Source: Syntrophales bacterium
GTDB lineage: Bacteria; Desulfobacterota; Syntrophia; Syntrophales; UBA4778
Reading direction: 5' to 3'
Length of the DNA stretch: 64,000 bases
Assembly (NCBI GenBank): GCA_963665615.2
Contig: CAXXQE010000006.1
Span: forward strand, 585,165-649,164
Shown here: in pieces, positions 1 through 64,000 of the stretch
How positions within the stretch are numbered: position 1 is the stretch's first letter
How the letters are laid out: every line of letters starts with the position of its first letter
The notes under the pieces: generated by a model
Told to the model about the DNA's origin: nothing
What the model saw: only the letters and a program-made list of their open reading frames with translations
Database searches by the model: none
Program-made: the position numbers and the translations under genes

Positions 1-758
1 CACTTCTCGACGCAGGCCAGACAGGCGTTGCACTTGTTGTGATCCACATAGCGGGCCTTCTGCCTGACCGTAATCTCGAAATTACCGACGTACCCCTTGA
101 CCTCAGCCACTTCGGCGTAGGTCAGCATGACGATCCGCGGATTCTGCAAAACGGCGTCCATCTTGGGCGTCAGGATACAGGCTGAACAATCGAGGGTCGG
201 GAAGGTCTTGTCGAACTGGGCCATGTGACCACCAATGGTCTGACTCTTCTCGACGAGATAAACCGTTTTACCCGTTTCCGCGAGTTCCAGGGCCGCCTGG
301 ATACCGGCGATCCCGCCACCAACCACCATGACATTCGGATTCACATCGATAAAGCGGGAGGTCAGGGGTGCCAGAAGCCGGGCGCGGTAAACCGCGCCAT
401 TGATGAGGGCCTTGGCCTTCTCGGTGGCAACGTCCTGATCGTCCGTGACCCAGGAGGTCTGTTCCCGGATATTGACGATGGTGACCAGATACTGGTTGAG
501 CCCCGCGCTTTCGGCGACCTTGCGGAAGGTCTTTTCATGCATGAGGGGCGAACACGCGGCAATGATGATCCGATCCAGATTATATTTTTTAATATCACTC
601 TGAATCAGTTCCTGCCCCGGCGTGGAGCACATGAATTTGTATTCTTCGGCAACCACGACGTCTGGCAGTGTCCGGGCGAATTCGACCACCTCGGTCACCC
701 GCACGGTCTTGGCTATATTCAATCCGCAGTGGCAGACAAAAACGCCGATTCTGCTCAT
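1..758 (-). CDS. hdrA: Heterodisulfide reductase subunit A-like flavoprotein (HdrA family), N-terminal part; the 3' end lies beyond the left window edge
   Basis: Not in the ORF track because it is open at the window edge. Reverse-strand translation from the ATG at 756-758 reads MSRIGVFVCHCGLNIAKT...VMVVGGGIAGIQAALELAETGKTVYLVEKSQTIGGHMAQFDKTFPTLDCSACILTPKM. This shows the CHCG Fe-S motif, a GGGIAG dinucleotide fold and the DKTFPTxDCSxCIL motif typical of HdrA. AAGGAG lies 6 nt upstream (rc of 765-770). Confidence 0.8.
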   Translation of the reverse strand, partial: MSRIGVFVCHCGLNIAKTVRVTEVVEFARTLPDVVVAEEYKFMCSTPGQELIQSDIKKYNLDRIIIAACSPLMHEKTFRKVAESAGLNQYLVTIVNIREQTSWVTDDQDVATEKAKALINGAVYRARLLAPLTSRFIDVNPNVMVVGGGIAGIQAALELAETGKTVYLVEKSQTIGGHMAQFDKTFPTLDCSACILTPKMDAVLQNPRIVMLTYAEVAEVKGYVGNFEITVRQKARYVDHNKCNACLACVEK

Positions 759-779
759 AAGGAACTCCTTGTTATCCGA

Positions 780-1916
780 TTAAGCCAAACTCTCCAGAAC
801 GAGTTCGGCAACGTCTTTCACCTTGATGCTTTCGTCCGCATTCATCGTCCGGACGCTGTCTTCGAGCATCGCAATGCAATACGGGCAGGCGGTCGAGAGC
901 ACAGACGCCTCCTTGCCCATGGCCTCTTCGACGCGGGTGTCGCTCAAGCGCTCGCCCTTGGCGCGCTCCATCCAGAGGCCACCACCACCACCGCCGCAGC
1001 ACACGCTTTGCTGGCGGGTCCGATCCATTTCAACAAATTCCACCCCCGGAATGGCCTTCAAAATCTCGCGCGGCGCATCGTAGATGCCGCTGTGCCGGCC
1101 GAGGTAGCAGGGATCGTGGAAGGTCACCTTCAGCCCCCCCAGATCTTTGGCGGGCAGGAGTTTCCCCTCTTTGATCCACTGAGAGAGAAGTTCGGAGAAG
1201 TGAATGACGTTATAGCCGTCACCGTACTCCTGCACAAAGGTACTGTAACAGTGCGGCGAGATCACAACGACGTTCTTGACGCCAAGTGCTTTGAAAATGG
1301 CGCGGTTGTTTTCCTTTAGGCGCTGGTAGAGATCCTCGTCGCCGACCTTGCGGGCACTCTCACCGCAGCAGTTGACGTTCGTCCCGGGCAGGCCCCAGCT
1401 CACACCCGCACGGTTCATGAGGTCGGCCGTCGCTTTGGCCACCCGCATGTTGCGCGGATCGTAGGAAACCGTACAGCAGGTGAAGTAGAGATAATCCATG
1501 CCGGGCTCATAAAGGGGATATTTGCCCTGGGCCCAGTCGTTGCGCTTCTCGACATCCCCGGCCCAGGGGTTGCCGCGCGCTGAAAGGCTTCCCACAAACG
1601 CCTTCAGGCTGGACGGCAAAATGCCGCCGCTGGCAAACACGCTCCGGATCGCCTTGACGATATCGATAATTTCAACGCCTCGGGGACAGCGGTCCACACA
1701 GAACTTACAGGTGGAACAACCCCACATATGCTCCTCGATCCCCTCGAAACCGAACTGCCCCATGCGGATCATCTTACGGATATTGAATTCCGTCAGGGGT
1801 CTCCAGGGGCAGGTGCCCGAACAGGTACCACACTGGTAACACTTCTTTAAAGCCTCACCGCCAGCCTCGACGATGACCTGGGCCATTTCGAGATAGGGAA
1901 CAACAATATGTGACAT
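780..1916 (-). CDS. HdrD/GlpC-like Fe-S oxidoreductase (two 4Fe-4S ferredoxin motifs plus two CCG cysteine-rich domains)
   Basis: ORF 780..1958. Cluster motifs CYQCGTCSGTCP and CSTCKFCVDRCP, then CCG-type motifs (NCCGESARK; VCCGGGGGG...CPYC). Preferred start is the ATG at 1916 (MSHIVVPYLE) with GAGGAG 7 nt upstream (rc of 1924-1929); 1958 is the alternative. The 21-nt gap to hdrA suggests an operon. Confidence 0.8.
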   Translation of the reverse strand: MSHIVVPYLEMAQVIVEAGGEALKKCYQCGTCSGTCPWRPLTEFNIRKMIRMGQFGFEGIEEHMWGCSTCKFCVDRCPRGVEIIDIVKAIRSVFASGGILPSSLKAFVGSLSARGNPWAGDVEKRNDWAQGKYPLYEPGMDYLYFTCCTVSYDPRNMRVAKATADLMNRAGVSWGLPGTNVNCCGESARKVGDEDLYQRLKENNRAIFKALGVKNVVVISPHCYSTFVQEYGDGYNVIHFSELLSQWIKEGKLLPAKDLGGLKVTFHDPCYLGRHSGIYDAPREILKAIPGVEFVEMDRTRQQSVCCGGGGGGLWMERAKGERLSDTRVEEAMGKEASVLSTACPYCIAMLEDSVRTMNADESIKVKDVAELVLESLA

Positions 1917-2396
1917 TTTATCGCTCCTCAACAGATTGACCGCAATAGCATGGATCATTCTGTATGATAGGGATTAAATTATTATAATACACTTCGATCG
2001 CCTTACAGACCACCCCGCGCGGGACTGACTTCTATGGCCTCCTGCCGGTCATGCGCAATGTATCGTGCGACTGGATGCCTGCGGCGACTTGTCGCAAAAC
2101 AGAAAATATCTAGGGGGATTTTCAGATATGCGGCAAGATCGAAAACGAATGCAGCGCGCCTGTGACACCAACCACTGAAAAGGCAGCTGATTATGCTCTA
2201 TATTCTATATATAGACGATAACTATTGCACAAGAATTTAATGCGTGTCAAGGTGAATTTTTGGCAATACACCCAATATTTTTAGCCGCTTTCGCAACATG
2301 CTGTTTTCCTGCTGGACGCTGTCTGAGCACAGAACGAACCATTGATCCAACACATGAAAACACAGCAAACAGACAAAAATGTAGTGGGAAGAACGA

Positions 2397-3188
2397 CTAC
2401 ATGATGCCGCGATACCAGCCGCCGTCAATCTGGATGGCCGCCCCCGTGATGTATCCGGCGCCTTCCGAGGCAAGATAGGCGACAAGAGAGGCGAATTCCT
2501 CAGGAGTTCCAAGGCGTTGCATGGGGATTTCCGACTCCCATCCCCCGATCACCGCCTCGGGCGTCGTTCCTTCTTTGGCCGCAATGACCTTGGCAAGATT
2601 GGTCACGCGATCGGTCATGGTGTATCCGGGACAAACGCTGTTGACGGTGATGTTATAAGGCGCCAGCTCCGTGGAGAGGGTCTTTGCAAACCCGATCACG
2701 CCGGAGCGCACGGTGTTCGAAAGGATCAGGCCGTCGATCGGCTGTTTGACCGAAATGGATGTCATATTGATGATCCGACCCCATTTCTTTTCCTTCATGA
2801 CAGGAACGGCCTCGCGGGTCATGGCGATCGTGCTCATCAGATTGAGTTGAACTCCTTTGAGCCACAACTCATCCGGGATTTCGAGAAACTTGGCAGAGGG
2901 AGGCCCGCCGGCATTGTTGACAAGGATGTCGATCGTACCGAAATGGGCGATGGCGGCCTGCATAAAGGAACTGGCCTGATCGAGATCTGAAACGTCCGCC
3001 GGCATGGCGAAGACCTCTGCGCCGGTTTCCTTGCGAATCAACGCCGCGGCCTCGGGCAGGCTCGGATCGTCCAGTGCCGTGATGGCTACCTTGGCCCCTT
3101 CCATCGCCAGCTGAAGCGCCACGGCACGCCCCAATCCCATACTTGCCCCGGAAATGACTGCCACTCGGCCTTTCAGTTTCAGATCCAT
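2397..3188 (-). CDS. Short-chain dehydrogenase/reductase family protein (FabG-like fold, atypical catalytic motif)
   Basis: ORF 2397..3212, with the start moved to MDLKLKGRVAVISGASMGLG (ATG 3188; AGGAGA 6 nt upstream). Gly-rich cofactor motif ISGASMGLG, NNAG motif, and ...ITVNSVCPG. The YxxxK position reads SNTVR (see findings). Confidence 0.85.
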   Translation of the reverse strand: MDLKLKGRVAVISGASMGLGRAVALQLAMEGAKVAITALDDPSLPEAAALIRKETGAEVFAMPADVSDLDQASSFMQAAIAHFGTIDILVNNAGGPPSAKFLEIPDELWLKGVQLNLMSTIAMTREAVPVMKEKKWGRIINMTSISVKQPIDGLILSNTVRSGVIGFAKTLSTELAPYNITVNSVCPGYTMTDRVTNLAKVIAAKEGTTPEAVIGGWESEIPMQRLGTPEEFASLVAYLASEGAGYITGAAIQIDGGWYRGIM

Positions 3189-3491
3189 ACACCGTCTCCT
3201 TTTTCTTTCCAATCATCCGAATGTACGAGCATGTAACAAATCCCCCCGCGCGAGTCAACAAATTGCTCTTGCCCCACGGGACGATTGAGGCACTTTGCAA
3301 AGCGTCTCCATCGCGAGATTAAGTTCTTCGACTTTTCCAGAGGCGCAGTAAAAAGCGCCGCGAGGAGGATATGGCGAAAGATGCTTTCAATTGACTCGCA
3401 AGCGAATAATGACAAACGCGATATTGCCACCCGTCAGGAAGGGTTTTAGAAGCGGGCGAGGTTTGACGCATCACAAATAGGGTATCCGACT

Positions 3492-4361
3492 CTATGATTT
3501 ATTCTTTGAGCTGAACCCATTCGGCATATTGAATCCGCCGACTTTCGAATCAAGTCGGTCCAGCAAACTATTCACCGCATAATCCAGATCTTTTACGTCC
3601 AGCTTGATTGCATCACGCATACACAAAGAAGCGCATCGACCGCATATCTTGCAAATCGAATAATCGATATTTGCCTTTCCATCTTTTATTGTGATGGCAC
3701 CGGTCAGGCATTTATCAGCACAAGAACCGCACCCGATGCAGTTCTCTTTATTCAGGGTGACACGGACCCCTTTAAGAGCTGCCCAGGAATCCCTTTCATC
3801 AAGCGGTTTTAACTTGATCGTATTCATCATAATGCAGCAGCATTGGCAACAAAAACATACCGTGATAAATTTTTTATTTGGGGCGACACCCCAAATCTCG
3901 TTATCTCCTTCAGCCCGTCCGATAAATGGAACAAGCCCCAGGGAAACAGCTTTATGCACATGCATGATTGCCGTTTCAACAGATACACTGGTGGCGACAG
4001 TCGGGGGCTCGTCCTCCGTTGCCTGCCCGATATGCAGGCACCCGATGTTTTTGTCATAGGCCCTGCAATCCCAGGCCTCTCTGCATGTGCAAGTTTTTGT
4101 AATGACGCGATAGGAGGAATGGCGGATGACTTCCTCCAGGATAAGCACTGGAAGCGGCACGTCGGCTGTTTTGACTTCGGCATTAATCGGAATATAAGTA
4201 ATATCCGTGACAAGCTCCGGAGAAAAGACCTTTGCAGGATCCAGCAGGGAAGCATCTTCGGTGGACTGTTCCTGTGGATTTCTCCCGATCGGCGTATACC
4301 ATTGCTTCCAATATTTAGCTAATTTCCCCAGGAAATGCTGATCTCTCAGATTTTCAGGCAT
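3492..4361 (-). CDS. Uncharacterised Cys-rich Fe-S protein, paralog A (N-terminal CxCR / CxCCxCCC module plus C-terminal 2x[4Fe-4S] ferredoxin domain)
   Basis: 289-aa ORF with motifs TCTCREAWDC...IGCLHIG, TVCFCCQCCC, CIGCGSCADKC and CKICGRCASLC. Clearly paralogous to 30798..31664, 7334..8152 and 6373..7206. Sits 24 nt downstream of the CooC-like gene. Confidence 0.8.
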   Translation of the reverse strand: MPENLRDQHFLGKLAKYWKQWYTPIGRNPQEQSTEDASLLDPAKVFSPELVTDITYIPINAEVKTADVPLPVLILEEVIRHSSYRVITKTCTCREAWDCRAYDKNIGCLHIGQATEDEPPTVATSVSVETAIMHVHKAVSLGLVPFIGRAEGDNEIWGVAPNKKFITVCFCCQCCCIMMNTIKLKPLDERDSWAALKGVRVTLNKENCIGCGSCADKCLTGAITIKDGKANIDYSICKICGRCASLCMRDAIKLDVKDLDYAVNSLLDRLDSKVGGFNMPNGFSSKNKS

Positions 4362-4385
4362 TTTCTTATCCCCTAAAATATTATT

Positions 4386-5150
4386 TCAAATCGTATTGGA
4401 AATTACTTTTTCGACCATTCCCGCCACAATTTTCAGGGCCGTGTTGTCCGGCGTCAAATGCAGAAGGCTCTCACCCATCAGATTCAGTGATGCGATCTCC
4501 TGATCCTGGGGAACCAGTCCCAACACGTCAAAGCCTATCTCCTGCGCCATCGTCTCGAACATTTCCTTCTGATCCGCGCCATATCTGCAACCAACGAGGT
4601 ACTGATGGGTGTATGGAAGAGACAGCTCGGTCACCATGGATTTTATTCTCCTGGCCGTATCAAAGCTGAGTCGGGATGGATCACAGGTCACAATCAGGGT
4701 ATCGGTGGGGCTGCCTGACTTTCTGCTGAAATGCTCAAGACCGGCGTCATGATCAATAATGACAATATCGTACATCTTGATCGTCTCAATCAAAATCGAC
4801 GTCAGGACAGAGTTTATTGCACAGTAGCAGCCTTCCCCCCTGGAACGCCCCATGACCAACAGATCGAATCCCTCGCCATGGGAGATGCTGTCCCAGACAG
4901 AAAACCGGAGTTTGGGCCCCTGTTCCCGCTCATCCAGTTCGTACTTTCTCTTGTCCATCAACTGGCCTACCGTCTTCTCAACGGTTACATCGAGTGTTTT
5001 TGACAGATTGGCATCCGGGTCCGCATCAATAATAAGCAGCCTGTCCTTCCGGTTCATTCTTAACAAGACAGATAAAAACATAGAGGCGGTGGTTGTCTTT
5101 CCCGATCCGCCTTTTCCTGAAAAGGATATCACTCTGACATTTTTATTCAT
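4386..5150 (-). CDS. CooC/AcsF-type P-loop NTPase (MinD/ParA superfamily; putative metallocentre maturation ATPase), copy 1
   Basis: Deviant Walker A FSGKGGSGKTT, IIDADPDANL, and a CxC metal-binding motif GEGCYCAINSVL as in CooC. About 254 aa, typical for the family. Confidence 0.85.
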   Translation of the reverse strand: MNKNVRVISFSGKGGSGKTTTASMFLSVLLRMNRKDRLLIIDADPDANLSKTLDVTVEKTVGQLMDKRKYELDEREQGPKLRFSVWDSISHGEGFDLLVMGRSRGEGCYCAINSVLTSILIETIKMYDIVIIDHDAGLEHFSRKSGSPTDTLIVTCDPSRLSFDTARRIKSMVTELSLPYTHQYLVGCRYGADQKEMFETMAQEIGFDVLGLVPQDQEIASLNLMGESLLHLTPDNTALKIVAGMVEKVISNTI

Positions 5151-5171
5151 GTTGAACTCTTCGTCCTGACA

Positions 5172-5831
5172 CTAAATGATTTCGTCTTTTTTGCTAAAGA
5201 CATTCAGAAACAATATATTTTCGGCAATGAGCGCAAAGCGTCTCTTGTCTTCGATTTCAAATAGCTCCGGCGGGATCAATTCGGTAAAGGTCCCCAGCTC
5301 TTCAACGTATTTCATCACGCCGCCCCCTACCGACACAATGACTTCCGTAGATTCGGGTGAAATAAAATAAGGAAACACAAAGTAGCATTTATTGAAGCAG
5401 CCCTGGAGCGTGTGCAGCAGATCGAGTTTCTTTTTAATATCCTGGGTCCCGATGAATGTCAGGACACACTCTTTGGCCGGGATGACATAATTGAGATTGC
5501 GGCACGCCGCCATGCCATCAAGAAACCCGATCTCGACCCACCCGTTATCCCTCGATTCTTCCAGGACCGTCCCGATAAAATCCAGCGGATAGCCGGTCTT
5601 TTCAACCAGCTCATTCAACGTCATCCAGTCATTGCCGATCAGATACTGCATGATGCCGGCCGGCGCAAAGCCCCTCTTCAGGCGAGGCTTCAGCTCTTTC
5701 AATATCGGCTGGATTGACACGACATCCGCAACGATTTCCGTTCCCGGGATCGTATAATCAGAATGGGAATAGTATCCCAGGCCAGAATAATAAGCCGTCG
5801 CAGCCGCACGCATAAGCCGGTCAAATGCCAT
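5172..5831 (-). CDS. Hypothetical protein (no recognisable family) inside the Fe-S/CooC operon
   Basis: ORF 5172..5957 begins at a TTG. The ATG at 5831 (MAFDRLMRAA...) is preceded by GAGAGAGGA. The start is uncertain and I see no motif I can name. Coding is supported by operon position and length. Confidence 0.55.
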   Translation of the reverse strand: MAFDRLMRAAATAYYSGLGYYSHSDYTIPGTEIVADVVSIQPILKELKPRLKRGFAPAGIMQYLIGNDWMTLNELVEKTGYPLDFIGTVLEESRDNGWVEIGFLDGMAACRNLNYVIPAKECVLTFIGTQDIKKKLDLLHTLQGCFNKCYFVFPYFISPESTEVIVSVGGGVMKYVEELGTFTELIPPELFEIEDKRRFALIAENILFLNVFSKKDEII

Positions 5832-5946
5832 GAATCCTCTCTCTTTTATATAAAAGCTATGTGGAAGGAAGAGGGCCTCCATCCCCATAGCCTGTTTGAT
5901 GTCATAACGACAGAATACGCTATTGTTCGCTACCCCTGACGATCCC

Positions 5947-6327
5947 TCATCCTTCAAAATCAGGGGTGACCTTGGTCCCGTCTTTCAGGGTCGCGCACAT
6001 GACCAGATCAGGCGCCTGATGAACCACGGCGCGAGGAACAGGCCGCTGTGCCTTCACCAGCCGGATGGCCTTCTTGGGACAGACTTCCACGCACTTGCCG
6101 CAGGCATTGCACCGCACCATGTACCAGGAGAAGACCCGGTGGGGGATGTCCCACAATTCCTTCGGCGCATCCGGCCCTGTCGTCTTCGGCGTCTCCTTGG
6201 CAACATAACCGATACAGTTGCTCCCGTTTTTGATGCAGGCATCCACGCACTTCAGGCAGCCATTGGCATTCGGACAAGCCTCATAATCAAAATAAATCCG
6301 ATGTCTCGGCGTAACATAACCAGACAT
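5947..6327 (-). CDS. 4Fe-4S ferredoxin-type protein
   Basis: 126 aa. Cys motifs CPNANGCLKCVDAC and CNACGKCVEVCP. GAGGAGG lies upstream of the ATG (rc of about 6333-6340). Confidence 0.8.
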   Translation of the reverse strand: MSGYVTPRHRIYFDYEACPNANGCLKCVDACIKNGSNCIGYVAKETPKTTGPDAPKELWDIPHRVFSWYMVRCNACGKCVEVCPKKAIRLVKAQRPVPRAVVHQAPDLVMCATLKDGTKVTPDFEG

Positions 6328-6372
6328 GTTAGACCTCCTCTTAGATGATTATATGATCAATAAATCTGTTGT

Positions 6373-7206
6373 CTACCATTCATCAGCCAGCGCCGGATAA
6401 GACAGCCGGTCAACAAGGCTGAGCGCCCCATTGGGACAGGCACGCCGGCACAGACCACAGCCGAAACATCTCATGATATTGACATTGACAACATTGCCCA
6501 GCACATCATAGGTCAGGCCGCCGAAGTTGCAACGCTTCATGCACGGGGCCGTCTTGCAACCCTGGCATTTGTCTCTGTCCACCTTGGCAACGTATTCACC
6601 TTTTCGATAGGTATTGCCGCCATAATACACCCGAACCTTTGCGCCCTCGCACGTCGATTCATTACAATGGCATAACGTCAAGGGCGCCGCGCCTTTTTCA
6701 CTCACGCCAACGTGGAAGATGGAATGAACCAGGCCCATCTTATCCACTTCCTTCTCGTAGTCGATGGCCTCCTGCTTGGTCAGGATCTTGCTGTCTTTTT
6801 CCCATGGTCTCTCTTCCAGCGTCTTGTCCATGGCCGTATCAAAGAACATGCAGCCGAGAAAATCAGTGTGCCCGATATACCGGCGGCAGCCGCAGTGCTG
6901 AAGAAACATTCTCTCCCCCGGAGCGATTTCGATGATTTTAATGGCATCTTCCAGCGGAATGACTTGGCCCGCGTGCTGATGCACCGCTTCAAAATGAGGG
7001 TTTAACGAAGGCCCCATCACCTTGATATCCGTCAGCATATCATCCAGCTGATCGCAACCGCCCCACTCATAGATATTTCGGTTGACCCCCATGAGGCCTT
7101 CAAAGCCTTCTTTGTGGCCCGGCTCAGCTAAAAGTTCCTTTCTGTAGTTATCCGGATTGAGGTACCATTTGGTACCGTTTCCGTATTCTACACAGTATCG
7201 ACACAT
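6373..7206 (-). CDS. Uncharacterised Cys-rich Fe-S protein, paralog D (divergent member of the same family)
   Basis: ORF 6373..7296. Preferred start is MCRYCVEYGNGTKWYLN (ATG 7206, AAGGAGG upstream). Motifs HCGCRRYIGHTDFLGCMFFD and LTLCHCNESTCEG, then CQGCKTAPCMKRC and CFGCGLCRRACP. Confidence 0.8.
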   Translation of the reverse strand: MCRYCVEYGNGTKWYLNPDNYRKELLAEPGHKEGFEGLMGVNRNIYEWGGCDQLDDMLTDIKVMGPSLNPHFEAVHQHAGQVIPLEDAIKIIEIAPGERMFLQHCGCRRYIGHTDFLGCMFFDTAMDKTLEERPWEKDSKILTKQEAIDYEKEVDKMGLVHSIFHVGVSEKGAAPLTLCHCNESTCEGAKVRVYYGGNTYRKGEYVAKVDRDKCQGCKTAPCMKRCNFGGLTYDVLGNVVNVNIMRCFGCGLCRRACPNGALSLVDRLSYPALADEW

Positions 7207-7333
7207 AACGACCTCCTTCATAAGGAACAGAGAGGCACATACGTTTCCGCAGCGCCTCTCTGTTATAATGAAACAAACTTTATGATTCCCGACCAAGATT
7301 GGAAGAAAATCTCATATCACGCTAGACTCTTCC

Positions 7334-8152
7334 TCAACTGTTTTTCACCGGCAGTTCCGAAACCCCTTTGATCCATTTAACAAGCTGCTGATACAAAACT
7401 TCTTCATCAACAATGTTCATCGTAACGGCTTTATTCGGGCAGACCTCTACACATTTTCCGCAACCGGAGCACGAGGGCCCATGCTTGGCCTTTCCGTCCA
7501 CGACGGAAATGTTTCCAAGGAAGCACGCCTCCACGCATGTACCACAACCGACGCATTTCTCCTCATCCATGACGATCGATAAACCGGGAAGTTTCTGATA
7601 AACCCCTTCCAGGGCTGGCCCCCGTACTTTCAGATCCGCTCGATATCCGCATTCATTATCGCAAAGGCAGATGAACATGAGATCTTTGAATCGTGTGCCG
7701 AACATAAGCGGATCAATCCAGGCGTGAGCGAAGCAAGCAACCAGTCCTGCCTCCGCTGCACGATCCAAATGCTTCAATGCCTCCTCAGTCGTGACAAACC
7801 GCCCATGAGACGGATGGAGACGCTTGGCAGCCGGACCCAAGCAAAAGCATCCGATATCCTGATACTTATCATTCCTGCCTTCTCTGCATAAGCATTTATC
7901 AAAAACGAATTTATCATCCAGTTCAGTTAAAAGCCTTTTAATGATCCTTCGGGGCATGGCTGACTTGCCTTGGGATTCAACCTCAATATTGAGGGGGATA
8001 TTACTGAGTTCCGTGTATGGCCTCATAAATATAGGATAAAATAACCATTTCCATACCGGGTGCTTATTGTATTTTTTTACGAATGGAATGACCCATGAAA
8101 AGAACATTAAAAACTTAACTAATGTCGGTTTCGACCAGCCATATTGTCCCAT
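7334..8152 (-). CDS. Uncharacterised Cys-rich Fe-S protein, paralog C (with a hydrophobic N-terminal segment)
   Basis: ORF 7334..8170. The ATG at 8152 (MGQYGWSK) has GGAGGA 6 nt upstream. Motifs KCLCREGRND...IGCFCLG, FICLCDNECG, CVGCGTCVEAC and CSGCGKCVEVCP. The N-terminal LVKFLMFFSWVIPFV could be a membrane anchor. Confidence 0.8.
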   Translation of the reverse strand: MGQYGWSKPTLVKFLMFFSWVIPFVKKYNKHPVWKWLFYPIFMRPYTELSNIPLNIEVESQGKSAMPRRIIKRLLTELDDKFVFDKCLCREGRNDKYQDIGCFCLGPAAKRLHPSHGRFVTTEEALKHLDRAAEAGLVACFAHAWIDPLMFGTRFKDLMFICLCDNECGYRADLKVRGPALEGVYQKLPGLSIVMDEEKCVGCGTCVEACFLGNISVVDGKAKHGPSCSGCGKCVEVCPNKAVTMNIVDEEVLYQQLVKWIKGVSELPVKNS

Positions 8153-8263
8153 AACTTTCCTCCATGACATCTCTTTATAATGGATATAGAAATGTTAATT
8201 TATTATATCCCTTGTTTTCAACATCAGCAATGTACAAAAGAAGCTATAAAATCCTGCGGTCCG

Positions 8264-8280
8264 TCGCATTGCGTGTTCCG
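8264..8280 (-). promoter_or_regulatory. Weak sigma-54-like -24/-12 candidate upstream of the Fe-S/CooC operon
   Basis: The reverse strand reads CGGAACacgcaATGCG. GG and GC have the correct 12-nt register, but T1 and C4 of TGGCAC are missing. It lies about 95-110 nt upstream of the operon start. The palindrome GTTGA-ctt-TCAAC (8372-8384) lies about 95 nt further upstream. Confidence 0.25.
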
Positions 8281-8448
8281 TCATGATGTTGTAACCATCG
8301 CCCCGACGGGTGTCGCTTGATTTCGGCACCAATTGGAATGACAGCCTGAATCATATTAGCACTACAACGGTGTTGACTTTCAACGCCCACCCATTATGGG
8401 CTGGCTGGCCTGGCCAGCTTTCATCATTTGTTTTGTTATATATTTTAT

Positions 8449-8892
8449 TTACGTCGTTAATACTTTCCCCAGAGAAAAGCGGTTCCTTTTGATGCGCCAA
8501 CCCTTCTCAGTCTTGACGTAATCGATATTTTCATTTCCATAGGTCAAAACAACCTTATCGTTTACGACGTGCCCGACCAACATCAGCCATTCCACATAGG
8601 CGGTATTGCCACTCACATTGATCACCGGCGTCATAAACGCATGCATATAGAAATCTCCCATCTTGCATGCTTCATCGAGTATGCCTGCAATCTGGTCATG
8701 CCCCCTGGCTATCATGCCGGCAGCTTCGAATTCCCAGGTGCCATCTTCTACGTAAAATTCAGCAGCCTTTCGAGAATGCATTACTCTCCCGGCATATCCC
8801 CTATCTAGATAACTGGCGTAAATACTCTGTAGCTTTATGATTTCATTGATATCTTCTAATTTTTGTACTCGCGCCTCAAGTGTTTCAGTCAT
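8449..8892 (-). CDS. SnoaL-like / NTF2-fold family protein
   Basis: 147 aa. The N-terminal helix ...LEDINEIIKLQSIYASYLD and the overall cone-fold-like pattern are typical of SnoaL_4/NTF2-like proteins. This is a fold-level call only. Confidence 0.65.
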   Translation of the reverse strand: MTETLEARVQKLEDINEIIKLQSIYASYLDRGYAGRVMHSRKAAEFYVEDGTWEFEAAGMIARGHDQIAGILDEACKMGDFYMHAFMTPVINVSGNTAYVEWLMLVGHVVNDKVVLTYGNENIDYVKTEKGWRIKRNRFSLGKVLTT

Positions 8893-9030
8893 ATTCTTTA
8901 TCCTCGCTTTAATTGATGAACTAGAATTGATCTTATATTCTGGTCCGCATTAAAATATGCGTTTTCAGCTCACACGACAGCCAAACATAGTCTAGTTAGA
9001 TATTTTTATATTCGTAAAATCTTCACTTCT

Positions 9031-9975
9031 TTACATAAGCGGCATTAAGGCAAACAAGCCAAATCCCTTAAAGATGGAGATCAATGTAACCCCTAGTGCA
9101 ATGGCAAGCGCCGGTGGATCGATATGCGTATCAGCATGGACCAAAAAAACACCTGCCAGGAACTGACCCAGAAAAGCCGTAATGACACCAAAAAGGCCTC
9201 CCCAGAGCGCGCTCCCGCTGCCAATAGCGGCCAACGCCGCTACCAAGGTTATATGGTGGGTAACCGGAATCATGAGTCCGAACTGCAGGAAGACGAGGCT
9301 TACCAGCGAAAATCCGAAGCCGATAAATGCGCCGCCCCCCTTGGCCCCCATCATCATCGCAATGTAGCTTGAGACAAATCCGGCGGCGATGCCGATAAGC
9401 AGAAGTTCAAAAAAGCCTTGCTGCCAGGGGACCCAAACGCGATCATCTTTAAAGCTAAAGCGGCTCATTCCTTCAGGCACTTTCCCGAAAAGACCCGTCT
9501 TCCCGAAAACCCATCGAGCAATAAACGTGGTAATCGTTAACGCCATGGCCATATTATCTGTCCACGGCAGGCCCTTGATCTTGAACGGGATAAATGTCGC
9601 GAAGACCCACAGAATAGTCGCTGCCAGGACGCCAAAAAGGCCGCCAACGAGCAAGACATCCGGGCGCTTCAATCCCATTAGCGGTGTCGTGAGGTCGCGT
9701 CCTGACGCAATGTAACCCCTTCTGCCGGCATAAGCGGCCGCCGCGCAGGCGCCACCGTATATCATAAAGCCAGACCCATAACTGAGGCCTACATTGAACA
9801 GATATGCCGGGCTTCCCCCGGCAGCCATCGTTGCCGCGCCGGCGAACATAACGACGCCGACAACAGCAAAGACCGGAATGACTCCGAATGCAGTAGCAAA
9901 CATACCACCCGCAAAGGCGAGTAAAATATGGTGAATACTCATACCTCCAAGAGCTATCGACAGTTCATTGGCCAT
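9031..9975 (-). CDS. Polytopic membrane protein of unknown function
   Basis: ORF 9031..10002. The ATG at 9975 (MANELSIAL...) has AAGGAG 9 nt upstream. About 8-9 Gly/Ala-rich hydrophobic segments. No family recognised. Confidence 0.7.
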   Translation of the reverse strand: MANELSIALGGMSIHHILLAFAGGMFATAFGVIPVFAVVGVVMFAGAATMAAGGSPAYLFNVGLSYGSGFMIYGGACAAAAYAGRRGYIASGRDLTTPLMGLKRPDVLLVGGLFGVLAATILWVFATFIPFKIKGLPWTDNMAMALTITTFIARWVFGKTGLFGKVPEGMSRFSFKDDRVWVPWQQGFFELLLIGIAAGFVSSYIAMMMGAKGGGAFIGFGFSLVSLVFLQFGLMIPVTHHITLVAALAAIGSGSALWGGLFGVITAFLGQFLAGVFLVHADTHIDPPALAIALGVTLISIFKGFGLFALMPLM

Positions 9976-10129
9976 AAGATGCAACTCCTTAGTATTTCCC
10001 ACTATTATCTCGCTGATAATAGCGGGTTCTCTAAATTATTGAAGATAGATGCTGCCACTCCATAATAGTCAGTTGCTGATTCAATCGGCGTCGCTATTAT
10101 GGCTAAATGACTACCTTAGAGAATAATAG

Positions 10130-12577
10130 CTATCTTGTTATCCCTCTAAGATAAACCTCGCCCGTTTTCTTGTCGGTCTTGCCCATGATAAAGCGGGACA
10201 GGGCAGGAATGAAAACGAGCGCTCCAATCATGTTATAGAAGAACATAAACGAAAGCAGAACGCCCATGTCGGCCTGGAATTTAATTGGCGACCATGCCCA
10301 GGTGACAACGGCACTGGCCAGTGTGATTCCGACCAAGGCAACGACTTTCCCTGTAAAACGAAGGGACCGCTTGTAGGATTCCCCAAGCGGGAGGCCGTTT
10401 CTCATATGCATCAACATAACGCTAAGCAGATACAAAGCGTAATCGACACCGATCCCGACGCCCAGTGCAATAACCGGAAGGGTAGCCACCTTGACGCCGA
10501 TCCCTAATACCACCATGAGCGCCTCGCACAGGATCGAGGTAAGAACCAGCGGAATAATTGCTACCAGTACTGCTCGCCAGTTGCGGAATGTAATGAAGCA
10601 CAATGCAATAACTGCTAAATACACATAACCCATCATGATGCGGTTTTCCCGCTTGACCACGATGTTGGTGGCCGCATCAATTCCCGCAGTCCCCGCTGCA
10701 AGCAGAAACTGTCTGTCCGGCACAGAGTGCTTCTGTGCAAAGGCAGCGGACGTCTCCACCACGCTTGTCAGCGTATCTGCTTTATGATCCGTCAAATAAC
10801 AAATAACCGGCAGGACAGTCGCCTGGTTGTTGTAGAGGTCCGTATTGTTGGTGCGCGCCAGTTGCACACCATAGTTCAGTTCGTTCTGATTACGGGTGAG
10901 GGAGAACATTTTCGGATTCCCTTCATAGGATGCGGAAATCAGCACACGAGCAGCATCCGGCAGGGCGCTGACAACTTGAACCCCCGGCAGCTTTCGGAGT
11001 TCATGCACAAGGCGATCAACCTCTATAAGTGAATCGTACTTTACGCATCCCTCTCTCGGTGTTTTCACGATAACGGCAAACTGGTCGCTTGAGAGTCCAT
11101 AGTTGGCATTGACAAAAGCGTTATCCTTATTGTAGCGAGAATTGGGTCGAAGCTCGGGCGCCCCTGGATCCAGATCGCCGATTTTGACATGCTCGCCAAT
11201 GATCGAGCCGATCACGGCGAGGGCAACCAAGGCCACCAGTGCGCTTACGGCCCAACTCTTTTTTTCGGCAAAATGATTGAGAATATTCCAGACCGCGCCC
11301 GCCTTTTTACCTTCACTCTCTTCACTCTCCTGCCGTAAGCTCCTCTTGGCCGCTACAGGGCTTACGCCGACATAGGACAGAAGCACCGGCAAAAGAATCA
11401 GGTTCGTAAAGATGACGACGAAAACACCGACGCTGGCCGTCAATGCAAGATCCCGGATGACCGGAATCTCGATCCGCATGAGCACGGCAAATCCAACTGC
11501 CGCCGCAGAAAGCGCGGTCAGACCGGGGAGAAAAAGCCTGCGAAAAGTATATCGTGCCGCTACCAGTTTGTGTGTGCCGCGACCGACATCCTGCATGATA
11601 CCGTTCATCTTCTGAGTGCCGTGTGATACGGCAATGGCAAAAACGAGGAACGGCACCAGGATGGAGTAGGGATCCAGCTCAAAACCTAACATGGTAATGA
11701 TCCCGAGCTGCCAGAGCACCGCGAGTGCGGAACAGCAGATCAACAGAACCGTACTGCGCAGACACCGCGTGAAAATAAAAATGATGATGCCGGCAATGAG
11801 GATCGCGAACAGAAAGAAGGTCATCACCTGCTTCAATCCCGCAATCAGATCGCCAACGATTTTAGCAAATCCGGTGATGTGTATTTTGATGGCGCCTTTC
11901 GACTGAAGTTCATATTTATCGCGGATCTTGTCGAGCGTGTTAGAAAGTTTGCTGTAATCAAGCCGTTTTCCAGTTGTAAAATCTGTGTCCAGCAGGGACA
12001 CCAGCACCATGCTCGATTTGGCATTATCAGCAACAATACTGCCGATGATCGATGCACGGGCGACATTTAATTTAACCTGCTGCAAGCTCTCCGGGGAACC
12101 ATTGTAGCCGTCGCCTATGACAGGGCCGGCTTTAAAGCCTTCCTCGGTAACGATATTCCATCGTACACAGGGCGTCCAGAGCGACTTCATCCACGAGCGA
12201 TCAACGCCGGGAAGCAGAAATATCTCATCACTGACATGCTTGAGTGTCTCCAGGTAGGCGGTATCATAAATATCGCCTTTCGTGGTCTCCACCGCTATAC
12301 GCACGGTGTTGCCGAGGCCGCGCAATTCACTCTGGTTTGCAAGATAATTTTTGATGTAGGGGCTGCTTTGCGGAAGCATCTTCTCGAAGCTTGCATTCAG
12401 TGTGAGCTTCGTAGCTTGATATCCGAGAAAGAGCGTGACAAGCAGACATACGATGATCATAATGTGGCGATTATTAAATATTATTCGCTCAAGCAGAACA
12501 CCGGATGACGTGTCAAAATCTTTCACGTCCTTGACAACGGGCATTTGATCGATTTCTTCTTTTTTTGTAATAGCCAT
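10130..12577 (-). CDS. RND-superfamily (MMPL/HpnN-like, COG1033-type) transporter
   Basis: 815 aa. Two blocks of about 6 TM helices, each preceded by a large soluble loop. It sits in the conserved DUF1302-DUF1329-BNR-RND arrangement. Confidence 0.85.
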   Translation of the reverse strand: MAITKKEEIDQMPVVKDVKDFDTSSGVLLERIIFNNRHIMIIVCLLVTLFLGYQATKLTLNASFEKMLPQSSPYIKNYLANQSELRGLGNTVRIAVETTKGDIYDTAYLETLKHVSDEIFLLPGVDRSWMKSLWTPCVRWNIVTEEGFKAGPVIGDGYNGSPESLQQVKLNVARASIIGSIVADNAKSSMVLVSLLDTDFTTGKRLDYSKLSNTLDKIRDKYELQSKGAIKIHITGFAKIVGDLIAGLKQVMTFFLFAILIAGIIIFIFTRCLRSTVLLICCSALAVLWQLGIITMLGFELDPYSILVPFLVFAIAVSHGTQKMNGIMQDVGRGTHKLVAARYTFRRLFLPGLTALSAAAVGFAVLMRIEIPVIRDLALTASVGVFVVIFTNLILLPVLLSYVGVSPVAAKRSLRQESEESEGKKAGAVWNILNHFAEKKSWAVSALVALVALAVIGSIIGEHVKIGDLDPGAPELRPNSRYNKDNAFVNANYGLSSDQFAVIVKTPREGCVKYDSLIEVDRLVHELRKLPGVQVVSALPDAARVLISASYEGNPKMFSLTRNQNELNYGVQLARTNNTDLYNNQATVLPVICYLTDHKADTLTSVVETSAAFAQKHSVPDRQFLLAAGTAGIDAATNIVVKRENRIMMGYVYLAVIALCFITFRNWRAVLVAIIPLVLTSILCEALMVVLGIGVKVATLPVIALGVGIGVDYALYLLSVMLMHMRNGLPLGESYKRSLRFTGKVVALVGITLASAVVTWAWSPIKFQADMGVLLSFMFFYNMIGALVFIPALSRFIMGKTDKKTGEVYLRGITR

Positions 12578-12588
12578 TTTTCTCTCCG

Positions 12589-13731
12589 TTATTTCAACTT
12601 CTTAACTATATGACCCCCAAAGCCCGCAATGACGATAGTATTCCGGTCTGGTGAAGCAACTGCCGCTGCTCCGAACGGTTTGTCCATTTTAACTTTGTCA
12701 AATGCAGCGCCATTCTCTGAACTCAGGAGAACATCTCCACCCTGGCTCACCACAATGATCCTGCCGTCTTCTGTAACGGCCGCACCTACTAGCCCTGAGT
12801 CGACACTGGTATCGATTTTTTTCCAGCTTGCGCCCTTATTTGTGCTTCTGTATACATTACCGCGCATGCCGTATGCGGCCATGGCGCCGCCCTTCCCGGC
12901 GATCCCGAAGAAGGTCCCCTCGTAAGGCGTTTTAATCGGTCTGAACGTCGATGTCTTGCGATCCAGACGCATGAGCAGTCCACGTTCACCGGTAATATAA
13001 ATATCGCCATCAATGGATCGTACGGAATACATGTGCGGATGCTGCAATGGATCACTCACATGGTCAAGCCATGGCTCCCATGTCTTTCCGCCATCGGTTG
13101 TACGGAAAATAATTCCAAACGTTCCGACCAAAAAGCCGGCTTTTTCATTCTCAAAATAAACATCCAAAAACTCCTTGATCGGCGATACGTCCATCGGCAG
13201 ACCAAAAGCAGACATATCCGCGTTAAATTGATCAAGGTTCGCCGGTCCTGACACATTCATCGGCTTGTGCTCTTTATAGAATTTGGTGATCAGCTCGCCG
13301 ACATTGCGAAAATCAAGCTGCTTCACCCACGTTGCACCGGCATCAGTGCTGTGGAGAACGACACCATCATGTCCTACGGCCCAACCTTTCTGCGGCGTTG
13401 GAAAATGGACAGCCACGAGGTCGGCGCTGACCGGCACGGTGGCGCTGATCCAGGTCTTGCCCTTGTCGTCAGAATATAGAATGGTCCCATACTGGCCCAC
13501 GCTGATCAGACGCTTCCCGGCCATTACAATGCCGTTAAACAAAAGCTTTGTTGAAAGAATATCTTTATTAGCAGGAACATAAAGAACGTCAGTCTTGCCT
13601 AGTTCCGTGGTTTTCAAATTGCTGACGGGCGGTGGCGGGGTATTAAGATCTCCCTGGCCGTCGGCTGCCAAAGCGCTCTGCAAAGCGAAGCAAAGCAACA
13701 TCAACAGCGCACTCAATATTTTTTTGCACAT
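12589..13731 (-). CDS. BNR/Ycf48-like beta-propeller protein (secreted)
   Basis: Signal peptide MCKKILSALLMLLCFALQSALA. Repeated SxDxGxTW-type BNR motifs (SDDKGKTW, STDAGATW, TTDGGKTW, STNKGASW). Confidence 0.8.
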   Translation of the reverse strand: MCKKILSALLMLLCFALQSALAADGQGDLNTPPPPVSNLKTTELGKTDVLYVPANKDILSTKLLFNGIVMAGKRLISVGQYGTILYSDDKGKTWISATVPVSADLVAVHFPTPQKGWAVGHDGVVLHSTDAGATWVKQLDFRNVGELITKFYKEHKPMNVSGPANLDQFNADMSAFGLPMDVSPIKEFLDVYFENEKAGFLVGTFGIIFRTTDGGKTWEPWLDHVSDPLQHPHMYSVRSIDGDIYITGERGLLMRLDRKTSTFRPIKTPYEGTFFGIAGKGGAMAAYGMRGNVYRSTNKGASWKKIDTSVDSGLVGAAVTEDGRIIVVSQGGDVLLSSENGAAFDKVKMDKPFGAAAVASPDRNTIVIAGFGGHIVKKLK

Positions 13732-13815
13732 CTGTCTTCTCCCGATTTAAGCTCCCATTTTAGAAATATCATTTTTCCGGTAAAACATTATCATGCGGCA
13801 ATTTAATGATAGAAG

Positions 13816-13864
13816 GCAGGCACTTCCATTTTTGGCAAGCGAGCCAACGAATGAAAGTGCCTGC
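13816..13864 (-). terminator. Stem-loop between the DUF1329 remnant and the BNR gene (possible attenuator/terminator)
   Basis: GCAGGCACTT (13816-13825) pairs with AAGTGCCTGC (13855-13864). There is an inner TTGGC/GCCAA stem. No clean U-tract. Confidence 0.35.
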
Positions 13865-13905
13865 ACCTCTTTTTCTTGTACTCTTCTTATACTTCTAACA
13901 ACTCT

Positions 13906-15303
13906 TTAACGCAGGCCTTTACCCGCCAAGTTATCCGGGGACCAGAAGGCATCCGACTGCTCCGGCATCGCCTTGACATAGGCGCCTTTGAAGCAGTTGT
14001 TGTAAGCATGTGCCAACACCTGGCTCGGCAAATTGTGGACGAAGAATGTATACGAATACGGGGTCAGGATGTCATAGCACTGGAAGAAGTTCATGAAGTT
14101 CGCATGGAACATCTTCCCCTGGGCATCGTAGTTATCATTAGACAAAATGGACCAGGAATCTTCGTCAACATAGAATGTTCTTCGCGGATAGATGTGCCGT
14201 TTGCCCGGTCTCAGTCTGGCTTCAACGATCCAGACTCTGTGCAGCTCCCAACGATAGAGATCCGGATTCGCATAACCTTTATGCTGGTACATATTGGCTT
14301 TCTTGTCACCCAGGTAGAAGCTCATCCTGTAGGTGCTATAAGGAACGTACATTTCTTTTTTGCCGAGAAGATGGAAGGTGTGGCGTATTCTGTCGCCATT
14401 GAACCCGAACGTCTCGTCGTAAGTCATGTTCCCGTCGCCGTCCGTGTTGGGGGTGTCAAATGCGACTTCCGGCGCCAGTTTGACACGCCGCTGACCGGGC
14501 AGATACAGCCAGTTCGTCGGACCAGTGATGCCCTCGCGAATGGTGTGTTTCCATCCATGCCGCCTTCGCCGGCCTTGCGGACCGGGCCGTCAAAGCGCCA
14601 CTGGATGAGCCAATGAATGCCTTGCTTGGGGGCGGTCTTGTTTTGATCCTTGTAATACCATGGCAGTTTCGTTCCAGATTCTGATCGGATCCGATGTGGC
14701 ATAAACACCACCGTTGGAATCCACGATTTTCTGTCATAGTTTTTTGTTGAATCGCAACACCCCGATAGCGAATCACGTGATTCCACATGACTTCGTCGCC
14801 ACTCTTCGGAATCGGAAATGGAATGCCGCCCGCTTCACCCTTAATGGCCATTGCCGTCAGAGTAAGTCTCCACCGACGTGGCGGTTTTCTTCGTAGCTTC
14901 CAGCACATAATCAGGATAAGCGACGGTTCGGTGTGTCGGATAAACATCCATCCGGAAAACCAGGGTATTGTTTAAACAGGGCCTTGGCGCCGTCTGTCAG
15001 TTTATCGGCGTACTGGGCCATGTTTCTGGCGGGTTAATAGAAAACAAAGGCTTCTCATTTTTAAAGGGATCGGTATAGAAACCGGAACCCGGGACATAGT
15101 CGGCAGGCGCCTTGGGTGAGGGCCGCCTGTATAGGGCGGGATCGTTCCCTCTTTATGTTCCGGCTGCCTCTGCACCAAACAGGGTTAGATTTTTCCCCAA
15201 CTGCGCCGCTTCTTCAGGACTTACCTTGGCAAGCACCAGCCCTGAGAAGCAGGTCATCATGGATGACTGCGGACAGCGCGATAATTTTCATGAATTTTGA
15301 CAT
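13906..15303 (-). pseudogene. DUF1329 (LolA-like outer-membrane lipoprotein-sorting family) gene disrupted by several frameshifts
   Basis: Family-typical segments are spread over all three reverse frames:
- Start MSKFMKIIALSAV (ATG 15303, GGAGG upstream), followed by an early stop.
- ...AGNKEGTIPPYTGG only after a frame change.
- GGIPFPIPKSGDEVMWNHVIRYRG (frame of ORF 14456..14947).
- LPWYYKDQNKTAPKQGIHWLIQWRFDGP (ORF 14424..14786).
- GITGPTNWLYLPGQRRVKLAPEVAFDTPNTDGDGNMTYDETFGF... to the stop (ORF 13906..14427). Confidence 0.75.
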
Positions 15304-15324
15304 TATATTTCTACCTCCTTCCTA

Positions 15325-16998
15325 CTAAAAGTTCGTTTTAAAGGTGAAACTGACCCAGTCGCGGTCATAGAGGTATGCATTCAGTCCACCTCTTGCGGCT
15401 GATATGCCGCCCGACGCATCCGTATCGTGATCGCCATAATAAGTATTGTACGACAGCGTAAAATAATACTTCTGCCTGACTTCCGCGCTCACGCCAATGC
15501 TTGCGCTCCCATTGCCTTCGGCATCGCCGCCGTTGAGCGCCGAGTTGCCGAACAGGCCGCGGCTAAAGCTCACGGGCATTGGACAAATTCACGGCCGGCC
15601 AGACATTGAACCAGGTCGGTGTAAATGAAATGGCGATCCCCCATGGCATCTACGTGTCGTCTTGTTAATGCGCCATGGGCCCGCGTCGTTACCCTGGTAA
15701 TAGGCCTCTCCATCGCTTACGCGCTGTACATGGGCATGACGTGAATTCCAGAATGCCCGTTGACGATTCCCAGAGAGTGCGGTGGGCCCGCCAATCTGGA
15801 AGAAGTTGAGGGTCGCCGTGTGAATGTCACCACGGGTACCCGCGGTCTCTCCCTTACCGGGACGGGTTCCTGGGAACGACTATAAGATCACAATTAAAAG
15901 GCTGGTTAGAACGGTAAGCGTATTCCAATCCGATACTGATGCCGCCAAGAGCAAAAGCCGGCGCTTACGCCATAGAGCTTGATATCGTCAGGATAAACAA
16001 AAAAGTATTGAAGGTTGGTCGTGTCAAGATAGATCTGGGGCAGTTGATCGGTGAAGTTACGGTAATAGAATCCCAACTTACCCGATATCGAGTCCAGAAA
16101 CTCCGGTCTCCAGTTAAGTGCGAAACCATAGTCATGCGTTCCATCCGGTTCAATATCACTCTCATGTCTAAAAATAGCGCCCGCCAGCAAAGACTCGCCA
16201 CCCTTGTGAAAAAAGTCAAGGCCTCCCATGTAGCTGCCGCCGTCAGGAACCCGGGCCGGCTGGAACTGGAGAAATTGCTGAAACTGAATACCTACACTGT
16301 TGCTAAGGGTTGCCTGCAAGGACAAAGCGGCTCGCGGCATGAAAAGTTCCTTGACTTCCGACCCAGGTATGGACAACGCCTTGGCGATATCGACGGGGAA
16401 CTGCCCATAAGACGATAGCGTTAATGAATCCTAAAAAGGACTCACCCCAGTACTGCGTGTGGCGCCCCAATTTAAAGTTCACCGGTACCGAGCCGATATC
16501 AACGGATCCGAATACAAACGCGTCAAGAATTTCTCCATAAGCCCCCCGCTCATAATTCTTAACACGCTGGCTAAGGCCAAGATCCTGTGTGCCTTGGTCA
16601 GTAAGGTGGTTCGAAGTCGCCAGGGAGGTGTTATCCATCGGATCCCGATAGCGTGCATCATACCAGCCCGAAGCACTGATCCTGAATCCCTGCTTTTCTT
16701 TGTAGACAAGATCGAACTCCGACAGGATGTCCAGTCGGTTCGTGACAATGCCCATACTGCGGCCAAAATTACGATCGCCGTCATCGTAATTCGGGCTCTT
16801 CAAGAGTGCGTCATCGGGACTGGCAACACGAATACCCAAATTGTACTTTAGTGTGTTGTCCCAGCGCATTTTAATATTTTCGTTATCCGTTTTAAGTTCC
16901 ATTGCCTGAGCCACGTTGCATATCCCGACAAGGAATACAAGCGCCGTCGCAATGAAGCCGAAGCACCACATTCTACGCTTTCTCATCGCATTTTCCAT
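15325..16998 (-). pseudogene. DUF1302 (outer-membrane beta-barrel family) gene disrupted by several frameshifts
   Basis: N-terminal piece with signal peptide MENAMRKRRMWCFGFIATALVFLVGICNVAQA and ...LRWDNTLKYNLGIR (ORF 16303..17046). Middle piece PGSEVKELFMP... (15906..16376). C-terminal piece ending ...DRDWVSFTFKTNF (15325..15579). The stretch 15580-15905 needs further frame changes. Confidence 0.75.
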
Positions 16999-17796
16999 GT
17001 GCCCTCCAAATTTGATTTTGCAGAGATCTTTATTCGCATATCGCATTTAAACCTAGTGTGCTCTCTTGCATTTTCTTAATGTGTAAACTGAAGTAACGCC
17101 AAACGAGCAAGAGAATTGTTCCCGGCTCTTGTTCTGTTCAGCCCGCGCTGTTTTGTTTCGATCACAAAACAAACCCCTTGAAGATTAACCCCATGTTTAA
17201 TCTTCAAAAATTATTACGACCCTCCTTTCTAACTAAATTTATTAGTTCCCCCGATTCAGTGAACCGTCGATGCCCCCGGCCAGGTAAAGTCAGCGTTCCG
17301 TGTTGCGGACATCGGTCATATCGCCGTCATAAACCGCGCCGGGCTCTTCAAGATGACAGTGCCTATCCAACAAGTTAGGGGAATGTGCTTCAAGTCACTG
17401 GCACCTTGAAGCGCAGGTTATCTTTGCGCATCAGGTACGACATACGGTTTTTGCCTCAGATGTCGGCCTGTTGTTTGAGCTCCGGCTACATATGAGGCCG
17501 CCATTACTCTCATCGCTGTCGTGAAGAATGATATGGATCTTCGCCTGCAGGTCTGCATTGCCTTGCATATGTCAAGATACTGGCCTTTTCTGACAGGCAT
17601 AATAACCGCGCTGCGAGAAACCGAAAACACCCCACATAACCAAAATAGCAAATGCCGTTTCCTGCTCCTGAGGAAACGGAAAAATCATCTTGGGTCGGTC
17701 ATTGAGCCATAATGTCGATGTACATTATTGCGGGCACCCCACCCGCATGGTCAGCCCTTAGATTTTGGGCGTTAGATTTTATGACGATTTTAGATA

Positions 17797-17812
17797 AGCA
17801 CGTTGTATGCCA
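17797..17812 (-). promoter_or_regulatory. Sigma-54 (-24/-12) promoter candidate P4, pointing toward the DUF1302 module
   Basis: The reverse strand reads TGGCATacaacGTGCT, with GG and GC in exact consensus register. The palindrome TTGACAggTGTCAA lies 66-79 nt upstream. The first recognisable gene start (16998) is about 790 nt downstream. Confidence 0.45.
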
Positions 17813-17877
17813 TATGAAATATTTAATATTTTCATGATGTTATATAAAAACCACTGTTTAAAATTTTGGTATGACAG

Positions 17878-17900
17878 TTGACAGGTGTCAATATATTTAC
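17878..17900. promoter_or_regulatory. Palindrome TTGACAggTGTCAA overlapping the 15-mer TGTCAATATATTTAC (candidate activator/operator site)
   Basis: Perfect 6-bp arms at 17878-17883 and 17886-17891. The 15-mer at 17886-17900 recurs (14/15) at 18148-18162. Confidence 0.4.
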
Positions 17901-18147
17901 CGTTATTAACACAATATTAAGCCCCCAAAAACTTAAGACACCAAATGCCAAAATATATTTTGTTGTTATTTCAGTATATTAGAAAAATAAATAAACTGGA
18001 TGCGCTCTTTTGTTTTTAAAAATGAGGATCAATACAGCTCTCCCATGGATAGTTATGATGCACAACATATTATAAATATTATATAAATTATTTAATAAAC
18101 GACTCAGGACAACTTTGAAGAGCACGACAAATCGCCACACTGACACA

Positions 18148-18162
18148 TGTTAATATATTTAC
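18148..18162. promoter_or_regulatory. Second copy of the 15-mer TGTYAATATATTTAC, 65-80 bp upstream of the frameshifted activator gene
   Basis: TGTTAATATATTTAC, flanked by TGACAC (18141-18146) and TTGACAC (18168-18174). Confidence 0.35.
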
Positions 18163-18226
18163 GCATGTTGACACGGCATCTCATATTTGCTAGATTTCAA
18201 AAAAATATGAGCTGGAGCTAAAGACA

Positions 18227-21200
18227 ATGGCGACTATCCGCGAATTTTTATCAACCTTTTCAGATGATGAAAAATCGATTTTTTTCAGCTTCCGAGGCTT
18301 TCCAAATTATTTTTCAGTGGATTGGTTTTCAGAATTCCCTATTTCGACATTGATTGCTGTCATATCCGAAATTGAAAAACAGCAATGGCTTTCGCCTCAG
18401 CCAGGGAAGCGGGGGCACTATTTATGGACTTCAAAATTCCCCCAGCAAGAATGGAGCGCACAAATATCGCCGGAGGAAATGTCTAGACTGCATCGCAACT
18501 CAGTCGACAGACTTTCGAAAATTCTTCCGAAAGATGATGATATTCGTTTGGCTTTAGCCAAACAATGTATTCTGGCGGGATTACAGGAAGACGATTTGGC
18601 TATTATCACGGATGCGGCCCTTATTGAGGAAAACAAGAATAGAATATCAGACGCTATCCATCTTTATGACACCATCCTGTCTTTTATAGAACAATTAGTC
18701 ATCCGTGACGATGATTTATCGGAGACGACATGGAATATTTTTATTGATTCGATTGAACGTCGGGCGTCTCTCTCACTTTTGCACCCCACGCTGAGAAAAG
18801 CGAAACACTTTCTGAAGATCGCGCTGGAGCATGCCTGCAAGCGCAACAATCAAAAGACCCGCGCCTATATCGAGTTGTTAATCGGACAAAATTATTGGAT
18901 GCATTTTCAGCACAATCGGGCCATTGAGCATTTCAACCGCGGCTTGGAGATCATCAACACCCTTGATGACCGTGAACTTTACAAAAGAGCGCTTAAGATT
19001 CAGGGATTGATTCTCGCCGCCAAGGGCCACTACTTTGAAGCAATTAAGAGGTACGAAAACTCGCTGGGCGAATTGGAATCGCCTGAGAACAATGATTTTT
19101 TTCTCGTTGCGGCCCTAAATTTGTCTCTCTGCTACACGGAGGTCGGAATGCCTCAGAGGGGCCTCGGGATTTCAGAATCAATTCAAAAAAAATGTTCTAG
19201 AAATGACAACCTGCCCTTTATTAGCCTTCGCGCACACGACAGCAGGAATTATTTTTCTACATATTAGAAATCTCAAAGAAAGCAGATCAAATTTTGAAAA
19301 GGCCGCTGAACTTGCCAAATCCGCGCAACTCCCCATGATGGAAGGCCCTGGCGGGGATCGGCCTTGCCAATGTATGCTACTTTGAAGATGATAAGGACCG
19401 TGCCGCCGAGCATTTCAAATCTCTCTGGAAGATCTCAGAATCCGACTGGTATTGTTTTCTGAATTTCAGTCCTCTTTTAGAGGTGTTCTTTGCATTAAGA
19501 CCTAAATTTATCAATGATGGCATAGAGCATTTTTTTGATGTGCTTCGCACCATCAACCCCGAGGAAGTAGATCCTTTTGTTTATTCGGCCACTCAGCGCC
19601 TTTTACTTTTATCATCAGAAAATGAAAGCCCGCTCCAAGACAAAATTAATACCTTGTTAGCGTTAGAAGAAATGATAGAGGCGATGGGCGAGAGCATAGA
19701 AGCGTCCTTAATCAGGGCAGAACTGGCCAGACTATTCATGGTGGAGCGCGATATGCCGAAGGCGCAAGAATATGCATTAAAATCCTGGAAATTTCTCAAC
19801 TACAAAGCCAAGGCTTGTTTTCCTCTCGATTTGTTTCATTTGCTTCCTAAAGACTGCAAGGAATCCGAAAACACGATACTTGAACTGGTCATGACCATGG
19901 GTCGAGCGCTCGGTTATCAGGAAAATCCCGAAGAGACGCTTGTAAATATGATTTCTTTGATCGCCCAAATCGGCGGGGCAGAAAAAACGGGGCTTTTTGT
20001 AAAAGAAAAGAATTCATCAAATCTCAGACTGATTGCCTCCAGAAATCTTTTTCAGGAGGATGTAGAGGATGAGAGTTTTCATGAGAGCATGGAACTGATA
20101 AAATCTGCGGCCAATAACGCCGACAGCCTCCAATTTCTGCATTATGAGTTCGTCGGGAAAAAACGGATACTCCTTTCACCCATTATGCTGTCGCGAAAAA
20201 TTATTGGCGTACTTTATAAGGAGGGTCGTTTTCTCAACGTGGATATTGACATGGAAGACGATAACGAAAAATATATACCCATTCTCAACTCTCAAATTGC
20301 GCTCTCGATACAGCACCTTTTAGCGACTGCCGAAATCATGCAGTTGAACAAGAAATTACTTTCCGAAAATTTATACTATCTGGAGACGATGGACGAAATT
20401 CGCCCGTTCCGGGATATCGTCGGGACCAGCAAAGGGATTATGGAGGTACAGGCGCTTATCCGAAAAGTCGCCCCGACCCAATCAACGGTTTTAGTGCATG
20501 GAGAAACAGGGGTCGGAAAGGAGCTTGTTGCTCGAGCGATCCACCGAGAGAGTCCGAGAAAGGATGGGCCTTTCATTCGTGTTAATTGCGCCGCCCTTCC
20601 GGATACATTAATCGACAGTGAGCTCTTCGGACATGAAAAAGGGGCATTTACAGGCGCCACGCACACCAAGGCAGGTCGCTTTGAGCTCGCGAATAATGGA
20701 ACGATTTTTCTTGATGAGATTTCCGAACTTCCTCCCTCAACGCAAGCAAGATTGCTTAGGATTCTGCAAGAAAAGGAATTCCAGCGAGTAGGCGGCACCA
20801 AAACCCTGAGTTCGAATTTCCGGTTAGTCGCAGCGACGAACAAGGATTTATCCGATGCAGTCGAAAAGGGAAATTTTAGGGCGGATCTCTATTATCGATT
20901 GAATGTCTTTCCGATCAATGTTCCACCTCTCAGAGAGAGAATAGCGGATATCCCTCTACTCGTAGATCACTTTGTCAAATTCCATTGTACCCAAAATTCG
21001 AAAGAGTATCTCGGTATCTCCAATGCAGATATGGAAAATTTCAAGGCCTATTCCTGGCCGGGCAATATTCGTGAACTTTCGAATACAATCGAACTTGCCG
21101 TCATTATGGGAGGGGCAAAGCTTACGTTCCCTAAATTTAAACAGTATGATGATCGTGTTAAGCCAAGTCTCAACGAAAAATTTAATCTCAAAGATGGTGA

Positions 21201-21369
21201 ACGAGCGCGAATTTTGGAGGCTCTTGAAAAAAGTGGCGGAAAAATAGGCGGCAATGATGGGGCGGCTGCACTTGTAGGCCTAAATCGAACAACCCTCATC
21301 CATCGCATGAAAAAGCTGGGAATCAAAATCGAAAATCGGCAGACAATCTCCATTCAGAAGAGTGCCTAA
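18227..21369 (+). pseudogene. Sigma-54-dependent transcriptional activator (TPR-like N-terminal region, GAF-like domain, AAA+ domain, HTH) interrupted by two frameshifts
   Basis: ORFs 18227..19267, 19203..19385 and 19483..21369 lie in three different frames. Joined, they are collinear with the intact paralog 21522..24662 (MATIREFLSTFSDDEKSIFFSF...SVDWFS versus MNAVEDFFSGISEHDKEVFLSL...SIDWFS). The first shift is at or near the A8 run at 19185-19192; the second is near 19335-19350. The C-terminal part has GETGVGKE, GAFTGA and a C-terminal HTH. Confidence 0.75.
20668..20807. repeat. 140-bp block, 139/140 identical to the reverse complement of 22060-22199 (left copy)
   Basis: Checked base by base. 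There is a single mismatch (gagctc versus gaactc). Flanking paralogous sequence is only about 70 percent identical. Confidence 0.9.
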
Positions 21370-21521
21370 GGCATCCTTAATCCAAGCCTCTCTTTGCAAG
21401 AAGATGGGCTTGATTGTCAGTTGGATAAAAAAGGCGTGTCAACAAAGGCCCTTCGAGATTATGTGAAGAACACGGTACGGGCATCGATTCGAATTACAAC
21501 AGGCCCTCCTATCTATTTGGT

Positions 21522-24500
21522 TTACGAAACAACTTTTTTTACCGAGATATTGTGCCTTTTAATACGAGACGCGAGCGTTGTTCGATTTAGGCCCAAAAGC
21601 GAAGCGGCACCGCTCGGTCCGCCAATTGTGCCATTCGTCAGCCTTAATGCCTTTAATATTTGTGCCTTCTCAAATTCCTTGGAATCCATAAACTCATTAT
21701 GGATGTTGTCGACTTTTTTTCTGTTTACAATATCACTAAATGAAATTTTGTCTTTTCCAAGAATTACGGATCGTTCGATAATGTTGGAAAGCTCCCGAAT
21801 ATTGCCCGGCCAGTTATAGTTGACAAGCTTATCCATCTCAGACTCTGGAATACCATCGAAGTGCTTGTTGAATTGAGAGCAATGTTGATGAAAGAAATGA
21901 ATTGCAAGCGGGGGAATGTCTTCTTTTCTCTCTCGCAAAGGCGGAACGAATATTGGGAAAATGTTAAGTCTGTAGAAAAGATCCGCCCTGAATTTTCCTT
22001 TCGCAACTTCTCTTTCCAGATCCTTGTTTGTTGCTGCAATCAGCCGGAAATCAGAAGAGAGGGTTTTGGTGCCGCCTACTCGCTGGAATTCCTTTTCTTG
22101 CAGAATCCTAAGCAATCTTGCTTGCGTTGAGGGAGGAAGTTCGGAAATCTCATCAAGAAAAATCGTTCCATTATTCGCGAGTTCAAAGCGACCTGCCTTT
22201 GTTTTTATTGCGCCGGTAAAAGCGCCCTTTTCATGACCAAACAATTCACTATCAATCAGGGTATCGGGCAATGCAGCACAATTTACTCGGATAAAGGGCT
22301 TGTCGCATCTTGGACTGTTATTGTGAATGGCTCTGGCAATGAGTTCTTTCCCAACCCCTGTTTCTCCATGGATTAGAACAGTAGACTGTGTCGAAGCAAC
22401 TTTTTGAATAAGCACTTGAACCTGTAAGATTGCACCGCTGATTCCGATAATGTTGCCGAAGGGGCGTAATTCCTTCTGTTCATCTTGGTAATACTGATTT
22501 TCTCGAATCAAATTTTTATTCAACTGCAGGATTTCATCATATGCCTGCGCCCGATCAACGGAAACGGCGATTTGTGTTCCCAATGCAGACAAAAGTTTAT
22601 GCTTTTGAGTGATGTTGTCAAAGGGAAGAAAACGGCTATCCAGATAAAGAACCCCCGTAACTCTTTTATTGAGAACGAGCGGCGTAATGCAAATATGAAG
22701 GGCATCATCGGAATCGTTAAACGAAATTTTCTTTTCGATTACACAACTATCTCGGCTTTCAGCAGTTAATTTTATTTTTTCTGAAACAGCCTTAAACCAT
22801 CGTTCATTCATATGTTCATACGTAAAGTTCCTGGAGGCTGTAATCTGCAATTCGGAAGAAAATTTATCCTTGATAAAAAGAGCTGTACGTTCAGCGCCCA
22901 TCATTCTTGATATTGACGTAATAATACTGCAAAGAAGCTGCTCCAGGTTTTCCTGATTCGATAGTGCTTCTCCAATTTCGATGATGAGTTCAGATAACTT
23001 GTTTTCATCCGTATTTTCCTCCTCATGAATAAAGTGTCTGAGATTGTTTGGAAAAAGATTTTTACAGATGGGCTTTAAAAACTTCCAAGCTGATTGCGCA
23101 TACAACTCCGCCGCTTCCCAATCATTTACTTGCAATGACATTGAAGCAATATCAGTTCTAAGTTTTGCCAATTCTATCGTTTCACCAATTTGACAAATGG
23201 AGGTTTCGATAGCCTTGAATTCTTCCAGCTTATCCTTGACCTGCAGATTCGGTTCTAAATATTTCAGGTGTTGCAACTTAATGAGGCCATGCAAAAAAGG
23301 ATTCAGCTGTTCTGCTCGAAGTCGATCCACATGATTGAGAAATAACTCGAGTTCTTTTGTATAAACATTTTGCGCATACAAAATATATCCAACATCAAAA
23401 ACAGGATATAGATTAAAAAAATGCAACCACTTTGATTTATGGATTTTGGCGAGGATTCTAAAGTGGTCGGCGGCGGCGGTATAATTTCCCTTCAAGCATT
23501 CGATTTTGGCCAGCCCAAGACTTGCAATCACCTCCTGCCTAGGAAGTCTTTCTTGAACCGAAAGGTTTAGTCCCTTTTCGAAATAGGTGCGGCTATTCTC
23601 CAGTTGCATGATTTCAAGGAGAATGCTTCCCATGGTCACCAGGGCATAGCTGGCCATAGGCCAATGTTTTTGTTTCTCTGTCTTGCTTAATATCGTTTCT
23701 GCTATTCCCAAACCACGTTGCGGCATCCCGATCTCAGCATATGATTGGGCAAGGTGAAGAGCCGTCACATAGGTGAGATCATCAGCTTCGAAATCCTCCG
23801 TTTTACCCAGAGATTCTTCATAGATTCGAATGGATTCATGAACCTGCCCTTTGAGCCAGAGTGAAAGACCTTGCAGTTGAAACCCCTTTCGATAGAGCAC
23901 CTGATCGTTAATCGTCTGGATCATTGCCCAGCCCCCATCGAAGTGGTCTGTTGAGGCTTTGTATTCGAGCTCCGTCCAGTAGTAAAGCCCCATGCAAAGA
24001 TGGAGAAACGCCTCATGTGCCTTCTCTTCGAGTTCCGCCGCAATAACCAGTCCTTTTGACAGCCAACGATAAATTTTTTCTTTATTAGGATCAAAAATGG
24101 TCGAATACGTTACGACCCGGGCTAATGCTTTTAAAAAAGTATAGAGCATTTCTTTGGGCGGTTTTGTCTCGGTTGTCTCCAGATAATTGTCAATAAACGA
24201 TAAGAGCGTATGAAGCAGGTTAATTGCCGATGAAATCCTATGCTGTTTTCTTTCAGTAACAGCCGCTCGGTAAATAATATTGATGTGAGATGGTTCCAGG
24301 CCGGCGGACAGACATTGGTGAGCGATGCTGAGAATCCCTTGATCATTCATGGGCAGATGTTCTTGAAGCATAGATACGGAATTTCGATAATAGGGCATCA
24401 TTATTTCTGGAGGAATTGCTTTCAAAAATGCGGAACGAGGAAAGTCTTTTGCCCATCGATAAAAACCGGGGTCATCCGAAATAGATGCGACCCATTTCTT

Positions 24501-24662
24501 TTGACTGAGAGCGCTAACCATCGTAAACAATTGTGACAAGAGAAAATTTGGATTACCGGAAAACCAATCAATTGAAAAATATTCTTTGAAAGCCAGGAGA
24601 CTTAAAAAGACTTCTTTATCATGTTCACTTATGCCTGAAAAAAAATCCTCAACGGCATTCAT
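21522..24662 (-). CDS. Sigma-54-dependent transcriptional activator, 1046 aa (TPR-like N-terminal region, GAF-like domain, AAA+ domain, Fis-type HTH)
   Basis: GETGVGKE Walker A, ELFGHEKGAFTGA sigma-54 contact motif, and ...GGPSGAASLLGLNRTTLASRIKRH HTH. Divergent from the 25168 operon and its -24/-12 promoter. Confidence 0.9.
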   Translation of the reverse strand: MNAVEDFFSGISEHDKEVFLSLLAFKEYFSIDWFSGNPNFLLSQLFTMVSALSQKKWVASISDDPGFYRWAKDFPRSAFLKAIPPEIMMPYYRNSVSMLQEHLPMNDQGILSIAHQCLSAGLEPSHINIIYRAAVTERKQHRISSAINLLHTLLSFIDNYLETTETKPPKEMLYTFLKALARVVTYSTIFDPNKEKIYRWLSKGLVIAAELEEKAHEAFLHLCMGLYYWTELEYKASTDHFDGGWAMIQTINDQVLYRKGFQLQGLSLWLKGQVHESIRIYEESLGKTEDFEADDLTYVTALHLAQSYAEIGMPQRGLGIAETILSKTEKQKHWPMASYALVTMGSILLEIMQLENSRTYFEKGLNLSVQERLPRQEVIASLGLAKIECLKGNYTAAADHFRILAKIHKSKWLHFFNLYPVFDVGYILYAQNVYTKELELFLNHVDRLRAEQLNPFLHGLIKLQHLKYLEPNLQVKDKLEEFKAIETSICQIGETIELAKLRTDIASMSLQVNDWEAAELYAQSAWKFLKPICKNLFPNNLRHFIHEEENTDENKLSELIIEIGEALSNQENLEQLLCSIITSISRMMGAERTALFIKDKFSSELQITASRNFTYEHMNERWFKAVSEKIKLTAESRDSCVIEKKISFNDSDDALHICITPLVLNKRVTGVLYLDSRFLPFDNITQKHKLLSALGTQIAVSVDRAQAYDEILQLNKNLIRENQYYQDEQKELRPFGNIIGISGAILQVQVLIQKVASTQSTVLIHGETGVGKELIARAIHNNSPRCDKPFIRVNCAALPDTLIDSELFGHEKGAFTGAIKTKAGRFELANNGTIFLDEISELPPSTQARLLRILQEKEFQRVGGTKTLSSDFRLIAATNKDLEREVAKGKFRADLFYRLNIFPIFVPPLRERKEDIPPLAIHFFHQHCSQFNKHFDGIPESEMDKLVNYNWPGNIRELSNIIERSVILGKDKISFSDIVNRKKVDNIHNEFMDSKEFEKAQILKALRLTNGTIGGPSGAASLLGLNRTTLASRIKRHNISVKKVVS
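22060..22199. repeat. 140-bp block (right copy, inverted) matching 20668-20807
   Basis: See the left copy. It covers the AAA+ segment ...KAGRFELANNGTIFLDEISELPPSTQARLLRILQEKEFQRVGGTKT in both genes. Confidence 0.9.
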
Positions 24663-24711
24663 TTGAGTCCTTTCTTCATTTTCCTTTTACCATACTTTGC
24701 CAATGGCTAGA

Positions 24712-24729
24712 TGTCAACGAAAGTTGATA
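24712..24729. promoter_or_regulatory. Inverted repeat TGTCAAC-gaaa-GTTGATA (candidate upstream activator site for P1)
   Basis: 6/7 complementary arms, about 100-117 bp upstream of the -24 element at 24829. Confidence 0.3.
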
Positions 24730-24828
24730 ATTCGTCACACGCCGAGTTATCGGCACACATGAAGAGCCGCAATGCGCCTTGTGGCAATATAAGTAATTGT
24801 TTTATTTAGTATTATTATAAATTACGCA

Positions 24829-24844
24829 TGGCATAAGATATGCA
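24829..24844 (+). promoter_or_regulatory. Sigma-54 (-24/-12) promoter candidate P1 for the 25168..30135 operon
   Basis: TGGCATaagatATGCA, with GG and GC in exact consensus register. It is divergent from the intact activator gene. The first start codon is about 325 nt downstream. Confidence 0.55.
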
Positions 24845-25096
24845 GACTCATAGGCACGAGTTTATCCTGTTAGAGATTCACGGACAAATCCAGGCCAGTG
24901 CGATGCCAAAGTTGATGGTTGGTTGGGCGACCATAGGCCAATGTCTGGTCGTCAGGAAATGGCGTTCGTAGCTAATACGGATTGCATCGATAGTGCTATC
25001 TGCATCGGCATACCCGGACGAAGAAGTCGCAATGCTTCTCAGAAGGGCAAACGATCCCGGATGATGATTAAACAAGCATGAATAGAGCGCGATTAG

Positions 25097-25135
25097 CTTT
25101 TGAATGGCCTCTCAATTTGAGAGGCCATTCAAAAG
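25097..25135. repeat. Perfect 39-bp palindrome (19-bp arms, 1-nt centre) in the operon leader
   Basis: CTTTTGAATGGCCTCTCAA-t-TTGAGAGGCCATTCAAAAG. It ends 32 nt before the GTG start at 25168 and lies just upstream of the GGAGAGGAGAAG Shine-Dalgarno. Confidence 0.85.
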
Positions 25136-25167
25136 AATAAAGATGCTCTTGGAGAGGAGAAGTCGAA

Positions 25168-26313
25168 GTGCAAAACAAATCCAGATTGGAAGCGCTTAAA
25201 GAACTCACATATCCAGCAAAAACCCTCTTTAATTCCCATTTAGAGGACTGGAGAAACAAAGGGGGGAAGGTTGTAGGATATTTTTGTTCCTTTGTGCCGC
25301 CGGAAATCATTTCCGCCGCCGGTCTTCTTCCCGTGAGAATGAGAGCTACCGGGAATAAAGGAACAGAACTATCGGATGCATATATGGGAAGCATAAGTTG
25401 TAGTTTTTCGAGAAACTGTCTCAATATGGCCCTGAAAGGAGACTATGACTTTTTAGATGGGATTATTTTTGGCAACACCTGTGATCAAGTCCGGCGGCTA
25501 TATGACATCTGGGAACGAAAGATGAGGCCGTGTATTAAAATATTGAGTATCCCTCGAAAGACGGGCAACGACCAAATCCAATGGTATCGTGACGAACTGG
25601 CTTCTTTAAGACTAGCACTCGGCAATCATTTCGGCGTTGAGATTAGCGATAAGTGCCTAAGAAAACAAATATGGATATATAATGAGACACGTCATCTGCA
25701 AAAGATGATTTTCCATCTTCTGAAAGCTAAGACCCCGCCCCTTAAAGGATCCGAAGTCTTATCTATTTTGGTTGCAGGAACGGCTATGCCAATTGAGCGT
25801 TACAATATTCTTTTGAAGAACTATCTTGATACCGTTACCAACGTCGAGGACACGGCCGATGCCAGACCGAGATTGATGATTATAGGTAGTATTTTAGATG
25901 ATCCAGATTATGTGAAAGTCATTGAGGATGTTGGTGCTCATGTCGTTGCTGGATATCATTGCTTCGCAAAGGCCGCCTGGAAAGATGCCATTGATGGTTC
26001 CGGAGACCCTTTGCAGGCTCTTGCGCATAGCTATATTGCGGATCTGCCATACTGCCCGCGGATGTTTGGCGTCTTTCCGAAGACGGCCGAGTATCTAAAA
26101 ACAATGATCAAAGAATTTAAAGTGGACGGTGTAATAGGCGAACGCATGCAATTCTGTGATTCGTCCGGTTTTCAAATGACCATGCTTGAGGATGAATTTA
26201 AGAAAGAGAATATCCCCTTTTTGGTTTTGGACAGGGAATACGTATTGGGCGGTATCGGTCAAATGAAGACGAGGGTGCAGGCGTTTCTTGAGACGTTGGA
26301 AGGAGGTAATTAG
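25168..26313 (+). CDS. 2-hydroxyacyl-CoA dehydratase / benzoyl-CoA reductase family (HGD-D) subunit 1
   Basis: 381 aa. Family-typical Cys motifs GYFCSFVPPEI, GNTCDQV and MQFCDSSG. GTG start with GGAGAGGAGAAG upstream. Confidence 0.85.
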   Translation: MQNKSRLEALKELTYPAKTLFNSHLEDWRNKGGKVVGYFCSFVPPEIISAAGLLPVRMRATGNKGTELSDAYMGSISCSFSRNCLNMALKGDYDFLDGIIFGNTCDQVRRLYDIWERKMRPCIKILSIPRKTGNDQIQWYRDELASLRLALGNHFGVEISDKCLRKQIWIYNETRHLQKMIFHLLKAKTPPLKGSEVLSILVAGTAMPIERYNILLKNYLDTVTNVEDTADARPRLMIIGSILDDPDYVKVIEDVGAHVVAGYHCFAKAAWKDAIDGSGDPLQALAHSYIADLPYCPRMFGVFPKTAEYLKTMIKEFKVDGVIGERMQFCDSSGFQMTMLEDEFKKENIPFLVLDREYVLGGIGQMKTRVQAFLETLEGGN

Positions 26314-27602
26314 TGGTGTTACAAAGCGCTAAAACGATGGAACATCTGAACGGGTTTCTTAAGGAGTATACCGCTATGGCCAGACACATGGCGAAGAGTT
26401 CAGACGAGGAACTTCAGTTGCAGGTCCCCATGCTCCAGCTTCTTATAGATGAGACTGAATTGCTCATTCAGTGTGCTGAAAAAGAGAAACCAATCGTAAT
26501 GAGCTGGTACAATCTCGCACCAGAGATATTTTCCGCCATGGATATCGTCTGGTATGATTTATCTCAGCTCATCGCGCCAACGTCACGATCAGTCGTAAAG
26601 AAATGGGCCGATGCCGATCAACTCTCACTCCCAAAAGACATTTGCAGTTTACATCGGTTAATGATGTCTGTGATTAAAAATGAGGAAGTTCCGGTTCCAA
26701 CGGCAATGATAGCCCTGCTCTATCCCTGCGACGGCGTTTCACCCTTTCACGATGCCGTGCTTCAGCGATGGCGCAATGTGCCTTATTTCGCCATAGATCC
26801 CCCCTATGAGGATGACGAGCGCTCAATCGCCTATGCCGCTGGAGAATTCAGGCATATGATCTCATTTCTCGAAGAACAAACAGGAATAAAAATGGATTTC
26901 CGCAGATTGAAACAAGCCGTGGAGGAATCCAATGCTCAATATCGGTTATTTATGGAGTACAACGAACTGAAACGGGCAATTCCCTGTCCCCATCAGTCTT
27001 TCTTCGGTACGGTATTAGGCCCAATAACCCAATGTTTTTATCTGTCAGCCGGAAAGCCGCGGGGCACGGCGCTTTTGAAAAGTTTTGTTGAGCACGCAGA
27101 AAAGCGCGTAAAAGAGAAAAAAGGGTCTTCATTCAAAGAAAGAATCCGGGTTTATTGGGCTGACTTGCCGCCCAATGCCATCATGGGAGAACTGAGACCC
27201 TGGCTGCAGGAAGAATGGGGCGCAAACGTGGTCATGGACTATGTGAGTGATTGTCCATATGAACTCATTGATACATCGAGTGAAGAAACCATTCTGCATG
27301 GACTGGCGGATAGATCTCTGAATCATTCCTGGATGATCAGACAGGCGCGGGGGCGTATAGATACGATCATTGATGACTATATACGGATCGTTAATGATTA
27401 CAAAATCGACTGTGTCTTCATTCCAGGTCACATGGGGCACAAAGATGGATCAGCTGCGCTGGGGCTTCTCAAAGAAGTATGTCGTGAGTTGGGGGTCCCG
27501 TCCCTGTATATTGGCATGGACCTTTGGGATCCGAGATATACCCCTATAGACGAAATGAAGGACAAGATTTCGACATTCTTCTCTACAATGGAATTGGGAT
27601 AA
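26313..27602 (+). CDS. HGD-D family subunit 2 (divergent; lacks Cys at two of the three expected ligand positions by eye)
   Basis: 429 aa. The GTG start overlaps the TAG stop of subunit 1 by 1 nt, with GGAGG upstream. It aligns with subunit 1: SWYNLAPEIF versus GYFCSFVPPEI, LYPCDGV versus GNTCDQV, and PGHMGHKDGS versus RMQFCDSSG. Confidence 0.8.
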   Translation: MVLQSAKTMEHLNGFLKEYTAMARHMAKSSDEELQLQVPMLQLLIDETELLIQCAEKEKPIVMSWYNLAPEIFSAMDIVWYDLSQLIAPTSRSVVKKWADADQLSLPKDICSLHRLMMSVIKNEEVPVPTAMIALLYPCDGVSPFHDAVLQRWRNVPYFAIDPPYEDDERSIAYAAGEFRHMISFLEEQTGIKMDFRRLKQAVEESNAQYRLFMEYNELKRAIPCPHQSFFGTVLGPITQCFYLSAGKPRGTALLKSFVEHAEKRVKEKKGSSFKERIRVYWADLPPNAIMGELRPWLQEEWGANVVMDYVSDCPYELIDTSSEETILHGLADRSLNHSWMIRQARGRIDTIIDDYIRIVNDYKIDCVFIPGHMGHKDGSAALGLLKEVCRELGVPSLYIGMDLWDPRYTPIDEMKDKISTFFSTMELG

Positions 27603-27651
27603 GGTTTATTTGGGTTAGAGAAGACTTGATATAAGAATAAGGAGCTATCGC

Positions 27652-28464
27652 ATGAATGTCAGCATGAATGGTTATTATTTTGGAGGCTGTGATGTAGGAT
27701 CCACTACAGGGAAAGCTGTGATTATGAAAGATGGAAATATTATCTCCCATTCAATTGTCAGATCCACCACGAAACCAGAGTTGACGGCACACATAGCGAC
27801 GGATGATGCAATCACGAAGGCGGGGTTAGGTTCGATAGATGATCTGACGTTCATTGTTGGGACAGGATATGGTCGCCTCAAGATCCCTTTTGCTAATGAG
27901 AATATTTCCGAGATAACGTGTCACGCCCGGGGTGCGAAGTGGCTGTCCCCTTCCGTTGGCACTGTGATCGATATCGGGGGGCAAGATTGTAAAGTCATGT
28001 CATTGGACGAGAAGGGCAAGGTTAAGGAATTTCTCATGAATGATAAGTGCGCTTCTGGAACCGGGCGCTTCTTCGAAGCTATGACACGGGTTCTTTCTTG
28101 CGATCTGGATGCGTTCTCATTACTCTCGCTCAATTCAAAAAAACCGGCAACCATTACTTCTCAGTGCAGTGTGTTTGCTGAGTCTGAAGTCATAACCCTG
28201 ATTAACGAAGGGGTCGATTTAGGTGAAATCTGTGCAGGCATTAATGAATCAATTGCGATTAGGTTAATTGCGATGGTGAGAAGAATAGGTTTCAATGGAG
28301 ATTTAACTGTAACGGGCGGTTGCGCAAAGAATGCGGGATTGATAGATGCGCTGGAGAAGCGGTTTGAAATAAGCATAAAAAGACTATCAGTGGATACCCA
28401 AATAGTTGGGGCAATAGGCGCATCGTTGATCGCCGCGGAAAAATGGCAAAAGAACAACAGCTGA
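27652..28464 (+). CDS. BcrAD/BadFG-type ATPase: activase of HGD/BCR-family enzymes (HgdC-like)
   Basis: GGCDVGSTTGKAV phosphate-1 motif, IDIGGQDCKV, and the two cluster-bridging Cys contexts NDKCASGTGRFFE and SQCSVFAESEV. AAGGAG upstream. Confidence 0.9.
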   Translation: MNVSMNGYYFGGCDVGSTTGKAVIMKDGNIISHSIVRSTTKPELTAHIATDDAITKAGLGSIDDLTFIVGTGYGRLKIPFANENISEITCHARGAKWLSPSVGTVIDIGGQDCKVMSLDEKGKVKEFLMNDKCASGTGRFFEAMTRVLSCDLDAFSLLSLNSKKPATITSQCSVFAESEVITLINEGVDLGEICAGINESIAIRLIAMVRRIGFNGDLTVTGGCAKNAGLIDALEKRFEISIKRLSVDTQIVGAIGASLIAAEKWQKNNS

Positions 28465-28503
28465 GTAAGATTTGACAAAAAGAGTTTACTTGAGGAATAG
28501 CAC

Positions 28504-29301
28504 ATGGCTGTCTTTGATGTGTATGTGGCAAAGCTAACTCAGTATATCGAGAATATGCGGGAGTGCGGCAGGCAAGTTCGAGAAATCAATTGTCCTTCCA
28601 CAAGCACTGAACTGCTGGAGGACCTTCCTGTTCGAATAGGCGAGCAACCTTGCCATGGGATCATCACTCGAGAAGATACTTATGTTGAAATGGGGAGCCA
28701 AGATGCAGGCTCCTGTTCTTTTCTTTTGTGGACGAAAAATCCATCTTTAATTTCTGGCGGGAAAATTACCGTAATTGGTCCAGATATCCTGGATTCACCG
28801 GGAGCCTGTTTGCCGTTTGGTCAGATTCTGATGATAGGGGGAGGAGACCTTTGCAATGAGGATCATGGTGTTCTAGAGCGAAAACAGTATATTTCAGACC
28901 AGATCGAAGGATATATGGCCAAGATCTTATCTCATCGTATCTGGGCCAGGGTGAGCAAGGATGCCGCATCAAAGGGTTTTAGCTTTGAAACCTTGGGAAG
29001 AGGGTTGATGGCCCTGTATAAATCAGGGCTCCCCAAGGTCGAGGATGTGGAGATTGTTTTTGTCACCTCAAGTAGAGATGATTTGAGACCCTTGCAGAGA
29101 ATGTCAAAAGAAGTTCGCAAAATAACAAAAAAGATCATGCGAGAAAACTGGAGTGCCAAAGGCTTTGACATAGAGTGCATTCTGGATTGCAGCCGCTGCC
29201 AAAATGCAACTGTATGCGATGAAATTAGAGAAGTCGTCTCAATCAGCAAACAACAAAGCGATGTTGTTATTAAGCAGTCCATAATAGAAAGGACGGGATG
29301 A
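28504..29301 (+). CDS. Protein resembling the central domain of acetyl-CoA synthase (AcsB/CdhC) without the N-terminal CODH-docking domain or the Ni-binding C-terminal part
   Basis: By-eye matches to remembered AcsB/CdhC segments: DTYVEMGS, GKITVIGPDI, VLERKQYISDQIEGYM, RIWARVSKDAASKGFSFETLG and VEIVFVTS. It ends shortly after LDCSRCQNATVC. The assignment relies on memory of ACS sequences, not on a search. Confidence 0.6.
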   Translation: MAVFDVYVAKLTQYIENMRECGRQVREINCPSTSTELLEDLPVRIGEQPCHGIITREDTYVEMGSQDAGSCSFLLWTKNPSLISGGKITVIGPDILDSPGACLPFGQILMIGGGDLCNEDHGVLERKQYISDQIEGYMAKILSHRIWARVSKDAASKGFSFETLGRGLMALYKSGLPKVEDVEIVFVTSSRDDLRPLQRMSKEVRKITKKIMRENWSAKGFDIECILDCSRCQNATVCDEIREVVSISKQQSDVVIKQSIIERTG

Positions 29302-29367
29302 TGTCCGACTTTGTAAATATTCAACGACGGCTTAAAGGCTGTATATACGGTTGGAAGGAGAATTTCC

Positions 29368-30135
29368 ATGTCCGAACCTGAAGGGAAATTAATAGCCATA
29401 TGCGGTAAGGGAGGTACAGGAAAGACTGCTTTAGCCGCTATGATGGCCAAAGTTATTCTGGACAGTGGTCAGAGGAGAAAACTATTGCTCATTGATGCCG
29501 ATCCAGCCACTGGTCTGGCTATTGCTCTTGGAGTAAAAATTAAACGCACCGTCGGGCAGATTCGAGAAAAAATTATCAGAACTGCTAAAGCAGGAGACAA
29601 AGGAGAAAAAAATCGGATAGCGGATAGCCTCGATTATATGGTCTTTGAGGCACTTAACGAGGTAAACGGCTTTACCCTTCTGGCCATGGGACGTACCGAA
29701 ACACTCGGTTGCTTTTGTCCTGTCAACGAGCTGTTGAGAGATATCTTGGGAAAGCTCTCCAGAAGTTTCGATATAATTATTATTGATTGTGAAGCCGGTC
29801 TGGAACAAATTAACAGACAAGTTGTGCATGCTGTGCATACACTTATTGTCGTCAGCGATCCTTCAATGAGAGGTTTGCAGACCGTATCCCTGATAAAGAA
29901 TATGGTGGAAACAGACAAAGTGATACGCTGCGAGAAAATGGGTTTGGTTTTCAATAGGCTGCAAGGCGAGGAGAATCAAATGAAACATTTCTCAGGGATG
30001 GAAATACTTGGATATGTTCCTCAAGACGAAAACATTATATATCACGATTCATCTGGAAAACCTTTATTGACGCTCCCAGATTCTTCACCTGCCCTCATTG
30101 AGGTTCGCAAAATTACAGAAAAGTGTTTGAACTGA
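29368..30135 (+). CDS. CooC/AcsF-type P-loop NTPase, copy 2
   Basis: ICGKGGTGKTA deviant Walker A, LIDADPATGL, and CxC motif LGCFCPVNELLR. GGAAGGAG upstream. Confidence 0.85.
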   Translation: MSEPEGKLIAICGKGGTGKTALAAMMAKVILDSGQRRKLLLIDADPATGLAIALGVKIKRTVGQIREKIIRTAKAGDKGEKNRIADSLDYMVFEALNEVNGFTLLAMGRTETLGCFCPVNELLRDILGKLSRSFDIIIIDCEAGLEQINRQVVHAVHTLIVVSDPSMRGLQTVSLIKNMVETDKVIRCEKMGLVFNRLQGEENQMKHFSGMEILGYVPQDENIIYHDSSGKPLLTLPDSSPALIEVRKITEKCLN

Positions 30136-30305
30136 TTGCCGCGATGAATGTTCTTCCCAGAAAAGTGGGGGCACCATTAGGCTGCCATATCTGACATCGG
30201 ACTTTTGAATACAAGAGGCGGCAAATAAACCAGTGGGACAGTAAGCCGCCCTGTCAAGTGGACCGTTAAAAAAATAGAGTCCCTGGCATAGTGTTCTAAA
30301 ACGTC

Positions 30306-30350
30306 ATTCGGCCGCATGTCTCACTTGGACATACGGCCGAATTTCATTTT
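30306..30350. terminator. Bidirectional intrinsic terminator between the plus-strand operon and the convergent EthD gene
   Basis: ATTCGGCCGCATGTC...GACATACGGCCGAAT (14/15 bp stem, 30306-30342) followed by TTCATTTT. On the other strand it is followed by GACGTTTT. Confidence 0.7.
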
Positions 30351-30454
30351 AAAATGGCTGTAACGTTAAACGTTCTGAACCGACGAGCGCCACACAAACT
30401 GTCACTTGCAAAATCTACCGCCCATTTTTTTAATATAGCACCATTGTCTATTAT

Positions 30455-30757
30455 TTATATTATTATAGTGCTGGCTTGGATTTTCGGCGTAATGTCTGTA
30501 AAATTCGGAATATCTGACGCGATCTCTTTGGCACACTTAACTGCTGAATAAATCAATGAATCAGCCGACTCGAACTGCAGGGATACAATCGCCAGATAGG
30601 GCGAAGGGTAAAACTCCTGCGTTCCTTCTTCCACGGACATTCCTTTACATGCATCCCCGAAAAGCCTTTTAATCAGGACAACGTGTTTGTTGCAAAAATA
30701 GTCCATATCGAATTTATTGCCGGGGATATTGGGATATAAAATGCTCACCTTAATCAT
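30455..30757 (-). CDS. EthD-family protein (dimeric alpha/beta-barrel)
   Basis: 100 aa. The N-terminus MIKVSILYPNIPGNKFDMDYFCNKHVVLIKRL matches the EthD/TIGR02118-type pattern as I remember it. Confidence 0.65.
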   Translation of the reverse strand: MIKVSILYPNIPGNKFDMDYFCNKHVVLIKRLFGDACKGMSVEEGTQEFYPSPYLAIVSLQFESADSLIYSAVKCAKEIASDIPNFTDITPKIQASTIII

Positions 30758-30797
30758 GTCTCAGTTCCCTTTCGTTTCTCTCACTACGGACCAGGCC

Positions 30798-31664
30798 CTA
30801 TTTTGTTTTTTTGTCAAAGTTATATTCTTCAATCGTCGGTAGACCGCCAACACGCGATGTCAGGCTCTTCAGAAAATCATCCACTGCTTCTTTGAGATTT
30901 TCGATCCGCATTGTTCTCGCCCCGACCGGGCACTCTCGAACGCAGACACCGCAGCCACTGCACTGTTCCTGATTGGTTTTGGATTTCCCATCCTCGATGG
31001 TGATGCAGGACCCAAAACAGTCGGGAATACACTGACCGCATCCGATACACTTTTCCTCATCAACAAATACCTGGAGCCCCTTGAGTCGATGGAAAATCTG
31101 CCTGTCCGGGCCCTTCGGCATCTGCCTTCTGAGCTTGATGGTACCGCAGCAGCACGTGCAGCACAGACAAACCGTGAAGAACGGCTGGGAAATGTCCCAA
31201 ATCTGAAGATCGGCTTCGAAGTGACCGACCATCGGGATTAAGCCAGCATCAACGCATTTGCGCACGTGAGCGATGGTTTCTTCCACTGTGGCATGCTTGA
31301 CATTGTCGTCGTTATGCTCAGCGGTGGAGGTGCCGATATGGATACAACCATATTCATTGTAAGGGTATTTCTTGCACTTCTTGCCTTCCCGGCAGTTGCA
31401 GACATTGCAGATCACTCTGTGGGGCGACCGTCTGATAATTTCTTCCAGGATGACCAATGGCAAGGGAGTGCTGACAGAATTAATCTCGACATTCATTGGA
31501 ATATGATACAGGCTGAAAAGATCAGGCTGGGCCAGCGCCTCCGCCCGTTCTTTCGCTGCTTCACCCAACACGGGCACATCGAGGTCATCAAACAACTTCC
31601 AGGATACGGCCATCAGTTCAAGTTCCTTCGGCGTTCTTTTACTTTTTCTTTTCGGTTCATCCAT
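30798..31664 (-). CDS. Uncharacterised Cys-rich Fe-S protein, paralog B
   Basis: 288 aa. Closest to paralog A: PLPLVILEEIIRRSPHRVICNVCNCREGKKC...YGCIHIG, TVCLCCTCCC, CIGCGQCIPDC, CSGCGVCVRECP, and tail ...SRVGG as in A. Confidence 0.8.
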   Translation of the reverse strand: MDEPKRKSKRTPKELELMAVSWKLFDDLDVPVLGEAAKERAEALAQPDLFSLYHIPMNVEINSVSTPLPLVILEEIIRRSPHRVICNVCNCREGKKCKKYPYNEYGCIHIGTSTAEHNDDNVKHATVEETIAHVRKCVDAGLIPMVGHFEADLQIWDISQPFFTVCLCCTCCCGTIKLRRQMPKGPDRQIFHRLKGLQVFVDEEKCIGCGQCIPDCFGSCITIEDGKSKTNQEQCSGCGVCVRECPVGARTMRIENLKEAVDDFLKSLTSRVGGLPTIEEYNFDKKTK

Positions 31665-31720
31665 CTTTCCTGTTCTCCTTATTCATTGCTAATCGCCTAT
31701 GCAGATTGAAAAGAAACTCT

Positions 31721-31736
31721 TCCAAGTCTTGTGCCA
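31721..31736 (-). promoter_or_regulatory. Weak internal sigma-54-like element upstream of paralog B
   Basis: The reverse strand reads TGGCACaagacTTGGA. The -24 element is perfect, but -12 reads GG instead of GC. It lies 57-72 nt upstream of the ATG at 31664. Confidence 0.25.
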
Positions 31737-31873
31737 AACAGCGGCGCTTTTTTTGTTCTGTTAACACCTGTTCACAAGAAACATGCGCCGATTTGCTACC
31801 ATGCTTCTCACATAGTTGTCTCTTCGCAGGTAACTATACGGTGGGGCCTTATATGCGTGAAACAGAAACCATC

Positions 31874-33112
31874 TTAGCAATAGTCCAGCACCACTTTGAT
31901 GGCATTCGTTTTCCCCTTTGAGTGAACACACCGTACTGCATCCTGATATTGCTCAATCGGAAAGGCATGCGTGACCAGGCCCGCAAAGGCTGACGGGTCC
32001 TGCGCCATGACTTCGAGCGCAAAAGCAAAGGGCTCCGGCGTCCGTCCCGCCAAAGGAATTTTCCCGGAAAAGACAGCGCCAGACACTGTGATCTCTTTCC
32101 AGACCACCAGCGACCAGTCCACTTTTTTCGTCACTTCGAAGGCCAAGCCGACAATCACGACCCGGCCATTACTCCTGACCAGCCGGAGACAGTCATCCAG
32201 CGAATCTTCCGAACCAACTGTATCATAAATGACGTCAGGACCTTTGTTGCCATAAAGCACCCGCTTGCTCATAATCGGGCTGAAAAGCGGACCGCCGGTC
32301 AAGTCAGCAACCTTGTCATACAGCTTCTCGCTATCGCGTTCCACAATGACGTCGTTGGAACCAAGCTGGGAAGCCTTTTCCGCCTGCGATGGGTAACGCG
32401 CCAGGGTGATGATCCGACACTTCGAACCAAGTGCCCGCAGCGCCTTGATCGTCATCAGACCAATGATCCCGGCCCCGACAACAACGACCGTGTCGCTGTC
32501 CTTCGGCATATTCCGCGCCACAGCATGCAGCCCGATGGTGAAGGGTTCGGAAAGGACCGCCACATTATCCGCCACATTATCCGGCACCAGGTGGAATTGC
32601 TGCTCGAAACCAATCAGCTTCTCGCTGAACCCGCCGCCACCGAACCCGCCGAACCCGCCGCGGCCGCCATACGCCTGTTCCTTGTCCGTTCCGTCACCGA
32701 CGCCAACCATACAGAAGCACTCCTCATAATTGCCGTTCTCGCAACAGTTGCAGGGTTTGAATCCATAGAAGCTGCAGCGGGCCAGGGGATTGAGCACGAC
32801 CCGGTCTCCCGGTCGCAGACTGCTGACAGCCGGTCCGACGTCCTCAACGGTGCCAACAACTTCATGCCCCAGCGGCGATGGATTCATGGGCAAAGCCAGC
32901 ATAGTGGTATAGAGAGACCACGCCGCATCTATCGAATGCAGATCGGAGGCGCAGATGCCCCCCAATCGCGTCTTGACGACAACCTGGTTAGGATGAAGAA
33001 TCTTCGGATCGGGCCAATCGTCACGATACTCGATTAAAATGAACTCGCCACCCTGACCTTTTTGCTTCTGTTCGAGTCTTTCGGGACTGCAATTAAACAT
33101 TGCTGCTTTCAT
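31874..33112 (-). CDS. Zinc-dependent medium-chain alcohol dehydrogenase family protein with a Gly-rich insertion
   Basis: ORF 31874..33124. The ATG at 33112 (MKAAMF...) has GGAGG 5 nt upstream. Motifs GICASDLH, GHEVVGTV, structural-Zn Cys cluster CNCCENGNYEEC, and Rossmann VVVVGAGIIG. Confidence 0.85.
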   Translation of the reverse strand: MKAAMFNCSPERLEQKQKGQGGEFILIEYRDDWPDPKILHPNQVVVKTRLGGICASDLHSIDAAWSLYTTMLALPMNPSPLGHEVVGTVEDVGPAVSSLRPGDRVVLNPLARCSFYGFKPCNCCENGNYEECFCMVGVGDGTDKEQAYGGRGGFGGFGGGGFSEKLIGFEQQFHLVPDNVADNVAVLSEPFTIGLHAVARNMPKDSDTVVVVGAGIIGLMTIKALRALGSKCRIITLARYPSQAEKASQLGSNDVIVERDSEKLYDKVADLTGGPLFSPIMSKRVLYGNKGPDVIYDTVGSEDSLDDCLRLVRSNGRVVIVGLAFEVTKKVDWSLVVWKEITVSGAVFSGKIPLAGRTPEPFAFALEVMAQDPSAFAGLVTHAFPIEQYQDAVRCVHSKGKTNAIKVVLDYC

Positions 33113-33211
33113 AAATGCCTCCAAAATAACAATCTGATCGCAATAAAATGGAATTCAGGGGGATGGTTCATCTATCTAATTGTTAAATTACACATATCCA
33201 TCCATAACTGA

Positions 33212-33227
33212 TGCACACTACATGCCA
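33212..33227 (-). promoter_or_regulatory. Sigma-54 (-24/-12) promoter candidate P2 for the ADH - Fe-S paralog B - EthD unit
   Basis: The reverse strand reads TGGCATgtagtGTGCA in exact register, about 100-115 nt upstream of the ATG at 33112. Confidence 0.55.
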
Positions 33228-33258
33228 TCATCAAAACATCATAAAGACAAAGAACTTA

Positions 33259-33297
33259 TGTCAATTTTAGTCTCTATATATAGAATCTTGTTTGACA
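33259..33297. promoter_or_regulatory. Near-symmetric composite site TGTCAA-N8-TCTATATATAGA-N7-TTGACA upstream of P2
   Basis: Half-sites at 33259-33264 and 33292-33297 flank the perfect 12-bp palindrome at 33273-33284. Further TGACA repeats follow at 33310-33330. Confidence 0.4.
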
Positions 33298-33623
33298 GGT
33301 GTTGAATGAATGACATTTTTTGACAATTTTAAAAGGCGAACTTCTCTTTAAAATTATTATTGGAAATCAATTGATGGGCATAGTGTGAGACACCTTGGTA
33401 AAAAAGTTTGAAAATATTTATGAATGGAAATAAAAGTGCCCCGACTGAACTTAGAGTTTACAATTAGTTGATTTTTGCATTTGGAAGCCGATGGGAGGTG
33501 TAGTTTTTGCATATATAAATGTCTCTTTAACTCGAAGAAATCGACGTAAGATATTTTTAGTAAATTTCGATGTATCGAGAATTGCGCACAATCTCGTAAG
33601 AGTTTCTTTGATTCAAAACATAA

Positions 33624-33653
33624 TTGACAGAAAAAAACGTGGGAATGTATAAT
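33624..33653 (+). promoter_or_regulatory. Near-consensus sigma-70 promoter (TTGACA-N18-TATAAT)
   Basis: TTGACA at 33624-33629 and TATAAT at 33648-33653, in an AT-rich region without long ORFs of convincing composition. Confidence 0.5.
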
Positions 33654-33782
33654 ATAAAAATAGGGGAAGTCATGCTGACGCCTACAGCGTGCGACTTCCA
33701 AACCAGAGGGTTGCGGGATTACAACACTTAAAAGTATAAAGGTTCATTGACATACTAGCCCATATAACAAGGAGAAGGAGAA

Positions 33783-33908
33783 ATGAAGTCTGACAACATT
33801 TTTAGAAGAGTATTTTTAGTAGTAACCTTGGGTTTGCTCTTTTCCTGTGCATCTATCATAACAGGCATAATGAAACTCTTTTGCAAGCAGCAGGCAGCCC
33901 CGAATTAA
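33783..33908 (+). CDS. Possible 41-aa lipoprotein-like micro-ORF
   Basis: AAGGAGAAGGAG lies directly upstream of the ATG. MKSDNIFRRVFLVVTLGLLFSCAS... has a basic N-region, a hydrophobic core and a lipobox-like LFSC. It is too short for the ORF track and I know of no homology. Confidence 0.35.
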   Translation: MKSDNIFRRVFLVVTLGLLFSCASIITGIMKLFCKQQAAPN

Positions 33909-34093
33909 CAGTTGCTCACCGAGGTGTGTCAAATTACTTTGTCTTAAATTACGCCAATAATCATAAGAGAGGCATTATTATCTCCTATCTGAGATATGGT
34001 GTCTTTCCAAGCATGTCTGTCGGATATAATTGGAGCTAATGCGTTATATCAAATCAAAATTAAATCTCCCGAACAAGCTTTGATATCCTATTT

Positions 34094-34136
34094 ATGACAA
34101 AGAGGCACGCACGATTCCGTGGTGCCTCTTTGTCAT
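34094..34136. terminator. Strong hairpin (15-bp perfect stem) downstream of the Fe-S relic / FAD-oxidoreductase unit
   Basis: ATGACAAAGAGGCAC (34094-34108) pairs with GTGCCTCTTTGTCAT (34122-34136). There is no clear U-tract on either strand. Confidence 0.45.
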
Positions 34137-34180
34137 AATGAAACTACCTCTGTGGTTCCTGCCCCAAGATAGTTAAAAAA

Positions 34181-34394
34181 TCATCCATCCTGATAGACGC
34201 GTCCGCAGCTGTCTCTTACAGGCAGTGCCGATACCCCTTTGATCCATTGGACGAGTTGCCGGCATAAAGCTTCCTCATTCTCAATATTCATGATAGCAGC
34301 CTGATTCGGACATGCCCCATACATTACATTGAGCACATCCAGAACATGGTCGCCCGTGAGTTGCTTTCCCGTTTACAATCGTATCAACGACGCC
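34181..34394 (-). pseudogene. 5'-truncated, frameshifted relic of a fifth Cys-rich Fe-S paralog (C-terminal about 70 codons only)
   Basis: The reverse strand reads GVVDTIVNGKATHGRPCSGCAQCNV... After a 1-nt frame change it continues ACPNQAAIMNIENEEALCRQLVQWIKGVSALPV. This is collinear with paralog C (...VVDGKAKHGPSCSGCGKCVEVCPNKAVTMNIVDEEVLYQQLVKWIKGVSELPVKNS). Stops TGA TAG lie immediately upstream (34395-34400). Confidence 0.65.
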
Positions 34395-34434
34395 CTATCA
34401 CGATGGTGAGACGTAATTCACGTCACGAGCAAAT

Positions 34435-35835
34435 CTATTTTCCTAAATCCTTCAGGATCAAGTCCGCGCACTTCATGCCGCTCAATGCAGCGCCGTTGAT
34501 CGCCAACCCGCGCCCCAGATAGGTGTCCCCTGCAAAGAACAGATTCGGAATACCCGGCGCCTGCAGGGCCGGCTTGAAATTGCCCACCAGACCCGGCTGA
34601 CGCGCCAGACCGTCGCAACCGTCTACGTAATACGGCAATCGCCACTCCAGCTTCTCCTCCAGACCCGGGAACATCTCTTTCAAGTCTTCCCACATCAGCT
34701 TCAGCAGACGCTCTCTTTCAAACTTGTCAGACGCCTCCGCATGCTCCACAACGATGTCCGTGTGGAACAGCTGCTTGCCCGCCGGCGCCACCGCATCGGT
34801 AAAGTTCGATACGGGGCAACCCTGGAAGGGAAAGCCGCTGTGCTTCAACTTCAACGCACTGTAAAAAACCTTCTTGTTCGGATCCACCAACGGTTCTTTC
34901 GTACCGAACAGGAATCCGATCAGACCGGTGACTTCATGCTGGATGTCCTCTATGCGCTTGATCCACCACCTGGGCAGCGGACTCGTCTTCGGATTGAAAT
35001 CAAGAACCTTGGAAAGTTTGTAGATGGGAAGGGCGCAAACCACGCGATCTGCGGCGATGAACTCTGTCTCGTAAATGCGGTATTCTTCCTGGTAGATGTG
35101 CTTGGCCGAGGGCACGCGAACGCCGATGGCTCTTTTGTCCTGAACGACGACTTCCTGAACGTCGCAGTTGAGGCGGATCTCGCCGCCGTTTTCCTTGATG
35201 ACTTCGACTAAACCGCGGGTCAAGCCTTCCATCCCGTCAATCGGGTAGCTGGCCGCCAACGCCTGACGGATCTTGAGAAGATTGTGCTTCGCGATCCACA
35301 ACACCTCCCCCGCCGCCATGTCGATGGCATTGGGTATGGTCGTCATGATCATCCCCAGATCGGTCAAAAGCTCCCGCACCGCCTGCTGCGGAACATTCTC
35401 AACCATCCACTCTTCCAGCGACCGGTTGTCCCACTTCTCGATCTCGGCGTCGCTCAACGTCGCGATCGCCTGCAGCAGATCCCGGAAGGCGATCTTGTCG
35501 TCCTTGGTCATGGGAACCAGTTCCGCGATGTTGATGAACTGCTCCCCCGTCCATATGTCCACCGTCTCGCTAAACGGACCCCACGCTACCTGCTTCCCAA
35601 CACGCTCGTTCAACTCCGTACACGAGGCCTTGTCCCCCAGCTCCACCACATGCAAACCGATATCCGCTCGCCAGCCCGGACCCGGATAACCTTCATAACT
35701 CATCGTCCGGCCACCAATCTTCGGAAACCGGTCTAACACCAATACCTTCTGCTTCCCCTCTTTCGCTAATATCGCCCCGACACCCAACCCCGCTATCCCT
35801 GCACCAACAATAATCACATCGTATCTATCTTCCAC
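34435..35835 (-). CDS. FAD/NAD(P)-binding oxidoreductase (phytoene-desaturase/amine-oxidase-like family)
   Basis: ORF 34435..35871. The preferred start is GTG at 35835 (VEDRYDVIIVGAGIAGLG...) with GAAGGAAGGA upstream. It has a GxGxxG dinucleotide fold followed by VLVLDRFPKIGGR. Confidence 0.85.
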   Translation of the reverse strand: MEDRYDVIIVGAGIAGLGVGAILAKEGKQKVLVLDRFPKIGGRTMSYEGYPGPGWRADIGLHVVELGDKASCTELNERVGKQVAWGPFSETVDIWTGEQFINIAELVPMTKDDKIAFRDLLQAIATLSDAEIEKWDNRSLEEWMVENVPQQAVRELLTDLGMIMTTIPNAIDMAAGEVLWIAKHNLLKIRQALAASYPIDGMEGLTRGLVEVIKENGGEIRLNCDVQEVVVQDKRAIGVRVPSAKHIYQEEYRIYETEFIAADRVVCALPIYKLSKVLDFNPKTSPLPRWWIKRIEDIQHEVTGLIGFLFGTKEPLVDPNKKVFYSALKLKHSGFPFQGCPVSNFTDAVAPAGKQLFHTDIVVEHAEASDKFERERLLKLMWEDLKEMFPGLEEKLEWRLPYYVDGCDGLARQPGLVGNFKPALQAPGIPNLFFAGDTYLGRGLAINGAALSGMKCADLILKDLGK

Positions 35836-35893
35836 GAGTCGTCCTTCCTTCTTTTTTAATTTTACAGACAATTATCTAAAATGTTTTAAGAAA

Positions 35894-35909
35894 AGCAAAA
35901 CATGTACCA
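35894..35909 (-). promoter_or_regulatory. Sigma-54 (-24/-12) promoter candidate P3 for the FAD oxidoreductase gene
   Basis: The reverse strand reads TGGTACatgttTTGCT in exact register. The inverted repeat TGTTAATAT-N8-ATATTGACA (35984-36009) lies about 75-100 nt upstream. Confidence 0.55.
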
Positions 35910-36202
35910 CTGCTAATTTTTACATAATATCGATACAATACGGGGGTTCCTCTATCGTCAACCCACACCGGAATATTAGCAACTGTTAATATATCAGCAA
36001 ATATTGACACATCATTTGAACAGGATCACATTTTAACAAGGCCCACGGTTTTCAATGCCCAAGGCATGCATGGCTGCTAAAATGAATATGTCAATCAGCG
36101 GCCGGCGTCTGATTCGAATCCTTACTGCGCAGTGAACAGGTTTGGGTGAACCAAACCAGAACGCCTGCCCTGCGCGTTTTAGACGAACGTATCGAAATGT
36201 CC

Positions 36203-36991
36203 TTATCGCTTCGCTACGATCAGCATCCATTCCTGCAAGAGGTTTAATCGGCGCGTTTGAACTTCTTCCAACAATTCGTCCAATTTGACCAGCCTCTCCG
36301 AAGGTGAATATTTGGGGAAGAGACCTGCCAGCAGTGCCGGTATCGCATAGATGTCTCTGAGTGTCTCCTCCGGCAGAGAAATCTGGATAAGGGTGTTAGC
36401 AACGCCAAAAAATAACCCCTCCAAGTAGTTCCGCAGCTTATCGTTATGAACAATTCCCGGAAGCCCCGACAAGGTGAGAATGGGCGTGTTGTCGCTGTCC
36501 CGAACCCCGAGAATCATGCTGGCTGCGACAACGCCACCTCCCTTTAACACCATCTGCGCCTGCCCCAAAGCCTGTTCCTGCCTTGGCAGGAGGAATAGGG
36601 ACGCTGGATAAATGACCAGATCAAAGTGCTCCCGTGGGAAATACTCCGCCAGTCGCTCCGCGTCCCCGCAAACAAACTCAACCTCCGGGCACTGCACCCG
36701 GGCGGCCTCCAGCATGTTCCGGGATAAATCAAGACCCGTCAGGACTGCTTGCTTAAACCTTCTTTGAAGACGCTTTGTTGAATTGCCAATGCCGCAGCCG
36801 ACATCCAGAATCTTAAGCGGCTGTTGCTCCCAGCCAGGCGGAACCGAAGCTGCTTCAAAAATATAATCCATCAGATGATCGGTTAACTTGCCGTAAAAAT
36901 CGTGCTTCTCTTCAAACTGCACATACTGCTCTTTACTGACGTCGAAATTGGACCGGACCTGGTCCTTGAACCGGTTAGCAAAATCTGTCAT
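36203..36991 (-). CDS. Class I SAM-dependent methyltransferase
   Basis: ORF 36203..37090. The ATG at 36991 (MTDFANRF...) has GGAGG 7 nt upstream. Motif I ILDVGCGIGNST. Confidence 0.8.
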   Translation of the reverse strand: MTDFANRFKDQVRSNFDVSKEQYVQFEEKHDFYGKLTDHLMDYIFEAASVPPGWEQQPLKILDVGCGIGNSTKRLQRRFKQAVLTGLDLSRNMLEAARVQCPEVEFVCGDAERLAEYFPREHFDLVIYPASLFLLPRQEQALGQAQMVLKGGGVVAASMILGVRDSDNTPILTLSGLPGIVHNDKLRNYLEGLFFGVANTLIQISLPEETLRDIYAIPALLAGLFPKYSPSERLVKLDELLEEVQTRRLNLLQEWMLIVAKR

Positions 36992-37155
36992 CCGCACACC
37001 TCCAATCACTCCTAGCGCTTCTAGACCTACCATATTCAATCCGACTTGCATACACCAAAACACCCCGCCAGACCGCTTGCCTCCGGGCATATTCGGTGCT
37101 AAAGAAGGCCATCAAGGCAATCCATTTCTCGGGAGAAAAGGAGCGGTGATCTTCC

Positions 37156-37602
37156 ATGAAATATTCTCAAGCAAAGCAGGGCAGGATCTTTATCATTCGC
37201 CTCGAAGATGGCGAAATCATCCATGAGGTCATTGAATCCTTTGCCCGCCAACAGAATATACGGGCAGCGGCCCTGATCGCCCTGGGCGGGGCGGATCGGG
37301 AAAGCCATCTCGTCGTAGGCCCTAAGGAAGACCGTGCCCTGCCGGTTGAACCGATGACTCATATCCTGAACAACGCTCACGAAATCGCCGGGACGGGCAC
37401 CCTCTTTCCGGATGAAAAGGGCAATCCCATCCTGCATATGCATGCGGCCTTCGGCCGCGGGGACCGAACCGTTACGGGCTGCATCCGCGCCGGCGTAAAG
37501 GTCTGGCGCGTCGTCGAAGTCATCCTGATGGAACTGGTGGATACGAAAGCGGTCCGCAGGGTTGAGCCACCAACCAACTTCAGCCTCCTGCAACCGGAAT
37601 AA
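37156..37602 (+). CDS. PPC (DUF296) domain protein
   Basis: 148 aa. GRIFIIRLEDGEIIHEVIESFARQQNIRAAALIALGG and ...HMHAAFG are typical of the PPC/DUF296 fold. Confidence 0.75.
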   Translation: MKYSQAKQGRIFIIRLEDGEIIHEVIESFARQQNIRAAALIALGGADRESHLVVGPKEDRALPVEPMTHILNNAHEIAGTGTLFPDEKGNPILHMHAAFGRGDRTVTGCIRAGVKVWRVVEVILMELVDTKAVRRVEPPTNFSLLQPE

Positions 37603-37904
37603 GTCTGAGCAGACGGCGTCATCTTTCCTTCCGCGGGTTTCTCGGGCTTGTCATTTCACGGATTTTGCCGCAGCAGATGCTTTGCCCCCTCCGCCGCCGA
37701 AAAGACGCGACCACGCCCTTCCTCCCTGTCAAAAGATCCTCCATCGCTTCACAATTTTGATTGACACCAAACAGGTCTGGCGACAGAATAAGTCGTTCAA
37801 TCGGGCGATACTGAATAAGGCAAATCATTTCATCGACGTTTTGCGTCTCGCGATTACCAGCGCCGGTCTTTCCCGATAACATAAACCGTTTAACAGGTTC
37901 ACCC

Positions 37905-38756
37905 ATGTCGAATCGCTACATCCTCCTGCTCGTTTTTTTTCTTCTGTTCTGTTTCATGCCGCTCCGCGCGTCGGCCTTTACTCACGCTACGCCTGAATTT
38001 ACCGCCTTCGCATCGGAGCTCAAACAACACTTCGCCAAACTGGGATGGACCGATCTGCACCCGGAGCGCGTTGCCTGGTCTTATTACAGAAAAACGCAGC
38101 TCAAGCGGCCCCTCATCTTCTCCACCTTCGGGGAGGACGACAAAGACATCATCCTGCTGCTGGCAGGTGTGCACGGCGACGAAAGCCCTTCAGTTTACGT
38201 TATGTTCCGACTGGCCGAGTTTTTGAAAGACCATCCGGAGTTGTACCGAAACAAGAAGATCATCCTGGCCCCCCTGGTCAATCCAGACGGCTTTTTCAAG
38301 CCGACACAGACAAGAACCAATGCATCCGGGGTCGATATCAACCGTAACTTCCCGACCCGGGACTGGCACCCGGGGAAACGAAACCGCTACTACCCGGGCC
38401 CCACGGCTAGCAGCGAAAACGAGACCAAATTTCAGATCGCCCTGCTCAACCACTACCGGCCATCGCGGATCATCAGCGTTCATTCGCCGCTGGGATGTTA
38501 CGACTACGACGGTCCCTGTTCGAACATCGACGCCATGATGGTCTGGCTTAAAAAAATGAGCAAGGACAGCGGCCTGCCCCTAAGGCGCTACAAGGTCTTC
38601 CCGGGGTCTCTCGGAAATTATGCTGGAATGGAACGCAAGATCCATACCCTGACGATTGAATTGCCGTCGTCGGCGCCCAATCAGGGACAGATCTCTTTCG
38701 ATCGTCTGCGTAAAACGTTTATCAGCATGACGGAGTTGGCCTTCTTATCAAAATGA
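37905..38756 (+). CDS. Secreted M14-family zinc carboxypeptidase / MpaA-like murein peptide amidase
   Basis: Signal peptide MSNRYILLLVFFLLFCFMPLRASA. Zinc and catalytic motifs GVHGDES, DINRNFP, SVHSP, and ...LTIELP. Confidence 0.8.
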   Translation: MSNRYILLLVFFLLFCFMPLRASAFTHATPEFTAFASELKQHFAKLGWTDLHPERVAWSYYRKTQLKRPLIFSTFGEDDKDIILLLAGVHGDESPSVYVMFRLAEFLKDHPELYRNKKIILAPLVNPDGFFKPTQTRTNASGVDINRNFPTRDWHPGKRNRYYPGPTASSENETKFQIALLNHYRPSRIISVHSPLGCYDYDGPCSNIDAMMVWLKKMSKDSGLPLRRYKVFPGSLGNYAGMERKIHTLTIELPSSAPNQGQISFDRLRKTFISMTELAFLSK

Positions 38757-40069
38757 AAAAATCGGATCCGAAAAGAATCGACGCCCCCCCGCCAACACCA
38801 GCAATGCAAGGCCGAACTACCAAGGGCACAGCTCGTCCTTCGGCGACGCTGGCAACGCGTTATCGGCTCATCATGGACCATGCCCGCGATATCATCCTCT
38901 TCGTCCGCAGACGCGACGGAGGGATCTTGGAGGCCAATGCAGCCGCCCTCAAGACCTACGGTTACACGCGCGATGAAATCCTGCGTCTGACCATTTTCGA
39001 CCTTCGGATCCCCAAAGAACGCCGGCAGGTCAGCGTCCAGATGGAAAAGGCGGATATAGCCCCCAGCGGCATCCTCTTCGAAACCGTGCATATCCGCAAG
39101 GACGGAACTACTTTCCCGGTTGAGGTCAGTTCCCGAAGCATCCATATCGGCAGCGAGGCGATCCTGTTGAGCATCGTTCGCGATATTGCCGACCGGAAAA
39201 AGACGGAAGAGAAGATGCGCTCCAGCGAAGAAACCCTGCGTGCCCTGGTAAACGCAACTGCAGAGGCCTTTTTTCTCATGAACACCAACGGCGTCCTACT
39301 GCAAGTCAATGAAGCCATGACCAGATGGTTGGGCTTTGAACACCCGGAAGAAATCATCGGGAAGAACCATTACGATCTGGTTCCCGCAATATACGCCGCA
39401 CAGAGCCGGGCACAGGTTGACAAGGTCCTTCAGACCGGCAAGCCCCTGCGATTCGAAGACAGGCGCGGAGGACGCCATATCAATCACGTTCTCTACCCAC
39501 TTTTCGACGATGCCGGTCGGGTGGACCGCATCGCAGCGTTCGGGTCGGACATCACAGAATACCGACGGCTGGAAGAGAAGCTGCACCTGCAGGCCCTGAC
39601 CGATCAGTTGACGGGCCTGTACAACCGGCGGGGATTTTACTTTCTTGCCGAACAGCAGCTGAAGGTCGCCAAACGCACGGGCGGCAAGATCGTCCTGTTT
39701 TATATCGATCTGGACGGCATGAAGGAGATCAACGATACCCTCGGTCATGCCGAAGGAGACAAAGCACTGATCGCAGCAGCCCGCATCCTCCGAGAGACCT
39801 TCCGGGAAGCCGACACCATCGCCCGACTGGGAGGGGACGAATTCGCCGTGCTGGCGGTGAATATCAAGGCCGAATTCCGCCGGACGTTGATTGATCGTCT
39901 CTATGCCCGTATCAACACCTATAACGCGGCGAGGACTAGACGTAAGTTTAAACTGTCGATGAGCCTCGGCATTGCTGAATTCCAGAAAGGCAACGCCGCC
40001 TCGCTTCAGGACCTCATCTCCAGGGCAGACAAGTTAATGTATTTACAGAAGAAGAAAAAGAAGGGATAG
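38753..40069 (+). CDS. PAS/PAS-GGDEF diguanylate cyclase
   Basis: The ATGA overlaps the preceding stop. Two PAS-like segments, then LTGLYNRRGF, an RLGGDEFAV active site and an RxxD-like I-site context. Confidence 0.9.
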   Translation: MKKSDPKRIDAPPPTPAMQGRTTKGTARPSATLATRYRLIMDHARDIILFVRRRDGGILEANAAALKTYGYTRDEILRLTIFDLRIPKERRQVSVQMEKADIAPSGILFETVHIRKDGTTFPVEVSSRSIHIGSEAILLSIVRDIADRKKTEEKMRSSEETLRALVNATAEAFFLMNTNGVLLQVNEAMTRWLGFEHPEEIIGKNHYDLVPAIYAAQSRAQVDKVLQTGKPLRFEDRRGGRHINHVLYPLFDDAGRVDRIAAFGSDITEYRRLEEKLHLQALTDQLTGLYNRRGFYFLAEQQLKVAKRTGGKIVLFYIDLDGMKEINDTLGHAEGDKALIAAARILRETFREADTIARLGGDEFAVLAVNIKAEFRRTLIDRLYARINTYNAARTRRKFKLSMSLGIAEFQKGNAASLQDLISRADKLMYLQKKKKKG

Positions 40070-40306
40070 AACTCGCCGAAACAGTTTCAATCTCCAGCTT
40101 CTTTATGAAAGAATTGTCAGCTTTCTTTACAAAAATTTACAAAACCGATCGGAATTCCTACTATTCTGTTATTATTAAGTTTTAGTAAATTGATGCGTTT
40201 ATTTTTTTACCTTCTCTTTGTAATGACCCGCAAATGCTTTACACATTTTACCCTTTTTCCCAATGGCATCTCATAAAAACAATACAAATACAGATAGATA
40301 GAAGCA

Positions 40307-40322
40307 TGGCATGGCATATGCT
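40307..40322 (+). promoter_or_regulatory. Sigma-54 (-24/-12) promoter candidate P6 upstream of the PEP-CTERM protein gene
   Basis: TGGCATggcatATGCT in exact register, about 270 nt upstream of the ATG at 40595. Confidence 0.45.
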
Positions 40323-40594
40323 GCGTTTTAAGAAATAAAGGGAACGCACGTTACGTTTTCTTCTTCTTTCTCGACGCAAAGCTTCTGAAGACACTACCAC
40401 AACGATCTCCTCTTACTCCGATTATTGAAAAGCGAACCTGACATTGATCATTGAGCTCACCAGCGTTTCTAATATGGTTTAGTTTGCTGCCCGTTTTGAA
40501 GTGAAGAAAGGGGGGATGGAATCAGGCACGCAATCTTGGGATAGTATTTTATTGGAAAGCATCTGAACAATAATCGAGAAAGGAGGGTCCCCGG

Positions 40595-41887
40595 ATGAAA
40601 AAATTTAGAGAATTCATTACGCTGAGTCTGTTTTTCTTTGCCGCGTTCACCTACCTGGCAACACCAACCTGGGCCGCAACAGAGGCGCAAAAACAGACAG
40701 CAATTGATGGGGGGCTTGCCTACCTGGCAAGCATTCAAAACGCCGACGGCTCATGGAATTATGCCTATGACGGCTCACGAGCATCGGCTACCGGCGCGGC
40801 CCTTTTGGCTTTTACAGAACAGAAGTACAAGCCGCTTGGCTGGAATGGAGCCGACTACTCGTCCGTGGTCACCAAAGCAACTCAGTACCTGCTGAACAAC
40901 GCTCACGCTTACGATATCAGCGGGGGAGCGTGGTTCGGGAACTCCAGCAAGGACGGGAGCAATCAAGGGCTGAGTTTTGGGTACGGAACCGGGGAGGAAA
41001 CGTATATTACCGGTATCGTACTTCCGGCCCTTTCACGGCTGACCGCGGGAATCGTTACCCCTGGCACAGTCATTTCCAGCCCTAATGCAGCGGTCAACGG
41101 CCTGACCTACGGCCAGGTGATCCAGCGTACCGTTGACATGTTTGCCTGGGGGCAAAATGGCGGCACCAATCAGTGGTATGACGGCGGCTGGCGATATACG
41201 CCGAAGCAGGCCTCCGCAGATGGGTCGACCACCCAATGGCCTGCCATAGGCACGCTCTTTGCTCAAGCCGCTGGAGCGACCGCCTGGTCGCAGACAAAAA
41301 CAGAACTGGTTAAATGGATGAAGTACGACCAGTACGCTGCTGCAGGATTTTACAATGGCGCCTCAGGCTATGATCAGCCCGGCTATATCCCGAACGCATC
41401 AAAGACCGGCGGCTTCCTGGTGGAGGTTGCCTTTACGGGACATGACACGGCACTGGATGGCATGCCCGGCAAGGCCGGCGCTCTCGCTTTTCTGAATCGC
41501 GACTGGCAGGAGGGGGCCAATGGCACCTGGGATGGCAATTTCGGTCACCCCTATGCGATGTGGTCTGTGTACAAAGGACTTGCCTCGACGATCGGTCTCA
41601 GCGACGATACGTTCATCACCAATCTCCACGCGCCCGGTGTGATGGATCCCGGTGATGAGTGGAACTGGTGGGAAGATTATTGTGAATACCTCGTGGATAC
41701 GCAGAGCGGCAATGGCTCCTGGGACGGCTATTCATACTGGTATGGTCCTATGGCAACCGCCTGGTACATCAATATTCTGAACGCCACGGAGATCCCCAAC
41801 AACAATGTTCCCGAGCCGACTACCCTGCTCTTGCTCGGCCTGGGCCTCGTCGGACTCACGGGACTGAAGCGAACATTCCACAGCTGA
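40595..41887 (+). CDS. PEP-CTERM-anchored secreted protein with prenyltransferase/terpenoid-cyclase-like alpha/alpha-toroid repeats
   Basis: Signal peptide. The GGLAYLASIQNADGSW repeat motif recurs. The C-terminal VPEPTTLLLLGLGLVGLTGLKRTFHS is a canonical PEP-CTERM sorting signal. Confidence 0.85.
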   Translation: MKKFREFITLSLFFFAAFTYLATPTWAATEAQKQTAIDGGLAYLASIQNADGSWNYAYDGSRASATGAALLAFTEQKYKPLGWNGADYSSVVTKATQYLLNNAHAYDISGGAWFGNSSKDGSNQGLSFGYGTGEETYITGIVLPALSRLTAGIVTPGTVISSPNAAVNGLTYGQVIQRTVDMFAWGQNGGTNQWYDGGWRYTPKQASADGSTTQWPAIGTLFAQAAGATAWSQTKTELVKWMKYDQYAAAGFYNGASGYDQPGYIPNASKTGGFLVEVAFTGHDTALDGMPGKAGALAFLNRDWQEGANGTWDGNFGHPYAMWSVYKGLASTIGLSDDTFITNLHAPGVMDPGDEWNWWEDYCEYLVDTQSGNGSWDGYSYWYGPMATAWYINILNATEIPNNNVPEPTTLLLLGLGLVGLTGLKRTFHS

Positions 41888-41909
41888 TAACATCCATCAG
41901 TATATTCCA

Positions 41910-41944
41910 ACGAGAAGGGGAGCCCCAAGGGCTCCCCTTCTCGT
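41910..41944 (+). terminator. Terminator-like hairpin after the PEP-CTERM gene
   Basis: 16-bp perfect stem: ACGAGAAGGGGAGCCC-caa-GGGCTCCCCTTCTCGT. No U-tract. Confidence 0.55.
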
Positions 41945-42072
41945 CATAGACCATCCCATCCGACATTAAGCGACTCCTTCGCTGAATATCGAGCATTGAC
42001 ACCGCCCTGCGTTCCTCATATATTTGCCGAACCGATCCGAACCCAAGTCGCTATATGAACAGGAGGATGACG

Positions 42073-43134
42073 ATGTGTCCCCATCCACATTACCGATCCC
42101 AAAAAACGGGGTTGGCACCCGGCAGCCTGGTGCATGTCGGCAGGCAATTTTCAGAAGAGACCGCCATCACACTGATCCGGTATGATGAGACCGGCATCAT
42201 CGAAAAGCCCATTGCGTCCATAGCAGATCTCAAGACAGAGAAGGATCTACCTGGCGTCAGTTGGGTCAATATCGACGGCCTCAAAAATATCGCAATGCTT
42301 GGAGAGCTTGGCGAGATTTTCTGTCTGCATCCTCTTATCCTCGAAGACATTCTCAATACGGAGCAACGCCCGAAGATAGAGGACATGACGGATTACCTCT
42401 ACGTCGTCCTGCGAAACTTTCACAATCATACGGGCGACACCGTGCTTTCGGAACAGGTCAGTCTGGTCCTCGGGAAGCATTTTGTCCTGTCCTTTCAGGA
42501 AAAGCCGAGTACCCTCTTCGACTCGGTCCGCGAAAGGTTGCGCACCGCCAAGGGCAGGCTCCGCAAGGCGGGCAGCGACTATCTGTTGCATGCCCTTATC
42601 GACAACGTCGTCGACAACTACTTCATCCTGCTCGAAGACATCGAAGACCGGATCGAGCAGATCGAAGACGGCCTGGTGCGCCGTCCGACCCCCCAGAAAC
42701 TTCAGGCGCTCCACCGTCTAAAACGGGAGTTGATCCTCCTTCGAAAGGCCATCTGGCCCCTGAGGGAAACGGTCAGTTCGCTGCAACGAGCCGACTCGCC
42801 GCTGATCGAGGGATCCAACGCCCTCTACTTCAAGGACATCTTCGACCACATCATCGCCATCATCGATACCGTGGACACCTTCCGCGACATGCTCTCCGGC
42901 ATGCTCGACCTTTACCTCTCCACGATCAGCATCCGCCTCAACGAGGTCATGAAGGTCCTGACCATCATCGCGACGATCTTTATGCCACTGAGCTTCATCG
43001 TCGGAATCTACGGCATGAATTTCGAATTCATCCCGGAACTGAAATGGCACTGGGGCTATTTCGCCGTGTGGGGAGTGATGCTAGGGGTGGTTGGGGGAAT
43101 GATGATATACTTCAAAAGAAAGAAATGGATCTAG
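42073..43134 (+). CDS. corA: CorA magnesium/cobalt transporter
   Basis: YGMNF (GMN) motif followed by two C-terminal TM helices. ORF 42055..43134. The ATG at 42073 has AGGAGG 6 nt upstream; 42055 is the alternative. Confidence 0.9.
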   Translation: MCPHPHYRSQKTGLAPGSLVHVGRQFSEETAITLIRYDETGIIEKPIASIADLKTEKDLPGVSWVNIDGLKNIAMLGELGEIFCLHPLILEDILNTEQRPKIEDMTDYLYVVLRNFHNHTGDTVLSEQVSLVLGKHFVLSFQEKPSTLFDSVRERLRTAKGRLRKAGSDYLLHALIDNVVDNYFILLEDIEDRIEQIEDGLVRRPTPQKLQALHRLKRELILLRKAIWPLRETVSSLQRADSPLIEGSNALYFKDIFDHIIAIIDTVDTFRDMLSGMLDLYLSTISIRLNEVMKVLTIIATIFMPLSFIVGIYGMNFEFIPELKWHWGYFAVWGVMLGVVGGMMIYFKRKKWI

Positions 43135-43146
43135 GGCAGGCTATTG
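43126..43146 (+). repeat. Copy of the 21-nt motif GCAGGSTRTTGAAAAAGGCTC immediately after corA
   Basis: GCAGGCTATTGAAAAAGGCTC is 20/21 identical to the reverse complement of 57042-57062. A degenerate inverted partner may lie at 43274-43297. Confidence 0.6.
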
Positions 43147-43564
43147 AAAAAGGCTCATATGCTGAGTCTGTCCTCGCGCAGACGGGGATTGCGCCTCAAA
43201 TTTCGCACGCTCACATACGCCAACTGTATGCTCCGCCGCTCAATTCCCCCCGATAACAAACTCGGGACAAGCGCACCGTCTTGTCTCTGAACCTTCTTGC
43301 ACGCCTGAAAAAATATGAGCTATCGCAGCAACTCTGAAAATTCTCAGTTCTCTAATCGTTACCGAATACTGACACCCTTTGGAATTGTACTTGATACTGC
43401 GTGACGTTCATCAGATCTGATAAAAATTCGATAGCACTTGCCAATGTTTGAAATAAAAATAGAACAGCAGTTTACCGATTACCATTTGAATGAGAATGTC
43501 AGAACTCAGCCACGCGGAATCGGAGTTGGTTGTAACAACTGATTTGGCATCTCTTTTCCATGTG

Positions 43565-44071
43565 TTACCAGCGCAACAACTCCTCAGAGTCTGGTTGGTC
43601 CTTATAACCGGCGATCAGTTCCCATTGTCTCTGGAACTCGGCCGCCTGTACCTGTCTCTCGCGAAGTGCCTTCAGCGTCTCTCGCCTGATCAGAACATCG
43701 GCAACGCCGACAACATTTCGGGCGCTTGGGGGCATCCGCCCGAAGTCGCAGAACAGACGCACTTCAGTAAAATCCCACTGAATGCTGATTTCGTCCTTTG
43801 CGAGAGCTGCAAACATCCGCGCAGCGAGACTTTGTTCCAAATCGAGGTTCCGTACGTAATCACTTGGAGGGCGTGCCACCCACACTTCGACATCTAAGCC
43901 ATGCCCATATCCAGGACTCCAGTGGGTGTAGGCTCGTATCTTCTGAACCTGAAAGTCGATCTGCGCCACACGAAGTGTCGCTTCGACCTTGGGACTCATG
44001 AAATTCGGATTCGAAGAGCATCCCTCTATAAGCGCTCCAATGATCAATGCAAAGCAAAGAACTCGTCTCAT
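43565..44071 (-). CDS. Hypothetical lipoprotein
   Basis: ORF 43565..44122. The internal start MRRVLCFALIIGALIEGCSS gives a signal peptide with a lipobox. No family recognised. Confidence 0.55.
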   Translation of the reverse strand: MRRVLCFALIIGALIEGCSSNPNFMSPKVEATLRVAQIDFQVQKIRAYTHWSPGYGHGLDVEVWVARPPSDYVRNLDLEQSLAARMFAALAKDEISIQWDFTEVRLFCDFGRMPPSARNVVGVADVLIRRETLKALRERQVQAAEFQRQWELIAGYKDQPDSEELLRW

Positions 44072-44505
44072 CTTTGTTTCCCTAACAATGTTTATATGAA
44101 TCTCAAATATGAACCTAAACATCGCAATAATTGCGGTATAACACCCCTTGACGGCACTTTATTTTTAATCGATTTCAAACAGTGCTCCTCTTGTTTAATT
44201 GAATCACTAAGGAAGATTTGTGTGAAGCTTCGGGAAAACAGCTGATTCTTTTGCCGGCTCTTAGGTATCAATCCGATATACTTTAAGCGAGTGTGTTGTT
44301 ATCACTTTTTCGAATTCTACCGTATCCTACAACGTTGGCATGTAGACTATTTCAGAAAGTAACACCATTGAATATATCCCCAACTCGATATAACAGATAT
44401 ACACGGAACCGCCTTTTATACCGATATGGCGGCGCCTATTGTGGATCCTGGATTCCAGCCTGAGTGACGAACGTGACGACGTTTTTTCTCTAACCCCATC
44501 ACCTG

Positions 44506-46059
44506 TCACTCCTTACCCGTCACTATCTGTTGTTTCTTCCCCGTATGATCCTTCCCCAGATAATAGTTCTGCCAGGAGGAGGTTTGATAGAGATCCCAGT
44601 TACAGGGGGAGACTGAACTCGCTTCGAGTTGTGACTCCTGGCCGCGCGCTTTCAACCTGGCATAGGCTCTGACATAGATACAGCGCCGCTTCCCGGGGTG
44701 GACTTCGCACCAGCCTTGGAAGCTCCCGCCGCAGGCGCCGTTGCGCTGGTTTTTTGGGCACTGCGACATGGGGCAGAGATAGGCCGTATCGATGAGCGCG
44801 CAGTCCCCGCAGTCCTTGCAGTCAAAGAGAACGACCTTGGTGAGATGTTCGAGTTTGTGGAAGGGCCGATCCAGCTTTGTTCCGGCGACGCGGCGATAGA
44901 ATCCCCGCATGAGATTGTAGAAGCGCTTGCCCGGTTCAAACATCAGCCAGTGAAGAAAAAGCGACAAACTGTAATTGATTCCGATAGGCACATCGGGAAC
45001 GCTTGACGACCGCTTTGTCGGAATATCCTGGTTGAGCCCCGTTTCGGGATCGCACTCGTAGTAATAGAATCCACCGGAGATCGGATCGTCGAAATAACGC
45101 ACCAGTTCGCGCCACCGAGGAATCAACGCCTCGCCCTGTTCGATGATCTCCAACACCTGTTCGTAGCGGACGTTGTGACCGCCGATGTGGACGCCGTCGT
45201 AGCCCATGCCCTTGAGGATCGCATAGAGACGGGCGGCGCGCAGAATTCGAGCCGCCACACCTTTATCCGGCGCCGTTCGTTCCCGGTCGATTTCTGCGAG
45301 GAGTTTGTCCGTTACGACGGAGCCGGGCAGTTCGTTGCGGTTCATCATCTGCGCTGCGCCGTAGGGCAGGATGTAGATGTTGCCGACGAGCGGCACGTTC
45401 AAATCGTTCTGTTTCATGAAAAGCAGCACTTCATGAAACTTCCGGGCGTCGTAGCCCAACTGCGTCACAATGAACTGCGCGCCGGCGGCGATCTTCTTTT
45501 TGAGCTTGTAGTACTGCGCCAGTTGCTCGGCCTCGGTCGCCTTGAAAGACGATACGGCCGCTCCTGCGAAGAAGTCGCTCGGCAGGTGCCGCACGGTTCC
45601 CTTGCCTGCCGCATACTCCAGCCCGCGGTTCATGTCCGTGATGAGTTGTAAAGTGTGGATGGGATCGAGATCGAAGACGGGCGCTGGACGGCCCTGATAG
45701 CCGCCGACGGGGTAATCGCCGGTCATGACGAGGAGGTTTCGTACACCGGCGCGATCCAGCGCGTAGAGCTGACTTTCGATCTGGCTGCGGTTCTTGTCCT
45801 TGCCGGTGAAATGAACGAGCGGCTCGATGCCGAGCTTCAGAATCTCGCCGCCCATGAAGTCGGCGGACATAGCGGGACTGCCGCCGGGATTGTCCGTTAC
45901 CGTCAGCGCGGCAATCCGACCGCCAGCCGCAGCCTGCCCCGCCAGCGTCAGAGCCTTTTCCTGCGCCTCTTCCCGCGCGCCACGCCCAGGTACGAGTTCC
46001 CACGTCACAGGGAATCGGTTCGGATCGAGCAGAGCCTCTTTAAATCGGTTCTCAGTCAC
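44506..46059 (-). CDS. metF: Methylenetetrahydrofolate reductase fused to a C-terminal MetV-like Cys-rich domain
   Basis: The N-terminal about 300 aa is a MetF TIM barrel (...TVTDNPGG, LLVMTGD, IVTQLGYD). The C-terminal part has VVLFDCKDCGDCALIDTAYLCPMSQCPKNQRNGACGG, typical of the MTHFR C-terminal/MetV domain. GTG start 13 nt after the folD stop. Confidence 0.85.
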   Translation of the reverse strand: MTENRFKEALLDPNRFPVTWELVPGRGAREEAQEKALTLAGQAAAGGRIAALTVTDNPGGSPAMSADFMGGEILKLGIEPLVHFTGKDKNRSQIESQLYALDRAGVRNLLVMTGDYPVGGYQGRPAPVFDLDPIHTLQLITDMNRGLEYAAGKGTVRHLPSDFFAGAAVSSFKATEAEQLAQYYKLKKKIAAGAQFIVTQLGYDARKFHEVLLFMKQNDLNVPLVGNIYILPYGAAQMMNRNELPGSVVTDKLLAEIDRERTAPDKGVAARILRAARLYAILKGMGYDGVHIGGHNVRYEQVLEIIEQGEALIPRWRELVRYFDDPISGGFYYYECDPETGLNQDIPTKRSSSVPDVPIGINYSLSLFLHWLMFEPGKRFYNLMRGFYRRVAGTKLDRPFHKLEHLTKVVLFDCKDCGDCALIDTAYLCPMSQCPKNQRNGACGGSFQGWCEVHPGKRRCIYVRAYARLKARGQESQLEASSVSPCNWDLYQTSSWQNYYLGKDHTGKKQQIVTGKE

Positions 46060-46072
46060 GTTTCCCCGCGCT

Positions 46073-46960
46073 TCACGCCAACCCCGCGGCCCGCTTCGCC
46101 GCCTTCAGAGTATTGACCATCAGCATCGTGATCGTCATCGGGCCGACGCCGCCGGGCACCGGGGTGATCATGGACGCCTTCTGGCTGACCGTCTCGAAAT
46201 CCACATCGCCGCAGAGCTTCGCCTTTCCCTCCGGTGTCACGCCGATCCGGTTGACGCCGACATCGATCACGACGGCGCCGGCTTTTACCATATCCGCCGT
46301 AATAGCCTTGGGACGCCCCGCCGCAACAATCAAAATATCCGCCTCGCGGGTGTGACGGGCCATGTCCTTCGTTCCCGTGTGACAGATCGTGACCGTCGCA
46401 TTGGCGCCGGCCTTCTTCTGCAAGAGGATGTTGGCAATGGGTTTTCCGACAATGTTAGAACGGCCAACCACGACCACCTCGGCACCGCTGGTCTCAGCGC
46501 CGGAGCGCTTCAGGAGCTCCTGGATGCCCGCTGGCGTGCACGGCAGAAAGCACTCCTCGCCGATCACCATCTTGCCGACGTTGACCGGATGGAAGCCGTC
46601 AACATCCTTGCCGGGGTCGATGGCGTAGAGGACCTTGGTCTCGTCGATGTGCTTGGGCAGGGGAAGCTGCACGAGGATGCCGTGGATCTGCGGATCGCGG
46701 TTGTACTTGTCGATCAACGCCAGCAGGTCCGCCTCCAAGATCGTCGCCGGCAGGGTATCCTGAATGGAATGAAACCCAAGGGTCTTGGCGGTCTTTTGTT
46801 TGCCCGTCACATAACTCATCGAGGCCGGGTCCTCCCCGACCAGAATCGTCACCAGACCGGGGACAACGCCGTGTTGTTCTTTCAATCTCGCCGTCTCCAT
46901 CCTTAACTCCTCCCGAATGGTTTGGGCGATCTCATTGCCGCTGATCAGCTTGGCCGTCAT
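46073..46960 (-). CDS. folD: Bifunctional 5,10-methylene-THF dehydrogenase / 5,10-methenyl-THF cyclohydrolase
   Basis: ORF 46073..46978; start at MTAKLISGNEIAQTIREEL (GGAGGAAG upstream). Motifs VILVGEDPAS-like (TILVGEDPASMSYV), GILVQLPLP, VVVVGRSNIVGKP and TPVPGGVGPMT. Confidence 0.92.
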   Translation of the reverse strand: MTAKLISGNEIAQTIREELRMETARLKEQHGVVPGLVTILVGEDPASMSYVTGKQKTAKTLGFHSIQDTLPATILEADLLALIDKYNRDPQIHGILVQLPLPKHIDETKVLYAIDPGKDVDGFHPVNVGKMVIGEECFLPCTPAGIQELLKRSGAETSGAEVVVVGRSNIVGKPIANILLQKKAGANATVTICHTGTKDMARHTREADILIVAAGRPKAITADMVKAGAVVIDVGVNRIGVTPEGKAKLCGDVDFETVSQKASMITPVPGGVGPMTITMLMVNTLKAAKRAAGLA

Positions 46961-46986
46961 CATCTTCCTCCAGAGCATATTTCCGA

Positions 46987-47062
46987 GTCATTGCGGGTGA
47001 AGGAAGCAATCTCGTCCACTTTCTTCCTGAGATTGCTTCGTCACTACGTTCCTCGCAATGAC
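46987..47062. repeat. Nested inverted repeats in the fhs-folD intergenic region
   Basis: Outer arms GTCATTGCG (46987-46995) and CGCAATGAC (47054-47062). Inner arms GAAGCAATCTC (47003-47013) and GAGATTGCTTC (47029-47039). Confidence 0.8.
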
Positions 47063-47143
47063 AGGTTCACACATATTTTAATGGCCCGTCGCTCAGCGAC
47101 TGCGACGTCAGCCGCTGCCTGTCTTATCACAAATTGTCGATTT

Positions 47144-48847
47144 TCAGAAGAGGCCGCTGATCTTTCCGTCATCGTCAACATCGATCAGCTCGGCGGCGGG
47201 AATCCGGGGCATCCCCGGCATGATCATGATGTCGCCGCAATAGACGATGAGATACTCCGCGCCGGTTGCTACCTGGATGTCGCGGATCTGGAGGTTAAAG
47301 TGTTTCGGCCGTCCCAACAGGTGCGGATCGGTCGAAAAGGAGTACTGTGTCTTGGCCATGCAGATGGGCAGGTGACCCAGCCCCTGATCCTGAAGGGCTC
47401 TGAACTTCGCCCGGACATTTTTATCCGCTTCGAGTTCGCTGGCGCCGTAAATCTCCTGTGCAATCCGTTCCGTCTTGTCCCAAAGCGGGAGGCTGTCGTC
47501 GTATAGCAGATTGAAGGCACTTGGCACCCGGTCAATGGTCTCGACGACAGCTCGCGCCAGGTCCAGGCCGCCTTCACCGCCTTGCGCCCAAACGCGGGTA
47601 TCGACGATCGGCACATTGAGATGGGCGCAGCGATCCTGGATCAGTCCGAGTTCCGCCGCCGTATCCCTTTGGAAGTGGTTGACAGCCACGACAACCGGCA
47701 CGCCGAAACTGTGCATATTCTCGATGTGTTTCTTGAGATTTCCCAATCCTTTCTCCAAGGCGCCGAGATTCTCCGAATGCAGTTCCTCGCGGGCCACACC
47801 GCCATGCATCTTGAGCGCCCGGACCGAGGCCACGATCACCACACAGTCGGGGCGGAAGCCCGCCTTGCGACAGACGATATTCATGAACTTTTCGCCGCCG
47901 AGATCGGAGCCGAAACCCGCCTCGGTTACCACGTAATCCGCGAGCTTCAGCGCGCAGCGGGTGGCAATGACGGAGTTGGTGCCGTGGGCGATATTGGCGA
48001 AGGGGCCGCCGTGAACGAAGGCCGGGGTGTGTTCGATGGTCTGAACCAGGTTGGGACGAATGGCCTCTTTCAGCAGGGCCGCCATGGTGCCGTGAACCTT
48101 GAGATCGCGGACGTAAACGGGTTTTTTGTCGAAGGTATAGGCGCACAAAATATTACCCAGCCGCCGCTTCAGATCAGCCAGGTCTGTCGCCAGGCAAAAG
48201 ATCGCCATGACCTCCGAGGCCACGGTGATCTGGAATCCACCCTCCCGGGGCATGCCGTTTACCGAACCGCCCAGTCCGATTACGACATCGCGCAGGGCTC
48301 GATCGTTCATATCCAGAACGCGCCTCCAGGCAATGCGTCTGGAATCGATGTTGAGGGCGTTGCCCTGATGGATGTGGTTGTCGATGACGGCTGACAGGAG
48401 GTTGTTGGCCAGCCCGATGGCGTGGATGTCGCCGGTAAAGTGAAGATTGATGTCCTCCATAGGCAGGACCTGCGCATAACCGCCCCCGGCGGCACCCCCT
48501 TTGAGACCGAAGCAGGGCCCCATAGACGGCTCCCTGAGACAGAGCATGGATGTCTTTCCAATGCGTCTGAGTGCATCGGCCAAGCCGATGGAGGCCGTCG
48601 TCTTCCCTTCGCCTGCCGGGGTCGGCGTAATGGCGCTTACCAGAACGAGTTTGCCGTCAGGCCGGCCATTCGTGATCAGGTCCCGGACTTTCTCGCGCGT
48701 CAGTTTCGCGATGTATCGCCCGTAATAGTCGAAGTCCTCCTCGTCGATACCGATGGAAGAGGCGATGTCCCGAATGGGGCGAAGTGCCGTCGCTTGGGCG
48801 ATTTCGATGTCGCTCGGCATATGGCCATGTCCATTGTCTTCCGTCAT
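47144..48847 (-). CDS. fhs: Formate-tetrahydrofolate ligase
   Basis: ORF 47144..49060. The likely start is the ATG at 48847 ([18 protein letters not shown]..., GGGAG upstream). Motifs [12 protein letters not shown], ...GGAAGGGY and GFQITVASE. Confidence 0.92.
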
Positions 48848-49157
48848 AAAATACTCCCGAATGATTTTATACGCCCCGCCGACCAGTGGCCGGCGCCCTT
48901 GCGCGTCACGAGTGCGCGATGGGATCGGGTTCGCCCGCTTGCTACACGAGCAAAGAGCCGATTTATTAAAGCATCCCCTGTCACACCTTGTCAAAGGGAT
49001 TTGCGCCAAAGGTTGTTGACCGAGACACCGCCCGATCGGCAGGACCTCAGGCTGAGGCACAGTCGGCCGACGTGTCGTTTAATTGTCTTGACATAAACCC
49101 TTGTCTATCGGATAGACTGATATCTAATACGCTTGAACACAAGGCCATAAGGATTCT

Positions 49158-50342
49158 ATGAAACGGCAGATCATTTTTTACCTCCTCCTGGTTGCTGCCA
49201 CGGCGGGGGCTTTTCATATCTCCACAACCGCTGTGGCGTCCCAGTTGCACCCCGACCTTCTCAAAGGCTACCTCCGGTCCGGCGTTGCCGCCTCCTTTAA
49301 CATGGAATACCAGAAGGCGCACAGCTTGATCCAGAAGGCCATCGAACTGGATGCGGATAACCCGATCGGCTATGCCTATATGACGATGGTTCATCTCATG
49401 GCCTATGAGGGGACCTTCGATGAAAAGGGACGCCAGGCCCAGCAGCAGAGCGTCCTGTCCTATGCGGATGGGGCCGTTTCCAGGGGAAAGCAGCGGCTTG
49501 CCGCACTGCCGAAGGACGCCCAGTCTTATATGGCTATTGCCATGGCAAGGCTCGCCAAGGCGCGCTGCGCCCTGTATGAAAAAAAGTACCTTGATATGTT
49601 CAGCGAAACCGCCGGCGCGTGGGATTATATAAAAAAATCGGAAGAATTCGATCCTCAGAATTACGACTGCTATTTCCTGATGGGGCTCTTCCGATATCAC
49701 ATCGACCATCTGCCCGGTCCGACCCGCTTTCTGTCCTTCTGTTTCATCACAGGCGGCGACCGGCGTCTGGGATTGGAGGAACTGGAGACCGCTGCCAACA
49801 AGGGAGACCTGCTCAAGGCCGCGGCCCTGGCAGAGTTGTCCAACGATTATCTCCAGTTTGAGCAGCAGGCGGACAAGGCTCTGCCGATCATTCAGGAACT
49901 GAAAAGAACCTTCCCGGGCAACTTCAATTTCTCGTTTGCGCTGGGACACACCCTTGCCGAAGTTCGCCATTTTGACGAGGCTTATGCCGTGGCTGGAGAA
50001 ATCGAAAGGTGCATCCGCTCGGCAACGCCACCCTATTCGTCATTGTTGCAGTCGAGATACGACTACCTGATGGGAAACATCCTGTTTGCGCAGGGAGACT
50101 ATGCCCGTTCGAAGGATTACCTCCAGAGGGTTCTGACGGACACCTCACCCGCCAGCGGACGGGTGCGCGCGGCTGCCCTCGTGCGAATGGGCATGATCAG
50201 CGATATCTATCAGGAGCGGAAACAGGCCTGTCAATACTATACGGCGTCCCTCGAGATCGGCGGTGACGGGGCGGCGCAAGTCCATGCAAAAAAATATCTG
50301 GATACCCCCTATACCCCACCTGACGGACAACGGATCTTTTAA
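49158..50342 (+). CDS. Secreted TPR-repeat protein
   Basis: Signal peptide MKRQIIFYLLLVAATAGAFH, and repeated TPR-like helical pairs through the C-terminus. Confidence 0.7.
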   Translation: MKRQIIFYLLLVAATAGAFHISTTAVASQLHPDLLKGYLRSGVAASFNMEYQKAHSLIQKAIELDADNPIGYAYMTMVHLMAYEGTFDEKGRQAQQQSVLSYADGAVSRGKQRLAALPKDAQSYMAIAMARLAKARCALYEKKYLDMFSETAGAWDYIKKSEEFDPQNYDCYFLMGLFRYHIDHLPGPTRFLSFCFITGGDRRLGLEELETAANKGDLLKAAALAELSNDYLQFEQQADKALPIIQELKRTFPGNFNFSFALGHTLAEVRHFDEAYAVAGEIERCIRSATPPYSSLLQSRYDYLMGNILFAQGDYARSKDYLQRVLTDTSPASGRVRAAALVRMGMISDIYQERKQACQYYTASLEIGGDGAAQVHAKKYLDTPYTPPDGQRIF

Positions 50343-50354
50343 AACGGTAAGTGT

Positions 50355-50603
50355 ATGGATATGACATCCCTGACCGGCTCGCTCGGTGTGGCCTTGTTGT
50401 TGCTGGCCTTCTTTCTCAACCTGTTCAATTTCCTTTCCCGGGAAGGCGCCCTTTACAAGGTGATCAACCTGGTCGGTGCGGGACTGGCGGGCTATGCTTC
50501 ATGGTTGTTGCATTTCATGCCGTTCGTCATTCTGGAGGCCATCTGGTTTATCGTGACGGCGCTGTCGCTGTGGCCGAATCTGAAAAAGAAAATGAACGCC
50601 TAG
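50355..50603 (+). CDS. Small three-TM membrane protein
   Basis: 82 aa with three hydrophobic segments, starting 13 nt after the TPR gene. The family is uncertain. Confidence 0.5.
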   Translation: MDMTSLTGSLGVALLLLAFFLNLFNFLSREGALYKVINLVGAGLAGYASWLLHFMPFVILEAIWFIVTALSLWPNLKKKMNA

Positions 50604-50807
50604 CGCCTTTAATCTGTAGACAACCGTCTCGATAGGATATTTCATTCACAACTCCCACGCGAAATATGGCTACAAAATATCCGCCGCTCCGGGGCCGAAG
50701 AGACGGATCAGTTAAATCATTAATTATGATAAACAGATACGTTTCAGGCACGACCATTGCTTTCTAACGAGTAAAAACTCATTCGGGCGATAGAAGGAGG
50801 ACGGGAT

Positions 50808-51398
50808 ATGAAACATATCATGTCGCACAGAATCTCCGGGGCGTTATTGAGCCTCGCACTGCTGCTCGTCCCCGTAATGGTTGCGGCGCAAAGCTCTCAG
50901 ACCCCGCCGCCGATCCTCAAAAAGAGCGAACCGCCTCCGAAACCAGATCGGCCGGGAGGGACACGGAAGCCGCAGGTCGACATGCCATCGACCAACGGCT
51001 CCTCCAGACATTCGGACGCATCTACCATCAAAAAGGACAGCAGGCAGGAAAGAACTGAAACCGCAAACCAGGCGCCAACCAGTGCAGGCGAACGGCATCG
51101 TATCGAGATTCATCAGCCGGTGGCTCTGCCCCCAGCTCCGCTCAAACCGGTTACGCCCCCCGCAATATCGCCCTCCAGGGAGCGTGATGCACATCCGGAA
51201 TCGCAAACGGACCAAGGACGCGGGCGCACGCTAGCCCCTTCTTCTTCCAATCCTCAGCCCTTGGGGCTGAAACCGGCAACGGGATCTGACACAAAACCAA
51301 TAGTCGTAACGGACGGATTGCAAAGGGAACCAGCTAAAAAAGAGCAGGAGCCAAAGGCGAAAAACACTGATGGCCCCACTGATCGACGCAAGCCGTAG
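50808..51398 (+). CDS. Secreted proline-rich low-complexity protein
   Basis: GAAGGAGGA Shine-Dalgarno. Signal peptide ...LLLVPVMVAAQ, followed by a P/K/T/S-rich sequence predicted to be disordered. Confidence 0.5.
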   Translation: MKHIMSHRISGALLSLALLLVPVMVAAQSSQTPPPILKKSEPPPKPDRPGGTRKPQVDMPSTNGSSRHSDASTIKKDSRQERTETANQAPTSAGERHRIEIHQPVALPPAPLKPVTPPAISPSRERDAHPESQTDQGRGRTLAPSSSNPQPLGLKPATGSDTKPIVVTDGLQREPAKKEQEPKAKNTDGPTDRRKP

Positions 51399-51663
51399 GA
51401 ACTGGGTGGGGTATAAGCAGCGCGGCAATGGGACGATTTTGTCTGACGAGATGTAAATATTTCTACATTTGTGTAGCTGTCTTCCTTGTCAAGAAACAAT
51501 ATTGTTGTTTTATTTTTATCTCGATCGAGGACCAAATAAATTATCCCCGTAAAAACAAAAGGTTGCAAACACAACGGAATCACTCCTGGCGGAACATTTT
51601 TTGCACAAATATCTAAAGTCTTCTACATCATTCACAACAACAAGCACAAGCAAGGGAACCAAC

Positions 51664-54270
51664 ATGACCGTGAAAAAAGCCTTGGGTAGAGCCAGCACCG
51701 GTTTTAACGGCCTGGACGATGTCATTGACGGGCTGCGGATCGGCGACAACGTCATCTGGCAGGTTGATGCCATCGATGTCTATACGCAATTCGTCACCGC
51801 CTTTGTCGAACGGGCACTTTCCGAAAATCGCAGGATCATCTACATCCGGTTTGCCAAACACGAACCGCTGCTGAAACCGGATCCACGAATCACGATTTAC
51901 AAGCTCGACGCACGCAGCGGTTTTGAATCCTTTACGACTCAGGTTCACAAGATCGCGACGCTCGCCGGAGAGGGCGTCTATTACGTTTTTGATTGCCTCT
52001 CCTATCTGCTGTCCGCGTGGGCCACCGACCTCATGATCGGCAACTTTTTTCTGGTCACCTGTCCTTATCTCTTCCAGCTCAACACGATCGCCTACTTCTC
52101 CATCCTGCGCGACAGCCATTCCTTCAAAACCGTGGCACGGATTCGCGAAACGACTCAGGTTCTCATCGATGTCTACAACCCCGACAATACGCTCTACATC
52201 CACCCCCTGAAGGTGTGGCACCGCTATTCTTCAACGATGTTTCTGCCGCACATGCGGGTCGAGGACCGCTTTGCCCCCTGCACCAGCAGCATCGATGCAA
52301 CCCGGTTCTTTACTTACCTGTCCGGCAAGGAAACTGAATTGGCCAAACGAAATCTGGATTTCTGGGACAGGCTTTTTCTGGAGGCGGATGAACTGGTGAA
52401 AAACAACGCAGCCGCCGCCAGAAAGACAAAGATGATCGACCGGCTCTGTCAGATCATGATCGGCCGGGAAGACCGCATCCTCGATTTGGCCAAAAAGGCC
52501 TTTACGCTCGAGGATCTTCTGGAAATCAAATCCAGACTGATCGGGACCGGCTATATCGGCGGGAAATCCGCCGGCATGCTGATATCGCGAAAACTTTTGT
52601 GCCAGGACGCCTCCAGAAACTGGAATGATCTGCTGGAGCCGCACGACTCTTTCTACATCGGTTCGGATGTCTTCTACACCTATCTCGTCGAAAACGGGTG
52701 GTGGAAGCTACGTATGGAGCAGAGAACCAAGGAAGGCTTTTTCGAGGCGGGACGGATCCTCTCGGACGAAATGCTCCACGGGGAGTTTCCGGACGAAATC
52801 AAGGAGCAGCTCTGGCGCATCATCGAATATTTCGGTCAGTCGCCGATCATCATCCGCTCCAGCAGTTTTCTGGAAGATGCCTTCGGAAATGCCTTTGCCG
52901 GAAAATACGAGAGCCTCTTCTGTGTCAATCAGGGTTCGCCTGAGGAACGTTTTCAACGTTTTGTCGAATATGTCCGTCGCGTTTACGCCAGCACGATGAA
53001 TGAGGACGCCCTGGCCTATCGTCTTCAGAGAGGCCTGGATCAGCAGGATGAACAGATGTCCCTGCTCGTTCAGCGCGTTTCGGGCTCCTATCGCAAACAC
53101 TTCTTCTTCCCCGATTTGGCAGGAGTCGGCTTCTCCTTCAATACCTTCGTCTGGAAAAACAATCTCGACCCCAAGGCCGGCATGGTGCGGCTGGTTCTCG
53201 GATTAGGAACGCGGGCCGTCAACCGGTTAGAAAATGATTACCCCAGGGTCGTCGCCCTTGACGCGCCCCTTCTGCGACCTCAAGCCGGGATTGCGGAGGT
53301 CCGGCGGTTTTCCCAGCATGAAGTCGATCTGCTCAACACCGAATCCAACCAGTTGGAAGCCATGTCCCTGGAAGAACTGCTTGCTCAGGATATCGGTATC
53401 GATATGGAGGTACTCGGAAGCTGGGATGTGGAAACCGCCGAAAAGCAGCGGGAGCGGGGCATTTCATCCGAACCGCACTGGGTTCTGACCTTCGACCGTT
53501 TCCTCTCTGAAGGTCCCTTTACCCACGATATGAACGCCATCCTGAAGGTGCTCGAAGAGAAATATCACTACCCGGTCGATATCGAATTCACTCTGAACTT
53601 CACCGGGGACAGCGCATACCGGATCAATCTCGTTCAGTGCCGCCCGCTCCAAACCAAGGGGCAGCAGCAGGATGTGACGCTGCCGACCCATGTGGCCAAG
53701 AAGAACATTCTATTCAAATCAGAAGGAAACTTCATGGGCGGTAGCATCTCGCAGCCAATCAAGCGAATCATTTATGTGAATCCCAAACGCTACAACGAAC
53801 TGAATCTATATGAAAAGCATGATATCGCACGGCTCATCGGAAAATTGAACCGCCAGATTCTGGACCGAAACGAACTGCCGACCCTCCTTGTTGGCCCCGG
53901 CCGCTGGGGAACGACAACGCCGTCGCTTGGCGTGCCGGTCCGGTTCTCCGAAATCAATCAGGTGACGGCCATGGTCGAACTGGAATACCAGAGCGGCAGC
54001 CTGCTGCCGGAGTTGTCCTTCGGTACCCACTTTTTCCAGGATCTCGTCGAAACAGACATCTTCTACGTCGCCATCTTTTCAATACAGGGCAAGGCGCTGT
54101 TCAACAGTGAATGGTTTGCCGCACATCCCAACAAATTGTGGGATCTAATCCCGGAAGACGGTCGTTATGAGGATTGTGTTCAGGTCTGCGATCTGGAGGG
54201 AGAAGAGGTCTATCTGAAATCGGATATCCTGTCTCAGCAGGTCATCTGCTATCAGGAAGGGAAAAAGTGA
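51664..54270 (+). CDS. PEP/pyruvate-binding (PPDK_N ATP-grasp) domain protein with an N-terminal KaiC/RecA-like domain lacking a Walker A motif
   Basis: ORF 51601..54270; the ATG at 51664 is preferred. N-terminus ASTGFNGLDDVIDGLRIGDNVIWQV (KaiC-like, no GxxxxGKT). Centre IGGKSAGMLI and IIRSSSFLEDAFGNAFAGKYES, typical of the PEP synthase/PPDK nucleotide-binding domain. I recognise no phosphohistidine swivel or PEP-binding TIM domain. Confidence 0.75.
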   Translation: MTVKKALGRASTGFNGLDDVIDGLRIGDNVIWQVDAIDVYTQFVTAFVERALSENRRIIYIRFAKHEPLLKPDPRITIYKLDARSGFESFTTQVHKIATLAGEGVYYVFDCLSYLLSAWATDLMIGNFFLVTCPYLFQLNTIAYFSILRDSHSFKTVARIRETTQVLIDVYNPDNTLYIHPLKVWHRYSSTMFLPHMRVEDRFAPCTSSIDATRFFTYLSGKETELAKRNLDFWDRLFLEADELVKNNAAAARKTKMIDRLCQIMIGREDRILDLAKKAFTLEDLLEIKSRLIGTGYIGGKSAGMLISRKLLCQDASRNWNDLLEPHDSFYIGSDVFYTYLVENGWWKLRMEQRTKEGFFEAGRILSDEMLHGEFPDEIKEQLWRIIEYFGQSPIIIRSSSFLEDAFGNAFAGKYESLFCVNQGSPEERFQRFVEYVRRVYASTMNEDALAYRLQRGLDQQDEQMSLLVQRVSGSYRKHFFFPDLAGVGFSFNTFVWKNNLDPKAGMVRLVLGLGTRAVNRLENDYPRVVALDAPLLRPQAGIAEVRRFSQHEVDLLNTESNQLEAMSLEELLAQDIGIDMEVLGSWDVETAEKQRERGISSEPHWVLTFDRFLSEGPFTHDMNAILKVLEEKYHYPVDIEFTLNFTGDSAYRINLVQCRPLQTKGQQQDVTLPTHVAKKNILFKSEGNFMGGSISQPIKRIIYVNPKRYNELNLYEKHDIARLIGKLNRQILDRNELPTLLVGPGRWGTTTPSLGVPVRFSEINQVTAMVELEYQSGSLLPELSFGTHFFQDLVETDIFYVAIFSIQGKALFNSEWFAAHPNKLWDLIPEDGRYEDCVQVCDLEGEEVYLKSDILSQQVICYQEGKK

Positions 54271-54330
54271 CGATTCACGAGTGACAAGAAGTACCTTGAA
54301 CTCCGAACTTTAAACTCAGAACTCAAAACG

Positions 54331-54373
54331 ATCGGTGGAGAGCAGATCGTTACCGATCCCACTCTCCACCGAT
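54331..54373. terminator. Bidirectional terminator hairpin between convergent genes
   Basis: 12-bp stem: ATCGGTGGAGAG (54331-54342) pairs with CTCTCCACCGAT (54362-54373). On the minus strand it is followed by CGTTTTGAGTT. Confidence 0.6.
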
Positions 54374-54380
54374 TCAAAAC

Positions 54381-56817
<2,437 letters not shown>

Positions 56818-56831
56818 ATCGGCTCGGCAAA

Positions 56832-56847
56832 CGGCAATGTATTGCCG
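56832..56847. promoter_or_regulatory. Palindrome CGGCAAT-gt-ATTGCCG immediately upstream of nrpR (candidate operator)
   Basis: Perfect 7-bp arms, 15-30 nt upstream of the nrpR ATG. A 13-bp direct repeat AATACAATTTTGT occurs at 56878-56890 and 56910-56922. Confidence 0.35.
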
Positions 56848-57004
56848 ATTGTGCTACCACCCGGCCGCCGCCAAGTCAATACAATTTTGTCATTTAACAT
56901 CACTATTTTAATACAATTTTGTTGTTTCATTGATTTTACTGCATTTGCGGCCAACTCAACATAACGCCTATGCCTGCAGACAGGGTGTTGAGAACCCTCA
57001 TTAT

Positions 57005-57062
57005 GCAGGGTGTTGAAAAAGGCTCAGAGACAAGGCGCTCCGAGCCTTTTTCAACAGCCTGC
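57005..57062. repeat. Hairpin made of two inverted copies of GCAGGSTRTTGAAAAAGGCTC (terminator-like) in a divergent intergenic region
   Basis: 57005-57025 pairs with 57042-57062 (20/21). The loop is 16 nt. An A5 run precedes the GC core and a T5 run follows it. A partial third copy, CAGGGTGTTGAGAA, lies at 56981-56994. Confidence 0.8.
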
Positions 57063-57227
57063 TAAAGACATCTGTCAGAATTGCCGATAGACGAAAGGTG
57101 CAACGAATGCACTGTGTTAAAACGCCTCCAAAGCATCATCAGACAGGGATCTTGATCTTGCGGCCTTCTCCGTGCTAAAGAGACAAATCCCTGCAAGAAG
57201 TCAACTTATACAAAGGAGATCCGCAAT

Positions 57228-58586
57228 ATGAGTCGTACGTCTGCCAAGAGTCTTTCAACCGCCTCCCAAAAGAAAGCGCGAAAAGCCGCCAAGAAATCCC
57301 TTCCCCTGCTGGAAAAGATTACCGCCAAGAAAGCCGCCATCGGTGTCGTGGGGTTGGGCTACGTCGGCCTGCCGCTTGTTTTGGCCTTTTGCAAGGCAGG
57401 CTTCAAAGTGATGGGTTTCGACATCGACAAAAACAAGATCGATGCCCTGAACAAAGGAAAGAGCTATATCCGGCACATCGATGTCGCTGCACTCCACGGC
57501 AATCCAAACTTTGCGGCAACCTATGATTTCAGCAAGCTCAAGGCGATGGACTGCGTCATCATTGCGGTGCCGACGCCGCTTAACAAATACCGCGAACCCG
57601 ATATGACCTACGTCTTCGAGACGGCGAAGACAATCGCAAAATATCTGGGCAAGGGGCAGCTTATCATCCTGGAATCGACAACCTATCCGGGCACTACGGA
57701 CGGCGACGTGAGGGAAATTCTGGAAGCCGGCGGACTCAAGGCGGGAAAGGATTTCCAGCTGGCGTTCTCCCCGGAGCGGGAAGACCCGAACAATAGGGAT
57801 TTCAGCATCCGCACCATCCCGAAGATCGTAGGAGGCTATACAAAAGATTGCCTGGCGGCGGCCAAGGCATTGTACGAGAATATCGTGGATCGCACGGTTC
57901 CCGTCTCTTCCACGCGTGTAGCCGAGTCCGCCAAGCTTCTGGAGAATATTTATCGGGCCATCAATATCGCCATGGTCAACGAACTGAAGATGCTCTTCGA
58001 TAAGATGAACATCGACATTTGGGAGGTCATCGCAGCGGCCAACACGAAGCCCTTCGGTTTCCAGGCCTTCTATCCGGGACCGGGACTCGGGGGACATTGC
58101 ATCCCCATCGATCCCTTCTATCTGACGTGGAAGGCGCGTGAATACGAATTCAGCACAAAGTTCATCGAACTGGCAGGTGAGATCAATACCAGCATGCCGG
58201 ACTACGTGGTCATGAAGGTTATGACGGCCTTAAACGACTGCGGCAAGCAGGTCAAGGGTGCAAAAATCCTGATGCTCGGCCTGGCCTATAAGGCCAACGT
58301 GGACGACTGCCGAGAATCGCCATCCTATCGCCTTCTTGAGAAACTAGAAGCGCTCGGGGCCAAGGTGTCCTATAATGACCCCTATTTGCCGGAGATCCCA
58401 TTTTCGCGTGAGTTTCCTCATTTTGCGGGCCGAAAATCTGCAGCGGTCTCCGGAAAATACGACCTCTTCCTCATCGCGACCGCACACGACACTTACAAGG
58501 CGATGGATCTGACCTCGTACAAGGTCCCGATCGTCGATACGCGCAACCTGATCTCAAAGCCCTGCAAGTGGCTGTATAAGGCTTAA
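57228..58586 (+). CDS. Nucleotide-sugar dehydrogenase (UDP-glucose/GDP-mannose dehydrogenase family, WecC/WbpA/Cap5O-like)
   Basis: IGVVGLGYVGLPL Rossmann motif, catalytic Cys context GLGGHCIPIDP, and a C-terminal UDP-binding domain. It has a basic about 35-aa N-terminal extension. Confidence 0.85.
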   Translation: MSRTSAKSLSTASQKKARKAAKKSLPLLEKITAKKAAIGVVGLGYVGLPLVLAFCKAGFKVMGFDIDKNKIDALNKGKSYIRHIDVAALHGNPNFAATYDFSKLKAMDCVIIAVPTPLNKYREPDMTYVFETAKTIAKYLGKGQLIILESTTYPGTTDGDVREILEAGGLKAGKDFQLAFSPEREDPNNRDFSIRTIPKIVGGYTKDCLAAAKALYENIVDRTVPVSSTRVAESAKLLENIYRAINIAMVNELKMLFDKMNIDIWEVIAAANTKPFGFQAFYPGPGLGGHCIPIDPFYLTWKAREYEFSTKFIELAGEINTSMPDYVVMKVMTALNDCGKQVKGAKILMLGLAYKANVDDCRESPSYRLLEKLEALGAKVSYNDPYLPEIPFSREFPHFAGRKSAAVSGKYDLFLIATAHDTYKAMDLTSYKVPIVDTRNLISKPCKWLYKA

Positions 58587-58630
58587 CGACAGTAAATAGT
58601 GAACGGTTAACAGTCAACAGTAAAAGATTA

Positions 58631-58670
58631 AAAAAAGGCACTGGATATTCAATCGCAGTGCCTTTCTTGT
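58631..58670. terminator. Bidirectional intrinsic terminator between the sugar dehydrogenase gene and cysS
   Basis: AAAGGCACTG (58634-58643) pairs with CAGTGCCTTT (58656-58665). An A-run lies 5' and TCTTGTCTTT lies 3'. Confidence 0.7.
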
Positions 58671-58709
58671 CTTTCACCATTTACTGTTTACTATTTACTG
58701 TTCACCCTC

Positions 58710-60179
58710 TTATTGTATGCGCCAGGTCGTCCCCTGCGGGGAATCCATCAGAATGACCCGTTTTTCGGCCAACTCTACACGAATCTGATCCGCCCGTTGC
58801 CAATTCTTTTCAGTCCTTGCCCGCACGCGCTCGCCGATGAGCGCTTCGATAGCGCGGACATCCAGACCCAGCTTCATCGCTTCGCGGTCGCGATCCTTGA
58901 GGAAGTACTGCTCGGGGTCTTCATGAAAGAGACCTAGTACCCGGCCCGTTTCCAGAAGGGCCTTGCGGGCGGCTTCCAGCGTGACCATCAGGGTCGGCGT
59001 CACCTTGCCCCCCTCTTCACCTACAAGCCCGTTGATCATGCGGACGACATCGAAGAGATAGCCCAGCACGCGGGCGGTGTTGAAATCGTCGTCCATGGAC
59101 TCGGTGAACTTCGCCGGAAGTTCGGCCACCTTCTGCGCGAGTTCCTGCTCCTTCGGCGCCGGTGCCTTGTCCGGCGCGGGTTTTACGGATTTCAGCGCGT
59201 CGATGCGGCGCAGGGTCGAATAACACCGCTCCATCCCGGCTCTTGCCTCGGAGAGGGATTCGTCGGAGAAATCCAGCGCGCTGCGATAGTGACCCTGCAG
59301 GAAGAAGAAGCGAACAACCTCCGGATGGTACTGTTTCAGGATATCGCGAATGGTAAAGACATTGCCGAGCGACTTCGACATCTTCTCGCTGTTGATCTTG
59401 ATGAAACCGTTATGCAGCCAGTATTTGGCCAGGGGCTTGCCGTTGGCGCCCTCCGACTGCGCGATCTCGTTTTCGTGATGCGGAAAGACCAAGTCCTCGC
59501 CGCCGCCGTGAATATCGAAGGTATCGCCGAGGAGCTTCTGGCTCATCACGGAGCACTCGATATGCCATCCCGGGCGTCCCTGACCCCACGGGCTTTCCCA
59601 CCAAGGTTCCCCTTCCTTGCTCGCCTTCCACAATGCGAAATCAAAGGGGTTGCGCTTTCGGTCATCGACGTCCACGCGCGCCCCGGCGGACATGTCCGTC
59701 AGGTTTCTCCCGGAAAGCTTGCCGTATGAAGGGAAGGCCTCGACGGCATAGTACACATCGCCGTCCACCACATAGGCCAGCCCCTTATTCAAAAGGGTTT
59801 CGATGAGAGCGATCATCTCCGGGATATAGTCGGTGGCCTTCGGCGTGTGCGTCGGCCGCTCGATGCACAGATCATCCATATCTTGGTTGTGCTCGGCGAT
59901 ATACCGTTCCGAGATTTCGCGAATTGTCGTCTTTTCCGCATTGGCTCGCGCGATGATCTTGTCATCGACATCGGTAAAATTCTTGACCAGTTCGACGGTG
60001 TATCCCCTGTACTTGAGATAGCGAACGATCACGTCGAAGACAACGGCGGAGCGGGCATGACCGACATGGCACATATCGTAGGCCGTCACGCCGCAGACAT
60101 ACATTCCGACCTTGCCTTCCTGAACCGGGACAAAGACTTCCTTGCGCCTCGTCAGGGTATTGTGGATTTTCAGGGTCAT
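58710..60179 (-). CDS. cysS: Cysteine-tRNA ligase
   Basis: HIGH-type motif CHVGHARS, KMSKS motif KMSKSLGN, and the zinc-binding Cys context YVCGVTAYD. Confidence 0.95.
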   Translation of the reverse strand: MTLKIHNTLTRRKEVFVPVQEGKVGMYVCGVTAYDMCHVGHARSAVVFDVIVRYLKYRGYTVELVKNFTDVDDKIIARANAEKTTIREISERYIAEHNQDMDDLCIERPTHTPKATDYIPEMIALIETLLNKGLAYVVDGDVYYAVEAFPSYGKLSGRNLTDMSAGARVDVDDRKRNPFDFALWKASKEGEPWWESPWGQGRPGWHIECSVMSQKLLGDTFDIHGGGEDLVFPHHENEIAQSEGANGKPLAKYWLHNGFIKINSEKMSKSLGNVFTIRDILKQYHPEVVRFFFLQGHYRSALDFSDESLSEARAGMERCYSTLRRIDALKSVKPAPDKAPAPKEQELAQKVAELPAKFTESMDDDFNTARVLGYLFDVVRMINGLVGEEGGKVTPTLMVTLEAARKALLETGRVLGLFHEDPEQYFLKDRDREAMKLGLDVRAIEALIGERVRARTEKNWQRADQIRVELAEKRVILMDSPQGTTWRIQ

Positions 60180-60194
60180 AGGTGTGCTCGCTGA

Positions 60195-61232
60195 TTACGG
60201 AAAGGCAGCAATCATCTCCAGGCCGGTCGTTTCTTTCAGGCCCGTCATGATGTTCATGTTCTGAACCGCCTGCCCGGCCGCGCCCTTCACCAGATTGTCA
60301 ATAGCTGAAACGATTACAATCCGCTTCGTGTTCTTGTCGGCCATCAGGCCAATGTCGCAGTAATTGGTTCCCCTCACTGAAGAAATACTCGGATAGTTGC
60401 CTTCGCGATAGACGCGGACAAAGGGCTCGTCGCGATAAAACTCCTGATAGATGTCGATCAAATCAGGCGTTGATATATCCGTTTGCAGCGTCGCATACAT
60501 GGTAGTCAGGATGCCACGATTCACAGGTAGAAGGTGCGGCACGAAGGAAATACGAATCTCCGAGCCGGCAATCCCGGAAAGCTCCTGCTCCATCTCGGGA
60601 CTATGGCGATGCTTCAGAACGTTATACGCTTTGAAGCCCTCATTGGCCTCGCAAAAGAGCGAGCCCGTCTTTGGCTCGCGTCCCGCGCCGCTTACACCAG
60701 ACTTGGAATCGATGATAATGGAGGCCTCGTCAAGCAGCGCTGCCTTGAGGGCCGGGGCCAGTCCCAGAATAGCGCTCGTCGGATAGCAGCCCGGATTGGC
60801 GACCAAGACCGCCGATTTGATTTCAGTACGGTGAATCTCTGGAAGTCCATAAACCGCCTGTTTCAGGAGTTCCGGCGAGGTGTGCTTGTTGTAGGTTCGC
60901 TCGTAGCGGCTGAGATCACGCAAACGGTAATCAGCGCTCAAATCGATCACCCGCTGCCCCGCCTTGATAAACTCCGGAATGACCGACATCGCATCCCCGT
61001 GAGGCAGACAGGAAAAAACGATATCGACCTTGCCGACAAGCTCTTCGGGCGCGGCATCAGTGAATGCCAGATCGGTCAAACCTTCAAGAGCCGGATAGAT
61101 CTGGGAAACCGGCGTCCCCTTGTAGCGCCTTGACGTGGTGACCAGAACCTTCGCTTCAGGATGTCTGAGCAGAAGCCGCAGGAGTTCCTGGCCTGTGTAA
61201 CCGCTACCGCCGTAAATACCTACCTTCAGCAT
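60195..61232 (-). CDS. argC: N-acetyl-gamma-glutamyl-phosphate reductase
   Basis: MLKVGIYGGSGYTGQELLRLL N-terminus, active-site context ANPGCYPTS, and 345 aa. Confidence 0.93.
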   Translation of the reverse strand: MLKVGIYGGSGYTGQELLRLLLRHPEAKVLVTTSRRYKGTPVSQIYPALEGLTDLAFTDAAPEELVGKVDIVFSCLPHGDAMSVIPEFIKAGQRVIDLSADYRLRDLSRYERTYNKHTSPELLKQAVYGLPEIHRTEIKSAVLVANPGCYPTSAILGLAPALKAALLDEASIIIDSKSGVSGAGREPKTGSLFCEANEGFKAYNVLKHRHSPEMEQELSGIAGSEIRISFVPHLLPVNRGILTTMYATLQTDISTPDLIDIYQEFYRDEPFVRVYREGNYPSISSVRGTNYCDIGLMADKNTKRIVIVSAIDNLVKGAAGQAVQNMNIMTGLKETTGLEMIAAFP

Positions 61233-61247
61233 GTCTTCCTCCAGACA

Positions 61248-61274
61248 TAAAAAAGGAGGCCAAAGCCCCCTTTT
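61248..61274 (-). terminator. Intrinsic terminator after rpsI
   Basis: The minus strand reads AAAAGGGGGCTTTGGCCTCCTTTTTT: a GC-rich stem followed by T6. It lies immediately upstream of the argC Shine-Dalgarno. Confidence 0.65.
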
Positions 61275-61287
61275 AAGCCCAGTATGG

Positions 61288-61701
61288 TTAACGTTTCGAG
61301 AACTGGAATCTCTTCCTCGCTCCGGGCTGACCGTATTTCTTTCTTTCCTTGATGCGTGAATCGCGGGTTAAAAAACCCGCCTTTTTCAAGACCGGTCTCA
61401 GATCAAGATCGAATTCGACCAGGGCCTTTGAAATGCCCTGTTTGACGGCCCCCGCCTGGCCGGTAATACCGCCGCCCTGGACATTGATATAGAGATCGAA
61501 TTTTCCTTTTTTCCCGGTGATCTCCAGGGGCTGATTGATAAGCCGCTTGAGGCTCTCTCTACAGAAATAGTCTTCGACACTCTTTTTGTTGACCTGGACC
61601 TGACCGCTACCCTCTTTCATCCAGACCCTCGCAATAGAGGTTTTCCTCTTTCCCGTCGCGTAAAATTTCTTTTCCGTCATTGTCTTTTCTGCCGTTGTCA
61701 T
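61288..61701 (-). CDS. rpsI: 30S ribosomal protein S9
   Basis: ...[14 protein letters not shown]... and the C-terminal ...[17 protein letters not shown]. Confidence 0.95.
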
Positions 61702-61748
61702 CGACCGTTATTCAATCCTTTCTTGCCGGATAGGTGAAACGTTCTGTA

Positions 61749-62177
61749 TTAAATGTCCAGCGTCTTGGGAACCTGGGCCTCGTGAGGATGACCGTTGCCC
61801 TTGTAGATCTTCAATTTTTTCAACATGGCCCGACCGAGTGTGTTCTTCGGGAGCATTCCCTTGACCGCTGTCCGCAACAGATCCTCCGGTTTCGTCTGGA
61901 GCAATTTCCCCGCCGTTATCGATTTGATTCCACCCGGATAACCTGAATGGTGATGATAAAGCTTGTCCGACAATTTCTTGCCCGTAAGCGATATCTTGTC
62001 CGCATTGACGACCACAATGAAATCGCCGGTATCGGTATACGGCGTATAAACGGGTTTGTGTTTGCCGCGCAGCCGCCGCGCAATCTCGCTCGCCAGCCTA
62101 CCGAGCACCTTGCCTTCAGCGTCAACGACAAACCAATCTCTTTCGACTTCTTCCTTTTTTGCAATGAACGTCTTCAT
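61749..62177 (-). CDS. rplM: 50S ribosomal protein L13
   Basis: [46 protein letters not shown]... Confidence 0.95.
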
Positions 62178-62276
62178 CGTGCCACCTTACCCTTGAGTTA
62201 AAGGGGTAAATTACGTAATCCGTCTTTTTTTGTCAAGAGAAAAAATTCTTCCAGTACCTTCAAATGTCCAGGATGC

Positions 62277-64000
62277 TTAGTTCGACTCATTTCCACTTCT
62301 GCCAAAAACACTCGCGGGCTTCGCCTCTACCTGGCCGATCTTGCCGATACCCAGTAGTGTAAAGGTTACCATGATCCTGCGATCATTGTCGAGTTCCGAA
62401 TAGCTCAACAGCGCCGACCAGCATTGCTGTTTGTAATCCAGGCCGAAGGCCTGCTCTAGGGTTTTATCCTCATAGAGGTTTTTACGCAGGAGATAGAGGA
62501 GATCTATCTTCCGGCTGACCCGTGTCTTGAGATTCAAATTCAAGGACTTGAGCTGATCTTGGGTATAGCGGTATCCGATAGACGCCGAATCGCCGCGATC
62601 GTCTTTGAGGCTGATGTCATGATTGAAACGCTTCCACGCTCCGTTATTAGGATCATAGGTCATCTCAGAACGTAGCGAGACGTACTGGCCGGGCAGGACA
62701 TCAGCCTCGACATCGACGCCACTGAAGCGTCTCCGATCTTTTTGCGGATCCGGATCGCGAACCTCGGTTATGTTATAGGTCTGAGAAACCTTGAATCTCA
62801 GGAATTCGATGTAGCGGTAGTCGCCTCCTTGCTTTATCTTGGCGGTCAGGTAGTTGGACAAGGCATAGGTCAAGGCATTCATCTCCGAGAGCACCGGCAC
62901 AAAGTCCGGAACGTTCTGCGTGACATTGGGCCGGTAGGCATAGGTGATTTCCGGTCTAATGGCATGTTTGATCTTCTCAATCGAGCCGATTCGAACTGGG
63001 AAGATCCGCTCAACTTCCGTAGCAGTATAGAGTCCCAAGGTATAGAGAGACCGGCCGTGATTGTTGTCTTCACCGCCACCCTTGGCTTCCCAGGCGGTTT
63101 CCGTAAAGCCGACGGATGGCGTCAATTGCAGATAGTCCCCAAAGCTGACCGGCAGTGACAGGGTCGGGGCCACCTCAACAACATGCCCCTTTTGCCCCTC
63201 GTTGCGATAGGCATACAAATAGGAGGAGGCCAGGTCAAAGTTCAATGGGGTCCCGAAGAGAGGTTGGCGAATACCCGTGAAGGTGATCTGCGGGTAATAC
63301 TGAAGGGTTGCATCGTTAGAGGCTGTGGAGAGATTGTCGGTATAGCGCGTTAGAATCGTTAGATTGTACAGCGACCAGTCCTTGACGATCCGGGCGGTGG
63401 AGTCCAGCGCAGCAAGGGATTGATCCCCCAAAAAGGAGACGTGCTGGAACTTCATCGATTCATCTTTGGAATAATTCTGGAGATAATAATTATTGTTCGA
63501 GAAATCCCTGAAATACCAGTGATCGGAGACCTTCGCCAGATCCATCCGGAGATAAAAGCCGGAGCTGAAGGTTGTCTGGTGGTTCCCGAAATAGGACCAT
63601 CGGTTGTGGGTTCCCGTCCAATCTCGATAAAGCCCATCCTCGGCGCCGGTGACTTCTTTGCCATCGCTGAGAAAATCTCCATACCATGTGCCGAAGGTGT
63701 CCCTGGAGGGGTAATAGCGGAATTCAACTCCTTCCTTCCATCCCCGCTTGCTCATAACCCGCTGATAAAAGGTGGCGTCCATATCCTCTGAAATGGCCCA
63801 GAAGAAAGGAACCTCCATATCAAAACCATTCGTATCGGAGTATGAGACCCCGGTCGGCGGCAAGAGGCCCGTCTGCCTCTTTGTCTTCGCGGGAAAGACC
63901 ATGTACGGGGCATAGACAATAGGCCAGTCGTTTACCTGAAAGGTGCCCCCCTTGAGGGTTCCGTATCCCTCGACAGTAACGTCCAATTCACGCGCCGTAA
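62277..64000 (-). CDS. lptD: LPS-assembly protein LptD (OstA family), C-terminal beta-barrel part; the 5' end lies beyond the right window edge
   Basis: ORF 62277..63986 begins at a TTG, but the frame stays open to position 64000. Long amphipathic beta-strand-rich sequence with the ...PPTGVSYSDTNGFDMEVPFFWAI... motif typical of the LptD C-terminal domain. Confidence 0.75.
   Translation of the reverse strand, partial: TARELDVTVEGYGTLKGGTFQVNDWPIVYAPYMVFPAKTKRQTGLLPPTGVSYSDTNGFDMEVPFFWAISEDMDATFYQRVMSKRGWKEGVEFRYYPSRDTFGTWYGDFLSDGKEVTGAEDGLYRDWTGTHNRWSYFGNHQTTFSSGFYLRMDLAKVSDHWYFRDFSNNNYYLQNYSKDESMKFQHVSFLGDQSLAALDSTARIVKDWSLYNLTILTRYTDNLSTASNDATLQYYPQITFTGIRQPLFGTPLNFDLASSYLYAYRNEGQKGHVVEVAPTLSLPVSFGDYLQLTPSVGFTETAWEAKGGGEDNNHGRSLYTLGLYTATEVERIFPVRIGSIEKIKHAIRPEITYAYRPNVTQNVPDFVPVLSEMNALTYALSNYLTAKIKQGGDYRYIEFLRFKVSQTYNITEVRDPDPQKDRRRFSGVDVEADVLPGQYVSLRSEMTYDPNNGAWKRFNHDISLKDDRGDSASIGYRYTQDQLKSLNLNLKTRVSRKIDLLYLLRKNLYEDKTLEQAFGLDYKQQCWSALLSYSELDNDRRIMVTFTLLGIGKIGQVEAKPASVFGRSGNESN

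Follow-up and report, generated by a model that had tools for sequence, protein, structure and literature searches.

The closest described system to the proteins considered here is IsrA, a putative isoprene reductase. An unannotated region of six cysteines with two CxC motifs was reported both for IsrA and for the 'ferredoxin' of its operon, with HypA encoded next to 73% and HypB next to 56% of 988 IsrA homologs (PMC10134865, 2023). IsrA contains C180/C182, C254/C256 and an Fe-S motif at residues 289-300 (PMC10134865), and carries a GltD/NfnB-like FAD/NAD(P)H domain fused to this module, its own function and nickel content being putative. On the side of metal delivery, CooC1 of Carboxydothermus hydrogenoformans (PDB 3kje) is a P-loop ATPase with a deviant Walker A motif whose client, CODH, offers a Cys5His C-cluster site. 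Ferredoxin-type wiring is represented by the polyferredoxins and di-cluster domains of MvhB, FwdF and the C-terminal domain of HdrA. Finally, double-cubane proteins of the HgdAB/BCR superfamily reduce small unsaturated molecules at a six-Cys [8Fe-9S] cluster with a dedicated ATPase.

The window analysed here, a 64,000-nucleotide stretch of a Syntrophales bacterium genome, carries on its minus strand (3492-8170) six genes that ORF analysis located in the order and at the places given by the initial annotation: paralog C (7334..8170, 278 aa), paralog D (6373..7206, 277 aa, the core subunit), a ferredoxin (5947..6327, 126 aa), a cassette protein designated hyp219 (5172..5831, 219 aa), a CooC-like ATPase, CooC#1 (4386..5150, 254 aa), and paralog A (3492..4361, 289 aa), with intergenic gaps of 127, 45, 115, 21 and 24 nt. 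The ORF of paralog C is real, although the start proposed for it at 8152 is an alternative ATG (272 aa) and the frame reaches 8170. The start of D is fixed at the ATG of 6373..7206 by the family start MCRYC, a TTG at 7296 being spurious as a start. Upstream of C, a SnoaL-like (NTF2-fold) protein is encoded at 8449..8892 on the minus strand (Pfam SnoaL_4, E = 1.7e-17); SnoaL-like genes recur in gut-type clusters, with matches in loci L005-L007 and L016-L024.

A module of six invariant cysteines

Paralogs A, C and D, together with a fourth one, B, share an N-terminal module of ~200 aa with six invariant Cys (CxCR..C ... CxC-x4-C), in which both Cys motifs quoted by the initial annotation are present. 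Its claim of paralogy also holds, with E = 1e-27 between A and C, E = 2e-5 over a full-length alignment of A and D, and 38% identity between A and B. At E below 5e-15 the superfamily comprises no fewer than 150 representative clusters, every one of them matched over a single long stretch. In an alignment of 41 sequences, C91, C93, R94, C108, C169, C171 and C176 (A numbering) are invariant, as are the eight Cys of the 2x[4Fe-4S] bacterial-type domain that follows, for which Pfam Fer4 matches above cut-off were obtained with A, C, D and the 126-aa ferredoxin. A displays the poly-Cys second motif CFCCQCCC, and C the motifs CLCR..C / CLCDNEC together with a hydrophobic N-terminal stretch. The invariant columns of D, taken from 37 D-type sequences, begin with an N-terminal CxxC (C2, C5) and continue with C105, C107, R108, C119, C179, C181 and C186 of the Cys6 module, a 2x[4Fe-4S] domain whose first motif is the variant CxxCx4Cx3C, and a conserved ending ...PALxDxW.

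The module belongs to no named family, which bears out the initial annotation, and has no solved fold: Pfam, NCBIfam and PDB sequence searches returned no match for it, and no PDB fold matched it, Foldseek matches being confined to the ferredoxin domain (the AF2 model of A has pLDDT 79 and pTM 0.82). Similarly, no sequence or fold similarity to the C-cluster domain of Ni-CODH or of the hybrid-cluster protein (prismane) was detected with Pfam, NCBIfam, PDB sequences or Foldseek. MvhB and FwdF provide the best PDB sequence matches of the Cys-rich proteins, but they and the HdrA C-terminal domain resemble only the C-terminal fifth of A-D, that is, the canonical 2x[4Fe-4S] stretch of 55-60 aa.

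As judged from motif spacing, not from sequence comparison, the closest described relative of the module is the N-terminal Cys6 region of IsrA, to which it is apparently equivalent. Both IsrA and the superfamily show six clustered Cys, two CxC motifs ~74 residues apart, and a [4Fe-4S] motif ~35 residues later. In A, the CxC motifs lie at 91/93 and 169/171 (78 residues apart), accompanied by C108 and C176, with the Fe-S motif at 208; in long paralogs of the superfamily they are 67-74 residues apart, and one of these, at 10396-11493 of L091, shows an IsrA-like spacing (C182/C184, C253/C255, Fer4 at 289). The second CxC precedes the [4Fe-4S] motif by 34-37 residues in A-C and in nine of the ten long paralogs measured, and by 40 in the L091 long paralog at 13887-14987; the 35-68 residues found for D-type genes come from a search pattern that did not count their variant first motif. 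IsrA and the Cys-rich proteins of the cassette are also alike in being associated with nickel chaperones in the absence of a hydrogenase, the chaperone being CooC at this cassette and HypA/HypB at IsrA. On the contrary, A-D are stand-alone proteins of ~280 aa (277-289 aa) formed by module and Fer4 domains only, with neither the GltD/NfnB-like fusion nor an N-terminal winged-helix region, and hyp219 and the 126-aa ferredoxin are not reported in the isr operon.

The four-gene core and its chaperones

The initial annotation had described an operon built from three paralogs, of which only D belongs to the conserved unit. This unit is an uncharacterised four-gene core consisting of D, the 126-aa ferredoxin, hyp219 and the CooC-clade ATPase. 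A is an optional partner subunit, its position after CooC being repeated in L001, and C is a lineage-specific extra paralog, absent from that related cassette and for which a family search returned only its own cluster (P0001), the other relative being a relic within the window.

The ferredoxin contains eight invariant Cys (C18, C24, C27, C31 and C73, C76, C79, C83), a first motif of the form Cx5CxxCx3C and an insert of ~40 aa between its two motifs. Hyp219 has an alpha/beta architecture built around a winged helix at its centre (AF2 pLDDT 88), and is matched in the PDB by winged-helix structures only and in neither Pfam nor NCBIfam; its homologs form only 32 clusters, nearly all of 219-223 aa, and lack any invariant Cys or His. 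It is probably a structural or assembly subunit. CooC#1 is, by its sequence, a CooC-clade ATPase with a CxC metal motif: it shows CbiA and AAA_31 Pfam matches and a deviant Walker A, GKGGSGKT, at residues 12-19, its closest PDB relative is CooC1 (E = 1.7e-17, the next match being MinD at 3e-6), and its GEGCYCAINS aligns with QCYCRENS of 3kje, placing the CxC at the same position in two proteins that also share their length of 254 aa. GCYC is found in 32/32 cassette-linked CooC sequences, which are 52-93% identical to CooC#1 and form their own ortholog group. Matches of CooC#1 to NifH-family models (Fer4_NifH, BchL, NifH, CfbC) fall well below cut-offs, the Pfam ones covering just the N-terminal P-loop. 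Like CooC1, the cassette ATPase adjoins a candidate client, here a Cys-rich Fe-S protein whose ~200-aa module offers a Cys6 site where CODH offers Cys5His.

Orthologs of D were found in 160 loci of species-representative genomes. Among loci with adequate flanks and a D ortholog of at least 46% identity, the ferredoxin lies directly downstream of D in 27/27, hyp219 is present in 23/25, and CooC is encoded within 5 kb in 17/21, the remaining 4/21 close orthologs having no CooC within that distance; in Asgard loci, ferredoxin, hyp219 and CooC each occur in 5/5. The cassette CooC clade occurs together with D, ferredoxin and hyp219 in 22 of the 26 loci with enough flank. Metagenome contigs and species-representative genomes place the core in bacteria (Desulfobacterota, Neomoorella sulfitireducens, Oscillospiraceae, Lachnospiraceae, Phascolarctobacterium, Dehalococcoidia) and in archaea (Jord-, Hod- and Promethearchaeota), and in L002 the stop and start codons of the ferredoxin, hyp219 and CooC genes overlap, suggesting translational coupling. 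No single catalytic partner is retained in every lineage. The functional link between the Cys-rich family and CooC that the initial annotation had proposed is supported, by cross-phylum synteny and not by the argument given there. The linkage is a trait of the D-ortholog subfamily and not of the whole superfamily, since among distant D-like genes (at most 33% identity, 47 species) CooC is nearby in 0/34 and hyp219 in 0/41; Pfam, run on 149 genes neighbouring them, detected no nickel chaperone, indicating that a linked chaperone is not in every case required by the Cys6 module itself.

Further nickel-handling genes accompany the cluster elsewhere. CooT follows CooC in L002 and L012, while in metagenome contigs L005-L007 and gut Firmicute loci L016-L024 the homologous cluster is flanked by HypA, placed before the A-type gene, and by a 222-aa CobW/HypB-family GTPase after CooC. 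HypA and HypB are absent from the window, with CooC in their place. The presence of HypA, the HypB-like GTPase or CooT in some lineages supports nickel-dependent maturation and renders the metal insertion suggested by the initial annotation more plausible, nickel being a content that we infer from accessory genes only.

A companion locus 22 kb away

The intact fourth paralog and the relic that had been noted further along the window are both there. B (30798..31664, minus strand, 288 aa) is of the A type and forms with a 100-aa protein, p100 (30455..30757, minus strand, no Pfam match), a pair that is conserved elsewhere: in L005-L007 and the nine loci from L016 to L024 the A-type gene is immediately followed by p100, which is 66% identical to its L001 homolog and 26-29% identical to those of L005, L019 and L022. 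Upstream of B, a Zn-type alcohol dehydrogenase of 416 aa is encoded (31874..33124, minus strand), and in L001 a similar 412-aa alcohol dehydrogenase gene and a p100 gene stand directly upstream of the D cassette. The dehydrogenase, B and p100 may be viewed as a split-off companion unit. The relic (34190..34394, minus strand) is the frameshifted C-terminal part of a C-type paralog; its segment 34190-34291 translates as MNIENEEALCRQLVQWIKGVSALPVRDS, to be compared with the C-terminus of C, MNIVDEEVLYQQLVKWIKGVSELPVKNS.

A second CooC-like gene does exist, at 29368-30135 on the plus strand, its product being 35% identical to CooC#1. Nonetheless, the argument that Cys-rich proteins and CooC are paired twice within 30 kb does not stand. 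CooC#2, with GCFC as its motif, is by sequence of a different clade, 30-36% identical to any cassette CooC as against 52-93% within the cassette clade, and its gene ends a plus-strand operon encoding two HGD-D proteins, a BcrAD-type activase and a CdhC-like protein, to which B, in its own unit, is convergent.

Nickel site, electron wire or electron donor

The genome has Wood-Ljungdahl genes, and FTHFS and MTHFR genes within the window make a CODH/ACS elsewhere in the genome likely; CooC might be thought to mature that distant enzyme and the Cys-rich genes to be unrelated neighbours. Such incidental adjacency is contradicted by the synteny of this CooC clade with D, ferredoxin and hyp219 in bacterial and archaeal phyla, which leaves it highly improbable. 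Also against it, no CODH appears among cassette-adjacent genes of gut Firmicute and Asgard contigs, which were screened with cassette, Ni-chaperone, p100 and SnoaL profiles (no CODH model among them) and with Pfam for a few L015 and L019 neighbours. No CODH or prismane domain was detected in the window ORFs scanned, nor among the neighbours of L001-L008 for which Pfam annotation was listed. Less remote, though still rather unlikely, is a role in electron transfer only for the Cys-rich proteins and the 126-aa ferredoxin, as subunits of a polyferredoxin-like wire whose extra Cys bind a further Fe-S cluster and whose CooC assists Fe-S assembly instead of nickel insertion, with OYE-type reductases, amine-oxidase/phytoene-desaturase-like FAD proteins, AOR, ETF or HdrD-like proteins as clients. 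In its favour, 2x[4Fe-4S] domains are the sole recognisable ones, with MvhB and FwdF as top PDB sequence matches, and OYE-like, ETF, CCG/HdrD-like and FAD amine-oxidase-like genes recur beside the cassette. The lack of nickel chaperones around distant family members points the same way, as do L091, where D, ferredoxin and four tandem long paralogs adjoin a FAD protein without CooC, and the NUBPL/Mrp-type Fe-S carrier gene after the L019 cluster. However, it is D, ferredoxin, hyp219 and CooC that are constant and not the flavoenzyme partner, three nickel-specific chaperone types (CooC; HypA with the HypB-like GTPase; CooT) occur in different lineages, and an invariant Arg after the first CxC within a ~200-aa module of novel fold exceeds the needs of a simple cluster carrier.

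The ATPase itself could be an ATP-driven electron donor like BchL, CfbC or the Fe-protein of nitrogenase, the CxC motifs of its dimer bridging an Fe-S cluster from which low-potential electrons would pass to D and its Cys6 cluster to drive a demanding reduction. This proposal, which we regard as improbable, draws on the common SIMIBI fold family and the partial NifH-family model matches, on the four Cys that two CxC motifs contribute per dimer, on the tightness of the four-gene unit with its stoichiometric-looking coupling, and on the ATP-dependent HGD/BCR-type activases encoded nearby; yet CooC1, not NifH, is the closest solved relative, the HypA, HypB-like and CooT genes alongside point to nickel handling, and we know of no CooC-clade protein that carries a redox cluster. 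The double-cubane proteins, with their six-Cys site for a non-standard cluster and their dedicated ATPase, offer a lead only, with no sequence relationship expected: both their fold and their family (HGD-D) are distinct, and they are served by an HgdC-type ATPase where the cassette has a CooC-type one.

The reading that we favour, at about even probability, is that of a nickel-loaded Cys6 redox enzyme encoded by the conserved, uncharacterised four-gene module, here expanded by C upstream and A downstream. The synteny of the core, the CooC identity, the nickel chaperones of other lineages and the absence of CODH from the neighbourhoods scanned speak for it. Against it stand the close orthologs that have no CooC within 5 kb, the distant D-like genes with no chaperone nearby, the want of a constant catalytic partner, and the six or eight Cys themselves, which might just as well be ligands of ordinary or non-cubane Fe-S clusters. 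The N-terminal module of D (and of A, B and C) would fold around its six invariant Cys (CxCR-x14-C ... CxC-x4-C), which, together with the N-terminal CxxC in D, would coordinate a non-standard metal cluster. On the model of CooC1 and the C-cluster of CODH, the CooC-type ATPase would use ATP to deliver nickel to this site, assisted in other lineages by HypA, the HypB-like GTPase or CooT, while electrons would reach it by way of the 126-aa ferredoxin and the di-cluster domains at the C-termini. The holoenzyme may then perform a redox step, most plausibly a reduction, on a hydrophobic, non-activated substrate, whose products or precursors would be handled by recurrent neighbours such as Zn-/Fe-type alcohol dehydrogenases, aldehyde:ferredoxin oxidoreductase, OYE-type ene-reductase, SDR, SnoaL-like and SCP2 proteins, and MMPL/MFS transporters. 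With a CooC-type ATPase travelling with it, the cassette may thus encode an undescribed nickel enzyme.

Gene layout and the Cys-rich protein family

The feature is real and non-trivial, and belongs to a barely characterised group of chaperone-linked Cys6 Fe-S proteins. The six co-directional minus-strand open reading frames proposed in the initial annotation were confirmed, namely paralog C of the Cys-rich Fe-S protein (7334-8170, with an alternative ATG at 8152), paralog D (6373-7206), a 126-aa ferredoxin (5947-6327), a 219-aa protein here termed hyp219 (5172-5831), a CooC-like ATPase (4386-5150) and paralog A (3492-4361), separated in this order by gaps of 127, 45, 115, 21 and 24 nt. Sigma-54 and sigma-70 promoters and terminators, sought within the cassette as operon limits, did not rise above chance. 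Paralog B (30798-31664) is intact, as had been described, and the relic, located at 34190-34394, corresponds to a frameshifted C-type C-terminus.

Downstream of paralog A lie an SDR (2397-3212, minus strand) and an HdrD-like protein with Fer4_8 and two CCG domains (780-1958, minus strand). The cassette of L008, a metagenome locus, is likewise flanked by a CCG protein, SDRs and ETF alpha/beta, neighbours of this type being possible electron-input partners. In the region 9031-17046, upstream of the cassette, a gene set on the same strand resembles those for transport of hydrophobic substrates: it encodes a 323-aa membrane protein without annotation (9031-10002), a transporter of the MMPL/RND type (10130-12577) and a BNR/YCF48-like protein (12589-13731). 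The region also has a truncated DUF1302 gene (16303-17046), whose 247-aa product matches only positions 5-182 of the 541-position profile.

A C-terminal 2x[4Fe-4S] domain was recognised above Pfam cut-offs in each of paralogs A, C and D, which also have in common an N-terminal module of ~200 aa (N-module). In pairwise BLASTP, A matches C at 1e-27 and D, over its full length, at 2e-5; A and B are 38% identical. The invariant residues of the N-module in a 41-sequence alignment are C91, C93, R94, C108, C169, C171 and C176 (A numbering), D-type proteins showing an additional invariant N-terminal CxxC inside MCRYCVEYGxGTKWYLNP, and A-type proteins a second motif in the form of the poly-Cys stretch CxCCxCCC. 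That the N-module lies outside any named family, as had been supposed, is borne out by several searches: neither Pfam nor NCBIfam matched it, the ferredoxin domain alone being recognised; single-sequence phmmer and profile searches of PDB sequences returned only ferredoxin domains or a repeat artefact; and Foldseek comparison of the AlphaFold model of A (pLDDT 79, pTM 0.82, core blocks at 68-94) with the PDB gave matches solely via the C-terminal di-cluster domain.

An exhaustive search with an HMM of the N-module (profile A3) retrieved no fewer than 150 representative clusters, defined at 50% identity, with E < 5e-15, each having one long matched stretch. Most members have 260-300 aa, some are fused to other domains, such as the NAD-epimerase domain in cluster P0079, and a long form, 330-430 aa in length, has a winged-helix-like region added at its N-terminus. 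Matches to designer pentatricopeptide repeat proteins in the PDB were rejected as an artefact, since a 23-residue helix was aligned eight times over and no single domain reached significance: positions 143-165 of the profile, the helix 'EEAxxxxxExxKxGLV', sum eight weak repeats into spurious whole-sequence scores. Because of this helix, low-stringency family counts are unreliable; the 1303 matches at E up to 1e-3 may be inflated, and only the top 150 were relied on. Paralog C was retrieved by the family search from the source genome only. Its N-terminus contains a hydrophobic stretch (LVKFLMFFSWVIPFV), similar in some A-type relatives (P0010, P0011), that may form a membrane-associated helix absent from D.

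The four-gene core and its ATPase

Contigs with relatives of D present the order D-type protein (~279 aa), ferredoxin (123-141 aa), hyp219 (218-224 aa) and CooC (~254 aa), and those bearing it derive from differing environments and lineages; in the metagenome locus L002, stop and start codons overlap across the last three genes. One genome per GTDB species was then scanned, and 80 of the 160 loci found were fetched and screened with HMMs built from the cassette proteins, counts being taken over loci with enough flanking sequence. At identities to D of at least 46% (28 species, from Syntrophaceae, Desulfobacteraceae, Neomoorella sulfitireducens, Oscillospiraceae, Lachnospiraceae, Phascolarctobacterium and Dehalococcoidia), the ferredoxin was present in 27/27 loci, hyp219 in 23/25 and CooC within 5 kb in 17/21. 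All three accompany each of the five loci at 35-38% identity (5/5 in every case), which belong to Jord-, Hod- and Promethearchaeota and one unclassified archaeon. At 33% or below (47 species), the ferredoxin was found in 17/43 loci, hyp219 in 0/41 and CooC within 5 kb in 0/34, and a Pfam scan of 149 neighbouring proteins of this tier revealed no nickel chaperone. Since CooC and nickel chaperones are both missing there, the CooC linkage belongs to the D-ortholog subfamily rather than to the entire superfamily.

Eight Cys are invariant in the cassette ferredoxin; its first motif, Cx5CxxCx3C, is unusual, it carries a ~40-aa insert, and the Asgard versions are shorter. With 32 clusters, nearly all of them 219-223 aa long, the hyp219 family is small, and it has no invariant Cys or His. 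In its confident model (pLDDT 88), hyp219 has an alpha/beta architecture with a winged helix at its centre, the only part to match PDB folds (ArsR/SmtB-like, TM ~0.26), with no whole-protein match. To see whether hyp219 might be a split-off copy of the winged-helix region that starts the long paralogs, the two were compared by hhalign, which gave a winged-helix alignment of 58 columns at 14% probability. Most probably hyp219 has a structural or an assembly role.

Among solved structures, the best relative of the cassette ATPase is CooC1 (3kje, 1.7e-17), followed by MinD (3e-6), and its CxC metal motif aligns with that of CooC1. GCYC occurs in 32/32 cassette-linked CooCs, whose identity to the window protein is 52-93% in Desulfobacterota and Firmicutes, 36-40% in Asgard archaea and ~32% in Dehalococcoidia. 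As judged by these sequence comparisons, the ATPase is a genuine CooC-clade protein. Further nickel-related genes appear nearby: a DUF8180 protein and CooT follow the cassette in L002 and L012, and clusters labelled as gut-type Bacillota (L005-L007 from metagenomes and L016-L024 from GTDB) show the order HypA, A-type, a 100-aa protein (p100), SnoaL-like, MFS, D, ferredoxin, hyp219 and CooC, with a 222-aa CobW/HypB-family GTPase after CooC in most of them. Neither the window nor the annotated neighbour lists of related contigs showed a CODH or hydrogenase gene. The window does contain Wood-Ljungdahl methyl-branch genes (MTHFR-like, 44506-46059; formate-tetrahydrofolate ligase, 47144-49060), and CODH/ACS is therefore probably encoded elsewhere in the genome.

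A second D-type locus was observed in L091 (5616-14987; contig ctg33611l, ENA sample ERZ21831019, the sample that also yielded L001). It consists of a FAD amine-oxidase-like gene, D, the ferredoxin and four tandem long-form paralogs (359-366 aa) combining a winged-helix region, the Cys6 module and 2x[4Fe-4S], a striking paralog expansion; hyp219 and CooC are absent, and DUF1302 and DUF1329 outer-membrane genes lie upstream. Cluster P0037, to which P0225 is nearly identical, is a candidate for a further D-type locus in the genome of the window itself.

A-type partners, locus B and the second CooC

The A-type gene comes after CooC in both the window and L001 and after HypA in gut-type clusters, and is missing from many of the HMM-screened cassettes; A-type proteins are optional partners. 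The genes and the paralogy of the proposed three-paralog operon are real, but the conserved unit is the four-gene core. Paralog B and p100 form a conserved pair of A-type and p100 genes, preceded by a Zn-ADH. In the related contig L001, D has immediately upstream of it a p100 gene and an ADH gene similar to this one; the two loci of the window therefore give the impression of a single system that has been divided.

The initial annotation had also proposed that the Cys-rich family pairs with a CooC-like gene twice. This does not hold, since the second CooC (29368-30135, GCFC) differs in clade, strand and operon layout: it is only 30-36% identical to any cassette CooC, and it ends a separate plus-strand operon, convergent with B, that encodes two HGD-D subunits, a BcrAD/BadFG activase and a CdhC-like protein. 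The functional link between the family and CooC is nevertheless upheld, by cassette synteny rather than by that pairing. The HGD-D operon is itself unusual (25168-30135, plus strand), with a sigma-54 activator at 21522-24662 (minus strand); its 265-aa CdhC-like protein, whose only match is to the N-terminal domain of CdhC (acetyl-CoA synthase beta) and which has a private CooC-like ATPase, adjoins an ATP-dependent HGD/BCR-type enzyme.

Directly upstream of the C-type relic, a FAD amine-oxidase/phytoene-desaturase-like gene (34435-35871, minus strand) was observed. The FAD protein directly upstream of the L091 D-type gene is distantly similar (22% identity), which hints at a recurring FAD partner. 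Sequences resembling sigma-54 -24/-12 elements lie 57 nt upstream of B (TGGCAC-N5-TTGG, 31721-31736, minus strand) and 23 nt upstream of the FAD gene (TGGTAC-N5-TTGC, 35894-35909, minus strand), although their overall number, 4 found versus 2.4 expected, is not above chance. Sigma-54 activators flank the system in the window, L002 and L015.

Likeness to IsrA and proposed function

Kronen et al. 2023 (PMC10134865) describe IsrA, a putative isoprene reductase of 901 aa, and a 'ferredoxin' of 350 aa from its operon. The two have in common an unannotated N-terminal region of ~270 aa, in IsrA with six topologically close Cys, including C180/C182 and C254/C256, and followed by an Fe-S motif at 289-300. 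The isr operon includes two HypA genes and one HypB gene with no hydrogenase, and among 988 IsrA homologs HypA neighbours occur in 73% and HypB in 56% (PMC10134865). In a 2026 preprint, IsrA was still biochemically uncharacterised. The long paralogs number almost like IsrA (L091 10396-11493: CxC at 182 and 253, Fer4 at 289), and paralog A shows the same Cys/Fe-S spacings. The N-module seems related to the IsrA N-terminal region, the match being one of pattern. IsrA was not found in the fetched loci at relaxed thresholds; plasmid tblastn with a long paralog returned only other stand-alone family members, and a viral-contig scan only ferredoxin-domain matches.

The reading with the best support, to which we give about even weight, is that the cassette encodes a multi-subunit, probably nickel-dependent Fe-S oxidoreductase, with D loaded by CooC and fed by the ferredoxin, that acts on a hydrophobic, non-CoA substrate. 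CooC would load the Cys-rich site of D, and perhaps that of A, electrons reaching it via the ferredoxin and the di-cluster domains. The recurrent neighbours suggest a hydrophobic substrate without CoA activation. They comprise Zn- and Fe-type ADH, AOR, OYE-type reductases, SDR, SnoaL-like and SCP2 proteins, together with MMPL and MFS transporters, a FAD amine-oxidase/phytoene-desaturase-like protein, ETF and HdrD-like CCG proteins. Against this, the Cys-rich proteins might be a pure electron wire, which we consider rather unlikely, or CooC might serve as an ATP-driven reductase component, which appears less likely still; that CooC and the cassette are adjacent incidentally is barely credible.

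The nickel-dependent oxidoreductase can tentatively, and at less than even odds, be taken further, to a previously unrecognised NiFeS enzyme family reducing hydrophobic substrates by means of a CooC-matured heterometal cluster in the Cys6/Cys8 module, whose fold has no solved relative. The enzyme might, for example, hydrogenate unactivated C=C bonds or carry out a reaction of similar difficulty, and its hosts would be human and animal gut Firmicutes, sulfate-reducing or syntrophic Desulfobacterota, Dehalococcoidia and Asgard archaea. To our knowledge, some ten kinds of nickel enzyme are known, and we know CooC solely as a CO dehydrogenase maturase; such a family would be a new entry on this short list and the first non-CODH client of CooC. 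More generally, a tightly conserved cassette that couples a CooC-clade ATPase to a Cys-rich Fe-S protein of novel fold, with no visible CODH, indicates either a new redox enzyme dependent on nickel or a further role of CooC. As the module seems related to the putative isoprene reductase, solving one would inform the other, with relevance to the ways in which anaerobes saturate unactivated hydrocarbons or convert them otherwise. Since the cassette is present in cultured Neomoorella sulfitireducens SLA38 (locus L015) and common in gut Oscillospiraceae, the question can be put directly to the test and bears on metabolism in the gut and the subsurface.

Follow-up and report, generated by a model that had tools for sequence, protein, structure and literature searches.

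In the window (by which we mean the whole 64,000-nt stretch of Syntrophales DNA analysed), a GC-poor segment from ~17 to ~36 kb raises the question of whether the sigma-54-like elements in and near it are real promoters and whether, as an earlier note had proposed, they form one co-regulated island with two giant activators encoded in their midst. The five strong -24/-12 elements described there (P1-P4 and P6, Table 1) are present in exact register; all of them are intergenic, and each faces a gene in its own orientation.

Table 1. Positions of the sigma-54 elements, enhancers, activator genes, and weak candidate sites in the window.
Feature	Position	Strand	Sequence or type	Remarks
P1	24829-24844	+	-24/-12 element TGGCATAAGATATGCA	PWM 13.8 bits; predicted start ~24855
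P2	33212-33227	-	sigma-54 element TGGCATGTAGTGTGCA	PWM 12.8 bits; predicted start ~33202
P3	35894-35909	-	sigma-54 element TGGTACATGTTTTGCT	PWM 17.5 bits; predicted start ~35884
P4	17797-17812	-	sigma-54 element TGGCATACAACGTGCT	PWM 14.2 bits; predicted start ~17787
P6	40307-40322	+	sigma-54 element TGGCATGGCATATGCT	PWM 13.0 bits
P1 enhancer	24712-24739	+	TGTCAA-CGAAAG-TTGATAATTCGTCACA	layout I; -117 from TGG
P2 enhancer	33292-33325	-	TGTCAA-AAAA-TGTCATTCATTCAACA-CC-TGTCAA	composite; its layout II portion ends 65 bp from TGG
P3 enhancer	35984-36009	-	TGTCAA-TATT-TGCTGATATATTAACA	layout I; at -100
P4 enhancer	17878-17901	-	GGTAAATATATTGACA-CC-TGTCAA	layout II; ends 66 bp before TGG
Activator A	18227-21369	+	paralog of B, same architecture	two frameshifts (~19190-19260, ~19340-19370)
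Activator B	21522-24662	-	TPR/MalT-like region, GAF, sigma-54 AAA+ (GAFTGA), HTH_8	intact, 1,046 aa
TTTACA box	40238-40243	+	candidate PrsR site	-69 of P6; motif 1 of Haft et al. (PMC1569441)
Weak candidate	8264-8280	-	CGGAAC-N5-ATGCG	PWM <7 bits; not supported
Weak candidate	31721-31736	-	TGGCACAAGACTTGGA	10.3 bits (genome scan); GG instead of GC at -12

The word TGGYAY-N6-TGC occurs six times in the window (1.67 expected) and 93 times in the genome (3.04 Mb). Gene-facing copies, i.e., intergenic ones with a gene start within 400 bp, number 32 genome-wide against 3-4 in controls with the same words at N4, N5, N7, or N8, a 9-fold excess, whereas coding DNA shows no excess across the genome (53 vs. 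45-62 in the spacing controls). The 22.5 kb between 17797 and 40322 hold five of the genome's 40 intergenic matches, where 0.30 are expected (Poisson P ~1.5e-5). A position weight matrix (PWM) was trained without window sequence on 64 sites, all of which (64/64) have an invariant GC at -12; it finds about 60 well-formed sigma-54 promoters in the genome. False positives are estimated at ~4% in the score bin of P3 and, on the PWM alone, at 36-70% in that of P1, P2, and P6. This genome-wide scan and the count in coding DNA are the check that the earlier note had proposed, and their outcome supports its interpretation of P1-P4 and P6 as genuine sigma-54-type promoters.

TGTCAA/TTGACA-type inverted repeats had been reported 65-120 bp upstream of P1-P4. 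All four are present, the one at P2 lying 32-70 bp upstream instead. In the four 195-bp regions preceding P1-P4 the hexamer occurs eight times, compared with 0.74 expected from the intergenic rate. It is associated with a TGT-N10-ACA-like dyad in two arrangements, which we defined after inspection of the data: in layout I (P1 and P3) TGTCAA comes first and the dyad follows, while in layout II (P2 and P4) the dyad is followed by N2 and TGTCAA, ending 65-66 bp before the TGG. Across the whole genome, TGTCAA-N7-TGATA is found at P1 and P3 only, and T[TC][GA]ACACCTGTCAA at P2 and P4 only. The layout II pattern GT-N10-ACA-N2-TGTCAA occurs five times in the genome (1, 0, and 0 times for shifted controls), and three of these copies are followed after 65-67 bp by a sigma-54 site; one of the three, on contig C4, is an independent case. 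The dyad consensus TGTCGATATATTAACA, derived from other genomes only, has five matches in the window (0.38 expected). It matches the P4 enhancer, which contains the 14-bp palindrome TTGACAGGTGTCAA, at 17886-17901, and a second time before the start of activator A (18148-18163); the P3 enhancer dyad differs from it by two mismatches.

Both giant activator paralogs noticed earlier are there, although the reading frame of A is interrupted. Sigma54_activat is detected at E 1e-70, together with GAFTGA and HTH_8, in each of them. The N-terminal part of A is 35% identical to that of B and 57% to that of an activator at C6:403123; a nearly identical tract (139/140) is found at 20668-20807 and 22060-22199, and the HTH recognition helices are similar, both beginning with NRTTL. 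The genome encodes ~32 sigma-54 activators, ~29 of them intact and ~11 giant.

The arrangement found at P1 (activator gene, enhancer, and divergent sigma-54 promoter) recurs at 13 loci, in genomes or metagenome contigs of other Syntrophales, that encode homologous activators (~1,045 aa, TPR-GAF-AAA+-HTH). The distance from TGGYAY-N6-TGC to the activator gene start is 167 bp at P1 and ~170-240 bp at these loci, and the operons downstream of the divergent promoter differ among them. Only two blocks are conserved in the alignment (A1), namely the enhancer (GTCAA + TGTCGATATAnTAACA), where the P1 enhancer lies, and the -24/-12 element. At locus L014, whose activator is 68% identical to B, the adjacent enhancer matches that of P1 at ~22/25 bases. 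Among 19 distinct other-genome loci with enough flank, six have no strict TGGYAY-N6-TGC (L039, L040, L043-L046). For P2-P4 no orthologous island was found for footprinting; for HGD the closest homolog has 40% identity, and homologs of the ADH are located in different operons.

Because P1-P4 have enhancer words in common, they are best read as a local regulon that the neighbouring activators control. We consider it likely, judging from the sequence, that the GC-poor segment represents a sigma-54/enhancer regulon of P1-P4, P6 belonging separately to the PrsR/PEP-CTERM regulon. As we infer the mechanism, RNA polymerase with sigma-54 would form a closed complex at each TGGCAT-N5-xTGC element, and a giant enhancer-binding protein (EBP) with a Fis-type HTH would bind the composite enhancer (TGTCAA plus dyad) 65-120 bp upstream. 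If the system is active in this strain, the activator would oligomerise upon sensing its effector, loop over the AT-rich spacer, and use ATP to open the promoter. The two enhancer layouts may correspond to the two paralogs: intact B is the likely cognate regulator of the divergent P1 and probably of P3, both having TGTCAA before the dyad, and A that of the divergent P4 and probably of P2, which share the opposite order and the 65-66-bp distance to the TGG. Since the recognition helices are similar, cross-activation or mixed oligomers of A and B are possible.

As for the targets, P1 precedes the HGD-type operon (25168-30135) with a structured leader, and P2 a Zn-ADH gene (likely ATG at 33112; ~90-nt leader), followed in the same unit by an Fe-S protein (31664-30798) and a 100-aa ORF (30757-30455), as assigned with Pfam. 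The P3 gene encodes, according to Pfam, an FAD/amine-oxidase-type oxidoreductase; it ends at 34435 and its start is likely the GTG at 35835, which would give a ~49-nt leader and has a ribosome-binding site in common with the C4 copy. P4 lies ~750-800 nt upstream of a frameshifted DUF1302 gene. A paralogous module at C6:395357-406263 comprises an activator, a sigma-54 site, and DUF1302-DUF1329-BNR-RND. The remoteness of P4 from its gene (at least 750 bp, with a hairpin at 17679-17655 after the promoter) and the length of the P1 leader (~313 nt) both speak against the proposed regulon.

The proposed control of P1-P4 is of an ordinary kind, in a little-studied group. NifA-type regulators consist of GAF, AAA+, and HTH domains and control nif genes; their upstream activator sequence is a TGT-N10-ACA dyad that precedes a -24/-12 promoter by ~100 bp. 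The island has a regulator with these domains and a similar dyad before a -24/-12 promoter, but the core of the dyad is AT-rich (TGTCGATATATTAACA), an extra TGTCAA always accompanies it on one or both sides, and the target operons belong to acyl-CoA or redox catabolism. With XylR/DmpR-type catabolic regulators it shares an effector-sensing activator gene divergent from its own sigma-54 promoter, with the enhancer in the common intergenic region; however, the island sensor is TPR + GAF rather than V4R/XylR_N, and the giant TPR-GAF family has expanded to ~11 copies in a 3-Mb genome. RedR1/RedR2, which control anaerobic resorcinol degradation in Aromatoleum anaerobium and show hetero-oligomers and cross-activation (PMC10084136), are two paralogous GAF EBPs within a catabolic cluster, several sigma-54 promoters of which they drive; the island activators would be a comparable pair. 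The Red pair is nearly identical, of ordinary size, and has a GAF-PAS sensor, whereas the island activators have ~1,045 aa with a ~550-aa TPR/MalT-like region, are 35% identical in the sensor part, and include one frameshifted member. EBPs co-localised with their operons are reported for Desulfovibrio vulgaris, too (PMC4641369).

The regulon may be partly or wholly inactive here, because activator A, DUF1302/DUF1329, and the sole rpoN are frameshifted. The rpoN locus retains an RpoN box and the context lptB-rpoN-hpf-ptsN, and one extra nucleotide in a run of CCCC cuts region I off from the remaining protein. A stronger version of this view, in which the DNA architecture is real but sigma-54 transcription is lost or waning in this strain and the promoters are silent relics, seems unlikely to us. 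It would account for the rpoN insertion, for the frameshifts in 3 of the ~11 giant activators and in both DUF1329 copies, and for the broken state of the first two genes behind P4 (DUF1302 and DUF1329, where several frameshifts are needed) next to ~33 kb of housekeeping genes that are all intact. However, the ~60 well-formed promoters and the intact activators persist, the HGD, ADH, and FAD units are undamaged, and the other frameshifts fall at homopolymers, such as A8 in activator A and, elsewhere, a tract of G7. Furthermore, both data sets are compatible with about one assembly error per 30 kb, a rate that gives a ~5% chance of rpoN being struck.

It is quite unlikely that TGTCAA/TTGACA represents sigma-70 -35 hexamers or generic AT-rich words, other activators perhaps serving the promoters. 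TTGACA is indeed the -35 consensus, and on the other strand at P1, where the enhancer lies 50 bp ahead of the start codon of activator B, TTGACA-N17-TATGGT would fit a promoter of that gene; in the relatives an invariant GTCAA precedes the start codon of the activator by ~55-70 bp, and over the whole genome the regions upstream of sigma-54 sites show no TGTCAA enrichment (12 of 96 vs. ~9 expected). On the other hand, the enrichment at P1-P4 was computed against the intergenic rate, no divergent gene that a -35 box could serve is present at P2 or P3, and the fixed distance of 65-67 bp to the TGG at three promoters, together with a dyad conserved across genomes, is an enhancer feature.

The proposal of the earlier note, i.e., that all five promoters and two weak sites constitute one island-wide regulon under both activators, appears highly unlikely. 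Five sites inside 22.5 kb do have the TGGCAT form in common, but this is merely the commonest -24 form in the genome. What stands of the island is the set of enhancer words at P1-P4; single control is not borne out, as the enhancers split into two layouts and P6 falls outside. P6 and the PEP-CTERM unit behind it, a single gene (40595-41887), are 274 bp apart, which leaves a ~263-nt leader; upstream of P6 there are zero copies of TGTCAA/TTGACA. Besides the box at -69, TTTACA occurs at -171 and -181. Of the genome's 13 PEP-CTERM genes, six come with a sigma-54 site; five of these six promoters carry the TTTACA box at -69, vs. 2 of 90 others. A dedicated PrsR is encoded at C8:782109-783440 (656 bits vs. 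the TIGR02915 cut-off of 502.6), and for a homolog of the P6 gene in another family (52% identical), TGGCACGTTTTGTGC is located ~95 bp ahead of the ATG. Because TGTCAA is absent, TTTACA stands at -69, and PrsR is encoded, we assign P6, on these sequence features, as a separate putative promoter of the PrsR/PEP-CTERM regulon known from Proteobacteria (Haft et al., 2006; PMC1569441). It resembles the PrsK/PrsR/PrsT regulon described there in its single-gene unit, large upstream region, sigma-54 motif, TTTACA-ending box ~63 nt upstream, and PrsR above cut-off, and differs in that just six of the 13 PEP-CTERM genes come with a sigma-54 site and that its leader is longer than the published maximum of 221.

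The two weak sites behave like background. In the 6-8-bit PWM bin 78 intergenic matches are observed vs. 98 expected; in the scan that scores 31721-31736, 321 of the 461 matches of at least 10 bits fall in coding DNA, and this site was rejected because it lacks the -12 GC. The claim that such promoters precede nearly every accessory transcription unit was overstated, since in the window no convincing sigma-54 site was found for the two activator genes or the methyltransferase, PCC, M14-peptidase/GGDEF, CorA, and Fe-S cassette units. Finally, that the sites at P1-P4 and P6 are chance matches without promoter function is hardly tenable: strict matches also occur in coding regions (53), and P1, P2, and P6 reach just 12.8-13.8 bits, but the spacing controls, the clustering, the fixed-position enhancers, and the fact that the arrangements at P1 and P6 are conserved in further genomes all argue for promoters.

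The window covers 585165-649164 of contig C6 in a genome of 3.04 Mb (eight contigs, 53% GC), which the names given to homologous proteins assign to the Syntrophales. Window positions 17047-34434 have a GC content of 44%, versus 51-54% on the flanks. Four strong sigma-54 -24/-12 elements, P1-P4, belong to this GC-poor island, and a fifth, P6, lies beyond it. All five were found exactly as the earlier note had written them, in intergenic DNA, with the GG and GC exactly 10 bp apart in a TGGCAC-N5-TTGC-like context; the commonest -24 form in the genome is TGGCAT, not TGGCAC. The pattern TGGYAY-N6-TGC occurs six times in the window versus 1.67 expected, and 93 times genome-wide: 53 matches are coding, 32 intergenic and gene-facing (a gene start within 400 bp, by a rough genome-wide gene map) and 8 otherwise intergenic. 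When the same two words were spaced by N4, N5, N7 or N8, 45-62 matches were coding, 3-4 gene-facing and 6-8 of the other class; thus only the sigma-54 spacing is overrepresented, and only in gene-facing intergenic DNA, and about one in nine of the gene-facing strict matches is expected to be false. Thus, in the genome-wide comparison with coding DNA that the earlier note had proposed, the motif is not equally dense within genes. The segment 17797-40322, representing 0.74% of the genome, holds 5 of the 40 intergenic matches, with 0.30 expected (P about 1.5e-5).

Individual sites were scored with a position weight matrix (PWM) trained on 64 GG-N10-GC-anchored sites outside the window, which replaced an earlier matrix whose columns had been fixed by the seed pattern. 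Judged by nothing but this score, P3 and P4 are the sole safe sites, as an estimated 36-70% of sites in the 12-14-bit bin are false positives, depending on the null. Two weak candidates are not supported: the one at 8264 has both GG and GC but remains below 7 bits, a range without intergenic enrichment, while that at 31721 carries GG in place of the -12 GC, which is present in 64 of 64 training sites. Likewise, the idea of such promoters before nearly every accessory unit does not hold, since no convincing sigma-54 site was found at the activator genes or at the methyltransferase, PCC, peptidase/GGDEF and CorA genes. Elsewhere in the window, a further high-scoring intergenic site, AGGCACGACCATTGCT, lies 841 bp upstream of a PPDK_N/PEP-synthase-like gene, with a family-type dyad match nearby.

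Sigma-54 sites, upstream elements and related features (C1-C8, contigs of the genome; C6 carries the window; positions without a contig are those of the window; distances are from the TGG of the -24 element)
Feature	Location	Strand	PWM (bits)	Upstream element
P1	24829-24844	+	13.8	layout I, TGTCAA-CGAAAG-TTGATAATTCGTCACA at -117
P2	33212-33227	-	12.8	layout II, TGTCATTCATTCAACA-CC-TGTCAA, ends 65 bp before TGG
P3	35894-35909	-	17.5	layout I, TGTCAA-TATT-TGCTGATATATTAACA at -100
P4	17797-17812	-	14.2	layout II, GGTAAATATATTGACA-CC-TGTCAA, ends 66 bp before TGG
P6	40307-40322	+	13.0	TTTACA at -69
Further window site	50746-50761	+	17.8	
Dyad match near that site	51452-51467			
PPDK_N/PEP-synthase-like gene	51601-54270			
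Strongest genomic site, TGGCACATATATTGCT	C4:46583-46700	-	23.6	TGTCAA-TAT-TGTCCGAATATAAACA-TT-TGTCAA, 67 bp upstream
Activator A	18227-21369	+		
Frame changes in activator A	near 19190-19260 and 19340-19370			
Activator B	21522-24662	-		
Giant activator nearest to A	C6:403123			
Other frameshifted giant activators	C6:97316-100394; C6:343652-346757			
Hairpin in P1 leader	25097-25135			
P3 gene	34366-35851			
Second copy of P3 gene	C4:46747-48232			
DUF1302 and DUF1329 behind P4	13906-17046			
Paralogous DUF1302 module	C6:395357-406263			
DUF1329 of that module	C6:399104-400494			
rpoN	C7, about 111395-112865 (L001, about 534-2004)			
PrsR	C8:782109-783440			
Zn-ADH homologs, two other Syntrophales genomes	L020 2737-2850; L021 2330-2520			

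TGTCAA/TTGACA is the only hexamer, besides one A-rich word, that is present upstream of all of P1-P4, with eight copies versus 0.74 expected at the intergenic rate (P about 1e-6, uncorrected for multiple testing); upstream of P6 there is none. It is combined with a TGT-N10-ACA dyad, a NifA-type form, in two arrangements: TGTCAA, N4-6 and dyad at P1 and P3 (layout I), and dyad, N2 and TGTCAA at P2 and P4 (layout II). The pattern GT-N10-ACA-N2-TGTCAA occurs five times in the genome, always in intergenic DNA, versus 1, 0 and 0 times for the N1, N3 and N4 controls. One of these copies precedes the strongest sigma-54 site of the genome, on contig C4, and is independent because only P2 and P4 were used to define the layout II pattern. 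A dyad consensus taken from other genomes gives five window matches at up to three mismatches versus 0.38 expected, among them the enhancers of P3 (two mismatches) and P4 and a site that precedes the start of activator A by 65-80 bp. The IHF consensus WATCAR-N4-TTR was not found between enhancer and promoter. As for the C4 site, about 960 bp downstream of it are without an ORF, and a convergent beta-oxidation-type operon has its end facing the site. An orphan promoter, the promoter of a non-coding RNA and a relic of rearrangement are all conceivable explanations.

P1-P4 thus constitute a statistically solid local set of four, and P6 stands apart, in the PrsR regulon. The earlier note was right that P6 is a real sigma-54 promoter but not that it shares the regulon of P1-P4, as it lacks TGTCAA and has TTTACA instead. 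P6 precedes a single-gene PEP-CTERM unit (PF07589) with a 525-bp upstream intergenic region. In this genome 6 of 13 PEP-CTERM genes have a sigma-54 site scoring 13 bits or more, and TTTACA lies at -69 to -77 or -160 in five of these six promoters, including P6, and at those positions in 2 of 90 other intergenic sigma-54 candidates. In addition, TTTACACATT at -69/-70 is common to P6 and another PEP-CTERM promoter, and in front of a homolog of the P6 gene in another family (52% identical), TGGCACGTTTTGTGC stands about 95 bp before the ATG. A PrsR-regulated sigma-54 motif with, about 63 nt upstream, a motif ending in TTTACA has been described for PEP-CTERM genes (Haft et al., 2006; PMC1569441). 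PrsR itself (TIGR02915) is encoded here beside a PEP-CTERM gene and scores 656 bits against a cut-off of 502.6. Together, the single-gene unit, the TTTACA motif, the PrsR gene and the site of the homolog argue that P6 belongs to this known, separate regulon.

Homologs of the island activators occur in many Syntrophales genomes (N-terminal parts 37-55% identical) and in metagenome contigs (53-68%). At 13 homologous loci TGGYAY-N6-TGC is found on the strand opposite to the activator gene, at a distance of about 170-240 bp from the start of that gene, and P1 is 167 bp from the start of activator B; the strict match is absent in 6 of the 19 distinct other-genome loci with enough flank (L039, L040 and L043-L046, from the activator A search). 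An alignment of ten intergenic regions contains two conserved blocks only, the rest being unalignable. The first is a putative enhancer composed of GTCAA, 4-7 nt and TGTCGATATAnTAACA, a TGT-N10-ACA dyad, and the second is the -24/-12 element. At L014, the locus of the closest homolog (68%), GTCAACGAATGTTGAAAAATCGTCA occupies the position of GTCAACGAAAGTTGATAATTCGTCA at P1, and at L038, that of the closest non-self relative of activator A (55%), the dyad also comes before TGTCAA. The adjacent genes vary, being an acyl-CoA dehydrogenase, an Fe-S/pyridine-nucleotide oxidoreductase or a thiolase. It is the regulatory module that is conserved, not the operon. A peptide scan of genome contigs found no orthologous island for footprinting: the best activator homologs (68% and 53% identical) adjoin other operons, HGD homologs reach 40% identity at most, and Zn-ADH homologs at 60% follow a glycyl-radical enzyme gene without a promoter of their own.

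The genome encodes about 32 sigma-54 activators, of which about 11 are giant (roughly 1,040-1,060 aa). Activator B is intact and comprises a TPR/MalT-like region, GAF, Sigma54_activat, AAA_lid_14 and HTH_8. The two giant paralogs described in the earlier note do share this architecture (Sigma54_activat PF00158, E 1.8e-70 in B and 5.3e-72 in A), but activator A is split by frameshifts, changing frame twice. GAFTGA and the Walker A motif GETGVGKE are seen in the activator sequences, and the C-terminal Fis-type HTH (HTH_8) has a possible counterpart in the conserved enhancer block upstream of the promoter. The N-terminal parts of A and B are 35% identical, A being nearer (57%) to another giant activator on C6, and a common tract in the AAA+ region is identical at 139 of 140 positions. 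From the two layouts, the C4 copy, the cross-genome dyad and the order at L038, we infer that B would serve P1 and P3, and A would serve P4 and P2. An assignment of sites by HTH sequence was given up since both recognition helices, which differ from those of the other paralogs, begin NRTTL; with helices so alike, cross-talk is plausible.

The single rpoN gene, with its RpoN box and the usual lptB-rpoN-hpf-ptsN context, is interrupted by a 1-nt frameshift at a CCCC run. The break separates region I from the remaining protein: the first 140-odd residues close with ...HLLWQLHLSPVHRS*, and the remainder continues one frame over (...RFTDLEMCIGEQIIGNLD...). Either the assembly is in error here, or a genome encoding about 32 activators has really lost sigma-54. 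A self-comparison identified about 20 frameshifted genes among those with paralogs, including 3 of the 11 giant activators and both DUF1329 copies, and some frameshifts fall at long homopolymers; all of the eleven long housekeeping genes inspected, together about 33 kb, are intact. The scattered cases would be accounted for by an assembly indel rate of about 1 per 30 kb, but such a rate cannot explain the accumulation of at least 10 frameshifts in the 5 kb around P4, where DUF1302 and DUF1329 are broken into several frames. One of the frameshifted giant activators, C6:343652-346757, shares 94% identity with C1:359768 across 952 residues.

Members of the Syntrophales break down fatty and aromatic acids at the thermodynamic limit, and to our knowledge very little is known of how their catabolic operons are switched. 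By analogy, the mode of control in the island would be the classical local one, sigma-54 with a local enhancer-binding protein being already textbook; the nearest analogue is the RedR1/RedR2 pair, in which two activator paralogs act on three promoters. No paper on giant activators of the TPR-GAF type in Syntrophales turned up in our literature search. A possible but rather doubtful wider reading is an undescribed Syntrophales-wide system, in which about 11 TPR-GAF enhancer-binding proteins of about 1,045 aa per genome would each be wired to a different acyl-CoA/redox catabolic operon through a common TGTCAA plus TGT-N10-ACA grammar, the two paralogs here discriminating the two layouts. Such a system may be decaying in this strain, since frameshifts affect its only rpoN gene as well as 3 of 11 giant activators. 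If the model holds, enhancer grammar and giant activators would reveal operon-activator pairing in uncultured genomes, and activator B would offer a handle on the substrate of the unusual HGD-type/ACS-like/CooC-type ATPase operon.

That operon, behind P1, encodes two HGD-D subunits, a BcrAD/BadFG ATPase, a CdhC-like protein and a CooC/MinD-type ATPase, and is preceded by a structured leader of 313 nt up to the HGD start codon. The leader contains a perfect hairpin with 19-bp arms and folds better than shuffled sequence (z = -3.4); an Rfam scan of the window returned no known RNA, hence none in the long P1 and P4 leaders. P4 points at DUF1302-DUF1329-BNR-RND/MMPL, the next gene start being 750 bp away. 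A paralogous DUF1302 module on C6 has its own giant activator and sigma-54 site and is intact apart from a single split in its DUF1329, which supports P4 as the promoter of such a module. An enhancer shared by the two is not supported, as the intergenic region of the paralogous module has no TGTCAA and only the promoter core is in common. P3 precedes an amine-oxidase-type flavoprotein gene. A second copy of this gene matches it at 99.5% identity across 1,486 bp; the upstream regions are entirely different, identity beginning 16 nt before the likely GTG at 35835. The P2 unit consists of a Zn-ADH, a Cys-rich 2x[4Fe-4S] protein and a 100-aa ORF, for which the label EthD is unconfirmed, as a Pfam match is lacking. 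In two other Syntrophales genomes the 60% Zn-ADH homolog directly follows the glycyl-radical enzyme gene, whose product has a C-terminal RISGYNAYF motif, and this neighbour hints at the pathway context of the ADH family found in the island.

Follow-up and report, generated by a model that had tools for sequence, protein, structure and literature searches.

Benzoyl-CoA reductases (BCRs), 2-hydroxyacyl-CoA dehydratases (HADs) and double-cubane cluster proteins (DCCPs) form a family in which an ATP-driven 'activase' injects very low-potential electrons. CooC and AcsF insert Ni into the C- and A-clusters. In BCRs electrons are stored at an [8Fe-9S] cluster, of which the HAD beta subunit retains only a [4Fe-5S] remnant (PMC11971306). 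The stretch of DNA analysed here, hereafter the window (64,000 nucleotides from a Syntrophales bacterium), carries five genes, g1 to g5, that bring these elements together. Judged from its sequence, the operon is an uncharacterised branch of the BCR/HAD/DCCP family. The original prediction knew of no such combination, and in the literature we searched we likewise found no paper describing the five-gene cassette and no characterised system.

25168..26313, + strand: g1, BzdN/BcrC-type HGD-D subunit, 381 aa (Pfam HGD-D 3e-84; best solved structure BzdN, 8s02_B, 1e-40)
26313..27602, + strand: g2, BzdO/HadB-type catalytic HGD-D subunit, 429 aa (Pfam HGD-D 4e-46; family profile)
27652..28464, + strand: g3, HgdC/HadI/DCCP-R-type ASKHA ATPase ('activase'), 270 aa (Pfam BcrAD_BadFG 6e-52; TIGR00241 activase 2e-70)
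28504..29301, + strand: g4, stand-alone ACS-derived protein, 265 aa (Pfam CdhC 1e-20; PDB ACS/CdhC 7e-18; fold search)
29368..30135, + strand: g5, CooC/AcsF-like SIMIBI P-loop ATPase, 255 aa (best solved structure CooC1, 3kje; CxC aligned)

All five open reading frames were found on the + strand, with junctions of -1, 49, 39 and 66 nt and a Shine-Dalgarno sequence ahead of each gene. The layout and the five domain assignments originally proposed were borne out, the latter by Pfam, NCBIfam, PDB and family-profile matches.

The cassette recurs in approximately 150 related loci from uncultured anaerobes, all of them MAGs or metagenome contigs. Around the g4 homologue in the window's clade, counting only loci where the contig allows a judgement, g1 and g2 lie upstream in 54 of 54 cases, g3 is present in 51 of 54 and g5 sits beside it or close by in 65 of 68. 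Co-occurrence in this clade is thus near-universal, as the predicted module would have it. The deeper subfamilies retain g1 and g2 in 24/30, g3 in 27/30 and an adjacent g5 in 47/62; some of them (L146, L147, L154, L155, L160 and L165) have no adjacent g5, so g4 is apparently able to work without a neighbouring g5 gene. Gene order is kept across MAGs of the Chloroflexota, Desulfobacterota, Binatia, Myxococcota, Spirochaetales, Acidobacteriota, Bacteroidales and Gammaproteobacteria. The five families also co-diverge: their pairwise-distance matrices correlate with r of 0.68-0.90, and none of 500 permutations reached the observed value. In the window's clade 14 loci, and in the deep subfamilies 9, have at least two g2-like genes around a single g4; several hold two to three g1-g2 pairs. 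This is what shared accessory components would lead one to expect.

Both bridging-cluster cysteines attributed to the activase are there: C133 and C172 of g3 are 100% conserved and lie 39 residues apart, a spacing that we take to be that of Cys127 and Cys166 in HgdC, and g3 is predicted to be an HgdC-type homodimer bridging one [4Fe-4S] cluster. In g1, residues C40, C78, C105, C265, C296 and C330 align to Cys36, 73, 100, 263, 293 and 327 of BzdN, the six cysteines that bind its [8Fe-9S] double cubane. They are 98-100% conserved among 61 cassette-linked sequences and are kept in 24 of 25 deep-clade sequences, and g1 is predicted to be a double-cubane electron-storage subunit.

The g2 family profile matches BzdO (8e-31), HadB (1e-24) and DCCP (2e-22). 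In the family-profile alignment C111 corresponds to BzdO C95, C139 approximately to C128, and H376 to C380. As the cluster ligands of BzdO and HadB are Cys95/128/380, the predicted ligands of g2 are C111, C139 and H376, with a single change, Cys380 to His376. The original prediction had cysteine missing at two of the three ligand positions and took this as a hint of a non-standard cofactor. One is indeed replaced but the second is not missing; the YNLAPE motif read as a lost ligand sits where BzdO/HadB-type subunits have no cluster ligand, BzdO itself having Trp46 there, and the hint is accordingly weaker than stated. The third cysteine gives way to a motif H373-x-G-H376-K...C390, in which H373 and C390 are clade-specific conserved residues; this signature occurs in 70 of the 81 g2-like ORFs of the window's clade. 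Deep-clade g2 proteins are fully canonical, with Cys at position 376 in 40/40 and neither H376 nor C390, and the same canonical g2 is found in a subclade of the first locus set (L068, L071, L074 and L075). Since the deeper branches with canonical ligands still carry g4, and usually g5, these two genes are not explained by the histidine ligand, and the His-containing site is not what they arose for. BzdO also has a Glu65/His131 acid-base (proton-delivery) pair that g2 does not have, so the chemistry may differ from a Birch-type reduction.

The identification of g4 as the central domain of AcsB/CdhC was significant both by profile and by fold search with a predicted structure. Its profile spans residues 311-484 of Moorella thermoacetica ACS, the A2 (middle, CoA-binding) domain, and an AlphaFold model (pLDDT 76) gave 23 matches with E<1e-3, all ACS/CdhC, the next best match having an E of approximately 1. 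To this domain is joined a C-terminal cysteine tail, C225-x3-C229-x2-C232-x5-C238, which is short, predicted to be flexible and modelled with low confidence (pLDDT ~55). C229, C232 and C238 (C-x2-C-x5-C) are invariant in 124 of 124 g4 representatives; C225, the candidate fourth ligand, is not conserved (95/124). In a pairwise alignment C229 and C232 pair with both cysteines of the CdhC motif 'GCTLCQSF', which, being spaced collinearly with the match to the A2 profile, we take to be the first two [4Fe-4S] ligands of the A-cluster, ACS Cys506 and Cys509; on the same grounds the partner of C232 is presumably the Ni-bridging Cys509. In alignments to ACS/CdhC the A1 domain, the A3 core and the Cys-Gly-Cys Ni ligands are all missing from g4, which lacks every ACS Ni ligand except the bridging cysteine. 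Nor does g4 offer conserved residues from which a Ni site could be completed, since neither C30 nor H121 is conserved family-wide. The most conserved motif, D-Q-I-E-G-Y-M...W147-x-R149, is collinear with the CoA-pocket segment of ACS, where the acetyl-CoA binding site is A2 (bioRxiv 10.1101/2024.08.05.606187). The adenine-stacking tryptophan of bacterial ACS (Trp418 in the M. thermoacetica enzyme) is, however, Met138 in g4, as it is a methionine in archaeal CdhC, which makes CoA binding by g4 only putative. All 151 representatives at 50% clustering are approximately 240-290 aa long with invariant motifs, a constancy that argues for purifying selection. A natural fusion, P0202, combines a g4-like and a 2x[4Fe-4S] ferredoxin domain in one protein. 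It occurs on two independent contigs, between an activase gene and a CooC-like gene, and by analogy suggests a role in electron transfer and not in cofactor assembly.

The g5 protein matched CooC1 at 1e-14 as a single sequence and at 4e-23, over its full length, as a family profile. Its deviant Walker A motif (GKGGTGKT) and C115-x-C117, which aligns to the CxC of CooC1, are 100% conserved, in agreement with the predicted CooC/AcsF-type NTPase with a CxC metal motif. Annotation pipelines name this family 'CO dehydrogenase maturation factor'.

The flanking genes bear on the substrate. In the window the operon has no gene of CoA metabolism beside it, and from this the original prediction argued that a substrate other than a CoA thioester is conceivable. 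That argument rests on one window and is not supported by the comparison across loci, where the recurrent flanks include acyl-CoA dehydrogenase (12 loci), ADP-forming acyl-CoA synthetase-like proteins (10), SDR (8), SCP-x-type thiolase (8) with DUF35/ChsH2 OB-fold protein (7), AFOR (5), CoA-transferase III (4) and OYE (4). As most of these belong to CoA-ester metabolism, the substrate is probably an acyl-CoA. Neither a pair of 2-hydroxyacid dehydrogenase and family-I CoA-transferase nor CODH as a recurrent neighbour was seen in the flank census. In the window's genome, Wood-Ljungdahl methyl-branch genes (MTHFR, FolD and FTHFS) lie 14-19 kb from the operon.

Around the operon we noted the following features.

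21522..24662, - strand: divergent sigma-54 enhancer-binding protein, 1046 aa (Pfam Sigma54_activat 1.8e-70, GAF_3, HTH_8, TPR)
24829..24844, + strand: sigma-54 -24/-12 promoter candidate, TGGCATAAGATATGCA (pattern match, context)
25097..25135, no strand: perfect 19-bp palindrome, CTTTTGAATGGCCTCTCAA t TTGAGAGGCCATTCAAAAG (inverted-repeat search, 100% complementary)
30306..30350, no strand: hairpin ATTCGGCCG-N19-CGGCCGAAT, then TTCATTTT (read from the sequence, between convergent operons)
30455-30757, - strand: EthD-family protein, convergent neighbour
30798-31664, - strand: 288-aa Cys-rich protein with 2x[4Fe-4S], convergent neighbour
31874-33124, - strand: Zn-dependent alcohol dehydrogenase, convergent neighbour

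The 1046-aa protein, with a TPR-like N-terminus, a GAF domain, an AAA+ sigma-54 interaction domain and a Fis-type HTH, is by its position a candidate regulator. The predicted promoter element is present approximately 325 nt upstream of g1 and faces this gene; its sequence, TGGCAT-N5-ATGCA, has the correct GG-N10-GC spacing and two mismatches to TGGCAC-N5-TTGCW. The pattern is not enriched window-wide, with 35 found against 29.9 expected at two mismatches, so support for the candidate comes from its context. Transcription of the operon in this genome probably begins at this candidate promoter, under the GAF-domain protein. The palindrome, which occurs once in the window and ends 32 nt before g1 starts, could form a leader hairpin or bind a protein. 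The hairpin at 30306..30350 is a probable transcript end; its long loop kept it from being called by a simple scan for terminators. The convergent neighbours (30455..33124) lie outside the conserved cassette and may be functionally linked to the operon; homologues of the 288-aa Fer4 protein adjoin the cassette in only three other loci (L012, L043 and L065).

Our preferred account, to which as a whole we would give an even chance, is a BCR-like enzyme with a dedicated electron-entry protein. In its core, which is well supported by sequence, ATP hydrolysis by the g3 homodimer, with its bridging [4Fe-4S] cluster, would push an electron into g1, and the BzdN-like double cubane of g1 would pass electrons to g2, the substrate-binding subunit, whose cluster in the window's clade would be held by two cysteines and a histidine. 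An acyl-CoA thioester is the most likely substrate. Since the double cubane is a cofactor that stores electrons, reduction appears more likely than a redox-neutral dehydration. We infer that g4 has been an integral part of the whole clade since its ancestor, its A2 domain carrying a small Fe-S site of three invariant cysteines and a variable fourth ligand. We propose, from one fusion architecture and by analogy, that it serves as a ferredoxin-like docking protein for the activase and core, perhaps also holding the CoA moiety. Inherited with g4, g5 might load or maintain its metal site or act as its nucleotide-dependent partner. Against this role for g4, a plain ferredoxin substitute is not obviously in need of a CooC-type ATPase, and the invariant CxC of g5 is a hallmark of Ni/Zn-binding metallochaperones.

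It is this last point that lends weight to the original hypothesis, in which g4 and g5 assemble or deliver the enzyme's cofactor. As a system derived from ACS and AcsF they would build or insert a non-standard cluster, possibly one with Ni, and the target in g2 would be its Cys2-His2(-Cys) site. The invariant P-loop of g5, the unusual H373/H376/C390 signature and the near-constant adjacency of g4 and g5, with one set per several g1-g2 pairs as with maturases, would all fit. We nevertheless consider it rather unlikely, since the canonical cassettes described above keep g4 and usually g5, the canonical clusters of BzdNO are made in E. coli from a plasmid with bzdNO only (PMC11971306), g4 lacks the other Ni ligands of ACS, and the ferredoxin fusion suits a redox role better than a scaffold. 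What stands of that hypothesis is the conserved, co-inherited module of a BCR/HAD-type enzyme, an ACS-derived protein and a CooC-like ATPase; the assembly role is not supported. A quite improbable alternative makes g4 itself catalytic, with a site-differentiated [4Fe-4S] cluster bridged to a g5-inserted metal beside the CoA-binding A2 domain, performing thioester or C-C chemistry on acyl-CoA (carbonylation/decarbonylation or thiolysis) with ATP-boosted electrons from the core. The universal three-cysteine site with its variable fourth position, the pairing of C232, the CoA-pocket motif in an acetyl-CoA-binding domain and the conserved CooC-like partner speak for it, but the missing Ni-site residues, the loss of the entire A3 core that shapes the A-cluster, the short flexible tail, the subfamilies without an adjacent g5 and the fusion, which suggests plain electron transfer, speak against. 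The nearby Wood-Ljungdahl genes do indicate that ACS-related genes exist in the lineage, and g4 and g5 could then be decaying acs-operon remnants, or their adjacency fortuitous. This reading is effectively refuted, and very improbable, given the gene order conserved across the groups named above, the co-divergence, the cassette counts, the constancy of g4 under purifying selection and the absence of CODH among recurrent neighbours.

The core could instead be a HAD-type redox-neutral radical dehydratase or isomerase, its activase acting only catalytically rather than within a stoichiometric ATP-consuming reductase. The strong HadB match of g2, the missing proton-delivery pair, and SDR and acyl-CoA dehydrogenase neighbours that also fit a fermentative or beta-oxidation-like route would be consistent with this, which we judge unlikely. 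The flank census lacks the 2-hydroxyacid dehydrogenase and CoA-transferase pair, and g1 keeps the six-cysteine [8Fe-9S] motif where the HAD beta subunit has only its remnant. The ATPase genes fall on both sides: cassettes of the window's clade carry one activase gene, as HADs and DCCPs do, whereas their deeper relatives have two ATPase genes, like the BCRs with their two-subunit ATPase.

The region 25168-30135 contains five open reading frames on the forward strand, arranged as in the original prediction, with junctions of -1, 49, 39 and 66 nt. The genes and the features upstream of them are as follows.

21522-24662, reverse strand: sigma-54 enhancer-binding protein of 1046 aa (TPR-GAF-AAA+-HTH), divergent and upstream of the operon
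24829-24844, forward strand: sigma-54 -24/-12 promoter candidate, TGGCAT-N5-ATGCA, a pattern match
25097-25135, no strand: perfect palindrome of 19 bp, 32 nt before the g1 start, its arms separated by 1 nt
25168-26313, forward strand: g1, HGD-D subunit
26313-27602, forward strand: g2, HGD-D subunit
27652-28464, forward strand: g3, activase
28504-29301, forward strand: g4, protein derived from acetyl-CoA synthase (ACS)
29368-30135, forward strand: g5, CooC-like ATPase

Good Shine-Dalgarno sequences precede all five starts (GGAGAGGAG, GGAAGGAGG, AAGGAG, GAGGAA and GGAAGGAG, from g1 to g5). Matches to sigma-70 promoters and intrinsic terminators within the operon did not exceed the shuffled expectation and a hairpin with a T-tract lies 3' of g5 (30306-30350), so the five genes look like one transcript. 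The proposed sigma-54 promoter is plausible in its context, but as a pattern it is not significant, with 35 such matches found across the window against 30 expected. The palindrome occurs once in the window, just before the ribosome-binding site of g1 and with no T-tract after it, and may act as an operator or form a hairpin in the leader. Upstream of the operon two sigma-54 enhancer-binding proteins are encoded convergently, tail-to-tail (19483-21369, forward; 21522-24662, reverse), of which only the latter faces the cassette; a TPR protein (18227-19267) precedes the pair.

The first subunit, g1, matches the HGD-D family at 3e-84 and is closest to BzdN of the Bzd-type class I benzoyl-CoA reductase (BCR; 1e-40), with a match to HadC at 9e-32. 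Its best NCBIfam match is the double-cubane model (7e-54), and NF040772 scores 183 for g1 and 48 for g2 against a cut-off of 350. In BzdN six cysteines, Cys36, Cys73, Cys100, Cys263, Cys293 and Cys327, bind an [8Fe-9S] double cubane (Fuchs et al. 2025, PMC11971306). Cys40, Cys78, Cys105, Cys265, Cys296 and Cys330 of g1 align one-to-one with these six, and are 98-100% conserved in 61 cassette-linked homologues and kept in 24 of 25 more distant ones.

The second subunit, g2, matches HGD-D at 4e-46, and a profile of 29 sequences identified BzdO (8e-31), HadB (1e-24), the double-cubane cluster protein (DCCP; 2e-22) and MbdO (7e-18). BzdO holds its catalytic [4Fe-4S]-OH2 cluster through Cys95, Cys128 and Cys380 (PMC11971306). 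In the profile alignment Cys111 of g2 corresponds to Cys95 and Cys139 approximately to Cys128, while His376 sits at the place of Cys380 and His373 replaces Asn377. Two of the three cluster cysteines had been thought missing from g2; the alignment to BzdO reduces this to one, Cys380 to His376, because YNLAPE lines up with Trp46 of BzdO, a non-ligand residue. The acid-base (proton-relay) pair of BzdO, Glu65 and His131, and Trp46 are not conserved in g2, which has Thr/Leu, Gly and Asn67 at these positions, the alignment being less certain around Glu65. Residue 67 (26511-26513), equivalent to BzdN Cys36 and BzdO Trp46, is Asn in the window and Cys in 64% of its near relatives, hereafter the window's clade; none of the other second-sub-cluster ligands is conserved in the g2 proteins of this clade. 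The combination of His373, His376 and Cys390 occurs in 70 of the 81 g2 sequences of the window's clade. In more distant cassettes that also carry g4, here called deep cassettes, position 376 is the canonical Cys in all 40 sequences and g1 has its six cysteines, which on alignment makes the histidine signature a derived feature of the window's clade. Its g2 would be a natural variant in which one Cys of the catalytic [4Fe-4S] ligand set is exchanged for His, relevant to the tuning of radical Fe-S chemistry.

The third gene encodes a single HgdC-type activase (TIGR00241, 2e-70) with invariant Cys133 and Cys172, in agreement with the prediction that both bridging cysteines would be present. The NCBIfam equivalog scores of the core are all far below their cut-offs, those for BCR being 151 against 421 (TIGR02263), 141 against 454 (TIGR03190) and 36 against 487 (TIGR02260), and judged by such profiles the core falls outside every named enzyme. 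As g1, g2 and g3 each resemble different systems, we describe the predicted core as a mosaic of a BCR-like double-cubane subunit, a single activator like that of 2-hydroxyacyl-CoA dehydratase (HAD) or DCCP, and a Cys2-His catalytic site. The reactions of BCR, HAD and DCCP enzymes are among the most reducing in biology, and the core chemistry here is probably of this familiar type. To our knowledge the characterised systems consist of a catalytic core and an ATP-dependent activator, the donor being a generic ferredoxin or flavodoxin.

The identification of g4 by eye as the central domain of AcsB/CdhC is borne out by both profile and predicted-structure fold searches. It matches Pfam CdhC at 1e-20 and solved ACS/CdhC structures at 7e-18, and the g4 family profile covers residues 311-484 of Moorella thermoacetica ACS, the A2 or middle domain. 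A Foldseek search of the PDB with the AlphaFold model (pLDDT 76, pTM 0.73) returned ACS/CdhC chains only, 23 of them with E<1e-3 and with TM(query) of 0.45-0.53; the next match has an E-value of about 1. In the crystal structure of ACS with acetyl-CoA the ligand interacts mainly with A2 residues (bioRxiv 10.1101/2024.08.05.606187). Since the homology spans this domain, g4 is, on profile and model, the CoA-binding domain of ACS. NCBIfam ACS models score 72-85 for g4 against cut-offs of 356-809.

In ACS the A3 domain carries the A-cluster ligands Cys506, Cys509, Cys518 and Cys528, with Cys595-Gly-Cys597 binding two Ni. The g4 protein has neither the CODH-binding A1 domain, the A3 core nor the Cys595-Gly-Cys597 site, and keeps a short cysteine tail, ending at residue 265, 27 residues past the third invariant cysteine. 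Cys229, Cys232 and Cys238 (C-x2-C-x5-C) are invariant across 123 full-length g4 representatives and residue 225 is Cys in 95 of 124. Pairwise alignment places Cys229 and Cys232 against the two cysteines of the CdhC sequence GCTLCQSF, and we take them to be equivalent to the first two A-cluster [4Fe-4S] ligands, Cys506 and Cys509. We infer this from spacing collinear with the A2 profile match, the residue mapping being alignment-based. Cys30 and His121, considered as residues that might complete a Ni site, were rejected, as they are unconserved across the 123 representatives. Genes for CODH or the corrinoid (Fe-S) protein are absent from the recurrent flanking families and the annotated window ORFs, and no ACS was found among the latter. 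Elsewhere in the window, Wood-Ljungdahl methyl-branch genes lie in a row on the reverse strand (44506-49060), encoding MTHFR with a DUF5981 C-terminal domain, FolD and formate-THF ligase.

In the natural fusion protein P0202 a g4-like ACS-A2 domain, which has a D-C-x2-C-x5-C motif of its own, is followed at the C-terminus by a 2x[4Fe-4S] ferredoxin domain (Fer4, 3e-13). It is encoded on two independent metagenome contigs (L166 235-1161 and L167 216-1142; one representative), flanked by the C-terminus of an activase on one side and a CooC-like gene on the other. In an ACS-wide phylogeny from 2026 the only forms, in CODH clusters, are A2-A3 and A1-A3, and an A2-only form is absent (bioRxiv 10.64898/2026.07.07.736967).

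The assignment of g5 as a CooC/AcsF-type NTPase with a CxC motif also stands. Its closest match in the PDB is CooC1 of C. hydrogenoformans (3KJE), over the full length, with a profile E-value of 4e-23 against 4e-16 for MinD, and its CxC aligns to the C-Y-C of CooC1. It has the traits of the SIMIBI-fold CooC/AcsF ATPases, a deviant Walker A motif (Gly13-K-G-G-x-G-K-Thr20) and a CxC of the kind that binds metal at the dimer interface (Cys115-x-Cys117), both without variation in 65 sequences. Near g5 there is no gene for a CODH or ACS client; the only candidate client is g4, which has no Ni ligands. A second CooC-like gene lies in the window within 780-8170 on the reverse strand. This 254-aa ATPase (4386-5150) is 35% identical to g5 (1e-45), also has a G-C-x-C motif, and is surrounded by three Cys-rich proteins of 278-307 aa with 2x[4Fe-4S] domains (3492-4361, 6373-7296 and 7334-8170), an SDR, an HdrD-like CCG protein and an unrelated 261-aa ORF, which was ruled out as a g4 relative (hhalign probability 0.2%). 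The Fer4 protein encoded convergently to the cassette is a paralogue of these Cys-rich proteins (31% identity, 3e-33). As this g5 paralogue sits among Cys-rich Fer4 proteins, the CooC-like ATPases of this genome and of the g5 subfamily may serve Fe-S clients other than CODH.

The expectation that the cassette would recur in other anaerobes was upheld by a census of the window's clade, in which g4 is near-universally accompanied by the other genes. Among loci with enough flanking sequence, g1 and g2 lie upstream of g4 in 54 of 54, g3 is present upstream of g4 in 51 of 54, and g5 is adjacent or nearby in 65 of 68. The order is g1-g2-g3-g4-g5 or g3-g1-g2-g4-g5, and 14 loci have at least two g2-like genes for a single g4, several with two or three g1-g2 pairs. 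Pairwise distances are correlated between the five families (r 0.68-0.90), with none of 500 permutations reaching the observed value. A word-indexed search gave 339 matches to g4-like proteins of about 260 aa, and clustering at 50% identity gave 151 representatives with E≤1e-30. A scan of species-representative genomes found 72 g4 loci, all in MAGs and mostly in Dehalococcoidia/Chloroflexota; the other carriers are delta/Thermodesulfobacteriota, Binatia, Myxococcales, Spirochaetales, Bacteroidales, Acidobacteria, Gammaproteobacteria and Bacteriovoracaceae. The closest g4 among the GTDB species representatives scanned is a 60% match.

A metagenome scan with six closer sequences of a distant g4 subfamily added 80 deep loci. 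Their order is g1-g2(-g2)-g3-g3-g4-g5, with two ATPase genes in 21 of 30, as in true BCRs; g5 is adjacent in 47 of 62, and some lineages have no adjacent g5. The possibility that g4 and g5 track the His376 variant of g2 was ruled out, because deep cassettes with canonical Cys376 carry them too, making the association independent of the histidine signature. From these comparisons the cassette is conserved and old, and the association with g4 and g5 ancestral. Literature searches in the contexts of ACS, CooC/AcsF, BCR, HAD, DCCP and Dehalococcoidia found no description of it, which fits the earlier view that it is not an already characterised enzyme system; co-mentions in Calderihabitans and CODH-context papers were set aside as separate loci. 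Some Chloroflexota MAGs have, back-to-back with the cassette, a separate and more classical BCR-like set of two BcrAD and two HGD-D genes (L007/L033 1825-6034; L036 1-3162, reverse strand), with a g2-like signature of S-G-C and no His376; judged from these genes the two are distinct, coexisting systems. In the window, a cluster of DUF1302, BNR/YCF48-like and MMPL/RND-like genes (10130-17046, reverse strand), LptD (62277-63986) and a PEP-CTERM protein (40595-41887) indicate a diderm host, probably an anaerobe akin to Desulfobacterota, in contrast to the mostly Chloroflexota carriers of the cassette.

The neighbours of the operon in the window encode EthD, a Cys-rich 2x[4Fe-4S] protein, a Zn-dependent alcohol dehydrogenase and regulators, and, as noted originally, no CoA-metabolism gene is among those annotated. 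The suggestion that the substrate need not be a CoA thioester is disfavoured by the wider comparison. Flanking families across loci include acyl-CoA dehydrogenase (12 loci), ADP-forming acyl-CoA synthetase-like proteins (10), SCP-x-type thiolase (8), SDR (8), DUF35/ChsH2 OB-fold proteins (7), AFOR (5), CoA-transferase III (4), OYE-type reductase (4) and thiolase (4). From this recurrence of families related to CoA esters, a CoA thioester is our best guess for the substrate. In some Chloroflexota loci (L002, L004 and L020) APH-type kinase genes, OYE-type reductases, AFOR and a conserved ORF of about 375 aa recur, the last with no confident Pfam match and a faint DUF7064 match in L002 only. Such flanks may point to a specific route that acts on an alicyclic or steroid-like acyl-CoA.

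The ferredoxin fusion in P0202 and the invariant three-cysteine site favour g4 as an Fe-S electron-transfer partner, a dedicated adaptor that would feed the activase and core and may also use its old CoA-binding face. The ATPase g5 was probably recruited together with g4 from an acsB-acsF-type pair, and could either load and maintain the metal site of g4 or be its nucleotide-dependent partner. We consider this combination of a BCR-like core, a g4 electron adaptor and a g5 partner about equally likely to be right or wrong. The original prediction instead had g4 and g5 building a non-standard cofactor in g2. Such a maturation system for the core is unlikely: deep cassettes carry g4, and mostly g5, beside a canonical Cys376 g2 and a six-Cys g1, and E. 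coli with an expression plasmid bearing bzdNO alone produced the BzdNO clusters (PMC11971306).

We find it improbable that g4 is a catalytic Ni/Fe-S-CoA subunit. Equally improbable is a new metallo-module from ACS/AcsF, in which g4 and g5 would support two-ATPase, Ni-Fe-S-assisted and extremely low-potential thioester or C-C chemistry on acyl-CoAs. Here the three invariant cysteines of g4 would hold a site-differentiated [4Fe-4S] cluster beside the CoA-binding A2 domain, and g5 would load a heterometal (Ni) on g4 or serve as another ATP-driven electron gate, resembling NifH; neither parent family is known for such chemistry. That the core is a dehydratase rather than a reductase concerns the chemistry only, and seems to us rather unlikely. 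The window context is not of the HAD type, with 2-hydroxyacid dehydrogenase and CoA-transferase, and a family III CoA-transferase lies near the cassette in 4 of about 76 loci.

The pairing of a BCR-like core with ACS- and CooC-type proteins, not previously described in the literature searched, is recurrent; it should surprise the specialist and is directly testable. It marks a large clade of wide phylogenetic range and with no cultured member, spanning Dehalococcoidia, Desulfobacterota, Binatia, Myxococcota and other phyla (151 g4 representatives), in which the ACS-derived Fe-S protein is always added and the CooC-type ATPase usually. Should g4 prove to be an electron-entry adaptor, it would connect BCR-type enzymes to metabolism in a new way and give a new use to the CoA-binding domain of ACS, an enzyme among the oldest known; should g5 truly insert metal, the range of CooC/AcsF chaperones would reach beyond CODH/ACS. 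There is also an annotation hazard. Pipelines name g4 "CO dehydrogenase/acetyl-CoA synthase beta subunit" and the g5 family "CO dehydrogenase maturation factor", which can lead MAG-based metabolic reconstructions to infer Wood-Ljungdahl or CO metabolism wrongly, and BCR-like matches are often taken as aromatic degradation.

Among known systems, the Bzd-type BCR (BzdNOPQ; BzdNO is PDB 8S02) is nearest to both large subunits, g1 having all six [8Fe-9S] ligands of BzdN and g2 two of the three [4Fe-4S] ligands of BzdO at equal positions, and an ATP-dependent ASKHA electron-activating module is common to both systems. It differs in its two ATPase genes (BzdP/Q), a number found in deeper cassettes, whereas the window's clade has one, in the change of Cys380 to His376, and in the Glu65/His131/Trp46 triad, which g2 has not kept. 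No counterpart of g4 or g5 is given in published accounts of BCR and the BCR/HAD family (PMC11971306, PMC7317905), nor is one known to us from others. The dehydratases HadBC/HadI and HgdAB/HgdC (PDB 3O3M) share with the operon two HGD-D proteins and one homodimeric activator gene with two bridging cysteines. However, HadC has a [4Fe-5S] site where g1 has six cluster cysteines of the double-cubane type, and the three-Cys sites of the alpha [4Fe-4S] and beta [4Fe-5S] clusters contrast with Cys-Cys-His in g2; the operon also has no associated 2-hydroxyacid dehydrogenase or family-I CoA-transferase and carries g4 and g5 in addition. DCCP/DCCP-R of Carboxydothermus hydrogenoformans (PDB 6ENO/7YYL) likewise uses a single activator-type ATPase, and its T-C-D-G resembles the P-C-D-G around Cys139 of g2. 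It is a homodimer of one gene with a double cubane in each subunit, whereas the operon encodes two very different subunits, and its six/seven-Cys motif is found only in g1, with g2 lacking the second sub-cluster ligands. In comparison with ACS (AcsB/CdhC), g4 shares the A2 fold and the CxxC pair but not the remaining domains or the Ni site. CooC1 has the deviant Walker A and CxC at positions matching those of g5, but the single-sequence E-value is only 1e-14, so that g5 is divergent, and g5 is not associated with CODH. The acsB gene is often accompanied by acsF or cooC, and the order in the operon, g4 and then a CooC-type ATPase, resembles this AcsB/AcsF pair.
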